Notes: generated from the sequence alone by a model not told the origin. Positions 1 to 64,000 are shown, counted from the first letter of the stretch. The stretch: 64,000 bases of DNA from Lepidodermella squamata (GCA_047495785.1 JBLDXI010000023.1:1364001-1428000); one strand, 5' to 3'. Made by a program: numbers and translations.

Positions 1-61
1 CAGGATTAAACTTCTGGCGCCACTTATTGGCCCATTCGGAAATAATACGGGTGAGCTCCAA
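1..61 (-). mobile_element. LINE RT fragment (family A), cut by window edge
   Basis: Minus strand reads LELTRIISEWANKWRQKFNP, matching LELTRISDWAKKWRQKFNP in the LINE at 26.5 kb. Confidence 0.8.
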
Positions 62-415
62 TGTTTCAATGTTCCACATATATCAAAATGATGTTCGCAC
101 GTGTGTGAATGCACATTTTTGGCTCCGCTTCTCTGCACGCTGCACGCTGGCCGCACTCCCATTGCTCATCACTCGCTTCAACCCCATTGATTGTAAAAAT
201 AAATTTGTAAATATAAATACGTATCGCTTGCAATTTCTACACTTGTTTACCTGCAGTATTCATAATTTTTTGATGAAATATCCCTCCGAACGAAGCAGAT
301 CAGATGTTGATGCAAAGCTGACAAAGCAACAGCTGGTAAATTTCATGATGCTTTTGTGTTGCTTATTGAAATATGTAGGCATTCTTAAATTTAATTACTA
401 ATTTTTGTTGACATC

Positions 416-2140
416 ATGTCGCAAACGCAATTTAACGCCGATCAGGTCTCCTATTTAATGAAGGTAACGCAAAAGCAACGCTTTTTGTGCAGCTCTTTTT
501 ATTGTAAATGACAATTATTCTCCACTGGCTCAGTGCCTTGAGTTGATGCGAAAGCGCAACCTTACTAAGGATATTGCTGAGTTTATAGCGAAAAATATCG
601 GCACAACGGTTGTTAAAGTGCAAAAATGGTTTCGCACAAGAAGAAGGAGAAGAGTTAGAGAGAAAACTAAGAAAACTTGGCGTCTTGAAGATATCCTCGG
701 GAAAGAAAAAAGCAAATTGTTGACGTTGGAAGTGAAACGTGATCCCAAGTTGTTCAATGCGAGAAAGCAGCTGCTGGCTCGAAAATTTGGCCTTACCGAG
801 CGTCAAGTTGAAAGATTCTTCATCGGTCATCGCGTTCGACGGAAGACATATGTTCGTTTCAAGCTAAATTCTCAGCAAAATGAAATATTCGAGAAGGTAT
901 AACTGAGAGGCAATATTTGCTTAAAATTAGGACTGATTGTTATAGGAATTCAAACAGAATCCTGCCGCGTCGCTGCAAAGATTTAGAGAAGTGGCCAAAG
1001 CCGTGGGAGTAACATGTTATCAGGCCAGGCGTCTTCTTGGAGAACGACGAGCTCACTTGGGAATCCGCGGTAGAACAGGGACATTGGAGTTCGTTGGATT
1101 CACGGATTTTCAACTGGCTGAACTACAGGAAGCATTCCAAGCGACAGTGGTGAGGGGCGACAGGTTTGACGATGCTCTCTATCGAAGTTTGGCCGAGAAA
1201 ACCGGATTGAAAAAGACCGTAGTGAGGAATTGGTTCTCTAACAAGCGCAAATCAGCTGGCTTCGGAAAGAAAAGAGAAACTCTTAATCGAACCAGTGTCT
1301 GCTCTCTAAATGCTGTGAGTTGCAGCCTTGATCTTGAAGTTCTAAATTCTAAATTCAAATTTATTTGTCCATCAGTCACAAAAATATAAAAGAACAATAT
1401 AACATAATAACAACATAATAACATAATAACATAATTACAATTAAAAGTGTTTTTACTCAGGAGTTTGCCGAATCGAGTCGTTTGGAAGATGGCAGAGTGC
1501 AAGAAATTGCGAAAAAGTTGGGATTAACTTTCAGACAGGTTAAATGCTTTTTCGCCATGATGCGAAAACGATTGAGAACTGCGGAAAATAATCAATCCCT
1601 TCTTACACTGAAACGTAACCAGCGAAATGCGTTGACTAAGGTTTGATAGGGCTTACAATTCCAGTCTATGCCATTTTATCATTTCTTGTTCAGGAATTCA
1701 ATGAGAATCCAGATCTACAGGAAACTGGAATGACTCGTCTTGCTGAAAGGCTGGAAATCTCTGTTGATATGGTGAAACGTTTCTTCGACATCCACCGTCG
1801 TGCTAAAGCCAGAGGTCGTGGTTATATTCGAGTGACCTGCGAGCAGCGGGTTCTTTTAGAAAAGGTAGATGACTTGACAAGTTTAAAGTTTGAAGGGATT
1901 GCTTTGCTTCATCATTGTGATTCATTTGATTCAGGAGTTTGAAAACACCAAATTTGTAAAGCGTGCGCAAGCTGAACGCCTAGCTATATCAACGGGAATT
2001 TCGACCGTAAAGGCAAAAACAACTGAAAGTGTTTTTTCCTTCGAAATTTAATTTAATTTATTATTTAGATAAGGAAGTGGTTCAGTTCGAAACGCTTCTT
2101 TGAAAAAAAGAAACAGAAGAAAGCAGCAATCGGTTCATGA
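416..2140 (+). CDS. Seven-homeodomain protein, copy A (intact, ~426 aa)
   Basis: Exons 416-463, 534-896, 946-1314, 1461-1640, 1694-1864, 1935-2012, 2069-2140. All introns phase 0; GT-AG except intron 6 (GC-AG). Spliced frame is open and contains seven helix1/HTH units, e.g. FTDFQLAELQEAF...LAEKTGLKKTVVRNWFSNKRK and LARKFGLTERQVERFF. Confidence 0.88.
1341..1410 (-). mobile_element. ~70-bp LINE family B 3' tail inserted in intron 3 of copy A
   Basis: Matches the LINE-B 3' end at 35625-35695 (ttctaaattcaaatttatttgtccatcagtcacaaaaatataaaagaacaatataacataata); followed by short TAACA repeats. Confidence 0.85.
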
Positions 2141-2591
2141 GCATCATTCTGTCTCCTGTTAAACTGTTTTTGATTTTACATTTCACGTCAAATGAATACC
2201 GGGCGCGAGTTATCAGCTACCTATCTGATTATGGATGATTCATTGGACCCTAATTGATATTATATCAGTTTTGAATAATCAACTTAGGGCCGTTCTTTTT
2301 CAGTGTAGCGAAAGGTTTGTGATCGAGCCGTGATTAAAATTGGAAGAAATATTACATCATATTACATTACATCATAGACCTTACATCAATTGAAATGACC
2401 TTACTCTATCAATTTAGGCCGCTTCCTTACACAGGCGGCTTCTTTTGTAGCATGATGAATTCAATTTCAAATTGTCAGCCAGGAAGTTTCAGGTAATCTT
2501 TGCAAACAAAATTCTGAGTTAAGCGAATTTTTATGTCAATTTAGTACCAATCGTGGCAGATCGTTCACATTACTCGAGAAATGGCTCGAAG

Positions 2592-3578
2592 CTTTGTCGT
2601 TTCAGCACCGTTACCGTGAGGCTTATGCCCACCTCTGTCGTCTCGATGAGTTTTGTCCTACTTCTGTTGATCGCCTGACCTATATGAAGCTCCATGATGG
2701 CAGTGTTATGCCGCCATCTACTGCCGTCGATGATGCCCTGCTTGATTATTTCGTCAAACCGATGTCTCCGCACGTCGACCCCGATGTGGACGCTGCCACT
2801 CGCCGGTGGTGGCAACAAGTCGAGGACGCTGTCGTTGCAGATCCTGACCTTCGTGCTTCCGCTGTTATCCGCATGCCCACTCACGGCGAGTTTTCTGCCA
2901 GTCAACGGATGCTCGCTGATGCTGTTAGCCGTTTGAAGTCCTTCAAGTCCCCTGGCTTGGATGGTGTTCAAAACATCTACCTGAGGTGGGGTGGCCCTGT
3001 CCTGCAAACCCACATTCGTCGGCTGTTCAACATGTCTCTTGGCAGTCGCTACGTGCCTCAAGCGGGGAAAGAAGCGGCTGTTGTGCCTATACCGAAGGCC
3101 GGCAAGCCGCAGAATCATGTCTCGTCACAGCGTCCCATCTCCTTGCTACCGAATGACGCCAAGCTCCTGGAGTCGATCGTGTCTCGGTGGATGACTCAGT
3201 TTCTCGAAATTCAACACCTTCTGCCCGAGAATCGGTTTGCATTCCGTCCGCACCATTCCGCGCCAGATGTCCCACTTCGCATCGTTCATCGCATCCACGT
3301 CAACCGCTCCCTGCGCAAGAAGACTGTCGTGGCAAGCCTGGATGTTCAGGCGGCCTAGGATTCCGTGTGGCACGCCGGGCTGATCCATAAGATTGCCCAG
3401 GTGCCTCTCACGTGAAATTTGGTCGTCTGGTTTGCCGACTATCTTCGCAACCGTCGTCTGACAACGGGGTGCCGCAGGGTTCCCCGTTGTCGCCGCTTCT
3501 TTTTATACTATACACCGCCGAGGTGCTGTCCGCTGTCCGCACCAAGCTTAGCTGACACTTTGCTGCAGGCTTACGTTG
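2592..3578 (+). mobile_element. LINE family A ORF2 (RT N-half) fragment, decayed
   Basis: ORF 2594-3358 has KSPGLDG, RPISLL and LDVQAA*; near-identical to the RT at 26219-27715; stop at the Y of AAYDSVW. Confidence 0.9.
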
Positions 3579-3785
3579 ACTATTGGAGGATTCTAGGATC
3601 CAAGATCATTTGAGGAAATGGCGGCAAAAAATGTTTGTTAAGGTAATGATCAGAAATGTTAAATGTCTCTGATTACTGGCTCTTATTATAATAACGGATT
3701 TTAGGATTCAATGTGAATAATGAAAGAAAGCTTCGGTTGTGTTGTCTGTAGGTGAATTTCTCATATCTTCACTTTGTTTTACAAC

Positions 3786-5424
3786 ATGTTGCCAGCTTAA
3801 TGCCGGTCAGCGCTCTTACTTGGGGAACGTTACGCCGGGAATAATTCTTCATAATTATACTGTTATTCACTCATTGACTATTTTCAAATCTTCCCCAGTG
3901 CTTCGATTTAATGCGAGAGCGCAACCTTACAAAGGATATGGCTGAGTTCATAGCGAAAAAGATTGGCACATCTGTTCGTAAAGTGCAAAACTGGTTTCAC
4001 CCAAGAAGAAGAAAAGGCGTTGAAGGGGAAACTAAGAAGATTTCGCGATATGAAGATATTCTCGGGGAAGAAAACAGCGAATTGTTGGTGCTTGAAGTGA
4101 AAAATGATCCCAAACTGAGCAAGGGCAGACAGCAGATGCTGGCACAACGATTTGGCTTGACAGAGAGGCAGGTTGAAAGGTTTTTCTGCAAGCATCGCAT
4201 CCAACGAAGGCCTTGTGTTCCCTTGAAGTTAACATCCCAGCAAATTGAAAAATTTGAGAAGGTTTTTAACTGAGAACTTCGCTGTTTGACTAATCTGGTT
4301 CCTAATCTGGTGACGGAATTTTACAGGAATTCGAACAGAATCCCGGCGCATCACGTCAGAGATTGGGTGAAATTGCTGCAGCTCTGGGCATAACATGTAG
4401 TCAAGCCGAACTTCTTGTCGCAAAACGACGAGCTCAAGTGGGAATCTGCGGCAGAAGAGCCCCACCTAAATTGGAAAGAATCACAAATTCGCAATTGGCA
4501 GAACTGCAGGAAGCATTACAGTCAACAGTCGTGAGCGGCGATAGATTTGACGTCGCCCTCTTTCAAAAATTGGCCAAGAAAACTGGATTGAAATGGACTA
4601 TGGTCAGTAAATGGTTCTCTAACCAGCGCAAATCTGCTGGCCTAGCAAAAAAGCGAGAACGTCTCGATCCGAGTGGTATCCGCGACTTGGAGGCCGTGCG
4701 TTCAACTTTCAACTCTTGATCTTAGTTCACAATGTTAAAAATATTTTGTGTCTCAGGAATTCGCTGTATCGAGCTGAATTGAAGGCAGCAGAGTGCAAGC
4801 AATTGCTGGCTAGCTGGGATTAACTTCCGGACAGGTTAGATACTTTTTCGAAATCAAGCGGAAACATTTGAAAACTGGGAGGAATAAGCAATCCCCTCGC
4901 CGCAGACCAGCGAAATGCGTTGACTAAGGTTTGATTATTCTCACAATTCCAATCTTTGATCTTTATGTTTTTTTTTGTTCAGGAATTCAATGAGAATCCA
5001 GATCTACTGGAAACCGGAATAACTTGTCTGGCTGAAAGACTGGATATACCTTTTGATATTGTGAAACGTTTCTTCGAAATCCAAAATGGTAAAATAAGAG
5101 GCCCTGCTAAAGCTCCAGAAAAAAGCCCATTGACCTTGACCTGGGAACAGCGGCTTCTTCTAGAAAAGGTGATTAACTCAAAAGGTGATTCAAAGGATCG
5201 CTCTGTTTCATCCTTGAATTTATTTAGGAGTATGGAATCTCTAAATTCGTAACGCATGAGCAAGCTGAACGCATTGCGACATCAATTGGATTTTCGACTG
5301 ATTGGGCAATAATGCTTACACTTAATTTACGAGTTCCTTAAAAATTGCTTCCCCTTTTTAGGTACAGAGATGGTTCAGGAGGAAACGGTTCAGAAAGAAA
5401 CAGGAAGAATCTATGGGTTCATGA
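3786..5424 (+). pseudogene. Multi-homeodomain gene copy B, pseudogene
   Basis: Same 7-exon layout; 5-nt deletion in exon 1 (ATG TTG CCA GCT TAA) and in-frame TGA and TAG in exon 4. Confidence 0.85.
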
Positions 5425-5810
5425 AATCTAAGGAATCTAAGGTAAATAATCTGCATAAAAATTGTTGACTTTTTTCGAGGCCTGCAACTTCACCGTTTTT
5501 GCGGACGCCATCAATGTGCCAGAAGACTAATGATCCACCTGAAGAGCGAGTATGAACTAAGGGAGTATGCAGCTCAGGTTCGAAGTGTACTGACATATGC
5601 AAATTGGAGAACCCTGCCCAAACTCGTACCGTAAATACCGAATTACAAGGCCGGACCGAAATAAGGGCATCCTAAGACCTATCCCGAGAATAGAAGGCAT
5701 TCATCTTTGGCTTTGCGTTTATCTTTGGCAGGCGAGCATTTAATTTTCTGGAAGAACCTTTCGAAAAAAGGTTGCATATTTCTCGTGATTGCAATAGGGC
5801 TTGCAATAGG

Positions 5811-6547
5811 TCTGTCGAGCCCCTGGCCTTTCTCGCCGGTGGCGCCGAACCGCGTATCTAAGTCTCGTTCGAACCACGTCAACGTATGGTAACATCGTTT
5901 TCTGCACTGCACCCAAGCGGCAACTCAAGCGCCTTGATGTCCTTCAGAACGATTGCCTTCGGGCTCTACTGAACGTCCGCCGCGATGACCGCGTCAGAGT
6001 CACGGGCCTCGAACGTCGCGCTGGTGTCCCAAGTCTCCCGCGTTTCTTCGAACAGACGCAGCGCCGTTACGCCGACAACGCCGTCCGCTTCGTCCTCCCG
6101 ATCCGCGAAGCTGTCGAGCAACTGCGTCTCTCTGCGAACCCGGTGCCCCGGTCTCCGCTAGCCCTGATCGCCAGCAGCCTTCCTCGGGGTCCTCTGCCCA
6201 CCTTCGGTGTGTGATCGTTCCGTGTCTCTTCCGTCTTTCTACATCTTGTACGTCTTGTCTTGTATAATCCTGGTTCCTCTTCTCCTTTCTTTTCTTTTTC
6301 TTCCTGCTGCACTCCTTCTGTTCTGATTAACCCATTACATGTAATCTTCTGCATACGATAAATATTCCTTTAGCTCGCCCACTAGCGTCCTCAGCGCACT
6401 GCCGCCGGCAAGCGCTTGTCGTCTCGCAGCCGCGTGCCATCTCTGTCACTTTGTATATATTGTTCGAAAGAAGGGAATTTATTATGTTATATTGTTCTTT
6501 TATATTTTTTTGACTGATGGACAAATACATTTGAATTTAGAATTTAG
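5811..6547 (+). mobile_element. 5'-truncated LINE family B (ORF2 C-terminus, 3' UTR and tail)
   Basis: Near-identical reverse complement of 35625-36365; ends in tttgaatttagaatttag. Confidence 0.9.
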
Positions 6548-6955
6548 AGCTTCGAAGTCATGCGCGATCGCACTCTGACCAGCGATATCGCAAGTCGAAT
6601 TTCAAAGAAGATTGGCATATCGGTTACAAAAGTTCAAAAGTGGTTTTACAACAGAAGAAAACGTGAAGAGCACCGCGGACCACCTCGGCGAGAAAGCATA
6701 AGGCAGTGGCAATGGCGTAAAATCATCGAGGTAATTCTACCCGTAGAGTTATTACCTGTGTGTATTTTTTCTTATTCGGAAGAGCGACAATACTAAAGAT
6801 TTTTTATGTTTACGATGACATGTTTAACTGAATATTCATTCGCATTCACCACCCCGGTAATCTTTATTAAGGAGGTCGATAAGCACTACGACCTTCCTCA
6901 GCGTGTACCAGCAGTAGCTAAGCTGGTGGCCGAAACTGGGCTGCAAGAGATTCAA
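6548..6955 (+). pseudogene. Divergent paralog fragment (HD1 plus HD2-like exons)
   Basis: Exon 6548-6730 SFEVMRDRTLTSDIASRISKKIGISVTKVQKWFYNRRK...IIE|gt; exon 6872-6955 EVDKHYDLPQRVPAVAKLVAETGLQEIQ|gt; phase-0 junctions; no flanking exons found. Confidence 0.65.
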
Positions 6956-7973
6956 GTAAAACGAGCTTGTTACATGAAATATCGCAGCCTTGGTATAATA
7001 CTCTATTCCATACTATGGCTCAACGCCGGCACAGCCATCGAAATCGTTGTCTACTATTTCGCATAAGATGCGAGCAATCAGTAAGTTTTCTTGCATAAAA
7101 ACGCATGTGCGCTCCATTTTTTATGCAGGATGAGCAATGTGGCAGCGGTTATCTTGCATAATAATTCAGCCTTTCTGCATAAAAACCGGGCTTTCTTGCA
7201 GTTGGTGCCGGTACTCTGCAGAAAGTCAACTGAAAATCCTAAATCCTTATGAAAGTCGTTTTCACTGGATGTTTCACTGCAAAAAGACCTTCGGTAGCGT
7301 ACTCTCTTGCCAATGCAGGCTTTCCTGGCAAAAACTGAATTGTTGACTGCTCCAAGCCCAAATATATTTCTCGCACAGTCGCACAGTTGGATCCGTTTGG
7401 TTTTGATGTAACTACGTCGTGAATTAGAATTATTTCAAATACTGGACGGGTGCCTCTTCAAGAAAACTTCAAAAACTTGTGTTGAGATATTAGGGATAAC
7501 TGATAACCTATTCAGGTATTCAAGCCCAGAATGAAATACTTGGAACGATTCATTGTTCAAAAGGCATGCGTAAATTCGACAGGCGAGTAAGATTCTGGCA
7601 ATTTTGAAGAAGTTGTTCACAACAGCAGCAACAACATCTTGAGCTGTCAATGCGCAAGATCTCGATGCTCGTTGCGTTGGGATCTTGCTCCTGGTTTTGT
7701 TCTGGATTTTGAGAAACCAAAGCTACGGGTCAAACGCAGCTGCGATTTTCAACGTCTTTCGCCGATGCCGGGCATCTCAGAAGGCCACGCTTGCAGTAGC
7801 GTAACATTTGCCTCCCGAATTTCCTGAGAACTTGATCCGGTGTAATGGGAAATTGTTATTCACCCAGAATTTGACTTCCTCGAAGTTAACATCCATCTCA
7901 AACACCTTTACGGTGGTAGTAACTGGTGGTTTAATTATTCCAAGAAAACATTAAATCCAACCAATTAAATCCA

Positions 7974-8248
7974 ATGGCTGAGGTTATAGCGAAGAATATG
8001 GGCACAACGGTTTATAGAGTTCGAAACTGGTTTCACGCAAGAAGAAAATCAAGAGTTGAAGAAAAAGCTAAGAAGTTTTCGCGAATCGGCGATATTCTCG
8101 GGCAAAAACAATTCAAATTGTTGATGTCGGAAGTGCAACATGATCCCAAGTTGGTAAAGGCGAGAAAGCGGCTGCTAGCCCGAAAATTTGGCCTTGCCGA
8201 GCGCCAAGTTGAAAGATTTTTCGAAAAGCATCGCATCAAACGAAGGAC
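7974..8248 (+). pseudogene. Multi-homeodomain copy C, exon-2 fragment
   Basis: MAEVIAKNMGTTVYRVRNWFHARR...LARKFGLAERQVERFFEKHR; ends abruptly against the minus-strand gene. Confidence 0.8.
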
Positions 8249-8822
8249 TCAGAATCACCTTCGAAAGCCCGGTGATGTTGAAGGATGGCTTCAAACGGAA
8301 ACGGACTCCCATAGTCGGTTGGGACTGATCGGTTTCAGAGTACTCAGTGTGACGAGCCTTAGCTTGTTGGACCTCAGGTCAAAAATGGCGTACATCATCC
8401 TTTCTGATGTAGTACAACATTTTGGACAAAGTGCAGGTTGAACTGTCGATGATGATCACGTGTCGATCGTCCGAGCTCAATTTAACAGGCACGATGATGT
8501 CTGGGATCGGGTAGCTAACAAGTTCGCACTGGTCCCAGAAGGTGAAGGTAACATTGACCTTGGGCTGAGATCCTGAGACTACGACATAAGGGATATCAGG
8601 TGGGATTCCGTAGAGAAACTTCCCGGTTCCGAAATAACAACGCAGATTGTTCAGCCCAGGCATCTGACTGATAGCGTTTAAGTAAACGTCATTCTGAGGG
8701 TGGAGGGGCAGGGTGTCCAGCGGGGTGTTCCAAACGTGGTATCCAGCAATTGTGGGCGGGGAAGCTAAGGTGCTACCCACAAGGCTGAAACACAAGAAAA
8801 TGATAGCAGCAGGCGAAATCAT
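8249..8822 (-). pseudogene. Decayed intronless secreted-protein gene resembling a bacterial uncharacterised family
   Basis: Signal peptide MISPAAIIFLCFSLVGSTLA, then WNTPLDTLPLHP, YGIP, PYVVVSGSQPKV, YPIP, DRHVIIID. After a frameshift near 8395 it continues AIFDLRSNKLR...PTMGVRFRLKPSFNITGLSKVIL. Confidence 0.65.
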
Positions 8823-9421
8823 AGCTTAACGTTTGCGGTAGTACGCTTTTCCGATATATCTTAGCTCATTTTATAGCTTAAATCCTGGTGATGAGATCTC
8901 CGATCCTGGTGATGAGATAACGTAAACATAACGGCTTTGTGTGTAATCAGTTGCTGCGGCAGCGGAGTTGTTTGCCGAGTCACGCACTTATTAACTTATT
9001 AAATAAGTAACTTATTATTAAATAAACCATGATAAACCCCTTGTTTCCCCATTTACTGTTTCTTTTACGCACCGTCGTCGACGAGCGTAGCTTCATGTTG
9101 TACATTGTACACTCGAGCCAGGTCAGATTTTTCTCTTCTTGGTAATTATTTTTTGAAAATTAGTTGGACTTTGTATTGTAACAGAACACTAATAACGATT
9201 TTTATGTTTATTTATGTTTAAATCAACCGAGTCGGACGAATTTACACGCAGGATTTTATTTACTCTGCAGCTTTCAAGCATTATCACAAAAAGGTCAAGT
9301 TGGTCTTTAAAAAGCTGAACATTCTCATAGAATTTGCTTACAAACAAGGTTTTTAATTAACTTATATTCAATACAACGATAAAATGATTGTGAAGGAGAA
9401 ATAAAAAATGCACAATAATTT

Positions 9422-10402
9422 TTAGTCGAATTCATTTGCAGCAAGCCGATTATTCAGGATTTTATTCACTCTTTCAATCAGCGTATTGCAAAGCGCCCTA
9501 TAGGCCGAAAAATGATAGACGAGCCAAAACTGAACATTCAACACCCAGCAAAGCACTCGATCGCCCAGAGTGAGGCTTCCAACCTCGTCTACAGACATTC
9601 CCAAAGATGGGCATATGAAAGCAAGGAGGCCATTGGTCGTTAAAAGACGTAGGGGAAGCCAAACAGATCTTATTCCTTCGACGAAATCATTTGCAAGGGA
9701 GCGGAAATGGGATTTATCATCGCGAATGCCAGGAACGATCTCATCCCTTTCGATAGCCAGGCAAAGCTCCCTGCATCGATCAATCCCACCTAGGCATAGG
9801 TTGAATTCGTCAGGAATCCCGAGCACGTAGCCATAAACTGCCCAAGCGTGCAAGAAACCTTCCAGCTCAGCTTCAGTAGGGCTACACCCCCACTTTTCTG
9901 CGTGTAAAACTAACGGCATAATGAAACCGCTTTGAGTAAGGCACATTTCGTATTGACCGAAGCTAGATCGACCCTTTCCTTGCATTGCCCTTCGAACAGT
10001 TGAGTGAAGTCGCCTGACTTTGCGCAATGACTTGAGACCTTCACATTCTTCAGTAGCAAACGGATCTGTAATCGTTTGCCATTTGTATATGGTAATGCCG
10101 GTTTCAACATAGCGGCGACGTGAGTTCTTCGCCCCTGAGCTTCTCCCGGTGAAAAGAAGTGGTCTGACTAACGATTCAACGGAGAACAGCATGACCAAGA
10201 CGTTGATGAGGCTGATTGCTCCTGAGAACACATTTCTCTTCATGACTTGACGACCTCGTTCGTAAAGCTCTGGCTTGTACCATTCTGGGACCGGTAGGTC
10301 CTCATTACTTTCGTATAAATCATCGGCGGCCTTTCGAGATCGAAGCTCGATCAGCGGGGATCCGTCAGGGAGCTTGCGCCTTGGAATAACCAAATCATTC
10401 AT
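9422..10402 (-). CDS. MpaB/rubber-oxygenase-like (DUF2236-type) heme oxygenase domain protein, intronless, 326 aa
   Basis: Motifs PEWYKPELYERG, TGRS...RRYVET, SLRKVRRLH, QYEMCLTQSGF, EGFLHAWAVYGYVLGIPDEFNLC, as in invertebrate members of this family. Confidence 0.82.
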   Translation of the reverse strand: MNDLVIPRRKLPDGSPLIELRSRKAADDLYESNEDLPVPEWYKPELYERGRQVMKRNVFSGAISLINVLVMLFSVESLVRPLLFTGRSSGAKNSRRRYVETGITIYKWQTITDPFATEECEGLKSLRKVRRLHSTVRRAMQGKGRSSFGQYEMCLTQSGFIMPLVLHAEKWGCSPTEAELEGFLHAWAVYGYVLGIPDEFNLCLGGIDRCRELCLAIERDEIVPGIRDDKSHFRSLANDFVEGIRSVWLPLRLLTTNGLLAFICPSLGMSVDEVGSLTLGDRVLCWVLNVQFWLVYHFSAYRALCNTLIERVNKILNNRLAANEFD

Positions 10403-10843
10403 TTCAGCAATTTTACTGCATATGACGTGTTTCCATCAAGTCCGCGGATGTCTGTGGATAAACCGTATCTTATCTCGCATTGTATTATCAAACCTGTATA
10501 AAAAAGCTGCGCAAACACATAGGTAGATGGTTTTCTTCATTTCTCTTCAAATCAGTTTCGAATCGATTTTGTATTCCTGTCGTTTTGTTGGAACCCAGTA
10601 AAATTAATCCGTAAGCGAAAGCTAATATTCTTAAACGTCAGAAGATTAGTTAAAAGCCTAACCTTTACCTATCCTATCCTAAGGATAGTGATATTCCATT
10701 CAGGTATTCGTTACTGAAACCTCAAACCAGTGCCAAATAATTTTGGCAGCGAGATGATGTGATATGAACTGAAAGTGAACTGTAGAGATAACGAACGAAG
10801 CGTTATCGACAACTGCCATTATGACAGTAAGCGTTAAAATGAC

Positions 10844-10961
10844 CTAAAAAGGTCGATTTTAAAAACTAGTGCGCATATCGCGTGGTGGGTGGAGTTCTAT
10901 TCTTGGCGAGTCGCTATCCGCCCACTCCGCGACACACCAGTTTTCGAGATTGACCTTTTAG
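10844..10961. repeat. Imperfect hairpin / MITE-like element
   Basis: ctaaaaaggtcgattttaaaaactagtg...cgcgtggtgggtgga pairs imperfectly with tccgcccactccgcg...caccagttttcgagattgaccttttag. Confidence 0.5.
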
Positions 10962-11399
10962 ACTTCGGACTATCATGACTCGGTAATCTATATCACGACC
11001 ACTCGCGCAATGAAGATATCGCGGGGAGGGCGACTAGTCGCTTAAAATAGAAGGAAATGGCGTTAAACTAACATTTTCATCTTCAATCGCGCGCCTAATC
11101 GCTAAAAAGCTGAACGTCAGTTCTTCCTGCGCATCGTGCGTCGTTCTGATGTCACCCACCGCGATTTGCTCTCTGCTATAGACACAGCTGAATTTATCCG
11201 TGTAACAGTTCAATTCCCAACAAGTGAAAATCAGATATATAAGGGTTAATCGCAGAATAAAGGTCGAAAAATGATAGCTATCTCTCGCCGTTTTTCATAT
11301 TGATTTATCGCTTCAACTGTTGTATTTTTGTGGTAATCGTGCAAAAACAAGTTGATTCGTTGATAGCGCAAATGCGCAAATGGTAGCGCAAATGGGAGC

Positions 11400-11510
11400 G
11401 AATGCTGCTCAGTTCGTCCTGCCGCTGCGCGAGGACCTCGAGAGCGTCCGCCTGATGGCCCACCCCCCACCCCTCCGCGCTCGCCCTTCGTGCTGTTGAG
11501 CAACAGACTT
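11400..11510 (+). mobile_element. Degenerate LINE ORF2 C-terminal fragment
   Basis: Reads NAAQFVLPLREDLESVRLMAHP, compared with NAVRFVLPIREAVEQLRLSANP in LINE-B. Confidence 0.6.
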
Positions 11511-11717
11511 CAGCATGCAAAGACTGGGGACCATGGTTCGCACATCAACCATGGGAATAGTTGACTCATAAGCCTTGTGATGATGTCTGATATCAAATGC
11601 TAAATGTCGAAAGGCAATTTGCATCCATAAAGAGTATGAGTATGAGTAGTAATCAAAAATGTTATGACTCAATTTCAATGACTTTTTATCTGTAGGTGAA
11701 TCTCTTGTTCAATTTGA

Positions 11718-13111
11718 ATGACAAAGGTTAAAGAGAGGATTAAGAAGATTTGGCGTTTCAAAGATATTATTCTAGGGGAAGAGAAAAACAAATCGTTGAT
11801 GTTGGAAGTGAAACATGATCCTAAACTGAGCAAGGGCAGACAGCAGATGCTGGCACTACGATTCGGCTTGACAGAGAGACAGGTTGAAGGATTCTTTCGC
11901 AAGTATCGCAGCAAGCGAAGGGCTTTTGTTCGCGCGTTGACATCCAAGCAAAATGAGAAATTCGAGAAGGTTAAACTTAAACTGATGAGCGCTATTTGCC
12001 TAATATGTTGATGAAATTTTGTAGGAATTCGAACAGAATCCCGGTGCATCACGTCAGAGATTGAGCGAAATTGCTGACGCTTTGGGCATAACATTTAGTA
12101 AGGCCGCACGTCTTGTCATGAAACGACGAGCTCAAGCGGGAATCCGCGGTAGAACGGCAAAACCTGAATCCAATAGAATCACGAATACTCAACTGGCAGA
12201 ACTGCAGGAAGCATTCAGATCCACAGTGGGGAGGGGCGATAGCTTTGACGATGCTCTCTATCAAAGCTTGGCCATGAAAACTGGATTGAAAAAGACTGCG
12301 GTCATGAGATGGTTCTCTAACCAGCGCAAATCCGCTGGCCTCGGAAAAAAATTGAAAACTCTCGATGCGAGTAGCATCCGCGCCCTGGATGCCGTGCGTT
12401 CAACTCTTGATCTTAGTTCACAATGTTGAAAATATGTTGTGTCTCAGGAATTTGCTGTATCGAGCCGATTGGAATTCGGCAGAGAGCAAGCAATTGCTGG
12501 CAAGCTGGGATTAACTTCCGGGCAGGTTAGATACTTTTTCGAAACCGAGCGGAAATTTACAACTGCGAAAAACAAGCAATGCCGTCGCCGCAGACTTAAA
12601 CCGGACCAACGCAACGTGTTGACTAAGGTGTGATTAGGCTCATAATTCCAATCGTTGACGTTTTTTGCTCAGGAAATCAATGAGAATCCAGATCTACAGG
12701 AATCTGGAATAACACGTCTGGCTGAAAGACTGGAAATACCATTTAACATTGTGAAACGTCTCTTCGAAATCCAACATGGCAAAACAAGAGGCCGCCAAGT
12801 TCGAGAAAAAAGCTCTCGATTGACTTGGGAACATCGGCTTCTTCTGGAAAAGGTGATTAAATCGATAAGTTGCAATATTCAAAGGATTGCTTCGTTTCAT
12901 CTTTCAATTTTTTTCAGGAGTATGAAATCTCTAAATTCGTAAAACGTGCGCAAGCTGAACGCCTTGCTACGTCAATGGGATTATCGACTGATAGGGCAAT
13001 AATGCTTACACTTTATTTCCTTTTACGATGCCTTCTCCCTTTTAGGTAAAGACATGGTTCAGGTCGAAACGGGTTCGTGAAAGAAAGAAACTGGGGGTGA
13101 TCGGCTCGTGA
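11718..13111 (+). CDS. Multi-homeodomain copy D, six-HD variant lacking HD1 (open, ~374 aa)
   Basis: Exons 11718-11969, 12025-12393, 12448-12627, 12673-12852, 12918-12995 (GC donor), 13046-13111; no stops. Exon 1 and HD1 are deleted and an ATG lies ~20 nt after the conserved tgtaggtgaa motif. Confidence 0.75.
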
Positions 13112-13582
13112 ACATATTTGCTTCTCGTTTCTCCTGTTAACTCTTTTCATGTCGAACTAACGAAGGGTTATATGACATTCGCTAATGTTGGGTTTCTTTC
13201 GAACTTTACTGACCTAATTAATCATACTACAGTACTTGCAGTTTTTCTTTCGATACGTTTATTTTAAGTTGAGTAAAATGACCCTATCATCCTTCCTTAC
13301 GTAGTTGTAGGCTTCGATTTAATGATGATTTATTTCGATTTCAGGTCAAAACTGCGGTTATATAATTTGTTATAAAATCAGAATTTGTTGAAGACTGGAG
13401 ACTGCTGCTATAGGGAAGAACTGTTCATCACATGATGCTTTATTAGAACGAAGAGGACATTTGTTGTTGTTGTAGTTAAAACTAATTTCCCGTCTTAGAA
13501 TCCCAGGCTGCGTTTACTTGAGCATCATGTTGGAGTTGACAAAACAGCTTTCAGACAATCAATTGTCCTATTTGTTGAAGGT

Positions 13583-14347
13583 TGAGCGGAAGCACGAAGG
13601 TCAGGATCTGCATCGACTTCATCCTCGACTTGTTACCACCACTGGCGAGTGGCAGCGCCCACATCGGGGTCGACGTACGGAGACATCGGTTTGACGAAAT
13701 AATCAAGCAGGGCATCAGCAACGGCAGTAGATGGCGGCATTACACTGCTATCATGGAGCTTCATATAGGTCAGGCGATCAACAGAAGTATGACGAAACTC
13801 ATCGAGACGACAGAGGTGGGTATAAGCCTCACTGTAACGGTGCTGGAACGACAGAGTTTCAACATATCGTAGATTGGAAACAACCCCCTCAACTTCTGAA
13901 CCGCTTTCGCAGCGCGGAACTGGGCATCCAAGCCGTAGATCGTAGACCCTATCAACAAGCCTGGCATCAACTCGATTGCCGAGTCCAAGTTCAAGAACCC
14001 TCATTCTTGCGAGCAGGTGACGCATTTCGCCGCGGGTCATTGAAACTTTCCTCAGCTGAGTGCGGTCGAGGAGAGGGACGTGAAGGCGGCGAGATTCGGC
14101 GATGGCCGCACCACCTGGCGCCGATACGAATCGATCTGAGTCGCCGACATTGGGCAGCGGGATTTTGGACAGCAAACGAATCAGGATACGAGAGAAGCCA
14201 AAACAATCTGCTCTGGAGACATCGTAACGAGGAGCAGGGTCCACGAGTTCGTAAACCTGAGCAGGGCCAGATCCGGAGGGAAGCGTAACCTGGACGGACG
14301 TGCAGAAGTGATCGCTGCTAAGGCGGTCGCCAACTGACACGCCACCG
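13583..14347 (-). mobile_element. LINE family A ORF2 fragment (APE end and linker)
   Basis: SVGDRLSSDHFCTSV...LSFQHRYSEAYTHLCRLD; homologous to 27370-28130. Confidence 0.88.
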
Positions 14348-14732
14348 CCTAAAAATGGAAATCTGTTTGGGATCGGTCCGAGGCGATCAATCTTGAGGAA
14401 TCTCCCAGCTCAGCTTCAGACTGTGCAAAATTGCCCATAAACCAATCGGAATAATACGAATTCACACGGAGCTGCCCTGCTGGCGTGATCTCAACACGGA
14501 AAAACAAGAAATCTCAGCCCTTGTGTACCCGCCGGAAGACTCAGGAAGAAATAGAGGAGGGTAAAAGAATTCAGTCATAAAATCGGCTTCATAATCAAGC
14601 AAAATATCAACTGACGAACGTGTCCTGTTCGTTTCACTGGGACAATGTTCGGAAATTCTTGAAAATACTCGAATTTATTGATGTACTATAGGCATTGTGA
14701 ATTCCGACTATTTACTTGTTGCGTTTGACATC

Positions 14733-16294
14733 ATGACGCCAACCAAACTTGATGACGATCAGATCTCTCACTTGATGAAGGTAACCCCTTTAACAAGTTC
14801 TTTATATCGATGATTACTATTTGTAAATTTCTGCTCAGTGCTTCGAATCAATGCGCAATCGTGCTCTCTTTAAGGACATCGCTGAGTCCATCGCGAAAAC
14901 GACAGGCACATCAGTTGACAAAGTTCGAAATTGGTTTCGCACGATAAGAAGAAAAGGAGTTAACAGTGAAACTGAGAAGAATCGGCGATTTGAGGACATT
15001 CTCGGGGAAGAAAAAACGAACTGTTGAAAGGGGAAGTGAAACGTGATCCCAAGTTGGCCAATGCGAGAAAGGAGCTGCTGGCACGACGATTCGGCCTTTA
15101 CGAGCGTCAAGTTGATAGATTCTTCAGAAAGCATCGCATTCAACGAAGTTTTCACTTGAAGCTAACATGTCAGCAGAATGAAATATTCGAGAAGGTATAA
15201 TCGAGATGCGATATTTGCTCAGTATTAAGATTACTCGCCACAGGAATTCAAAAAGAATCCTGCAGCTAACTTGTAAAGATTCATCAAAGTGGCCGAAGCG
15301 GTGGGCATAACATTTTATCAAGCTAGGCATCTTGTTGAAAAACGGCGAGCCCTCTTGGGAATCTGCGATAGAACAGGGACATTTGAATTCGTTGGATTCA
15401 CGGATTTTCAACTGGCAGAACTCCAGGAAGCGTTCCAGTCCACAGTTCTGAGAAGCGAAAGCTTTGACGTCGCCCTTTTTCAAAGTATGGCCAAGAAAAC
15501 CGGTTTGAAAAAGAACGTGATCAGGAATTGGTTCTTTAACCAGCGCAAATCTGCTGGCCTCTTAAAGAAACGAGGAACTCTTGATCAAGCTATAGTCTGC
15601 ACTTTGAATGCCGTGAGTGGTGCCCTTGGTCATGATATTGCAATTTCCCGTAAGGTTTGTGTCTCAGGAGTTCGCTGTATCAGGCCGAATGGACGCGGAG
15701 AAAATGCAAGCAATTGCGGACAAGTTGGGATTAACTTTCAGACAGGTTAAATGCTTGTACTACAAGCGGAAACGATTGGAAACTGCGAAAAATAGGCAAT
15801 CATGTCTTCGCAAGCTGAAACGTGACCAGAGGAATGCGTTAGCTAAGGTTTGAGGGGGCTTATAATTGAAATAGTTCTATTACTTTTATTCAGGAATTCA
15901 AAGATAATCCAGATCTACAGGAAAGTGAACTAACTCGTCTTGCTCAAAGATTGGAGATCCCTCTTAATATTGTGAAATATTGTGAGATCCTGGTAAAAGT
16001 CGATTGACCAGGGAGCAGCGGCTTCTCCTAGAAAAGGTGAATGACTCGATTATAAGGGATTGCTTTGTTTCATCAATGTGATTCAAAATATTCAGGAATT
16101 TCGAATCTGTGAATTCGTAACTCACGAACAAGCTGAACGCCTGGCAACATCGATAGGATTTTCGACGTCGAAGGCAAATTGATGCTTAAACTGCTTTTTC
16201 CTAGGAAAATTGCTTCAATTATTTAGGTACAGAGGTGGTTCAAAAACGATTCTTTGAAAAGCAGAAACAGAAAAAAGAAGAAATTGGTTCATGA
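14733..16294 (+). pseudogene. Multi-homeodomain copy E, pseudogene
   Basis: 7-exon layout; 1-nt deletion in exon 2 (GAA AAA ACG AAC TGT TGA) and further indels. Confidence 0.85.
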
Positions 16295-16519
16295 ACATTG
16301 TTGTTCCCGATTTTGGATTTTGAATTTGGGACCCTCGATTGCTATGACATCAGTTTTGAATAGCTCAACGAAGTGCTGTTCATTTTCAGTGTCGAAAATG
16401 CCCATCGTGTTTTCATTGTGATTAAATTGGCATCATAGAGAACGTAGTATCAAATATTTATTCAGAGCGTAATTTTTACTTTTATTGTTTACTAATTTCA
16501 ACTCTTGCTTAGTGCTTCG

Positions 16520-18154
16520 ATGTTGGGAAATCGCAAGTTTACCAAGGATACGGCTGAGATCATAGCGAAAAAGATGGGAACATCGGTTTTGAAAGTTCAA
16601 AACTGCTTTCGCATTAGACGAAGGAGAAGAGTTGAAATGAATACTAAGAAGATTTGGCGATTTGAAGATATTCTTGGGGAAGAAAAGAACAAATTGTTGA
16701 TACTCGAAGTGAAAAATGATCCTCAACTGTTCAAGGACAGACGGCAGACACTGGCGAGACGATTCGGCTTGACCGAGAGCCAGGTTAAAGTATTCTTCCA
16801 CAAGCACCGCAGCCAACGAAATGCAAATGTTCGGTTTGAGTTAACATCCCAGCAAATTGAAACATTTGAGAAGGTTAAACTGTGAAGTGCTAAATCTTTA
16901 ATCCGGTGATTGATTTTTACAGGAATTCAAGCAGAATCCTGGCGCGTCAGAACAAAGGTGCCGCGAAGTGGCTGAAGCCTTGGGCATAACAATTAGTCAG
17001 GCCACACGTCTTGTCTTGAAACGGCGAGCTAAAGAGGGAATACGCAGTAGAACAGCGAAATTCGAGTCCTGTCGATTCACAGATTCTCAACTGTCTGAAC
17101 TACAGGATGCATTCCGGTCAACAGTGGTGAATGGCGATAGCTTTGACTATGCTCTCTTTCAAAGATTAGCCAGGAAAACCGGATTGAGAAAGTACGTGGT
17201 CAAGAATTGGTTTGTTACCAAGCGCAAATCTGTTGGCCTCGGAAAGAAGCGATTAGCTCTTGATCAAACCACTGTCTGCGTTTTAAATGCTGTGAGTTCA
17301 CCCTTTTGAAATGGAAAGTTGACATGCTTCAGAAATGTCAATGAAACCGCTAAGGTTGTAGTAGTGGTTTTCCATATTGTTGACTCGGATAAAACTGTTG
17401 TCATATTATTGTTTCAGACGTATTGTTGTTCTTTAGGAGTTTGCTGAATCGAGCCGACTAGAGGGCGGCAGAGCGCTAGCGATTGCGGAAAGGTTGGGAT
17501 TAACTCTTAGACAGGTTGAAAACCTTTTCGTTATGAAGCGGAAACTACTGAAAACTGCGAAAAATAAGCCGTCCCGTCGTCCCACACTGAAACGTGACCA
17601 GCGAAATGCCCTGACTGAGGTGAGATGAGGCCGTTTTTAAATCTATGACGTCTATATATGATCTATCTATCTATCTATCTATCGATCTTTATTTTTTTGT
17701 TCAGAAATTCAATGAGAATCCAGATCTACAGGAAACTGGAATTACTCGTTTGGCTGAAAGACTGGAAATCCCGTTAGAATCTGTGAAACGTTTCTTCTAC
17801 CGTGCTAAAGCTCGAGGTTCCGCTAAAACTCGGAAAAGAAGCGCCCCGACCTGGGAGCAGCGGCTTCATCTAGAAAAGGTGATTGATCCGATAGGCTTGC
17901 GAATTGAGCTTTTTTTGCTTCATTACTGTGGTTCAATTTATTTAGGAGTTCAGGACCTGCAAATTCGTAACACATCAGCAAGCTGAGCGCCTATCGACTT
18001 CAATTGGATATCCTACCATGAAGGCAATCAAGCTTACCCTTCATTTCTGATTTCCTTTTTATTTGTCTTCCTTTTTACATAGATAAAAGAGTGGTTCAGG
18101 TCGAAGCGGAAGCATGAAAAACAGAAACAGAAGGAAGAAGCATTCGGTTCTTGA
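16520..18154 (+). CDS. Multi-homeodomain copy F (exon 1 missing; open from ATG 16520, ~409 aa)
   Basis: Exons 16520-16873, 16923-17291, 17437-17619, 17705-17878, 17946-18023 (GC donor), 18083-18154 splice without stops. HD1 lacks helix 1 and has NCF instead of NWF. Confidence 0.65.
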
Positions 18155-18589
18155 GCATCCTGTTACCTTTTGTTGTAATTTTAAGTCTAACAACGCCTGA
18201 TTTACAAAGGGCCCTAAATATTTCCTCTGATTTTGGGTTTTTAACCAGCATTGATATGAAATCAGTTTTGAACAGCACAGCTAAGATCCGTTCATCTTCG
18301 GTAGAGCAAATGCCCGGGAATCGTGATTCAAATAGTAGTGAACATACCTTTTTAATTTTTATGATTTGAAGCCGACTACCGACGCTTTGCTAATAAAAGT
18401 CACATTTTAATCTCCCTTCGAAATTTCCATTGTTCATTGCTAGCTTTAACCCATATTGACCTATTTGGTCATCCTGTTTCCTCCTTCTGTCCTTTGTCTT
18501 TCTTCCTCCTTTCCCCTTGCATTCCCCTCTCCCCTTCTGCCGACGATAACTAATCCTTCATGCTCTACCCTGAGCCGGTTCGCAAGATT

Positions 18590-19050
18590 ACATGAGCTTG
18601 CCGGCGGCAGTGCGCTGTTGACACAAGTGGGCGGGGTTATGAATTATTTATCGAAAGCAGACAGGCACGTAAACACAGCGAGGAAGAAGGAGAGGAAGAA
18701 GAGGGGTGGAGAGAGGAGAAAGCAAAGGATAGAGGGAGAGGGAGAGGCGGCAAGATCAGACATCGAAAGTGGGCAAGGGACCTCGAGGAAGCCTGCTGGC
18801 GATCAAGGCCAGCGGGGAACGGGGCACCGGGTACCGGGTTCGCGGAGAGGCGGAGTCGTTCGATCTCTTCTCGAAGAGGGAGGACGAACCGTACGGCATT
18901 CGCAGCATAACGGCGCTGGGTCCGCTCAAAGAAGGCAGGCAGGCTCTTCACGCCACAGCGGCGTTCCAGCTCCGAGCGGCGGAGGTTTAGCAGGCTGCGC
19001 AGACAGTCGTTCTGAAACACATCAAGCCGCTTCAGCTGCCTCTTGGGCGC
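18590..19050 (-). mobile_element. LINE ORF2 C-terminus and 3' UTR fragment
   Basis: FQNDCLRSLLNLRR...RRYAANAVRFVLPLREE; duplicated at 47545-48015. Confidence 0.82.
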
Positions 19051-19540
19051 GGTATTTCATATTCAAATTATCAGACAGGCAGTTTTAGTGATAATCTATG
19101 GTGATCTATCTAGGTCTAAGGTGATCCTTGCGAAGAATATTGCTGAGTTGAGTGAATTTTTATGTTAGTTTAGTACTTACCAATCATTGCGAATCTTTGG
19201 CTTAACTCAGGTTATGGCTCGAGGAATTTTACTGGAAGTTGGCATGTCGATTCCTCTCAGGTTCGCAACTTGTCTCGAGTAAGCAAAAAGTTGAAGAGAA
19301 TGATGATACCTCCTCATTTGATTTTCTTTTTGATTTTGAATTGGATTTTGGTTTCATAAAATAATCGATGATCTGGCGGCATCACATTTTTTGTAAAAAA
19401 AATGAAACTGTCATCTGTCACTGATATGTCAACCCTCATTGCAAATGCGAATACGAATGATTAACAGGAAGTTTCGGTTGTGTTGTCTGTAGGTGAATTT
19501 CCTATCTGAACACTTTGAATAATCAATTCTGTTCGACAAA

Positions 19541-19729
19541 ATGTTGCCGACCCAGCTGAAAGCCGGTCAGCGCTCTTACTTGTTGAAGGTAACGCCAGGA
19601 ATAATGCTTCATAATTATACTAATATTCACAAATTTCAATTCTTACTCAGTGCTTCGATTTGATGCGAAATCAATGCGAAACGGTTCGTTGAAAAGCATA
19701 AACGGAAAAAAGAAGCTATCCGTTCATGA
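19541..19729 (+). pseudogene. Copy G: exon 1 and start of exon 2 fused to an exon 7 by deletion
   Basis: Exon 1 MLPTQLKAGQRSYLLK|gt, then tgcttcgatttgatgcgaaa joined directly to tcaatgcgaaacggttcgttgaaaag...tcatga. Confidence 0.8.
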
Positions 19730-20062
19730 GCATCATCGGTTTTCACTTTGCATTTGCATTAGGAACCTGGTTGATATGACATCAGATTTGAAAAGATAAA
19801 CAAATGATCGTTTTTCAGTTTAGAATAATGCACATCGTGGTTGAATCGTTATTAAATTGGGAGAAATATACCTTAAGATATGAATTGAAATAACATCACA
19901 CTTTCAATTAGGTTTAATTCTTCTTAGCATGATGAATTTGCATTGCTAGTAATTTAAAGCTTCAGGCAAGCAGTTTTATTGATAAATCTTAGGTAATCTT
20001 TGCAAAAATTATGAAGCTAAATTCTAAATTCTCGTTCTGTAAGCGTTTCTGTTATTTTAGTC

Positions 20063-20242
20063 CTTGCCAATCGTTGCAGATTGGTAGACTCAACTATCGA
20101 GAAATGGCCCGAAGAATCTCACCAGAGGTTCGATGACCTCGGGGTTCAACATTTGGTTCCGAGCAAACATAGGAGAGAAGTTCATCATTTAGAATTCCTT
20201 CAAAAATTTATTAGGAAATGGTGGCATTTTATGTTTTGGTAA
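20063..20242 (+). other. Conserved upstream exon-like module of the repeat unit (59-codon open frame here)
   Basis: Follows ttttag; reads LANRCRLVDSTIEKWPEESHQRFDD...FIRKWWHFMFW*. Homologous pieces at ~2545-2591, ~19175, ~48125 and ~54265-54414. Confidence 0.5.
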
Positions 20243-20452
20243 TAATTGAACAATTCGGTTGTCTCAGATTTGTGGCCTTTACAAATCCGAATTTAATTAT
20301 TCAATTTGAATGATTAATTTGATTAATAATTTGAATGACCTTAAAAATGCGAATTTTATGATTCCATATGAACGATTAACAAAACGTTTTGGTTTTGTTA
20401 TATGTAGGTGAATTCATCTTCACACTTAGAGTAATCAATTCTGTTTAACAAC

Positions 20453-21754
20453 ATGTCTCCAACTCAACTTAATGCCGGTCAGCGTTCTCACTTGTTGAAG
20501 GTAACGCCAAGAACAACATTCATATTTTTACTGTTAATGTTTACTAATTTCAACTCTTGATAAGTGCTTTGATTTGTCGCGGAAGCGCAACCCTTCAAAG
20601 GATATGGCTGAGCTCATCGCGAAAACGATTGGCACATCAGTTAGAAAAGTTCAAAATTGGTTTTACACCAAAAGAAAAAAGAGATTTGAAGAGAAAACTG
20701 GGAAAATTTGGCGACTTGAAGATATTCTAGGCGAAGAAAAAAACGAAATGTTGATGCTGGAAGTGAAAAATGATCATAAACTGAGCAAAGGTAGACGGCA
20801 GATGCTGGCACGACGATTCGGCTTGACAGAGAAGCAGGTTGATGGGTTCTTCTGCAAGCATCGAAGCCAACGAAGGGCATACGTTCGCTTAAAGTTGACA
20901 TCCCAGCAAAATGAAAAATTTGAGAAGGTTGCTATTCGTCTAATCTGGTGATGATTAATTTTCATAAGGAATTCGAGCTGAATCCTGCCGCTTCAGATCA
21001 AAGATGCCGCGAAGTGGCTGAAGCTGTTGGCATATCATTTAGTCAGGCCCAACACATTATTTCAAAACGGCGAGCCAAGGTGGGAATCTGTAATACAGCT
21101 AAATCTGAGTCCTTTCGAGTCACGGTGCCCCAACTCGCAAATCTAGAGGAAGCATTCCTGTCAACAGTAATGAATGACGATAGATTTGACGATGTTCTCT
21201 ATCAAAGCTTGGCTGAGAAAACCGGATTGAGAAAGTACGTGGTCAGGAATTGGTTTGTTAACCGGCGCAAATCTTTTGGGCAACCTGAAATACGGGTGAC
21301 ATCGCAGCCTACGAGGTGGCGCAAACAGTTTAATCCCGCGAAGAGCGAAATTATGCTCTTTGGTAACGCGTCCGTCGTTGTTCGGCTCAACGGAGCCATG
21401 ATCCCGCAAGTCGGGTCGATACGTGTTCTCGGTGTTCACTTGGATCCTAAACTGACGTGGAAAGTTCATTTGGACATGATCTCTGACCGCTACCGCAGGA
21501 ATCTGGGTATTTTCAAACGTCTCATGTCTTTTGGACTGTTGCGCCGCTGGCGCCGCACCCTTTACTCAATCCTGGCCCGTTCGTGCTCGTCTTATGGGAC
21601 TGTCCATCTGTATACAAAGTTGAATTTCTCAAAACGGATATCTCCGTTGTTCACTGAACTTTGCATGCATATAGAACGCGGGCTGCTCTTTCACGTGGTA
21701 CAAGATTTAAGGTGGGCAATTGCTGCTCAGTCTTGCTCTCATCAAAATAAATGA
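20453..21754 (+). CDS. Copy H: HD1-HD4 fused in frame to a LINE RT C-terminal segment (~398 aa, possibly non-functional)
   Basis: Exons 20453-20500, 20565-20927, 20969-21754; exon 3 runs ...NWFVNRRKSFG into RWRKQFNPAKSEIMLF...VLGVHLDPKLTW. Confidence 0.55.
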
Positions 21755-21903
21755 AACCACAGTTACGATGAGGTTTCTGTATCATTAAAACGGTTGTTTT
21801 GCCCACGTCAAATATTTATCTACGCGGAAGAGGAGCTCGTGTTCTGTATGCATGCTAATTTTGTTGAACAACGGTGATGTCCGTTTTGAGAAATTCAACT
21901 TTG
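21615..21903. mobile_element. MITE-like element with ~75-bp imperfect inverted repeats
   Basis: caaagttgaatttctcaaaacggatatc... at 21615 and ...gtccgttttgagaaattcaactttg ending at 21903. Confidence 0.75.
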
Positions 21904-22004
21904 AGAAATGGCGATTTCAATCGTTCAATTTTGTGATTCGCTTGTAGATGATTCACTGGAATTTTCCAATACCCGGCTTAAACAACTAAATTTTCTTTGG
22001 AATC

Positions 22005-24282
22005 ATGTCGAATACTAAATTTAATGCTGATCAGGTCTCTTACTTGAACAAGGTAACGCCAAGACCATGCTTTGAACATTTTAATTTCAATTACTTACTC
22101 AGTGGTTTAAGCTAATGCGAAAGCGCAAACTTACCAGGGATATCGCTGAGTTGATAGCTAAAAAGATTGGCACATCGGTTGGTAAAGTTCAAAACTGGTT
22201 CCGCACAAAAAGAAGTAAAGAAGTGGAAGAGAAGATGATTTTGCGATGTAAAGATATTCTCGGGGAAGAAAAAAACGAGTTGCTAGCGTCGGAGGTGAAA
22301 CATAATTCCAAGTTGGTCAAAGAGAGAAAACAGCTGCTCGCACGAGAATTCGGCCTTACAGAGCGCCAGATTGGAAATTTCTTCCGCAAGCATCGCGTCC
22401 AACAGAACACATGCGTTCGCACGAAGTTAACACAGCAGCAGAAGGAAATATTCAAGAAGGTTTGTTGCAAAGCGATATGCCAGAAACAAGCCGAAGTTTT
22501 CAGTTCATTTATAGTTTATTTCTTTACCCCTTATTTTCCCAGATACTTTGGTACAACTATTTTTAATTTGATATTTTTTCATCAGGAATTCCTGCAAAAT
22601 GCAAGCGCGTCACATCATAGATTCCGAGAAATCGCCGAGATTGTTGGCATAACATTAAATCAGGCCAGACATCTTGTCGCTACAGGACGAGCGCAAGTGG
22701 GAATCCGCTGTAGAAGAACAAAATCTGAATCCATCAGATTCACTGATTGCCAACTGGCAGAACTGCAGGAAGCATTCCCGTCAACAATGGTGAGGGGCGA
22801 CAGCTTTGACGATGCCCTCTATAGAGGTTTGGCAAAGAAAACTGGATTGCAAAAGACTGTGGTCAAGAATTGGATTTCTAACCGGCTTAAATCAGCTGGC
22901 TTCACAAAGAAACAAGAAACTCTTGATCACAGCAGTATCTGCGCTCTAAATGCTGTGAGTTTCGATGAAATGACGTTTGAGTGATCGAAATAAGCTTTGT
23001 CCTAGGAATTCGCTGTATCGAGCCGAATGGAAGACGGCAGAGTGCAAGCAATTGCTGAAAAGCTTGGATTGACTTTCAGACAGGTTTAAAATTTCTTTGC
23101 TACTAAGCGAAGGCACTTAAGGACTGCGAGAAATGAGCAATCCCGTTGCCGCAAACTAAACCTTGACCAACGAAATGCTATTCCTGAGGTATGAGGAGAC
23201 TCATAATCAATGCCGATTTATTATTTTTCGTTAAGGAATTCACTGAGAATCCAGATCTACAGGAAAGTGGAATATCTCGTCTTGCAGAACGACTGGAAAT
23301 TCCTTTTGGTACTGCAAAACGTTTCTTTCAGTTCCACTATGCTGAACGCAGATCGCGAGGTCCTTGTAGAATGCGGTTGACATGGGAGCAGCGGCTTCTT
23401 CTAGAGAAGGTAAATCTCACGGTTATTTGCTCTGTTACATAACTGCGATTAAATCGGTTCAGGAGTTTCGAAACTCCAAATCAGGGTATTCGGTTTAAAC
23501 TCAAACCAGTTCCTACCAGTTTACACCGGTGCCGGTATAAACCGGTTTTTTTCAATTTCAATAAAAACCGCGGTTTTAATTAAACAGACTAATCCGACGG
23601 TTAGATAGTAAGACATCACCAGGAATATGTCATCCTAGCTGAAAGTGTTGACACAAAGTTGAGCTACAAGATCAGGAGTTGCCTTAGTTATGATAATCAG
23701 CTATGATTCTAAGCGTGAAGGATCATTTGCCAAGTAAGATTCGGCCAAATTCGAACAAAATCAATCACTCACTGTATAATCGATAATCGATATTCGATAA
23801 CCGATACTCCCAGTGTAAAAACAGATGCGCTCAGCGTGTTCAGCGCCTCAGATTACCTCTAGAACTCAAATATCTCTACATAATTCGCAAAACTAACGAA
23901 AATATCGCAAAATCAAAATTCACTTCCGGTTTTTTAATTGGTGAGCGGAAAATTGTAAACAAAATTTTTTTTCAAAGGAATCGGCAAAACCGCGTCTTTT
24001 GATCGCAAAATCCCCCTTAGAAGTTTGCACGGGGAACTCAATCCCGTTTTCAGAATTTTCATAGCTATCACAGCTCTGGAGATAATTAGCTGTGTTTATC
24101 ACGCGAGCAAGCTGAACGCCTAGCTACATCGATGGGTTTTTCGACCGAAAAAGCAAGATAAAGAGTACATACACTCTTTTTCCTTACATTTTTTCAATTC
24201 CATTGTTTAGGTACAGAGCTGGTTCAGGTGGAAACGGTCTGTCGAAAAACAGAAACAAAAGAAAGAAGCCATCGCTTCATGA
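22005..24282 (+). pseudogene. Multi-homeodomain copy I, pseudogene
   Basis: TAA in exon 4 (CAG GTT TAA) and a ~0.6-kb insertion (~23482-24097) splitting exon 6. Confidence 0.85.
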
Positions 24283-24644
24283 TCATCAATTTGCCTTGTT
24301 TTATACTGTTATTAATCTCAAACCTCCCGTCAAATGACAACCTAGCGCGAGTTGGAAGCAACATGATCTCATTTCGGACTTTAGATTTAGGATTTCTTTT
24401 GTCCCTAATCCATGGAGAATCTGAATCTGATCCTCGGACGACAGAATTCGGGATCAGAACAATCAAAATCAGCTACAGAAAGTCGTAGAAAACATCAGCT
24501 GAGAACTGCGGAACGACGAGGAAAGGAGCCAAGTCTAAGTAGCCAAGATCGTTTCAATTTGATAAGAAATGATTGGTGAGATAATAATCGGAAATGTCAG
24601 TTTTCTCTGATAATTTGTGTTCCCCCAATTAAAATACGAGCTGC

Positions 24645-24865
24645 GTCAGCGTTCTCCGAGCGTAACTGCTGGATAAGCTGCATGACTAGAGCAACCTGGT
24701 CGACCGTCAGATCGACGACCCTCAGCTTCTTCGCTCTCTCTTCGACAGTCATTCCAAATGGCTTCTTCGCTGTTGTAGCCATATTTCAGTAAACTTCCTC
24801 CAAGCTGGTGCGCGATGGGAAGCGTCGAGTAAATAATATCAATTAAAAAACCTCAGAAAATTTAA
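24645..24865 (-). mobile_element. Isolated 5' end of LINE family A (5' UTR and ORF1 start)
   Basis: MATTAKKPFGMTVEERAKKLRV...; near-identical to 29785-30005. Confidence 0.85.
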
Positions 24866-24999
24866 CTCAGAAGAAACGAAAGGGTCCCCCTGTGGCCTGC
24901 GGATTTTATAGCCTTCCTCTGTTAGGAGTACCGGAGCTGGGGTGTCGCAACACCCCTGTACTTCGCACCCTGTTTGCAGTGTATGGAATGGTATGTTGT

Positions 25000-25717
25000 A
25001 TGCACATTTCCGGGCCCGCCTATGTTTCGTCCGCGCGCGCACTCCCATTGGCTGGCTTGTGTGCAGGCGTGTTGCGCAATCAATGCGTGCGCGCGCGCAT
25101 AAGTATAAGCCACACTAGTCTGAAGCGAAAATAAATGCAGCATATTTTATATCAATTTATTAGTCATTTATAGCAAAATTTTATGAATTAATTTGAAAAA
25201 TACCATCAAATTAATGCTAAAAACAGTTTCACCATGAATTAAAACGCATGGACTCCGACTTGACCGTGCGCGCGCGCGTGAGTGAGTGAGTGTTTGTGTG
25301 TGCGCGTGCGCGCAGTTTAACTTCTTGTTTGCCGCGCGAAAAAATCTCAAAGGTGACTTTTCGAAAATGTTGTCGGTTTTTAGACCAAAATAAAATTTGA
25401 GCGATTCTCCGTCGATTGGATATGGGGTTCTCGTTCGAAAAAATTAAAGGGAAATTTTTTTACGTGCACTCAAAATTTGCGATCGAAATGAGCGCGCTCA
25501 TAATGTGCGCGAAAGTTTGAGTGCACGTAAAAAAATTTCCCTTTAATTTTTTCGAACGAGAACCCCATATCCAATCGACGGAGAATCGCTCAAATTTTAT
25601 TTTGGTCTAAAAACCGACAACATTTTCGAAAAGTCACCTTTGAAAGGATACGCGTGACCTTTCAACCAATGGGAGTGCGCGCGCGGACGAAACATAGGCG
25701 GGCCCGGAAATGTGCAT
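25000..25717. mobile_element. Foldback-like element: 52-bp outer inverted repeats enclosing a palindrome with 128-bp arms
   Basis: Outer IR 25000-25051 / 25666-25717; inner arms 25347-25474 / 25516-25643 with a 41-bp spacer. Confidence 0.8.
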
Positions 25718-25798
25718 GTTGTATATTTATGATTGAGCCGTGATTGAAATATACCTTCCAACAATTAAATATACCTTATGAATTGGAGCCTCACTCAG

Positions 25799-26059
25799 TG
25801 CTTCGATTTGATGCGAAATCGCATTCTCACTAAGGATATGGCTGAGTTCATAGCGAAAAACATTTGCACATCGGTTGTGAAAGTTCAAAACTGGTTTCAC
25901 ACGAGAAATAGAAAAAGCGCTGAAGGAAAAGCTAAGAAGATATTTCGATTCGAAGATATTCTCGGGGAAGAAAACAACGAATTGTTGATGCTCGAAGTGA
26001 AAAATGATCCTAAACTGAGCAAGGGCAGACAGCAGATGCTGGCACGACGATTCGGCTTG
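25799..26059 (+). pseudogene. Multi-homeodomain copy J, exon-2 fragment truncated by LINE-A
   Basis: CFDLMRNRILTKDMAEFIAK...QQMLARRFGL, then switches to antisense LINE sequence. Confidence 0.82.
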
Positions 26060-29000
26060 TCCCTCGGTTTCTGTTCCAGAAACCGAGGGACACTCGGGAT
26101 ACGGCAACGAGATTCCAACTCCGACACGCGGACCCTGTCGTCCCGACGAATGTGGAGCATTGCACGCAGGCTATCATTTTGGATGACTGCGAGACGATTA
26201 AGCTGTTGCTTCGAGGCGCTAGCCAGACAAATGGTCCCATAAGACCAGCACGAACGGACCAGAGTCAAGTAAAGGGTGCGGCGCCAGCGGCGCGACAGCC
26301 CAGGGGTGAACATGAGATGTTTGAAAAAAACCCATATTTCTGCGGCAACGGTCAGTGACCTTGTCCACATGAACTTTCCACGTCAGTTTAGGGTCCAAGT
26401 GAACACCGAGAACTCGTAACGACTCGACTTGCGGAATTACGGCTCCGTTGAGCCTAACATCAACGGACGCGTTACCAAAGTGCATAACTTCGCTCTTCGC
26501 GGGATTAAACTTCTGGCGCCATTTCTTGGCCCAGTCGGAAATACGAGTGAGCTCCAATTGGAGGCGACGCTGAGCAGCAGGGAACGTGCCACCCTCGCCG
26601 ACGACAGTTGGATCGTCCGCGTAGGCCTGCAGCAACGTGCCATCCACGCTTGGGGCGGACAGCAAATCGGCGGTGTACAGAATGTAGAGAAGCGGCGACA
26701 ACGGGGAACCCTGCGGCACCCCGCAATGGACGACGACTTGACGACTCAGCGAGCCCGCCGCGCGAGCTTGCAGACGACGGTCGCGAAGATAGTCGGCCAG
26801 CCAGCCGACCAAATTTCGCGGGAGAGGCAGTTGGGCCAGCTTATGGATCAGCCCGGCGTGCCACACGGAATCGTAGGCCGCCTGAACATCCAAGCCGGCC
26901 ACGACAGTCTTCTTGCGCAGGGAGCGGTTGACGTGGACGCGATGAACGATGCGAAGTGGGACATCTGGCGCGGAATGGTGCGGACGGAATGCAAACTGAT
27001 TCTCAGGGAGAAGGTGTTGACTTTCGAGAAACTGTGTCATCCACCGAGCCACGATCGACTCCAGGAGCTTGGCGTCAGTCGGCAGCAGGGAGATAGGAGG
27101 CTGTGACGAGACATGGTTCTGCGGCTTGCCGGCCTTTGGGATAGGCACAACAACCGCTGCTTTCCACGCTTGAGGCACGTAGCGACTGCCAAGAGACATG
27201 TTGAACAGCCGACGAAGGTGGGTTTGCAGGACAGGGCCACCCCACTTCAGGTAGATGTTTTGAATACCATCCAAGCCAGGGGCCTTGAAGGACTTCAAAC
27301 GGCTAACAGCATCAGCGAGCATCCGTTGACTGACAGAAAACTCGCCGAGAGCGGGCAAGCGGATCACATCGGAAGCACGAAGGTCAGGATCTGCAACGAC
27401 ATCGTCCTCGACTTGTTGCCACCACTGGCGAGTGGCAGCGTCCGCATCGGGGTCGACGTAGGGCGACATCGGTTTGACGAAATGATCAAGCAGTGCATCA
27501 GCAAGGGCAGTAGAAGGCGGCAGGACACTGCCATCATCGAGCTTCATGTAGGTCAGGCGATCAACAGAAGTAGGACAAAACTCATCGAGACGACAGAGGT
27601 GGGCATAAGCCTCTCGGTAGCGGTGCTGGAACGACAGAGCTTCAACATATCGCAGGTTGGAGATATCCCGCCGCAATTGCTGAGCCGCTTTCGCAGCGCG
27701 GAACTGGGCGTCCAAGGCGTTGATCCTATCGACAAGCCCGGCATCAACTCGATCGCCGAGCCCACGTTCAAGAATCCTCTTTCTTTCGAGCAGGGTACGC
27801 AGGTCCGGGTCATTGAAACTTTCCTCAGCTGAGTGCGGTCGAGCAGAGGGACGTGAACACGGCGAGATTCGGCGATTGCCGCACCAACCTGGCGCCGATA
27901 CGAGTCGATCCGAATAACTGGGTCGCCGACATTAGGCAGCGGGATTTCGGACAGCAGCCGGATCAGGGTACGAGAGAATCCGAAACGATCGGCTCTGGAG
28001 ATGTCGTAGCGAGGAGCAGGGTCCACGAGTTCGTAGACGTGAGCAGGGCCAGAGCCGGACGGAAGACGAACCCTGACAGACGTGCAGAAGTGATCGCTGC
28101 TGAGTCGGTCGCCAACAGACACGCCACCATCGAGAAGGCGAAGCGCCGCGTCGTTGACAATCCAGATATCGAGCGTAGACAGGGCCTTGTGAGCTTTCGA
28201 CAGGTGCGTGGGAGGCGAGGAGAGAACAGTCAGACCGAGACGGGTGACGAACTGATGGACGGAATAGCCGTGAGGGTTCCATAAATCGTGGGACTGTGAA
28301 CTCCACAGTGGAGACTTGCCATTGAGATCCCCGCTAAAGATACAGGGGAGGCCGGAGGCGGAGGCCCCAGCGAACTCGGTTTCCAAGAAGCTGAGATCCA
28401 AGGACGACGTCGGCGGACAATACGGGTCGAGCTGGTTTGTGGCGGCAGCGGGGAGGCGAGAGCCGGTCGAATAGGCGTCCGACAGTGTCGAGTCGGCGCT
28501 CGAAAGCGGCTTCCATACGCTGGAACCGCTCTTCCATAAGACTAAAGAGCCGGGCGCCATCAGGCGACAGAAAGTGACCGCGGAGTGCAGGATTAACAGG
28601 CGGAGTAGCAGGAGGCACCCACGACGGAGAAGGGGATGACCACGGAGCAGGCGTTGGTCCGCCGACAAAGTCACGGGTGGAGAGAAAGTGCGTGGGGCCA
28701 CCCCGTAGGTGCTCGGGGACCTTCGCTTGTTGACGACGCTTTTCACGTTCGGCGGCTTTCGCTTCACGGGCGACGGCGATGGCACGGCGACGGGCCACCT
28801 CGTCAGCCTGGGCGGTCTTGAACGCAGGGCAGCCCCGCCACGAACCAGAATGATGAGGCTCACCGCCGCCACTGCAGTGGGGGCAACGACGATCTTCAGG
28901 CTCAGCGAGACAGGTGGAAATCGTGTGATCAGTCGCAGCACAGCGGCTGCATCGTTGCGTGGTGTCCGGAGAACAATCCACAACGACATGGCCGTAAGCG

Positions 29001-30005
29001 GCGCACTTCAGACAGGTAGGCGGGAGAGCCTTGCTTTTCAACTTGTGGACTTTAATGCGACGATTCAGAAACTTGACATCGTTAGCCATGGCATCCTCGT
29101 AATGCTCAGCCGTTCGAAAGACGAGCACCATCGGCGACGTCTGCTTACCAGGGAGCGGGGGAATCTCGCGGATTTCCTCGATATACTCGGGCCGGAAAAG
29201 TGGGCGCAGAGTATCGCCAGTGTAACAGGAGGGCAGGCGGTAGCATATGGCCGAGCGTTTGTCTTTCAAAATGCGATCTGATTCGGTCACAGTCGGGTCA
29301 GGCCGGCCCGGATAGTGAATGCGGAAGTCTGAGTCGCGAAACGCACCCTTAGGGAAGCCGGTACGCTTGAGTAGCTTGTCAGCGTCCGTCGCAGTGGCGC
29401 ACTTCACGCGGAGGCCGCCGCTGCTCATGACATCGACAGCGACGGGCGCCAGCCATGGCGCAACGCGGACCAACTCTGGCTCGAGCTCTCCACGAGTCAT
29501 GCCAGTGACGCGGTCGATTATCACGACCTTGTAGTTGACAGGCGCCTCTTGAGGTCCAATAGACGGGTGGGGAGCAGATGTACGAGTCGGGGGCGGAGGC
29601 GGCGGGTCTTCCTTGCGCGCCACTTTACGCTTGCGCGACGCTTGCTGCCAGGGCTGGTTCGACGCCCCACTGGAGGACGGGGGTGGGGAGGACGGTGGAC
29701 TGTCAACAGACATCTGAAGGTCACCGAACGAAGACAGGTGAGGAGGGGACTGCCCAGTCGGCGGGCAGGGAGACGACGGAACGGTGTCAGCATTCTCCGA
29801 GCGTAACTGCTGGATTACCTGCATGACGAGAGCAACTTGATCGACCGTAAGATCGTCGACCCGCAGCTTCTTCGCTCGCTCTTCGACAGTCATTCCAAAT
29901 GGCTTCTTCGCTGGTGTAGCCATACTCCAGTAAACTTCCTCAAGGCTGTGGCGCGATGGGAAGCGTCGAGTAAATAATATCAATTAAAAAACCTCAGAAA
30001 ATTTA
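26060..30005 (-). mobile_element. Jockey-like LINE family A, near full length but defective
   Basis: ORF1 from ATG 29923 with three Cys/His zinc knuckles (CLKC...H...C, CSRC...H...C, CPHC...H...C). APE N-terminus deleted (resumes at YCPP...GDLNGK...SDH). RT has RP/PPISLL, GVPQGSPLSP, YADD. Frameshifts; no 3' tail. Confidence 0.92.
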
Positions 30006-30042
30006 ATATTCAATCGCAAAAGATTTGAAATGCGGCTGTAAC

Positions 30043-30290
30043 TTTCTCATTCTCATTCTCATTCTCATTTTTATTGCAAATTGTTTTTCAACAGCTAGCA
30101 AATAGTTAAGTTTAGTTTAGCAGAAAGTTGTTTCTTGGCGCCTCACCACAGAAGTCACGTAGTTTACCAATGAAGGCGAATTAAATTTTATATGTTTGCA
30201 AAAAGCACTGTGAGAGTTGTTAACCACGCAAGACGGCAGACGGTTCCACGCAGCACGCACTTTCTTCCCCATAGTATTTATCATTATGAG
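30043..30290 (-). mobile_element. CR1-like LINE 3' end with microsatellite tail
   Basis: RAAWNRLPSCVV...F C-terminal motif, then AATAAA and (ATGAGA)n on the minus strand. Confidence 0.6.
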
Positions 30291-30346
30291 TTTCAAGCTT
30301 GAAATGGAGATCGAATGAAATGGGACCACATTCAACGGTTGTAAGA

Positions 30347-30470
30347 CAGTTCAGCAAAACTTAGTTCAGCAAGCAACGTCAGTTCAGCAGTGATATTTGA
30401 GCAGGAGACTCTTCAGCAACCGCTACTTCAGCAGACGCTAGTTCAGCAGACAGCACTTTAGCTGGCGACC
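30347..30470 (+). repeat. Short array of TTCAGCA-core repeats (~15-17 bp period)
   Basis: About 8 ttcagca-like cores separated by variable spacers. Confidence 0.55.
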
Positions 30471-31054
30471 ATTCAACCCATTGTGTCTTTGTGTGTATAT
30501 TTGCCAGGATACAAACGAAGATGTTTATGTTTTTATGTTTTATGCCCCTATTGATGTTAAGTTTTTCTGGGCTGTAATTTAGACGTATTTAAACGTATTG
30601 TCCTGCAGTTTTAGTGTTATAAATTGTTGAATTCGTTTATGCGAAGCTGACAAATCAACAACTGGAAAGCTTAAAAAAGGTGAGATTGCGATACATCATA
30701 CTTTGTAGAAGCGTATCTGAATAGTTCGAACTGAAATGGCCGGCTGTAAAGCGCTTTTCTCCCAAAAACAGAAATCGGTTGTTACTGGTCGGAACGAGAG
30801 AGGTCTTCGAACTAGAGCTCAGCTTCTGACTTTTACCGTGCCGTAATTCCTTTGAAATAATCGGAAAGGATTTGATTCTTCGAAAGCTGCCTTTTTTGCG
30901 AATTCACCTTTTCCGGCGAGGTGAAAGTTGTCAACTGTCCCTGGTTTTGTTCCCCCGATTCAAATGCGAATTTCATTATATTGTTTGGTAACGATTTCTG
31001 TTTTGTAATATCTAAAGGCATTGTTCATCTGAATTTTAAATTTTGTCTAACATA

Positions 31055-32881
31055 ATGCCGCGAACTCCATTTCATGCCGATCAAGTCTCTCAATTGAAGA
31101 AGGTAACGCTGAGACTTTGCTTTTTTAACAGTTCTTCTTATTGTATTAAGTGCCACTGATATTCAACACTTGCTCAGTGCTTGGAGTTGAGGCGAAATCG
31201 CAGGATTACCAAGGATATGGCTGCGTTGATAGCGAAAAACATCGGCACAACGGTTGTTAGAGTTCAAAACTGGTTTCATGCAAGAAGGAAAGGAGTTGAA
31301 GAGAAAACTAAGAAGAAGTTGCGAATCGAAGATATTCTCGGACAAGAAAATTTCAAATTGTTGATTTTGGAGGTGCAACATGATCCCAAGTTGGCAAAGG
31401 CGAGAAAGCAGCTGCTAGCCCGAAACTTTGGCCTTCCTGAGTGGCAAGTTAAAAGATTTTTCAGTATGCATCGCATCAAACAAAAGGCTGTTCGCACGAT
31501 CATGACAAAACAGCAGAAGGAAATATTCGAAAAAGTAAGCTTTGAAACGATGTAAAGTATATTTCATCTATCAGAAATTCTTGAACTATTAAGTTTGCTG
31601 TTTACTTTTTCCAATGTTTAACGCCAATATTTTCATGGGGAAATCTTGCTTGTGAAAAATTAATGCCTTGGTTGCTGCTAGAAGTTCTCAGTCGACAAAA
31701 AATATTCGGGCTATTTTCTGGTAGTGCTTCTCATATATTTAATCAATATTCTGGTTACTCTTTTATCAGGAATTCAGGAAGAATTGCAGCATGTCACAGC
31801 AGAGATTGAACGAAATTGCCGAAGTTATGGGCATAACATCTCGTCAGGCCGGATGTCTTGTTGCTAAACAGCGAACACGAGAGGGAATCCGTGGAATGGC
31901 GAAATCTGAATCCATTCGATTCACGAATTCTCAACTGGCAGAACTAGAGGAAGCATTCCAGTCAACAGTGGCGATGGGCGATAGCTTTGACGATGTCCTC
32001 GTTCAAAGATTGGCCATCAACACTGGATTGAAGAAAACCGTGATCAGAAATTGGTTCCAGGACAGGCGCAAATCTGCTGGCCTAGTAAAGAAACAAAAAA
32101 CTCTCGATCCAAGTAGTATTCGCGCTCTCAATGCCGTGGGTTCAATTCTTGATTAAAGGCTGCAGTGTTCCAAATATGTTGTAAACAGGAATTCGCTGTA
32201 TCGAGCCGTTTGGAAGTAGAAAGAAGGCTAGAGATAGTGGAAAAGTTTGGATTAAAACCCAGCCAGGTTCGTCACTTCTTCGTTAGAAAACGGAAACAAT
32301 TGGGTATAGCGAAAAAGAAGCAATCCCGTCCTCGCACACTGGTTAATTTCCAGAAAAAAACCTTGACTAAGGTGTGAAGAGGCTTATAATTCCAAACGGT
32401 GTAATTTTTTAATTTCTTCTTTTTGCACTCAGGAATTCAATGAGAATCCAGATCTACTGGAAACTGGAATGAGTCGCCTTGCAGAAAGTCTGGAAATCCC
32501 TTTTAACATTGTGAAAGGTTTCTTCGAAAATCACCGCTCAAAAGCTCGAGGTCCTGCTAGACGTCGAGCAAGAAGAGCATTGACCTGGGAACAGCGGCTT
32601 CTTCTAGAAAAGGTGATTCCTGAAAAGTTTCAAGATTCCAAGAATTGCTTTATATCATCATTGCGATTCCATTTATTTAGGAGTATAAAATCTCCGAATT
32701 CGTTACTCATGAGCAAGCTCAACGCCTAGCTTCTTCAATGGGGCATTCAATCGCGAAGGCAATTACTAATGCATTTTAATTATTAGTTATTTTTTCAATT
32801 CTTTTCATTTAATAGATAAAGAGGTGGTTCAATTCTAAACGGTTTTATGAAAAAACTAAGCAGAAGACAGTTGGTTCTTGA
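31055..32881 (+). CDS. Seven-homeodomain protein, copy K (intact, ~425 aa)
   Basis: Exons 31055-31102, 31178-31534, 31770-32135, 32189-32371, 32433-32612, 32681-32758 (GC donor), 32816-32881; open frame throughout. Confidence 0.86.
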
Positions 32882-33174
32882 ACATCTTGGTTTCTCCTGT
32901 TACAAACTACAGTTCATGGCGAATATTTACCTACCTTACGGAACGGTTACAAGCAATTTTATCGGGCTTGGAGGTTTCTCCATCCGTATCTGGTATTATT
33001 ACAGTTTTGAATAGGGAATTCCCAGGCTAAATACCCAGAAATCGTGATGAATATCGTAATTGTACATTATAGAAATTGTAATGATCTTTTATCTCATCAA
33101 TTGTGACCGATTTTTTCACATAAAACATAAAAATCTAAATCTAGGTGTAATCTAAATACTTCTAAATACGCGAT

Positions 33175-33350
33175 TTGAAAGACGTTTTTGCTAAAAGCGT
33201 AATGGAGAGTGGGAAATTCGATGAAGCTCGCTGTAGAAGCATAGCTGGCAAGGTCGGATTGAAATTGACAGCGGTGAAGATGAAGCGCTGGTTCGCCCAG
33301 AAACGGAAATTGGTTGGCATCGGTGCGAGGCGAATTTTTCAGAGTGATCT
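33175..33350 (+). pseudogene. Isolated divergent HD4-type homeobox fragment
   Basis: LKDVFAKSVMESGKFDEARCRSIAGKVGLKLTAVKMKRWFAQKRKLVG aligns to HD4, including its extended loop. Confidence 0.65.
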
Positions 33351-34036
33351 TTTAACTAGAGCTCAGCTTCATACGAAGGACCGCGCCAAAGTTCCTTGAA
33401 ACTAATCGGAATATTCGAATGCATAAAGAGCTGCCTTGTTGTGATTCTCCCCAGTGAAAGGAAAGAATCTCAGCCCATATCGCAGGGTGGTCGAAGGAAC
33501 GATCTGCCTAAAATATATAAACAAATATATAAATAAATCTGCCTAAAATATAAACAATGCTTTAGATGCATAGAAAAAACTGGCTCAGTTTTTCCGGCAA
33601 GCGACTGACTTGGTCTAGATGCAAAAATAGTTTTCCGCCATTTTTTTCTATTTTAGGCAGGTCGTGGGCAGTCGCCCACTCCGCGATATGTACCTGGCGC
33701 TCGCTGGCAGTTTCACAAAAGAGAAGACGGTAACAGACTTTGGTTTCACAGTAATCGGTCAGCATTCCTAATCAGACGTACATACTAATTTTAATTCACT
33801 TGAGAAGCCGGTCAGGTCTCTTACTCGATGTAGATTATAAATATATTTTTTTAGCGTTCTTTATATTGTTAATTGCAATTTTTCAAACTCTTGCTCATCA
33901 GTGCTTCGATTTATTGCGGAGGCGTAATCTAAGCGCAACTAACAAAAAGGATATTGCTGCGTCATAGCGAGATTGGCCTATCCGTTTTAAAGTTGAAAAC
34001 TGGGTTCACGCAAGGAAGAGAAAAAGTGTTGCGAAG

Positions 34037-35433
34037 ATGATCAAGAATAGTCGGCGATTTCAAGATATTATTGGGGTCGAGAAATGCGAACTGTTGAAAT
34101 TGGAAGTGAAACTTAATTCCAAGTTGCTCAAGGCGAGAAAGCAGCTGCTGGCACGAAAATTTGGACTTACCGAGCGTCAGGTTGAAAGATTCTTCAGCAA
34201 ACATAGCACTCAACGAACGGCTCGCTTCAAGCTAACATCTCAGCAGAATGAAACATTCGAGAAGGTATAATCAAGATGCGATATTTGATTAATATTAGGA
34301 GTGATCGCTATAGGAATTCAAGCAGAATCCTTCCACTTCGTTGCAAAGACTCAACGAGGTGGCAGAAGCCTTGGGCATAACATTTTACCAGGCCACGCAT
34401 CTTTTCAAAAAACGGCGAGCTCAATTGGGAATTCACGGTATAGCTGGGACATCTAAATCCGTTGGAATCACGGATTCTCAACTTGCCGAACTGCAGGAAG
34501 CATTCCAATCCACGTTGGTTAGGGGCGGAAGCTTTGACGATGCTCTCTATCAAGGTTTGGCCGAGAAAACCGGATTGAAAAGAACCGCGGTCATGAAGTG
34601 GTTCTTAGCCCAGCGCAAATCTGCTGGCCTCGTAAGGAAATACGAAACTCTCACTCGAAGTAGTATCAGCTTTCTGAATGCCGTGAGTTCAACTCTTGAT
34701 CATAGTTTACAGTTTACAATGTATATAAAATTGTGTGCCTCAGGAATTCGCTGTTTCGAGCCGAATAGAAGACGGCAGAGCGCTAGCAATTGCAGACAAG
34801 TTGGGATTAAATTTCAGAAAGGTCACATCTTTTTTCTATATGAAGCGGAGACACTTGAGAACTGTTAATAATGAGCAATCTCGTCTTGGCACACTGAAGC
34901 ATGATCAACGAAATGCCTTGACTAAGGTGTGATAGTGCTCATAATTCCTAACATTGACGTTTTGTGCTTTGTTATTTTGTTTTCAGGAGTTTCCTGAGAA
35001 TGAAGATCCACAGAAAAATCGCATGACTAGTCTAGCTGACAGAATGGAATCACCTTCTGATATTGTGAAACCTTTCTTCGAAATCCAAAATGGTAAAAAA
35101 CGAGCTCCTGCTAGACGTCGAGGAAAAATCTTCTTTACCTTGGAGCAGCGTCTTCTCCTAGAAAAGGTGATTAACTCGATAAATTTCCAGATTCCATGAT
35201 CGCTTTTATTCATCTTTCAATTTTCCAGGAGTATGAAATCTCTAAATTCGTAACACATGAGCAAGCTGAACGCCTAGCTACATCTATGGGATTATCGACC
35301 GAGAGGGCAATAAAGCTTTCACTTTGTTTCCGAGTTCCTCATAAATTACTTCAATTTTTAGATACGCGGATGGTTCAGGTCGAAACGGTTTTATGAACAA
35401 GAGCAACATAAAAAACATAAGGAAGGATCATGA
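34037..35433 (+). CDS. Multi-homeodomain copy L: HD1 decayed (33805-34036), HD2-HD7 open from ATG 34037 (~369 aa)
   Basis: Exons 34037-34264, 34314-34682, 34744-34926, 34987-35166, 35229-35306 (GC donor), 35362-35433 splice without stops. Confidence 0.62.
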
Positions 35434-35959
35434 ACTCCAGATCTCTCGAAGGACTTCCTAGCAATAAGTCAAGCAATATGCTCTGATTTTTGGTTTTTTA
35501 AACGTTTTTTTGATATTATTAGCCGTACTATATTTTTTAAGGCGAATACTTCTTTTTTAGTGAAGCGAAATACCCAGGATTAATATTGTAATTTTACCTG
35601 AGCAGTTGCGACGAGCTCTGAACTTCTAAAATTCTAAATTCAAATTTATTTGTCCATCAGTCACAAAAATATAAAAGAACAATATAACATAATAAATTCC
35701 TTTCTTGCGAACAATATATACAAAGTGACAGAGATGGCACGCGGTTGTGAGACGACATGCGCTTGCCGGCGGCAGTGCGCTGAGGACGCTAGTGGGCGAG
35801 CTAAAGGAATATTTATCGTATGCAGAAGATTACATGTAATGGGTCAATCAGAACAGAAGGAGTGCATCAGGAAGAAAAAGAAAAGAAAGGAGAAGAGGAA
35901 CCAGGATTATACAAGACAAGACGGACAAGATATAGAAAGACGGAAGAGACACGGAACGA

Positions 35960-38830
35960 TCACACACCGAAGGTGGGCAGAGGACCCCGAGGAAGCCTGC
36001 TGGCGATCAGGGCCAGCGGAGACCGGGGCACCGGGTTCGCAGAGAGACGTAGTTGCTCGACAGCTTCGCGGATCGGGAGGACGAAGCGGACGGCGTTGTC
36101 GGCGTAACGGCGCTGCGTCTGTTCAAAGAAACGCGGGAGACTGGGGACACCAGCGCGACGTTCGAGGCCCGTGACTCTGACGCGGTCATCGCGGCGGACG
36201 TTCAGTAGAGCCCGAAGGCAATCGTTCTGAAGAACATCAAGGCGCTTGAGTTGCCGCTTGGGTGCAGTGCAGAAAACGATGTTACCATACGTTGACGTGG
36301 TTCGAACGAGACTTAGATACGCGGTTCGGCGCCACCGGCGAGAAAGGCCAGGGGCTCGACAGACACTGCGAAAGTGCGATAAATTGCGAGTGCAGCGGGT
36401 GATAACGCGGTCCATGTGGGCCTTCCAGGTCAACTTAGCATCAAGATGGACACCAAGGATGCGCATGACTGGGACTTGCGGGATCGCCGAGCCACCGAGT
36501 GTTAGTCGGGCATCGTAGCTCCGCCACGCGAATGGCATCACTTCACTCTTGGAGGCATTAAACCTTTGCCGCCACTCGTGGGCCCACGCTGATATCCGGT
36601 CGATCTCATTCTGGGTAGCACGCTCAGCTTCAGGAAAATCCACCCCTTCACCGACAACAGTTAGGTCATCAGCATAGGCATCGAGATAACACCCCGGGGC
36701 AGCCGGTGCGGTCATCAGATCGGAAGTGTAAACGATATAGAGCAGCGGTGACAGCGGCGAGCCTTGCGGCACGCCGCAGTTGACGGTAATTTGTCGACTA
36801 AGGAAGCCCGCAACACGAGCCTGCAAGTTGCGATCGCGAAGGAAATCGGTCAGCCACCCTACGAGGTTTCGAGGAAGCGGCAGTTTTGCAAGCTTGAACG
36901 CCAGGCCAGCACTCCACACGGAATCGTAAGCCGCCTGAACGTCCAGGCCAACAGCGATCACTTTTCGGTGTCGAGAACGGGCAAGGTGAACGGTGTGGGC
37001 GACGCGTGAAGGGACATCGGGTGCAGAGTGGTGCGCGCGGAACGCATACTGGTTGTCGGGCAGGGCGTGGTGGCTCTCCAAAAACTCGCCCAACCAACGC
37101 GCCACGATGGACTCCAACAGCTTGCCGTCGACTGGTAACAACGAGATCGGCCGCTGGGATGAGACAGCTCCTAACGGCTTGCCAGCTTTCGGCACGGGTA
37201 TCACAGCAGCTTCCTTCCAGTCGGGCAGAACGAAGCGCGATCCGAGGCTCAGGTTGAACATGTGCCGGAGGTGGCGCTGCAGCACCGGTCCACCCCACTT
37301 GTAGAAGACGGGGCTGATACCATCCAACCCGGGGGCCTTGAATGGCTTGAGGCGTGACACAGCATCGGCAACCATGCGCTGACTGACGGAGAACTCGCCC
37401 GAGGCTGGAAGCTGAAGGCGGTCAGTGCGTTGTAGGTCGGGATCAGAGGCGACGAACTGTTCGATGTCAGCCCACTGTTGCTTCAGATAGGCGTCGGCAG
37501 CAGGGTCGGTGAATGGCGTCATGGGCTTCACAAACTGATCGAGAAGGACATCAGCGAGCTCGACGGACGGCTCTAGGACGCGACCATCATCAAGCTTCAT
37601 AGGACCAGTCGAGCGCTGCGGGCGGTGCTTGTCGAGACGGTTGAGTCGCTCCCAGGCTTCGCGGTAGCGGCGTTGAGCTGACAGAGCTTCTACCATTCGA
37701 AGGTTGGCGACATCGCGGCGGAGTTGATGGGCTTGCTTCGCATCACGAAAACGGGCGTCAAGGGCCTTGAGAAGAACGCACAGGTCGCGGTCGACATGGT
37801 CGCCCAGGGCTCTCTCCAGAATGCGCTTCTCCTTGATGATCTGACGCATCTCCTGGCTCATAGCAAGCCTCCGCAGCTGCCCTGGCTCGCAGACGGGTAC
37901 GTGCCGGTCACGGGAGTCGGCTACAGCGCGGGTGACGGAGCGGCGATACTCGACGAGACGCGGGAACGGGTCACCGGGAACAGGCATAGGAATCGCAATC
38001 AACTTCTCGATCAGCGTACGCGAAAATCCGAGACGGTCTGCGCGGGAGACATCGAAGCGCGGGAACGGGTCAGGAGCGGGATGGTCAAATGCAGGTGGTC
38101 GTCTGCCAACCGGAAAATCGACAGATATAGAGGTCGTATAATGATCGCTGGTGTACCTATCGCCAACAATCACACCGCCGCGCAGCAGGCGCAGTGCGGC
38201 GTCGTTAAGGACCCAAACATCGAGGGTTGACAAGGTGCCAGTGTCGAGGTGAAGGCGAGTGGGTTTCGGCGAGGGCAAGATCGTGAGGCCGAGTCGGGTT
38301 GCAGCATGGCGGAGCGAAAAGCCGCTGGCGTTCCAAAGATCCTTCTTCCCCCACAACGGAGATTTCGCATTGAGGTCGCCGCTGAAGAAGCACGGGAGGC
38401 CAAGGCGGGCAGCATCAGCAAACTCCTCTTCAAGCCACCGCAGGTCGAGACTAGACGTGGGGGGACTGTAGCCGGTGATCACACGCACGACTTCGCTACG
38501 ATGGTCAGGCAACAGGTCCAGACGGAGCCACTCACTTCTCTTCGCCCCAGTCAAGGCCAGCTTCTGCTCAGAGACAACAACCGTCCCTTTGCGAACCAGG
38601 ATCGCCGACCCGCCATGCGCGTCGCCAAGCAAGGCTGCTGCAAGGTCCTGTGCCCTATCACAGCGGAAGGTAGCATAACCGTTCAAGGAGAAGGAAGTAA
38701 GAGAGTAAAAGAAGGATTCATTAATAAGAAGTGCAACCGGATGAAATTGATCTAAAACACAGTAAAACTCAAACACTTTGTCATTACCACCGCGGCAGTT
38801 CCATTGAGTAAGAAAACGACAGTCTACCAT
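35960..38830 (-). CDS. LINE ORF2: APE endonuclease plus reverse transcriptase, 956 aa, intact
   Basis: APE motifs QWNCRG, YSPP, GDLNAK, SDH; RT motifs RPISLL, LDVQAAYDSVW, GVPQGSPLSPLLY, YADD; no RNase H. ATG overlaps the ORF1 stop by 7 nt. Confidence 0.95.
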   Translation of the reverse strand: MVDCRFLTQWNCRGGNDKVFEFYCVLDQFHPVALLINESFFYSLTSFSLNGYATFRCDRAQDLAAALLGDAHGGSAILVRKGTVVVSEQKLALTGAKRSEWLRLDLLPDHRSEVVRVITGYSPPTSSLDLRWLEEEFADAARLGLPCFFSGDLNAKSPLWGKKDLWNASGFSLRHAATRLGLTILPSPKPTRLHLDTGTLSTLDVWVLNDAALRLLRGGVIVGDRYTSDHYTTSISVDFPVGRRPPAFDHPAPDPFPRFDVSRADRLGFSRTLIEKLIAIPMPVPGDPFPRLVEYRRSVTRAVADSRDRHVPVCEPGQLRRLAMSQEMRQIIKEKRILERALGDHVDRDLCVLLKALDARFRDAKQAHQLRRDVANLRMVEALSAQRRYREAWERLNRLDKHRPQRSTGPMKLDDGRVLEPSVELADVLLDQFVKPMTPFTDPAADAYLKQQWADIEQFVASDPDLQRTDRLQLPASGEFSVSQRMVADAVSRLKPFKAPGLDGISPVFYKWGGPVLQRHLRHMFNLSLGSRFVLPDWKEAAVIPVPKAGKPLGAVSSQRPISLLPVDGKLLESIVARWLGEFLESHHALPDNQYAFRAHHSAPDVPSRVAHTVHLARSRHRKVIAVGLDVQAAYDSVWSAGLAFKLAKLPLPRNLVGWLTDFLRDRNLQARVAGFLSRQITVNCGVPQGSPLSPLLYIVYTSDLMTAPAAPGCYLDAYADDLTVVGEGVDFPEAERATQNEIDRISAWAHEWRQRFNASKSEVMPFAWRSYDARLTLGGSAIPQVPVMRILGVHLDAKLTWKAHMDRVITRCTRNLSHFRSVCRAPGLSRRWRRTAYLSLVRTTSTYGNIVFCTAPKRQLKRLDVLQNDCLRALLNVRRDDRVRVTGLERRAGVPSLPRFFEQTQRRYADNAVRFVLPIREAVEQLRLSANPVPRSPLALIASRLPRGPLPTFGV

Positions 38831-39528
38831 GTTGTGCTTGTTGTAGTCGGGCTAGACAGCGGTGCAGCCGGGAACAGATGGGTCGCGAGACCACGACCAC
38901 GACCAGACCAAACCGGGGCAGAAGGCGTCGGAAAAGTCGTAGCTGGACCACAAGACCGCGTGAGCGTCTTCACAAGGTCCGTGACTTCAAGGAAGGCGCT
39001 TTCGAGCCGCATAAGACGCTGACTGACAGCCCCTTCTTTCTCTTCAAACTGCTTCAGCCGAGCATCCAGCATTTCAAACAGACGAGCGCCATCAGGCGAC
39101 TGGAACTGGTTACGAGTGGCAGGGTTAGCAGGCAGTTGACACGCAGCCGGCGGTGGATGTTGACCGATGATCTCTCGGGTCGCGACCCGGTAAGTACGGC
39201 CATGGGCAGGTGTGGGCTGGGCGGGTGGCTGGGTTAACTTCTTCTGGCGAGCAACGCGGGCGCGTTTCGCGTCAGCGCGGGCAACACGAACTTCCGATTC
39301 CTGAACTTTAGCAGCCTTGAACTGGGGACAGCCACGCCACATACTCGAATGAGGAGGCGAGCCACCGTTCGGACAGTTGACGCAGGCTAGAGCTTCACGT
39401 GGTGCTTCACAGTCAGCCGTTTGGTGATTCGGCGAGGCGCAGCGACCACATGAGAGACTTTTCTCGGGAACAACGCAGTCGACCTCGACGTGTCCAAACC
39501 GGGCGCATCGCATACACTTCGGAGGCAG
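38824..39528 (-). CDS. LINE-B ORF1 (gag-like) C-terminal part with zinc knuckles, disrupted
   Basis: CMRCARFGHVEVDC, CGRCASPNHQTADC, CVNC...H...C. Confidence 0.85.
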   Translation of the reverse strand: MPPKCMRCARFGHVEVDCVVPEKSLSCGRCASPNHQTADCEAPREALACVNCPNGGSPPHSSMWRGCPQFKAAKVQESEVRVARADAKRARVARQKKLTQPPAQPTPAHGRTYRVATREIIGQHPPPAACQLPANPATRNQFQSPDGARLFEMLDARLKQFEEKEGAVSQRLMRLESAFLEVTDLVKTLTRSCGPATTFPTPSAPVWSGRGRGLATHLFPAAPLSSPTTTSTTW

Positions 39529-41992
39529 CACTAGGAAAAAAATCCAGTTTATTAGCTAGCTAATAAACCCAAGGACCAAGAGTGCTAATAACCCCTCCTA
39601 TGTCCCCCTAATTAGCTATTTCAGCTAAATTCAGGGAAGCTAAAAACCCACGAATGGCTAAATAGCTAGCCCCCGAGCAAGTGGTGGGTCGGCGTGGAAT
39701 TCTTGCTTATCACAGCTGTTACACATTGCGCAATGTCTCTTTTTGGCCCAAAAGCTAATTAGCTCGTGGTTTATTAGCTATAGAATCGCACCCAGCCCCC
39801 TACCCCTTTCCCCCATATTCTAATTCAATTTCGAAAACATGAAATGTTAGCATCTTTTTCATTTTTATTTCAAAACATTTATTATGAAAGCATTCAACTG
39901 GTAAAAAGATCGAATAGAAAATAGCGGAATATTTGCCAGCACATTTCATCGCGGCGAAAGGTTTCTTCAGCTCAAGGTCAAGCGGATATTTCGAATGAAG
40001 ATTCCCACTACGAAAATACTTGGCCTCGAATGAGACCGATTTGTTTTCGAATAAGAAGTAGTAATTTTAATTTTAATATTAATTAAAAAAGTTCTATTTC
40101 GCTGCTAGATATTTTCCAAATTAGACAAATTAGGGCGGACTTCGGCTTGGTGAGCGAGTCGCAGCTTGGGTTGAGAAGAACGGCCATGCCTTTAGCGTAG
40201 AATGTCCTCTTGAGCTTGAAAGAGTCGAGTTCAATCTGAAGAATAAAAATGACGAGTTAGGACATTCTTCTTGAATTTTGAAAACAATTTCCGAAAAATG
40301 TGGAAAATATGGAGATATACAGAATCTGATTTTCTGATTATGATTTGGGCTACAAAATTTGAGAGTCATCGCTAAAGAATCGAATTACCAAGTTTTTCAA
40401 TTTTCGGATTTAATTTTCTAAATTTTCGCATCTTAATTTCGATAATTTTCAGGTACTTTCGTAACGAAGTAGGCAGTGCGATTTTAGGCAGTCGATGAGT
40501 TTGAAGGTTTTAGAATCGCTAATTTTGAAAAATGTTGAGTTTTAAGTAGTTCGTACCTGTATCCATTTCACAAGCCGATTTCGTTTCAGAATGTGAAATC
40601 TGAAATCACAAATCGGAATTGTTACAGGAAGGAGAATCAAGTTAAGCCTATTATGGGCTGTTGCGAATTTAGTTGGTAAAATTATCAAAATTATTAATTG
40701 CCCAATTGGGCAATTCTCAACCCAATCATTAAAAATATTTATTAACAATTATTAAATTTACGGGTTCATTAAAATCTAGATTGCGAAAATTTTGAAAATT
40801 GAAAATAATTAATACCGTTATTTCTCGAATAGCCAGTCCGATAAAAGCAGAAATTTCTCACCATCCAGTGTCGTCATATTCGCAAGTTGCATCGGCATTC
40901 CGTTTGAAATTAGCGGTATTATTCAGCCTGAAAATTGAAAATAATTAAAAATTTCAGAAAATTTAGAAAAAAAATCGTAGGCAAAAATCAAGATCAGCCG
41001 TATTCTAGATTGCAATATAAAAAGAGATGATAAGTTTGAAAGTTTTTATTTCAAAAATTTAGAAGAACCAATTCGTTTTGAAAGCATAAAAAATCGACTT
41101 TAAATTGAGAAGAATCTTTCAAAATTTCGAGGTTGAAATTTTAGTAGCCCGGGCTGTTGTAGCAAAAAATACGGTATCCTTACCCAGCACCGATGGCCTT
41201 GATCGTCAACTGAGGTAACCAGGATTTTCCTGATAAAAAATAAAAAAATTGCGCGAAAGGAAGCGAATAGATTAAATTCGAAATAGCTGCTTACCAGTAA
41301 ATTTCAGCTCCGAATTTTCAGAAGCGTTTACCGCTAAATGCGTGGACTGAAATGTTGAAAAATGACATTTCAATTAAAAATTCTTGAAAAATGTCAGCAA
41401 ATTTTTCGAATTCAAATAATGAAATATGTATTGAATAATGAAACATCCAACTAACATAAGCTTCCTCAGGTTAGTCCATTAATTAAATTGTTATTTTTCG
41501 CGCTGCGTTATTTAGTTAGGCAAGATCATGAAGCTCGTGCTTGATGGAGGAAATTATTCTGATTTTTCCCCAAATTTATGAGAAAATTAGTTTAAAATTG
41601 GGAAATTAATGAAAGTAAAAATTACCAGGTGAGTCGAGGGCAATTCTTACCTGGCGCCAACTCAATTTGAAATTATTCCATTGAAAACTGCTTGAGGCCT
41701 GTCTGCTGCTGTTTGAGTCGTAGCATTTTGAGAAATAAGTGGTGAAAAAAACTAGTTTTTTGCTTCTGTGTGTATGGATGAAAAACGAATGCAATGTAGC
41801 TTCGAGTAGTGATCAGAAAGGGACACAGCCATTGTTGTGTAACTTTATCGCGCCGCATTCTTCCATTTGCAGTCTATCCATGGCTATTTAGCTATAGCTT
41901 TTTAGCTGATCATAAACTGAGGCCTAGTCTAGGTTTTTTAGCTAGCCTAAGCTAAATGGAAACAGCTAATTAGCTATACTTTTTTCCTAGTG
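39529..41992. mobile_element. Non-autonomous CACTA/EnSpm element (2464 bp)
   Basis: Termini CACTAGGAAAAAA...TTTTTTCCTAGTG, 2-bp TSD AG, subterminal TAGCTA repeats at both ends; removing it restores the LINE ORF1 frame. Confidence 0.9.
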
Positions 41993-42379
41993 AGGAGACC
42001 ACCTTTGAGCTCGCGGCATTTGACTCGACGGTTCAGGAATTCAAGGCCAATCGTTAGAGCCTCGTCGCGCAGCTCTCGTGTCTTAAGAACGACGACGCGG
42101 AGGGGATCATCGCCGGGATGTTGAACAGGCATGTCGCGAATTTCCACGACGTGCTTGATGTGCTTCAGAAGCTGCTCAGTCGTATAGAACCCGGGCAGCC
42201 GAGCGGTAATGACCGACCGACCGTCTTTTTCCGCTTGAGGTGACTTCGTGGCTAGGGCATCGGGTTGACCAGGTCGGTGTACGCGTACGCGTACGGTGTA
42301 CGCGGTGTACTTCTCCTGTTGAAATTTTACTCGTCGCGTCGAATGTTTACTGACAAACTGACTGCCTAATTTGTAGCAT

Positions 42380-45300
42380 CATAGACAATGATGGTACAGA
42401 TCGGACACTCACGCACTTCGCATTGAAACACTAATTATGCGTGGATCGGCCATTATAAATCCGGCCGAAAAGTCGTTGTTCTCCTAAATTCTTGAAAAAA
42501 ATATCGAAAAATCGGGCATTTTTTCACGGTAATAATGATCCAAGTCCCGTAGTGCGGTTCGATTTCGTTGCCGAGAAAATCAATATCGAAAAATCGATTA
42601 CTCACACTCTGTATTGTTGTGTTGCGTCATCGCGTGCCATGCTCACTCGATAAAAATAAGCATTCGAAAAATGTAAAGTTGTTGTGTGCATGTGTCATTA
42701 AAGTCAGCACTTCAGAGGAAATTTTTAAGGAGGATTTCTTGAAATCTATTTCCTACCCATTTTTATTGAGTTTCATTTTAAATGCAAACCTAACATGTTT
42801 AGTTTTCAGTTAATTCTTAATTTTGCTGATTTCTTAATTTCTTAACATTCTTAATATTTCTTAATATAGCATGCGGGCATGCGGCATTTCTTAATATGCG
42901 GGTTGTTAAAGTTCGATTCTCATGGTTAATTTCTTGGAGACAGGCCACCCACAAAGTCCAAAGAGAGCTGATGAAGAAGGAGTTCAATTTGGCCGAGGAC
43001 GAAGATGAAATTTCGCTTCGACTCGCGCTTGTTTCGCGAGCCAGCCGCGTTCGGGAACTCAAGAAAAGGCGCAAGCCTTCAGGTGGAAAGCTTCACCAAT
43101 TTAACAATAATGAACTCGAATTCGGGATTTACAAAATTAACGAATCAAAAGGCCCGGGTTCGGGTGGACAAATAGATGCAGAAAATTCTTCCGGACAAGA
43201 CAGTTTCGGTGGTTCTAACGGCTTACCTCTCCAGTCCCAGGAAAACGTTGCATCGACCTCTGCAGCCGTCGCCGTGAAAGAATTGCCGGCCCGGCGGCCT
43301 GGTCGAACCCAATTCACCCGAGAACAACTGAAAGCAAGACTCAGTATAGCGAAGACAAATTGCAGCAGAATGAAGCGAAAAATGAAGTCGCTTGAAAATC
43401 AATTGAACAAAATACACCAAAAGCGAAATTCCCTGGGCGAGGTTGGAAAGCAACTAGTTGACGAGATGGAAACAATTGCATCAAAGCCGCTCAAAGGACG
43501 ACGATACTCAAATTTATTCAAGGAAATGGCAACAGGTTCAAAGAAATCTTTGATTTTTTTGGCTATTTTTTATTATAACTAATAAACAACTATACTTCAT
43601 GTATCGAATTTACGAATCATATTTTAACAAATTGAAGCTTCAATAAAATTATAGAAATGATCAAAAATCTCCCTAATTATTCATATAGTTTTTAAATATA
43701 CGTTGATTAATTTTTATTATTATACTTTTTACCGATCTGAATTTTTTCACTTCGGAAAATTCGGAAAAATATGTTATTTGAAATCATTTTTTTATTTTTT
43801 TATTTTTAATTTGTACATTTTTTAATTCGAATTTTTTAATTTTTCCGGTAAATGTTTAAATTATTTTTATAGGTTTGCAGCCCTCTGCTCGAATGAAACT
43901 TCGTGTATATTTCGGAAAATGCATGCCGTCTGAGCGAACAGTTCGTCGATGGCTGGCTCAAGTTGTTGTTAAGCCTGGGCTTAATCAATTGGCTTTGTCT
44001 CTCCTTGAAACGATTCGTTTTAAATCGCCATCAAAGCGTCACTACGTGATCCAAATGGACGCTATGGTAATCAAAAGGGGCGAGTACTTCCATTTCGGTG
44101 ATGAAACAGTTCACGGTTTGGTTGACGCGGGATCATTCAACACCCTGCCCGATGTTGAAAGTCAGCTCGGCAAACCTCCGCACGAAGCAGTAGTTTTTTT
44201 AGCTGTTTCACTGTCAGGTGGCGTGTGCTACCCGGTTTGCCTCTTGTTGTTAGAATCGACTTGCGAAACAATTCAGTCAGCAGTTCTGAAGGAAATTCGA
44301 CAGGAGTTTGTAACGCGAGGGTTGCACGCTATTGTAACTACTGCCGATGGCCACCGGGCGAATGTAAAGACCATGGAAGGTTTTGAAGAAATTCCGACCG
44401 AAATTTTCTCGCCGTTTCCAGCTGCGCATGAGTCGAGTTGGTACTGGAGCCAAGACGCAACTCATTGCTTAAAACTAATTCGCGCTCTCTTTGCCAAATG
44501 GGGAATTCTAGTTTTTACCTACCGTGGCCAGATTTACAAAGCCTATTGGCTCCACGTCGTTGAACTGGTTCATCTCCAAGATGCAGTTGGCCTCCACCTT
44601 CGCACCAAATTGACCAGTTCTCACTTGGCTTGGGCAAAGTGGCCGATGAAGGTGACACTCGCTGTACAAATTTTCAGCGGCAGCGTCGCCAATGCCCTTG
44701 CTGTACTGCGTAGCATCCCTCAATATCAGACGAATTTCGGAAATAGCGAAGGCACGGAGAAATTGTGCCGAATTATTAACACAGTGTGGGACTGCCTCAA
44801 CCAGCGCAATCTTTCCGATGTCGAACCCAATCGGCGCCCAGTTCGCAAGGAAACCTTCCCGACCTGGAAATCTCACCTCGAAGATGGCATCGATGTTTTA
44901 CTGAGTTTCACCGACACTGTTGGCAACAAGGCTATTGAAAGCACATTGAAATCTGGCGTGCGTGGAATGGTCCAAGCGATAAGAACGACTGTTGCTGTTG
45001 TTGAATACCTCTTATTCAGCTGTGACGTTGCATTCGTCGCGACTTACTATTTTCTACAGGACAGCCTAGAGTTGTTGTTCTCGTTTGCTCGACAATTCAA
45101 TGGTTTTGCGATGAATCCGACCCCAGAGCAGTTGATTGCTGCTATCCGGGGCTATATGATCCAGAGATATGTATTGGCAAAGGGAAACGTCGAAAAAACC
45201 ATGCGTTTCAACCAAGTGACGATTTTCGATCACATCAAAAAACCGCTGTATGATGGCGACGATAGCAGCCAAAAAGTGAGTGATGATCCTCCTTAAATTG

Positions 45301-46661
45301 TGCTCATTTTTATTTTTTTCCAAAATATTGAAACCGATAAAAATATTTAGTATAGGCTGCAAAATTGTGAAAGAAATTTTGTTGTAGGTTTTATTATAAA
45401 TCTATGAAACAAAATCTCATTTATTGGAAAATAATTCGAAAATTGATTTAATTCAATTTAAAATTTAAAAATTGATTTTTCCATAATTTTTTGAATTTTT
45501 CGATATTTTTTTATTCAGACCAAGGTTGATTTTGCCTCGATAATTGAGACTTGAATTATATGGAGATTTGTTCTTAACAACTTTATTTTATTCTAGGTTG
45601 CTGAGCTTCATGATTTAACTGAATGGGACGAAATTGAAGCTGAAGACGAGTTACTGCAAAGAGGAATGGAGTACGAAGCAACGCTCCCCCTAATTGGGGA
45701 AGAAATTATTGCCAACATTGGTGGATTTTGCGTCAAAAAACTTCTAACTGACAAGCTGAAATGCCCCGGCTGTATCGATTCCCTGACACGCGATTTCCTT
45801 CTGACTCCATGCCGTGTGATAAAGGGCTTCAGTTTTCGAAAACAAGACGGAAAATTATGGTAATAAACATTTTGCTTGGAATTCGTTATCTAAAAGTTGT
45901 ACGATTTCAGTCTCACTCGCCCGTCATTGACGGTATATCGAATCGTGAAATCCGTCCGGTCGATCATACGTGAAAATCTGGACTATTACCTAAGGACTTC
46001 ACTACCCATCGTTGCCGTGCAAAGAACGCTTTTTTACGCGGCTTGTGCCAGGCCGGTGCTTCTTGACGGCCTATGCCAAGAATTCGACGCCGGTGCTGCG
46101 CCACACTCTCATCAACTCTTCAAATCGATTGTCGCTGTTGCGGCTGGAACTTTCCTTCGCCATGAGCTCAAAATGCGGCAGGTGGCTATGAAGCAACCGA
46201 CGAAAAGCCGTAAAGCGGCTCAAAACCAAAACATGTGAATGAAAAATGAAAAACGCTTCAATTTTTTTCTATTTTGATATCTATCTACTATTTTTCGATC
46301 GACTTAAATTAAAGCTGAAAAATTGCAATAAAAATGGAGTGTGCCACAGATGTTCGTTTTTCGTAACAATCAAATTTTGAGTGGCGCTAAAAAAAACTTG
46401 AAAATAGACTTAACAACTGACAAAAATCGCTACAATCTTTTTTCCTAATTTAAAAATCATAGGGAAGGAACCGCACCTCGAAGTTTGCATCACTAGCATC
46501 CTTGAAAGATGAGGAATTTTTAGGTCCAAGTTTCAAAAAATTCCGAGGCCTACGACTATTTTCACCTTTTAAATCAATGCATTTAAATTAGTGTGCAAAT
46601 TTATGGTTTAGCGTAAACAGGCAAGTGCGTGAGTGTCCGATCTGTTACATCATTGTCTATG
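42380..46661 (+). mobile_element. Complete P-element-superfamily DNA transposon (4282 bp)
   Basis: ~39-bp TIRs (CATAGACAATGATG..ACAGATCGGACACTCACGCACTT), 8-bp TSD TGTAGCAT at 42372-42379 and 46662-46669. Confidence 0.93.
42896..46238 (+). CDS. P-element-type transposase (start uncertain)
   Basis: Exons ?-43535, 43873-45275, 45597-45859, 45911-46238 join in frame. Motifs GRRYS, PSERTVRRWL, QMDAM, TADG, DATHCLKLIR, MKVTLAVQIFS, QDSLELLF, IGGF...CPGC. No clear THAP domain seen. Confidence 0.85.
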
Positions 46662-46800
46662 TGTAGCATAATATTAATAAACGGCTATAAGGTTGATGGG
46701 CATTTTTCAGATTTATTAGATTTAGATTTTTCGCTGTTCTGTCGGTTTCTCGAGTGGATTCGGAGTTGAAACTGGTGTCGAGCTGCCGATCTTCTTGATG

Positions 46801-47091
46801 ACCGTCTTTTTCCGCTTGAGGTGACTTCGTGGCTAGGGCATCGGGTTGACCAGGTCGGTGTACGCGTACGCGTACGGTGTACGCGGTGTACTTCTCCTGT
46901 TGAAATTTTACTCGTCGCGTCGAATGTTTACTGACAAACTGACTGCCTAATTTGTAGCATAATATTAATAAACGGCTATAAGGTTGATGGGCATTTTTCA
47001 GATTTATTAGATTTAGATTTTTCGCTGTTCTGTCGGTTTCTCGAGTGGATTCGGAGTTGAAACTGGTGTCGAGCTGCCGATCTTCTTGATG
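46801..47091. repeat. 291-bp tandem duplication containing the empty P-element site
   Basis: Equals 42220-42379 plus 46670-46800 with a single TGTAGCAT. Confidence 0.9.
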
Positions 47092-47455
47092 ATGTTCGCG
47101 GCGGTTCGTGGATCTCAAACCTCGATCGAATTTGTTCACTACCTTTGCCGGCTCCCACGATTTTGTGAAGGTACGTCATGAACCCAGCATAACGTCTGAG
47201 TTTGAGGGCTGGGAGTTGCACCCCGGTAATTTTGCAAAAACGATCTTGAACTGAGTCCAGTCGATCCAGGATTGAAGGTGCCGCGTGGGCATACGCAATC
47301 ATTCCACCCTCCAATATGGACCAGCAGTAGGTTTTGAAGGCATTTCCAAGCTGTTTTTTTGAGAGGTACGGTTGTAACCTGAATAGTTGCGTAACTACCG
47401 TGTTGGCTTGTGCAACTTATCCGAATACACTGATCCATGGTTAGCCCCAAGTAAG
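47030..47455 (-). mobile_element. Decayed CR1/L2-like RT C-terminal fragment
   Basis: LGLTMD...EGGMIAYAHAAPSILDRLDSVQDRF...LKLRR...YLHKI. Confidence 0.55.
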
Positions 47456-48015
47456 GAATTGAATTGAATTCAAATATTTATTGTTCATTGATATAATATG
47501 AATAAGGGAGACGAAATAAGTGAAATATATCAATGACGCGGGGTCGCAAGATTATATGCGCTCGCCAGCGGCAGTGCGATTGTTGACACAAGTGGGCGGG
47601 GTGATGGATTATTTATCGAAGGCAGACACACATGTAAACACAGCGAGGGAGAAGGGGAGGAAGAAGAAGGGTAGAGAGAGGAGAAAGCAAAGGATAGAGG
47701 GAGAGAGAGAGGCGGCAAGGTCAGACATCGAAAGTAGGCAAAGGACCCCGAGGAAGCCTGCTGGCGATCAAGGCCAGCGGGGAACGGGGCGGAGAGGCGG
47801 AGTCGCTCGATTTCTTCTCTAAGAGGGAGAACGAACCGGACGGCATTCGCAGCACAACGGCGCTGGGTCTGCTCGAAGAAGGCAGGCAGGCTCTTCACGC
47901 CACAGCGGCGTTCCAGCTCTGAGACACGGACCCAGTCATCGCGGCGGATGTTTAGCAGGCTGCGCAGACAGTCGTTCTGAAACACATCAAGCCGCTCAGC
48001 TGCCTCCTGGGCGCG
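47456..48015 (-). mobile_element. LINE 3' fragment with tail
   Basis: RLDVFQNDCLRSLLNIRRDDWVRVSELERR; minus-strand AATAAA followed by (TTCAA)-type tail at 47456-47480. Confidence 0.82.
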
Positions 48016-48486
48016 GTATTTCATATTCAAATTATCAGACAGGCAGTTTTAGTGATAATCTTAGTTCTTAGGTGATCCTTGCGAAGAATATCGCTGAGTT
48101 GAGTGAATTTTTATGTTAGTTTAGCACTTACCAATCTTTGCGGATCTTTGGCTTAACTCAGGTTATGGCTCGAGGAATTTTACTGGAAGTTGGCATGTCG
48201 ATTCCTCAGGTTCGCAACTTTTCCCGAGTAAGGAAAAAAGTTGAAGAGAATGCTGATACCTCCTCATTTGATTTTCTTTTTGATTTTGAATTGAATTTTG
48301 GTTTCATGAATCGAGGATCTGGCGGCGTCAAATTTTTTGTAAAAATAATGAAACTGTCATCTGTCACTGATATGTCAAGCCTCATTGCAAATGCGAATAC
48401 GAATGATTAACAGGAAGTTTCGGTTGTATTGTCTGTAGGTGAATTTCCTATCTAAACACTTTGAATAATCAATTTTGTTCGACAAA

Positions 48487-49747
48487 ATGTTGCCAACCCA
48501 GCTGAAAGCCGATCAGCGCTCTTACTTGTTGAAGGTAACGCCATGAATAATGCTTCAAAATTATACTATTATTTACTAATTTCAAATCTTACTCAGTGCT
48601 TCGATTTGATGCGAAATCGTATTCTTACTAAAGATATAGCTGAGCTCATAGCGAAAAAGATTGGCACATCGGTTGTGAAAGTGCGAAACTGGTTTCACAA
48701 AAGAAGAACAGAAAAAGACGTTGATGGGAAAGCTATGAAGATCTTGCGATTGAAAAATATTCTCGGGGAAGAAAACAACGAATTGTTGATGCTCGAAGTG
48801 AAAAATGATCCTAAACTGAGCAAGGGCAGACAGCAGATGCTGTCACGACGATTCGGCTTGACTGAGAGCCAGGTTGAACGATTCTTCCGCAAGCATCGAA
48901 GCCAACGAAGGGCACGTGTTCAATTGAAGTTGACATCCCATCTAATTGAAGAATTCGAGAAGGTTAAAACGAGGAGCGCTATTTGTTTTATCTGGTGGTT
49001 GATTTTTTTTACAGAAATTCAAGCAGAATCCTGGCGCTTCAAAGAAAAGGTGCCGCGAAATGGCTGAATCCTTGGGCATAACAGTTAATCAGGCCACACG
49101 CCTTGTCTTAAAGCGACGAGCCCAAGTGGGATTACGTGGTAGAAAAGCAAAATCTGAATCAATTAGATTTACGAATTTTCAGCTGGCGGAACTACAGAAA
49201 GCATTCCATTCAACAATGGCAAGGGGCGACAGATTTGACGATGCACTTTATGGAAGTTTGGCTGAACAAACCGGATTGAGAAGGTATTGGGTCAGGAATT
49301 GGTTTGTTACCAAGCGCAAATCTGTTGGCCTCGGAAAGCGATTAGCTCTTGATCAAAACACTGCCTGCGTTTTAAATGCTGTGTTCACCCTTGGTGGAAG
49401 GTTGAAATATTCCAGATGTATTATTCTTCAGGATGGCCGAGCGCAACTGACCTGGGAACAGCGACTTGTTCTGGAGAAGGTGGTTTTATTAGTTTGAAGA
49501 GTTGGAGATATTTATTAGCTTCATTATGCTAATAATTTAGGAGTATGAAACCTCCAAATTCGTAAAGCACGTGCAAGCTGAACGCCTAGCTGCCTCAATC
49601 GGATATCCCACCGAGAAGGCAATAACGTTTACACTTTATTTCCGAGTTCTTTCTTTATTCCTTTCATTTTTGTAGATAAAGAAGTGGTTCAGCTCGAAAA
49701 GAGAGAATGAAAAAAAGAAACAGAAGAAAGAAGCATTAGGTTTGTGA
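48487..49747 (+). CDS. Multi-homeodomain copy M, five-HD variant (HD1-4 plus HD7; open, ~325 aa)
   Basis: Exons 48487-48534, 48597-48962, 49015-49380, 49432-49479, 49541-49618 (GC donor), 49676-49747. Exons 4 and 5 have collapsed into one 16-codon exon. Confidence 0.75.
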
Positions 49748-50663
49748 ACATCATGGTTTCTCCTGTAATATTTTGAAGCTAACATCGAATTTCACAACTG
49801 CTGTTTCCACAACTTTGACTTGACATTAGTTTTGAACAGCGCAGGTAAATAAGACTGGTATTTTATTTCCTGGGTAGGTCTTTTGAAGCATGATGAATTC
49901 TGAATTCGCATCAAACGAGATTAGGTAACAAATTCATACGAGCTGTTCTATTGCTTATCAAAGGTAATATTTCCGATATATATCGAAATGGCTAATGGAA
50001 TGTTAACGTAGGTTGGCATGTCAATTCAGCAGATTCAAAATTGGGCCTCCTTGAACGGCTCTGGTTGCGAGCAGTATCGAACCTCGAAGAATTTCGGAAT
50101 GCCGTCGAAGGCGCAAATGAAGGGTGAACGCAGAGGAAGGGTGGGCCATGTCGAGGTCCTCGCACAGCGGCAGCTCGAAGCTCGAATTGGGCAGCAGTGT
50201 AGGCGTACCTCGGTGGTACACTTGACAATGAAAGACCCGACGCTGGGAACACGAACTCCGTCCTCGTTCCTCACGGTGGACGTTACAACGAGCAATCGAT
50301 CTGTAAAATATAGGCTGACGAAATACAGACGAGGCCGAAGGCCCAGTTAGAGCGAACAGGGGTAAGATAAAGAGTCCGGCGCCAGGATAAGAGTAAAAGT
50401 TCAACAACGCAGAGTTTGGGCCTAAAGGTGCCTCTCGAATGCTTGTATATTTGAATAAAAAAATCTGCTGCGGAAAAAAGTAAAATCTGCTGCTGACAAA
50501 GGAGCTATCAATCGAATTCGCCTTCTGCAGAATTTTATCGGCCACCCTTTAGAAGCATAGCTGGGAATTCGGATTCAATATAAAAGATTAAAAAAAGGTT
50601 TCGGTTGCGTTAACCTGTAGGAGAATTTCTCAAATCTTTGAATAACCAATACTGTTTGACATC

Positions 50664-52336
50664 ATGTTGCTAACCCAGCTTAAAGCCGACCAGGTCTCTT
50701 ACTTGATGAAGGTACCGCCAAGAACAATGTTAATATTTTCGCTGTGATTGTTTGCTAATTTCAACTCTTGCCAGGGCTTCGATTTGTTGCGAAAGCGCAA
50801 CCTTACAAAGGAGATGGCTGGGTTCATAGCGAAAAAGATTGGCACATCAGTTGGCAAAGTTCGAAACTGGTTTCACAATAGAAGAAGGAAAGGAGGTGCA
50901 GGGAAAACTAAGAAGATTTGGCGATTTGAAGATATTCTCGGGGAAGAAAAAAACAAGCTGTTGGCGTCTGAGGTGAAACATAATCCCAAGTAATTCAAAG
51001 CGAGAAGGCAGCTGCTGGCGCGAGAATTCGGACTGACAGAGCGTCAAGTTGAGAATTTCTTCTCGAAGCATCGTATCCAACAGAACACATTCGTTCGCGT
51101 GAAGTTGACACAGCAACAGAAGAAAATATTTAACAAGGTTAGTTGTGAAGCGACGCTAAGTAGAAACAGCCAAAATTGTAATTTTATTTATTTTTTCGAC
51201 TTCTCACTTTCCCGGATACTCTAGAATTTTATCTGATTGTTTCTCAGGAATTCCTACAGAACGCAAGCACGTCATACCATAGACTTTGCGAGATCGCCGA
51301 GATTGTGGGCATAACATTCAATCAAGCCAGACGTCTTGTCACTATAGGAAGAGAGCAAATGGGAATCCGTCGCGAAATGGAAACGTCAGAATCAATTGGA
51401 CTCACTAATTGCCAACTGGCTGAACTGCAGGAAGCATTCCAGTCAACAATGCTGACGGGCGAAAGCTTTGACAATGCCCTCTATAGAGGTTTGGCAAAGA
51501 AAACTGGATTGAAAAGGACTGTGGTCAAGAATTGGCTCTCTAACCGGCGCAAATCAGTTGGCTTCGCAAGGAAGCAAGAAACTCTCCATCACAGCATTAT
51601 CGGCGCTCTAAATGCTGTGAGTTTTGAGGAAACGTCCTAATGATACAAGTGAAAGCTTTTATCTCAGGAATTCGCTGTATCGAGCCGGATGGAAAACCAC
51701 AGACTGCATGCAATAGCCGAAAATTTTGGATTGACTTTCGCACAGATTAGAAATTTTTTCGCTAATACGCGAAGGCACTTAAGGACAGCGAGAAATGAGC
51801 AATCCTGTAGCCGCAAACTGAAACGTGGCCAACGAAATGCGTTGACTGAGGTTTGATGGAGCTTGCAAATTATAATCTATGCTCTTTCATTATTCGTTCA
51901 GGAATTCAATGCGAATCCTGATTTACAGGAAATCGGAATAACTCGTATTGCTGAAAGACTGGAAATCCCTTTTGATACTGTAAAACGTTTCTTCAAAATC
52001 CACCGTGCTAAAGGCACTGGCCGTGGTAAAATTCGGGTGACCTGGGAGCAGCGGCTTATTCTAGAAAAGGTGACTGACTAGATTATTTTGAATATTGCTT
52101 TGTTACATATTTGTGATTCAATCGGTTCAGGAGTTTCGAAACTCCAAATTCGCAACACGCGAGCAAGCTGAACGCCTAGCTACATCGATGGGGTTTTCGA
52201 CCGAGAAGGCAAAATATAGCTTGCACTGATTTTTGCTGAAAAATCTTTTAAATCAATTGTTTAGATAACGAGGTGGTTCGCTTGGAAACGGTCGTTCGAA
52301 AAACAGAAACCGAAGAAAGAAGCAATCGCTTCATGA
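50664..52336 (+). pseudogene. Multi-homeodomain copy N, nonsense codon in exon 2
   Basis: TAA at 50991-50993; the other exons appear open with intact splice sites. Confidence 0.8.
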
Positions 52337-54201
52337 TCATCATTGTTTCTCGTGCTATACTGTTGTTAATTTCACATCTCACGCTAAATGACTACCAGGC
52401 GCGAGTTGTAAGTTGTAAGTTGTAAGCAACTTGATCTCTTTTTTATTTGAGATTTAGGAATTCGTTTGACTATATACCCATATTCACGACAATTATTTGG
52501 AAAGAATGTGGGCTTGCAGCAATACAAATCTAGCAACAGGTAAATATTAGAAAGCATCTACAGAAAACATCTCAAATAAAAAAGGAAAATGGTCGCAAAT
52601 TCTTCGCGCTATTGTTCATACAGTGTGTCCGCGAAATACGCTTATTTTGTCCCTTGTCCCCTTATTCATCAATGAACAATAAATGTTTGAATTTAGAATT
52701 TACGCACCTATTTTTAGACTTGCAAGGCTAGTCACAGATGTTGCTCAAGGCGTGTGACTTTTACGGCTAGTTTTCAAATATAACGGTTTTCTCGCACGTG
52801 CCACTTTGAAAAAAGCAGGATAGTTTTTACGAGTGTGCTATTATTTGCACCCACACGCGGGTGCATCCGATTTGCTAGCTACACCCTGAAGGTGCAACCA
52901 TTTTGCTCGCTACACCCTATACAAGCAATAAGGAATTGGGGAAAAGCCGGCTGTCGGTGCGGCGAGGTGTACAGAAGCACTTAAACAACGGCAATTGCGA
53001 TTAAGCTAGATTACGCACCTGGGATGACTTAGCAGTTAACACAATGGGGGTGACTTTGACGTGCCAGAATTGGGTGACTTTTGGCATGCCAAAAATCGGA
53101 GATAGTAAGATAAGAACCCCGTGAGCAGGGTACCATTGGATAACCCGAAGAAAGGCCAGCCTGGATGTGCATAATGCGCATCTTAACAACCTTGTCTGGG
53201 AAATGGAAGAAAAGTCGTGAAATTTTTTAATTTCTATATTAATATTAATTAAGTTTTTCGATTTGCACTGGAAATCAGCTTGCGTGCGCGCATTCAGCCC
53301 TATGTTCAAGGCCTCGAAAACGCGACTCATGACACTGATCAGCGGCACCGGGCAGATTAGTAACTCATTAGCGCGCAATAAATGGCTCTTTAGCCGCCGC
53401 GCGCGGTCAAGTGGGTGTAGCATAGCGCAGCCTGTTTTTCCTACAAAAGTGGGTTTTATTTTACGCAAATTTTTGTTAATCAAGTCGCTGTTAATTCTTA
53501 AAGATAATTTTATCTCATCTAAATAGTTATCGGAAAAATAAAATAAGAGTAACGCGACCTTGACTAGCCGTTGCCATGGTAACGGGCGACGCCGCCGTAA
53601 ACATTTCTCGAGTTCTAGATTCAACCAGCAAACCAAGGTCTGAACTCGGGTTTTGATGCATTTTAATGCTGTTTTTTCTTGGCAGCAATCGGAGATACGC
53701 TCATTCTACCTGCTTGTCACTTCAAACCAGGTTACGGAAGGTTCTAAAATGGAACTAACAGGTTCCAGCGATCAAGAATAACTGAAAACTGAAGGAAATG
53801 AACCCAAGTGATGTTTCATGCAAGAATTTGCTAAGGCTTCATAGAGCAAAGTCGAGGCTTTTTGAAGGCAATTGAGTAAAATTATGAAAACTTTATTGAT
53901 AGTCATGTTTAAAAGCAGTTCGAGCTAAAAAGGATCACAATCAAACGAGGGTTGCGAGATGAGCTACGAAGCAACGAACAATCGAGTTTGAAGTTCGACA
54001 AAGTCTGAGAAACTTCGGGCGGACGTGCAGCATAATTTGTGATGTAACAAGACGAGGGATTACACTACTTGCTGGTCTTCGAAGCTGGGCGAATCGAGTT
54101 AGATCCACTTTCGGCAGATTCCTCAAGATAGCTCTGGGTGATCGAAGGTTCGAATAAAGCTTAAACTGATTTTTTCATCGAAAATGTTCTTGATTGTTCA
54201 G

Positions 54202-54265
54202 GTAAAGATGTGGTTCAATTTGAAACGGTTCTTTGAAAAGCAGAAACGGAAAAAAGAAAGATCGG
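54202..54265 (+). pseudogene. Orphan exon 7 remnant fused to the upstream module
   Basis: ttcag|VKMWFNLKRFFEKQKRKKE. Confidence 0.7.
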
Positions 54266-54618
54266 TCGACTCACTCGAGAAATGGCTCGAAGAATCTCAC
54301 TGGAGGTTCGATGACCCCTGGGTTCACATTTGGTTCCGAGCAAATCGGAGAGAAGTTCCTCATTTAGAATTCCTTCAACAATTTAGGAACTGGTGGCATT
54401 TAATGTTTTGGTAGGGTAATAATTGAAAATTTCTGTTGTCTCTGATTTTTGGCCTTTACAGATGCGAATGATTCAATTTGAATCATTCGCATATCAATGC
54501 GCATATCAATGGACAATAAATATTTGAATTTAGAATGATTAAAGGAAAGTTTCGGCTAAGTTTTCTATAGGTGAATTTCTTATCTGTACACTTTGAGTAA
54601 TCAATTCTGTTTAACAAC

Positions 54619-56688
54619 ATGTCTCCAACCCAACTTATAGCCGGTCAGCGTCAGAGACTTTGATTTGATTGTGATTTGATTTGATTTAGGTCATTTTTGG
54701 ATGATTTGACTTACTGATGATTTGATTTACAAAATTTCAAGATGATTTGATTTGCAAATGATTTAGCCCGCTTAATTTACTGATGATTTAGAGTATTCAA
54801 CACTCTCGGAACTCCCCCTGTTGCTAAACATGAGAACTGATATTTGACTCGAAAACCTTTTTTCCAAAATGTCTGGAGCAATTCAACTACTTGTAGACGC
54901 ATTCTGCTATAACCAACCTTAAAATGTGAAAGAATCTCTCGAAAATACCCTAATACTCATATTTCGCTGGGCGAAAGATTTGATTGATTTACCATGGATT
55001 TTTGGGTGATTTGATTTTAAATGATTGATTTTACAAGACCTGTGATTTACTGAAGAAATCAAATCAAATCAAAGTCACTGGTCAGCGTTCTTACTTGTTG
55101 AAGGTACCGCCAAGAACAATATTATTATATTTTTATACTGTTATTACTAATTTCAACTCTTGATAAGTGCTTTGATTTGTTGCAAAATCGCAACCCTTCA
55201 AAGGATATGGCCGAGCTCATCGCGAAGACGATTGGCACATCAGTTGTTCAAAATTGGTTTTACACCAGAAGAAAAAATATATTTAAAGAGAAAACTTCGA
55301 AGATTTGGCGATTTGAAGATATTCTCGGCGAAAAAAAAAACGAAATGTTGATGCTGGAAGTGAAAAATGATCATAAACTGAGCAAAGGTAGAAGGCAGAT
55401 GCTGGCGCGACGATTCGGCTTGACAGAGAAGCAGGTTGATGGGTTCTTCTGCAAGCATCGAAGCCAACGAAGGGCATACGTTCGCTTGAAGTTGACATCC
55501 CAGCAAAATGAAAACTTTGAGAAGGTTAAACTGAGAAGTGCTATTTGCCTAATCTGGTGATGATTGATTTTCTAAAGGAATTTGAGCTGAATCCTGCCGC
55601 TTCAGATCAAAGATGCCGCGAAGTGGCTGAAGCTGTTGGCATATCATTCAGTCAGGCCCAACGCCTTATTTTAAAACGGCGAGCCAAAGGTGGAATCCGC
55701 AGTTATACAGCGAAATCTGAGTCCTTTCGAGTCACGGATCCTCAACTCGCAAATCTAGAGGAAGCATTCCTGTCAACAGTAATGAATGACGATAGGTTTG
55801 ACAATGCTCTCTTTCAAAGATTGGCCAATAAAACCGGATTGAGAAAGTACGTGGTCAGGAATTGGTTTATTACCCGGCGCAAATCTTTTGGACTCGGGAA
55901 GAAACGATTAAATCTCGATCAAGCCAGTGTCTGCGTTTTAAATGCCGTGAGTTTACCTTTGATGGAAAGTTGAAATGTTTCAGAAGTATTGTTCTTCAGG
56001 AGTTCGCTGAATCGAGCCGACTGGAGGACGGCAGAGCGCTAGCGATTGCGGAAAAGTTGGGATTAACATCAGAAGTGGTTAAAAAACTTTTCGTTATGAA
56101 GCGGAATCTACTGAGAACTGCGACAAATAAGCCGTCCCGTCGTCCGAGACTGAAACTTGACCAGCGAAATGCCCTGAATGAGGTGAGAAAAGGCCGTTTT
56201 CAAATCTATAACGTTTAATGATCATTTTTTGTTCAGGAATTCAATAACAATCCAGATCTACAGCAAGCTGAGAAAATTCGTTTGACTGAAAGACTGGGAA
56301 TCGCATTAAATACTGTGAAACGTTTCTTCAACCGTGCTAAAGCTCGAGGTTCAGGAAAAAGTCGGAAAAAAATCGACCCGACCTGGGAGCAGCGGCTTCA
56401 TCTAGAAAAGGTATTGGCTCGAAAAGCTTGAAAATTGAGCTGGTTCCTTTGCTTAATGACTGTGATTCAATTTATTTAGGAGTTTAAAACCTGCAAATTC
56501 GTAACTCACCAGCAAGCTGAGCGCCTATCGACTTCAATTGGATACCCAACTGTGAAGGCAATAAAGCTTCCCTTCCATTTCTGAGATCATTTTTATTTCT
56601 CTTCCTTTTTGTATAGATAAAAGAGTGGTTCAGGTCGAAGCGGAAGCATGGAAAAACGAAACAGAAGGAAAATGCACTCGGTTCATGA
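54619..56688 (+). pseudogene. Multi-homeodomain copy O, exon 1 disrupted by a hAT MITE; exons 2-7 appear open
   Basis: Exon 1 split at GTCAGCGT; downstream exons and the GC-AG intron are intact. Confidence 0.78.
54652..55080. mobile_element. hAT-type MITE (429 bp)
   Basis: TIR CAG(A/T)GACTTTGATTTGATT, 8-bp TSD GTCAGCGT, internal GATTT repeats. Confidence 0.9.
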
Positions 56689-56929
56689 TGTTTTTCTTAT
56701 GTTGTAATTTTAATTAGCCTGACTTCCCTAGCTATTTCCTCTGATATTGGGTTGTTCACCCCGCTGATATGACATTAGTTTTGAACTTTGAACAACACAA
56801 AGCCGTTAATTTCAGAATGCCAGAGAATCGTGGTTTGAAGTTTAGTGAATTTACTTTTTAAATTTATCGAAATTGGAAAGACCTTAACCCTATTATTTGA
56901 AGCCGATGATTCCCACCTTAGCATGGCGA

Positions 56930-57362
56930 AGTCATCGGGATCGTCAAGTCGTCGTCAATTGCGTGGTGCCGCAAGGTACCTCGTTGTCGTCGCTTCTTTT
57001 TATACTATACACCGCCGATTTGCTGTCCGCCCCAAGCGTGGATGGCCCGTTGCTGCAGGCCTACGCGGACGATCTAACTGTCGTCGGCGAGAGTGGCACG
57101 TTCCCTGCTGCTCAGCGTCGCCTCCAATTGGAGATCACCGTATTTCAGGTTGTGCTACGAAGTGGCGCCGGCAGTTTAATCTCGCGTAGAACGAAATTAT
57201 GCTCTTTGGTAATGCGTCCGTCGATGTTCGGCTCAACGGAGCCATGATCCCGCAAGTCGGGTCGATACGTGTTCTCGGTGTTCACTTGGACCCTAAACTG
57301 ACGTGGAAAGTTCATTTGGACATGATCTCTGACCGCTGCCGCAGGAATCTGGGTATTTTCAA
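56930..57362 (+). mobile_element. LINE family A RT fragment
   Basis: VPQGTSLSSLLF...QAYADDLTVV...VLGVHLDPKLTW. Confidence 0.85.
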
Positions 57363-57468
57363 CTTTGAGAAATGGCGATTTTAATCGTTCAATTTTGGGA
57401 TTCGCTTGTAGATGATTTACTGGAATTTTCCAATACCCGACTTAAACAACTAAATTTTCTTTGGCATC

Positions 57469-58659
57469 ATGTCGAATACTAAATTTAATGCAGATCAGGT
57501 CTCTTACTTGAACAAGGTAACGCCAAGACCATGCTTTGAACAGATATTTTCATTTCAATTACTTACTCAGTGGTTTAAGTTTATGTGAAAGCGCAAACTT
57601 ACCAGGGATATCGCTGAGTTGATAGCGAAAAAGATTGGCACATCGGTTGGTAAAGTTCAAAACTGGTTCCGCACAAAAAGAAGTAAAGAAGTTGAAGAGA
57701 AGATGATTGTGCGATTTAAAGATATTCTCGGGGAAGAAAAAAACGAGTTGCTAGCGTCGGAGGTGAAACATAATTCCAAGTTGGTCAAAGAGAGAAAACA
57801 GCTGCTCGCACGAGAATTTGGCCTTACAGAGCGCCAGATTGAAAATTTCTTCCGCAAGCATCGCGTCCAACAGAACACATGCGTTCGCACGAAGTTAACA
57901 CAGCAGCAGAAGGAAATATTCAAGAAGGTTTGTTGCAAAGCGATATGCCAGAAACAAGCCAAAGTTTTCAGTTCATTTATAGTTTATTTCTTTACCCTTT
58001 ATTTTCCCAGATACTTTGGTACAACTATTTTTAATTTGATATTTTTTCATCAGGAATTCCTGCAAAATGCAAGCGCGTCACGTCATAGATTCCGAGAAAT
58101 CGCCGGGATTGTTGGCATAACATTAAATCAGGCCAGATATCTTGTCGCTACAGGACGAGCGCAAGTGGGAATCCGCTGTAGAAGAACAAAATCTGAATCC
58201 ATCAGATTCACTGATTGCCAACTGGCAGAACTACAGGAAGCATTCCAGTCAACAATGGTGAGGGGCGACAGCTTTGACGATGTCCTCTATAGAGGTTTGG
58301 CAAAGAAAACTGGATTGCAAAAGACTGTGGTCAAGAATTGGATTTCTAACCGGCCTAAATCAGCTGGCTTCACAAAGAAACAAGAAACTCTCGATCACAG
58401 CAGTATCTGCGCTCTAAATGCTGTGAGTTTCGATGAAATGACGTTTTAGTGATCGATATAAGCTTTGTCCTAATAGGAATTTGCTGTGTCGAGTCGAATG
58501 GAAGACGGCAGAGTGTAAGCAATTGCTGAAAAGCTTGGATTGACTTTCAGACAGGTTAAAAATTTCTTTGCTACTAAGCGAAGGCACTTAAGGACTGCGA
58601 GAAATGAGCAATCCCGTTGCCGCAAACTGAAACTTGACCAACGAAATGCTATTCCTGAG
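57469..58659 (+). pseudogene. Multi-homeodomain copy P, pseudogene truncated after exon 4
   Basis: Near-identical to copy I; TGA early in exon 2 and TAA in exon 4. Confidence 0.85.
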
Positions 58660-58954
58660 GTATGAGGATTTTCCCGCTGATTCCGAATATCTAATTTGTT
58701 TTTTGGAAGTCTGAATAACTGGTGATGGCGACATAAGTGTGCGCGGGAAGTCGTGAATGTTTTGCAGCCCTGGGTTTTTAACCAATTGGACCATGATGAT
58801 CACGAATTAAAAATGCGCCGACCTCGGGTCCTTGTTTAAACACTTTAATCCCCTTAACAACCAAACTGCTTAATCAAAAGTGCATAAATTCAAAGTCGTC
58901 TACATTATGCGCACTGTTACAACGTAACCACATGGATTAGCGCGCGCAACTGAG

Positions 58955-59530
58955 TATTGCTTGGAGTAATAGTACATGGGGTGAGGACTCGCTTTATCAG
59001 CGCCCACTATCAGTCAGCAAAGGGTGAGTGGCGCAGTGGGGCGCCCGCATTGTTCTCGCTGCATTGTTACCTTGTGCGCGCGCGCATTTTTTAAACATTA
59101 ACGCGTTGTTTCTCCGGAACCGTGCATCGCATTGACACCGTTTTTTGATGTAGGGATAGAGTTAATGAATAACTATCACTATACAAATTTTTATGACGGT
59201 AGGATTTACCGTTGAGAAATAAACGGTACCACAAGTTTTTGCATTGCGCGGCAGCATTGAAATCACAGGCGCGCGCGTATTTTCACATTTGCTCCACAGT
59301 CCTGGGTCAGGATAAAATAATTTTTAGATGTAGGGATGCGTCACATTCTCTATTACCTTCATTCCAAAGCCCAACTCACTATCATAAAAATTGGCTGAAA
59401 AATGGTACCAACGTGCTGTCGTTTCTTCATCTCGCGCGCGCGAGTGAGGCAGGCGGCGGGCCCCCGTCGTGCGCGCGATATGATCTCTATAATAGGCGAG
59501 TCCTCACTCCATGTCTATTCCTCCAAGGAG
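58955..59530. repeat. Foldback-like non-coding element
   Basis: ttggagtaatagtacatggggtgaggactcgc (~58961) is inverted at gcgagtcctcactccatgtctattcctccaa (~59496); GCGCGC-rich. Confidence 0.55.
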
Positions 59531-59721
59531 TATTGGCTCAATTCCGGACCCCGCTTAGTTTCGTGCGCGACGCCCACAATGATTGCGCAATCAGACGGTA
59601 AAAGTGGATTGTGCGCGAACGCCGAGTCGAAATTAATGTAAATTTCAGTGCCGCGCGCGCTACTGTCAAAAGGTTAGTTTTTATAATTTAGGCGGTTTTT
59701 ATACCAAAATAAAGGTCAGAC

Positions 59722-59918
59722 CAGTGACTTTGATTTGATTTGATTTGATTTATTCAGTAAATCACAGGTCTTTGTAAATCAATCATTTCAAATCAAATCC
59801 CCCAAAAATCGATAGTAAATCAATCAAATCAAATCATCAGGCCCGTTTAAATCAAATCAAATCAAATCTTTAGCATAGGGCAGTGGTTCCCAAACTTTTT
59901 GTCTGGTAGGACACAGTA
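59722..59918. mobile_element. Partial copy of the hAT MITE followed by another hAT-like terminus
   Basis: cagtgactttgatttgattt... at 59722 matches the 55080 end; CAGTGGTTCCCAAACT at 59881 resembles Charlie-type hAT ends. Confidence 0.65.
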
Positions 59919-60907
59919 CACTCACAGGCAATTTACGCTTAATCTCTATTTACGGGTAAAATTTGAGCGCGTTTACGGGTAAAACCTCTCAATAAAAATG
60001 ACGCGTAAATATTGCCTAATTTTACGCTTAAATATCTTTTACGCTTCAATATTGACCTAAATTTACGCGTTAATATCCCGACTAGGCAGACATTAACGCG
60101 TAAACCCTCAATCAAACGTTATTATTGATATTATTCTGAAATGAATCTCGGGAAAATTCCTCTACTTGCGCACATGAGGAATAAACTCAACAAAAAGACC
60201 ATTGATTATACGAAGCGTGTTTTATTTCAGGTTAAACGTGGTATTTGAATTTTTTCTTAATTAATTTTCCAGCGAGTTTCTAGGTTTAATTAATATGTTG
60301 TTTTGTTTAATAAAAATGCATTAAAATACAAGAGAGATTTTTTACATTTTTGCTTCATAATTTGAAATCCTTCGATGAGCGCACGTTTCATACAAAATAT
60401 AGGTGATGATACACGAAATCAAAGGAAGAATGAGAAAGAATGAGGAGAAGTCACAACGGGAAGAAGAAGACACATGTAGTAGTATACAGAGATATTATTA
60501 TTCTCGATTAAAAAATTGAATATTTACAATTTGAATTTTTCCCTAACAAAAAGGCTTATATAATAACAGCATAAATACAGTATGATACAATAATATTATG
60601 GAGGAGACGCGACCACATGGAAAATACACCGCTCAAAACAGAAAAATATTTACACTAGACGCCATAAAACATAAAGCATGAAACGGAATAACAATGTTTA
60701 TTGTCACTGGATAAATTAAGGCGTTGAATTTCGTTGAATATAGTTTGAAGAGGAGTGTTCGGAAGATTATTTTGCAAAAACGATTCGAGCTAACAACTAA
60801 TAAATTGGAAGCAACGAGAGTTTAGAAATCAGCGAAATTATTTTGAACTATCGGATGTATGTTGTGTACTATTTGGATAATATGAGACGAACATGAGGCA
60901 AAAACAG

Positions 60908-62383
60908 CTACTGCTTACGCTGCCGAGTTGCTCGCGGAGCCGCTTCAGCCGTATCTTGTTTCGACGCTCCTCCACGTTTACGGCAGCCAATTTTGATTAC
61001 GGGGGTACTGCTGGTATTTGCCTTCTGGCCGTCGCTGCTGCCAGGAATCTCGGCTAGAATCATCTCCGTAGCTGTGTTGAGCGACTCGGGCAAGTTATTA
61101 TCCACAGCTGGCATATTCTTCTCCAAGCCAGGCGTTGGCATTGAAATTGGAGCCAGGCGACGCACAGCGTAGTCTACGGGGGCCATTTGAAAAGTTGGCT
61201 GCTGGTAGGTCTGAGGGTTGATCGGGGTGAGAACGGCGTAGGTGGGCGTGGAAGAACTGTTAGACTGCACGAGGTCCGCCGGCACGTGTTGATAAGGCGC
61301 TTGCGGATGAAATTCCGAGAATTCACCCATTTCCGGCATTTCGGCGGCTGTCGGAAAGATTCCGCTCACGTTGCCGCTGAGAGAATCAGCGCGATTTTCA
61401 TCACCCGAGGGTGCTCGCTGGATTGAAAAAGCTGGCTGTTCTGGTGTCGAAATAGCCGGTGTTTGAGATGTAGGTGTTGACTGGAGAAATAGGGTGGGCG
61501 GAGGCTGCAAGGGAGTCAGAGTAGGGCGCTGGTGGCGAGTATTGAACCCGCAATTTTCCCGCATGCGTATGGCAGAGGTAATCTTGTCGAATACCGGGGG
61601 CTGGAAAAATAGAAAAATGACTATAAATTCACTATCCAAGTTGTAGGCGAACTCACCCTTGCATTCGAGCGACCGTCCGTAAGCACCGGAATCCCGGGGA
61701 TTGCTGGGTAGTTGAGGAGCAGGGTGTCGAAGAAATTGGCGAACATAATTCGCCGTTGCACTGGGTTGCCAACATTTCGAGGAACAAATTTCCTGTAATA
61801 AAAAATGCATATAAAACAAAATTCAAAAATTCAAAATTATTACACAATTTTAAAATTTATCATAATAATTAATTAGTGATTACCAAAATTTTATTTCGAA
61901 AAATTTCTCAAATCTTTCAATCAAAATTTCTAAATCAAAAGCTTCAATTTTTTACAGATGATCCATGATTAATCCCCACATTTTACATTTTAATAAAAAA
62001 TTCAGAAAATAAACAAAATATATAATAATTTCCATACAATTGCTACGATTTTATAATCAATTTTCTAAAAATTTCTGAAACATTTCTATCGAAGAAAACT
62101 ATTTTTACATTTTAAATAAATTGAAAATAAAATTAAAAATTAAAAATTGATTTCCATGATAAAAAAAATGATGAAAAAATAGTACTTACCATAGGTAATT
62201 CGTGATTTCGTTGCGAAACGATTTTTGAGCCTTCACTGAAACGTCGTGGCCATCAGCGAAAGCGCGGCCCAGTTCAGAAAGCTCGTCAGGTCGTGGAAAA
62301 CACGTGGGGAAGTTGAAATCGCGCAATTCAGGCGGCAAAAGCGCTGCGTGTTGCTTCTGTTGCTTCTTCGTATAACGATCCAT
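60908..62383 (-). CDS. Three-exon accessory gene of the EnSpm-like element (~340 aa, unknown function)
   Basis: Exons 62383-62190, 61792-61657, 61600-60908 with GT-AG sites splice into an open frame: ...ITNYLW KFVPRNVG...LLNYPAIP...NAR PPVFDKIT..., followed by a low-complexity tail. Confidence 0.65.
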
Positions 62384-62434
62384 GACAAAAAAAATGAAAT
62401 TAACAATCGACTCCTAAAAAAATAATTTATTAAA

Positions 62435-64000
62435 TTATTCGGTTTCGATTAAAAACAACACCCTTGGGGTTGCTAATAACAATAAGCGGTCTGCCTTACG
62501 CAGTACCGGCCAAGGGAAGCTAATTTGAGACAGAGGAGCTAAGATGGATTTGCCACCATAAGACACAATTTGATACGAATTAGTTCCCATAAAATAATTG
62601 CAATTCGCTTCCAGTAGTCGAACTAAAATTTCACCGTCGCTGCGGTTATATACAAAGTGTTCAATTTTAAAAAAAATAAGCTCGCAGCCGTTAGCCAGGA
62701 CGATGTCATTCGAGTTGAACGTCGATCCGCGCCAGGTAACCGATTCGATTACAGCGTGATCGATTCCCAGCATAGCCACGTCCTTTCGACCATCCACAGC
62801 TTTTCCAATGGACTCGATTTCTCGGATTTGATTTTTCGATTCGAGGCCGAATTTGACCAGACGATACGCCAAGAAATCGGCCACTGATTTTGGCATATTA
62901 ACGAAATTTCGCCAAGGTTTTAGCGAAATCGGCGCGTATGTGGCTTCCCACCTAAAAAATGGAGCAGGCAAATTAAAGTAAAATACAATGATGACCGATA
63001 TTATTTTCAGTTTGATAAAATTGGGCAGTTTCCACACGGGCATTGAGGACAGAATGATAACAGTAGAAATTCGCGCCCAAGTTTTGAAACGGCAATTAAT
63101 TTTAGAAATCGAGAAAAAATTCGTAAAATGCCACCTTAACTTCTCGTTCAATAAAATACATGCAAAATGCGATCGTAAAAGTTTTTCCATGTAAAAGTTC
63201 GGGGAAATAAGAATAACCATGGTTATTAATGATCCCGCTTCTCTACACGTTTCATTTCATCGCTGACTGGAATCGCTGGATTTTGTTTGAATATTCCCGA
63301 ATTTCAGTTATATTCTCGAATGATGTAGATATTTTTGTCTGGAAAAAATCCATCGAAAAAATGAAGAAATCCAGTAATGACACCACAAATTTCGAATAAT
63401 GAAAAATCAAATAATTTTAAAAGGGCCAGGCAAATTTAACAAAATATTTAGCTAATCTCGAAGAACTAGCGAATAATTGTAAACTCAACATTAGAAATAA
63501 CCTTACCTCATGGCCCAGTAATTTCGAGCCGGGCCGAATTCCAACATTTGTGGAACGAAGTGTAGACTCCAGTGATGCTTGGCGACTTGTTTCGATTTAG
63601 GGTAGGCTTTCTTGAACGCGATGTGATGAGCAGTAGTTAGAGCTTTGACTTGCTCAATTGATTTCTGATCAATGATGGGCGAAAGAATGAGTTGAACCAT
63701 CAAAGCCAGCTGGAGGATCGACGCGAATTGAACGCAGTCGGTTGGTAGGACTCGTTCAAGGGCGAGTGGCAGGTAGACCAGCAGTAGCAGATGCTCGATT
63801 CCTTTCCCGATTGGGGAGTAATCCGTCTTCTTGACCAACGGCAACTTGTGCTTGGCGAGAAACGTCTTGAACGAGGCCAATTTATCGGCGAGTTGCTGGA
63901 AATTGATCACTTTCTCGACATTGATTAGCCAGTTGAAAAGCAGGCGAATTTCTCGAACGACAACGCCCTATATAAGCTTATCATTAGAAACCAGCATAAT
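62435..64000 (-). CDS. CMC/EnSpm-type transposase, C-terminal exons
   Basis: KHHWSLHFVPQMLEFGPARNYWAMR|WEA...RNFVNMPKSVA, with an intron at 62952-63506, matches the H..GP...W.MR.E...NF.N motif of animal EnSpm-like transposases. Confidence 0.78.

What the first reader, a model, noticed from the sequence alone, without database searches (positions are those of the whole stretch)
416..58659. Tandem array of ~16 genes encoding 'polydactyl' seven-homeodomain proteins
Seen: manual splicing turns dozens of short ORFs into one 7-exon gene. Its ~425-aa product is seven back-to-back ~60-aa homeodomain-like units with no other domain. It is repeated head-to-tail on one strand over 58 kb as intact, domain-deleted and dead copies. 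Known: most homeobox proteins have one HD; DUX has two, and multi-HD proteins (ZHX/ZFHX, some divergent C. elegans ceh genes) are uncommon. I do not recognise this family. Inference: a lineage-specific birth-and-death family using HDs as modular repeats, analogous to tandem C2H2 zinc-finger clusters. Possible roles include germline or early-embryo regulation, or recognition of transposons and satellites.
Basis: partly seen in the sequence, partly recalled or inferred. Interest (0 to 1): 0.93.

Follow-up and report, generated by a model that had tools for sequence, protein, structure and literature searches.

The report
Tandem array of seven-homeodomain genes
A 58-kb stretch of an unidentified short-intron animal genome holds about 13 head-to-tail copies (plus fragments) of a gene whose 49-kDa, very basic product is seven back-to-back, highly divergent homeodomains; only three copies are still open, expression is untested, and the nearest described precedents are single odd genes such as C. 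elegans ceh-100.

Summary
On the + strand, 416-58659 carries 13 recognisable copies and at least 6 fragments of one 7-exon gene. Splice sites sit at homologous positions in nearly all exons that survive, including a GC-AG intron at homeodomain position 44/45. Copies A (416-2140, 422 aa) and J (31055-32881, 421 aa) are fully open. L (48487-49747) is an in-frame two-domain deletion (about 321 aa). The rest are damaged or dead. An independent homeodomain profile finds exactly seven domains in the spliced products: six solid, the third degenerate. An AlphaFold model of exon 3 matches only homeodomain structures.

Exons evolved under constraint: dN/dS about 0.45, fold core 0.18, introns twice as divergent. 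Canonical base-contact positions are the most variable (omega 0.83), which is not proven positive selection. Asn51 is missing from almost all units, so canonical DNA reading is doubtful.

No close relative turned up among 1.84 billion cluster representatives or in JGI metagenome contigs. Distant multi-homeodomain proteins exist in nematodes, and an unnamed ENA assembly has its own array of 8-homeodomain genes. Precedents are C. elegans CEH-100 (12 homeodomains) and amphioxus Mux. No RNA data were available. Scan notes report three more such arrays elsewhere in this genome. Verdict: real, a new variant of a known oddity, function inferred.

The parts
416..2140 (+). Copy A, intact 7-exon gene, 422 aa. 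Exons: 416-463, 534-896, 958-1314, 1461-1640, 1694-1864, 1935-2012 (GC donor), 2069-2140 (stop included).
   Evidence: All exons are open, borders are ag/gt (gc at intron 6), and all introns are phase 0. The independent profile finds 7 homeodomains. pI is 10.9.
3786..5424 (+). Copy B, pseudogene. Exon 1 is broken and exon 4 has stops and a frameshift.
6560..6796 (+). Fragment C1: the start of an exon-2-like piece (helices 2-3 of unit 1).
7974..8250 (+). Fragment C2: exon-2-like piece (unit 1 helices 2-3 plus unit 2), 81% identical to A.
11605..13111 (+). Copy D. The 5' part is broken; exons 3-7 (12037-13111) are open.
14733..16294 (+). Copy E, pseudogene. Frameshifts in exons 2, 5 and 7, and a stop in exon 3.
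16396..18154 (+). Copy F. Exons 1-2 are broken; exons 3-7 (16935-18154) are open. It starts about 100 bp after E ends.
19540..19760 (+). Mini-remnant: exon 1, the start of exon 2 and the tail of exon 7.
20453..21329 (+). Copy G. Exons 1-3 only, cut off by a LINE fragment. The exon 3 acceptor is ctg.
22005..24282 (+). Copy H, pseudogene. Exon 3 acceptor lost (caa), a stop in exon 4, and a 612-bp insertion in exon 6.
25778..26107 (+). Fragment I: exon 2 only, cut by a full-length LINE.
31055..32881 (+). Copy J, intact 7-exon gene, 421 aa. Exons: 31055-31102, 31178-31534, 31782-32135, 32189-32371, 32433-32612, 32681-32758 (GC donor), 32816-32881.
   Evidence: All exons are open. Seven homeodomains are found. 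It is 58% identical to A.
33140..33320 (+). Solitary unit-4-like homeodomain remnant between J and K.
33902..35433 (+). Copy K. No recognisable exon 1 and one stop in exon 2; exons 3-7 are open.
48487..49747 (+). Copy L, an open, domain-deleted gene of about 321 aa with 5 homeodomains. Exons: 48487-48534, 48597-48962, 49027-49380, fused 49432-49479, 49541-49618, 49676-49747.
   Evidence: The in-frame 48-nt exon keeps its ag and gt.
50664..52336 (+). Copy M. All seven exons are in frame, with a single stop in exon 2 near 50991.
54160..54256 (+). Exon-7-like remnant.
55168..56688 (+). Copy N. Exon 1 is frameshifted and the exon 3 acceptor is ctg; exons 2-7 are open.
57469..58659 (+). Copy O. Exons 1-4 only, with stops in exons 2 and 4. 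It is a near-copy of H (dS 0.056).

Best explanation
This is a real, lineage-restricted gene family that grew by tandem and two-gene segmental duplication. Most copies are now decaying.

Each gene encodes a very basic protein of about 49 kDa that consists only of seven tightly packed homeodomain folds, spaced 52-66 residues apart with no other domain. The seven-unit architecture is older than the array: units are only 10-32% identical to each other, whereas paralogs are about 58% identical.

The likeliest function, which is inferred and not shown, is nuclear nucleic-acid binding in which several homeodomains of one chain contact DNA together. Paralogs would differ in target preference because the residues that normally read bases are the ones that vary. 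Because Asn51 is mostly lost, the reading mode is probably not the canonical TAAT type, and some units may serve only as spacers or protein-contact modules.

In this array, three copies (A, J and the 5-domain L) could still make protein.
For: Shown:
- Strand-specific array (55 versus 1 motif hits).
- Homologous splice sites, including a GC-AG intron at position 44/45 that restores exact homeodomain spacing. Unit 7, spliced that way, scores 32 bits.
- Exactly seven profile hits per protein: six with i-E from 1e-12 to 1e-5, and the third weak.
- The AlphaFold model of exon 3 has pLDDT 80-89 over unit 4. The top 50 PDB matches are all homeodomains, for example Dlx5 4rdu (TM 0.80-0.82, rmsd 1.2 A over 58 columns) and the DUX4 double homeodomain over 105 columns.
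- By sequence, most PDB matches are PRD-like homeodomains such as Aristaless and ALX4; the single best hit is an unrelated 'CAP REPEAT' chain with no stretch passing on its own.
- Median dN/dS is 0.45 over 51 pairs with dS about 0.6. Introns are about twice as divergent as exons.
- Omega is 0.18 at core positions, 0.49 elsewhere and 0.83 at base-contact positions.
- Entropy per position is lowest at 48, 16, 39, 53, 34, 30, 20 and highest at 50, 43, 2, 6, 47. Contact positions versus the rest give p=1.5e-4; core versus the rest gives p=2e-5.
- Arg53 and W/F48-F49 are kept in all units except the third.
- pI is 10.8-10.9 with 22-24% Lys+Arg.
- About 110 bp upstream of the ATG is alignable among copies.

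Inference: two 1266-nt reading frames across 7 exons would not stay open by chance at this divergence.
Against: - There is no transcript evidence at all. The single public run that holds the locus is genomic DNA, with contigs that span introns.
- Only 3 of about 13 copies are open.
- Asn51, almost invariant in DNA-binding homeodomains, survives only in unit 4 of 6 of 11 copies (A has it, J and L do not) and sporadically elsewhere.
- Unit 3 has LL/LV in place of WF and is barely detected.
- Omega at contact positions is below 1, so relaxed constraint explains the variability as well as diversifying selection does.
- No clear poly(A) signal lies within 260 nt of most stop codons.
- AlphaFold confidence is moderate (mean pLDDT 70 for exon 3 and 61 for exon 2), and whole-protein geometry was not modelled.
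Confidence: 0.65

Rival explanations
1. The whole array is a graveyard. The family was once functional, here or at another locus, and every copy in this window, including A, J and L, is now untranscribed or on its way to decay.
For: About 75% of copies carry stops, frameshifts, lost acceptors, truncations or insertions. LINEs and a P-element-like transposase are inserted in the array. Pairs that include pseudogenes show the same omega as pairs of open copies, so much of the measured constraint is historical. Scan notes report other arrays in the genome that could hold the working genes (unverified).
Against: A and J keep 422 and 421 codons open across seven exons, with every splice site intact, at dS about 0.55 from each other. 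L kept its frame and both splice sites after a deletion. Core residues of A and J are intact.
Confidence: 0.15
2. The proteins are made but are not sequence-specific DNA readers. The homeodomain folds would serve as protein-protein or RNA-binding or chromatin-scaffold modules, as is held for HOPX and for some ZHX/Homez homeodomains (my own knowledge of those proteins, not tested here).
For: Asn51 is lost in almost all units, unit 3 lacks WF, and three of the seven units have F48 instead of W48. Near-neutral change at 'contact' positions (omega 0.83) fits positions that no longer read bases. The language-model search placed 'Homeodomain-only protein' clusters among the nearest, at score 0.80, which is only a lead. 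Units follow each other with almost no linker, and AlphaFold draws helix 3 running into the next helix 1, although at low confidence.
Against: Arg53 and many Lys/Arg at positions 52-57 and in the N-terminal arms are kept, and pI is about 10.9. Among 351 homeodomains of other multi-homeodomain proteins, only a third keep Asn51, so its loss is usual for this kind of protein and not specific to a dead binder.
Confidence: 0.15
3. The repeat is part of, or carried by, a mobile element or satellite rather than a host gene family.
For: The region is transposon-rich. Homeodomain-like helix-turn-helix folds occur in many transposases. Pfam gives weak side-hits to HTH families.
Against: The copies carry no transposase, integrase or reverse-transcriptase domain. 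All are in one orientation with spacers of 0.1-1 kb. They have seven exons with conserved introns, are 69-81% identical rather than near-identical, and show codon-level constraint. The reverse transcriptases present belong to separate GC-rich LINEs, mostly on the other strand.
Confidence: 0.03

Closest known systems
C. elegans CEH-100 (12 homeodomains), CEH-99 (4) and CEH-83 (5): divergent, species-restricted multi-homeodomain genes (Hench et al. 2015, PMC4448998; Burglin and Affolter 2016, PMC4901127; Reilly and Hobert 2020, PMC7718597)
   Same: These proteins are made almost only of tightly packed, divergent homeodomains, some shorter than 60 aa. They have no orthologs in close relatives, sit in duplication-rich regions with pseudogenes, and have unknown function. 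The best database hit of the window's profile is a 10-homeodomain protein of Caenorhabditis nigoni.
   Different: There is no orthology. Identity to the nematode and other multi-homeodomain hits is 21-35%, with several out-of-register alignments. The C. elegans genes are single genes or pairs, whereas here one fixed seven-unit architecture is amplified to about 13 copies in one array, with more arrays reported in the genome. The intron pattern differs: phase 0 at position 18/19 in five units, plus GC-AG at 44/45.
Amphioxus Muxa/Muxb, orphan multi-homeobox genes (Takatori et al. 2008, as cited in PMC6118893)
   Same: They are orphan, lineage-specific genes with several homeoboxes and no other class-defining domain.
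   Different: They could not be compared by sequence here because no Mux sequence was retrieved. They are two genes, not an array.
ZF-class multi-homeodomain proteins: ZHX1-3/Homez (4-5 homeodomains) and ZFHX/ZFH-2
   Same: They carry several divergent homeodomains per chain, some lacking canonical DNA-contact residues. ZHX1 and ZHX2 homeodomains appear among the structural and sequence matches.
   Different: Those proteins have C2H2 zinc fingers and long linkers and are ancient, conserved single-copy genes. The window's proteins have no zinc finger and almost no linkers.
DUX4 and other double-homeobox genes in tandem arrays (D4Z4)
   Same: DUX4 has tandem PRD-like homeodomains in one chain, and its gene copies lie in a head-to-tail array. 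The DUX4 double homeodomain is the top structural match for exon 3, and unit 4 is nearest to PRD-like homeodomains by sequence.
   Different: DUX4 has two canonical homeodomains that keep Asn51, a linker and a C-terminal activation domain. Its intronless copies sit in a near-identical macrosatellite. Here the paralogs are old (dS about 0.6) and have seven exons.
KRAB and other tandem C2H2 zinc-finger gene clusters
   Same: This is an analogy only. Both are clustered, fast birth-and-death families of proteins built from repeated small DNA-binding folds, with most variation at the residues that normally read bases.
   Different: The fold is different. There is no effector domain such as KRAB. 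Positive selection is not demonstrated (omega 0.83). The number of repeats per protein is fixed rather than variable, apart from the deletion in L.
Undescribed array of 8-homeodomain genes in public assembly ENA ERZ26273096 (locus L002, 10001-18479; paralog on L003)
   Same: It is a tandem array of multi-homeodomain-only genes: three open (506-517 aa, 8 homeodomains each, about 50% identical) and one broken into three ORFs. This is the same birth-and-death picture.
   Different: Those genes are intronless, have 8 units that score much higher against Pfam, and the contig has 37% G+C. They are only about 22% identical to copy A. The organism is unknown.

Membership tests
Homeodomain superfamily (Pfam PF00046) | Sequence match to the homeodomain profile | tested here: met
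   Pfam Homeodomain scores 22.8-44.9 bits on single exons against a cut-off of 22.9. An independent profile gives 7 domains per spliced protein with whole-protein E 3e-47, though unit 3 reaches only i-E about 0.005.
Homeodomain superfamily (Pfam PF00046) | Three-helix fold with helix-turn-helix | tested here: met
   This is shown for unit 4. The AlphaFold model of exon 3 matches Dlx5, Aristaless, Engrailed and others at TM 0.8 and rmsd 1.1-1.2 A, and all top 50 PDB matches are homeodomains. The other units were not modelled whole because they span introns and a spliced sequence cannot be passed by reference.
Homeodomain superfamily (Pfam PF00046) | Core residues L16, F20, W48, F49 and R53 | tested here: met
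   These are the least variable columns (entropy 0.18-0.41 bits). Position 48 is W in units 1, 4 and 7, F in units 2, 5 and 6, and L in unit 3. R53 is kept in all units.
Homeodomain superfamily (Pfam PF00046) | Asn51, the base-contacting residue of DNA-binding homeodomains | tested here: not met
   Asn51 is present only in unit 4 of 6 of 11 copies and sporadically elsewhere. Only 117 of 351 homeodomains in other multi-homeodomain proteins keep it. This bears on function, not on fold membership.
CEH-100/CEH-99-type nematode multi-homeodomain genes (orthology) | Collinear sequence similarity beyond the generic homeodomain signal | tested here: not met
   The best profile hit is only E 2.5e-14 summed over 8 stretches. 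Blastp identity is 21-35% with several shifted registers. CEH-100 itself was not retrieved.
ZF class (ZHX/Homez, ZFHX) | C2H2 zinc fingers together with homeodomains | tested here: not met
   Pfam finds only homeodomain and HTH families. The protein is fully tiled by seven homeodomain units.
PRD-like class (for unit 4) | Class-diagnostic residues and tree placement with PRD-like homeodomains | tested here: inconclusive
   Nearly all the PDB sequence matches that pass are Aristaless, ALX4, Paired and DUX4, but only at E 4e-5 to 4e-3; the top-scoring hit is an unrelated 'CAP REPEAT' chain (E 7e-07, no stretch passing on its own). Structural identity is 35-38%. No class phylogeny was made. The conserved intron is at 44/45 rather than the 46/47 position usual for PRD genes (the latter from my own knowledge).
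Transposase-derived HTH or mobile element | Catalytic domain, terminal repeats, dispersed near-identical copies | tested here: not met
   There is no catalytic domain. Copies lie in one orientation in tandem, at 69-81% identity, with codon constraint.

The most novel reading that the evidence does not exclude
This genome has evolved a homeodomain-based counterpart of the polydactyl zinc-finger system: dozens of 7- and 8-homeodomain genes in at least four tandem arrays. Each protein would read a long composite DNA site with several homeodomains at once, and paralogs would diversify at positions 2-6, 47, 50, 51 and 54 to follow fast-changing targets such as transposons or satellites. The unrelated 8-homeodomain array in another public assembly would then be a second, convergent instance.
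Probability: 0.15. Interest if true: 0.85.

Novelty: new variant of a known kind. Interest (0 to 1): 0.6.

Why it matters
Homeodomain proteins almost always carry one homeodomain. Proteins built solely of many homeodomains are known from a handful of orphan genes whose function nobody has established. This family has a fixed seven-unit plan, many paralogs of graded divergence, a constrained fold core and variable 'reading' positions. That makes it a natural series for asking two questions: whether tandem homeodomains can be used combinatorially like zinc fingers, and how a homeodomain behaves without Asn51. If the other arrays noted in this genome and the independent array in the ENA assembly hold up, amplification of multi-homeodomain genes is a recurrent and so far undescribed way in which animals enlarge their transcription-factor repertoire.

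Tried and rejected
Splicing therefore remains untested.
- Taxon identification failed. LINE ORF2 found only unnamed metagenome or Logan proteins at up to 62% identity. The MpaB-like ORF and the P-element-like transposase found nothing. There were no Rfam families or tRNAs.
- The JGI metagenome scan with the exon 3 profile found no relative. The ESM Atlas gave only generic homeodomain clusters at scores of 0.81 or below.
- The exon 2 AlphaFold model (pLDDT 61) was judged too weak to search with.
- Positive selection at contact residues was not supported: omega is 0.83, below 1.
- The first splice choice for intron 6 (GT donor at 2007) was rejected. That GT is not conserved, it would shorten the helix 2-3 turn by two residues, and the G|GCAA donor six bases downstream is present in all copies.
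- The mobile-element reading was rejected (see rival explanations).
- Canonical poly(A) signals were not found within 260 nt of most stop codons, which is uninformative.

Full report
**What is there**

The window is eukaryotic DNA of about 42% G+C, with two blocks of 55-60% G+C. A loose pattern for the homeodomain recognition helix hits + strand frames 55 times and - strand frames once. Copy A (400-2300) aligns to 13 further + strand places at 69-81% identity. The alignments run through exons and introns alike.

I aligned 13 copies and projected A's exon borders onto them. Acceptors (ag) and donors (gt) fall at the same columns in nearly all exons that survive, and every intron is phase 0.

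The sixth intron is the exception to GT-AG. The GT I first took in A is not conserved. Six bases downstream, every copy that has the exon reads G|GCAA. Using that GC donor restores the exact helix 2 - turn - helix 3 spacing of a homeodomain and places the intron at position 44/45. The spliced seventh unit then scores 32 bits against an independent profile.

**Gene model and product**

A has exons 416-463, 534-896, 958-1314, 1461-1640, 1694-1864, 1935-2012 and 2069-2140, giving 422 aa. J (31055-32881) gives 421 aa and is 58% identical to A.

The protein starts at position 1 of the first homeodomain and ends 15 residues after helix 3 of the seventh. The position-48 anchors are spaced 52-66 residues apart, so there are practically no linkers and no other domain.

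Five units (1, 3, 5, 6, 7) are split by a phase-0 intron between positions 18 and 19. Units 2 and 4 are unsplit. Units are only 10-32% identical to each other, so the seven-unit plan is much older than the array. The products are very basic: pI 10.8-10.9, with 92-101 Lys+Arg.

**Are the units homeodomains?**

Pfam Homeodomain matches individual exons at 22.8-44.9 bits against a cut-off of 22.9.

I built a profile from 351 homeodomain segments of non-window proteins and searched the spliced products with it. A, J and M each give exactly seven domains. Six have i-E from 1e-12 to 1e-5. The third reaches only about 0.005 and has LL/LV where WF should be.

An AlphaFold model of exon 3 (end of unit 3, all of unit 4, start of unit 5) has mean pLDDT 70, and 80-89 over unit 4. 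Its 50 best PDB matches are all homeodomains. Examples are Dlx5 at TM 0.80-0.82 and rmsd 1.2 A over 58 columns, and the DUX4 double homeodomain over 105 columns. By sequence, most of the solved matches are PRD-like homeodomains (Aristaless, ALX4, Paired, DUX4), though only weakly; the top-scoring hit is an unrelated 'CAP REPEAT' chain. The exon 2 model was too uncertain to use.

**State of the copies**

- Open: A, J and L. In L, a deletion from mid exon 4 to late exon 5 left a 48-nt exon (49432-49479) with its ag and gt and in frame. The predicted product is about 321 aa with five homeodomains.
- One lesion: M has a single stop in exon 2.
- 5' damage with exons 3-7 open: D, F and K. N has a frameshift in exon 1 and a lost acceptor.
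- Dead: B, E, H (lost acceptor, a stop, and a 612-bp insertion in exon 6), O, and G (cut by a LINE fragment).
- Six smaller remnants.

A tree of exon 3 gives four clades: (A,E,K), (B,D,J), (F,G,L,N) and (H,M,O). The neighbour pairs G-H, L-M and N-O each join the third and fourth clades, so a two-gene module was duplicated repeatedly. H-O has dS 0.056 and G-N has dS 0.12.

**Selection**

Median dN/dS over 51 pairs is 0.45, with dS about 0.6. Intron distances are about twice exon distances.

I split codons by canonical homeodomain role; the assignment of positions to roles comes from my knowledge of Antennapedia and Engrailed complexes. Omega is 0.18 for core positions, 0.49 for the rest and 0.83 for base-contact positions 2, 3, 5, 6, 47, 50, 51 and 54.

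Amino-acid entropy among paralogs is lowest at positions 48, 16, 39, 53, 34, 30 and 20, and highest at 50, 43, 2, 6 and 47. Contact positions versus the rest give p=1.5e-4, and core versus the rest gives p=2e-5.

The fold has therefore been maintained while the usual reading surface changed freely. This fits diversification of targets, but it equally fits a surface that is no longer constrained.

Asn51 is missing from nearly all units. It is also missing from two thirds of homeodomains in other multi-homeodomain proteins.

**Relatives**

A profile of exon 3 from 11 copies was searched against 1.84 billion cluster representatives. No hit was below 1e-30 and only 4 were at or below 1e-10.

Many of the 64 weak hits are themselves multi-homeodomain proteins:
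- a 1335-aa, 10-homeodomain protein of Caenorhabditis nigoni;
- a Steinernema carpocapsae protein;
- probable mis-joined tandem genes of Peromyscus;
- several unnamed proteins from ENA assemblies.

Identity to A is 21-35%, with shifted registers, so these are not orthologs. JGI metagenome contigs hold no relative.

One ENA contig (L002) carries its own tandem array of four intronless 8-homeodomain genes, one of them broken. A fifth paralog lies on another contig.

**Literature**

C. elegans CEH-100 has 12 tightly packed homeodomains, CEH-99 has four and CEH-83 has five. They lack orthologs and sit in duplication-rich regions with pseudogenes (PMC4448998, PMC4901127, PMC7718597). Amphioxus Muxa and Muxb are listed as orphan multi-homeobox genes (PMC6118893). 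Full-text searches found no description of arrays of 7- or 8-homeodomain genes.

**What could not be done**

- The only public run that holds the locus is DNA, so there is no evidence for or against transcription and splicing.
- The organism stayed unidentified.
- Spliced proteins could be analysed only inside scripts. Whole-protein structure prediction and whole-protein database searches were therefore not run.

**Earlier scan notes**

First-reader notes on this window agree with what I found independently: the helix-1 intron pattern, the GC-AG intron and the variable recognition helix. Notes on other pieces of the same genome report three more arrays of 7- or 8-homeodomain genes. I could not check those.

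**Verdict**

The structural interpretation is supported, and the functional interpretation is plausible but untested. The kind of protein is known from isolated orphan genes. The scale, the fixed architecture and the pattern of variation make this a new variant worth following up.

Noticed in passing
L002:10001-18479 and L003:551-2215 (ENA assembly ERZ26273096): An unrelated public assembly holds a tandem array of intronless genes, each encoding 8 homeodomains. Three are open at 506-517 aa and about 50% identical; one is broken into three ORFs. A 554-aa paralog lies on another contig next to F-box-like genes. I found no description of this in the papers searched.
   Followed up: partly
window 1335-1435; also 6479-6553 (-) and 35619-35695 (+): A short interspersed repeat of about 75-95 bp sits in intron 3 of copy A, with 96-97% identical copies elsewhere in the window. 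The DNA run shows about 7-fold higher word depth and many loose ends there, so it is a high-copy element.
   Followed up: partly
window 26219-29983 (-) and 35960-39531 (-): Two GC-rich (55-60%) non-LTR retrotransposons are inserted in the array. Each has a zinc-knuckle ORF1 and an endonuclease plus reverse-transcriptase ORF2; the second ORF2 is open over 956 aa. 5'-truncated fragments of the same family lie at 2594-3600, after copy G and before copy O. The nearest database proteins are unnamed metagenome or Logan sequences at up to 62% identity.
   Followed up: partly
window 43875-45296 (+): An open 473-aa ORF carries the P-element/THAP9-type transposase domains (RNase H N and C parts plus the GTP-binding insertion domain). 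The word-based protein search found no relative.
   Followed up: partly
window 9422-10402 (-): An intronless 326-aa ORF inside the array, on the opposite strand, weakly matches the MpaB/Lcp oxygenase catalytic domain (E 2.9e-6), a family that is mostly fungal and bacterial. No homolog was found by the word-based search. Next to it (8379-8822, -) is the ORF that a scan note calls a decayed gene of bacterial origin; Pfam finds nothing in it.
   Followed up: partly
window 23490-24100: A 612-bp insertion interrupts exon 6 of copy H. It has no convincing terminal inverted repeats and its nature is unknown.
   Followed up: partly
window 20453-24282, 48487-52336, 55168-58659: The neighbour pairs G-H, L-M and N-O each join the same two clades of the family tree, so the array grew partly by duplicating a two-gene module. 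G-H and N-O also share a LINE fragment between the two genes.
   Followed up: yes
proteins P0001 and P0004 (Caenorhabditis nigoni CAO4371525.1 and CAO4371523.1): Two unnamed C. nigoni proteins of 1335 and 981 aa, with near-adjacent accession numbers on one chromosome-scale contig, are both multi-homeodomain proteins (10 Pfam homeodomains in the first). They may be relatives of the ceh-99/ceh-100 kind outside C. elegans.
   Followed up: no
351 homeodomain segments of the non-window hits: Across multi-homeodomain proteins of several organisms, only about one third of homeodomains keep Asn51, while W48, F49 and R53 are kept in 85-92%. Loss of Asn51 seems to be a general trait of such proteins.
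   Followed up: partly
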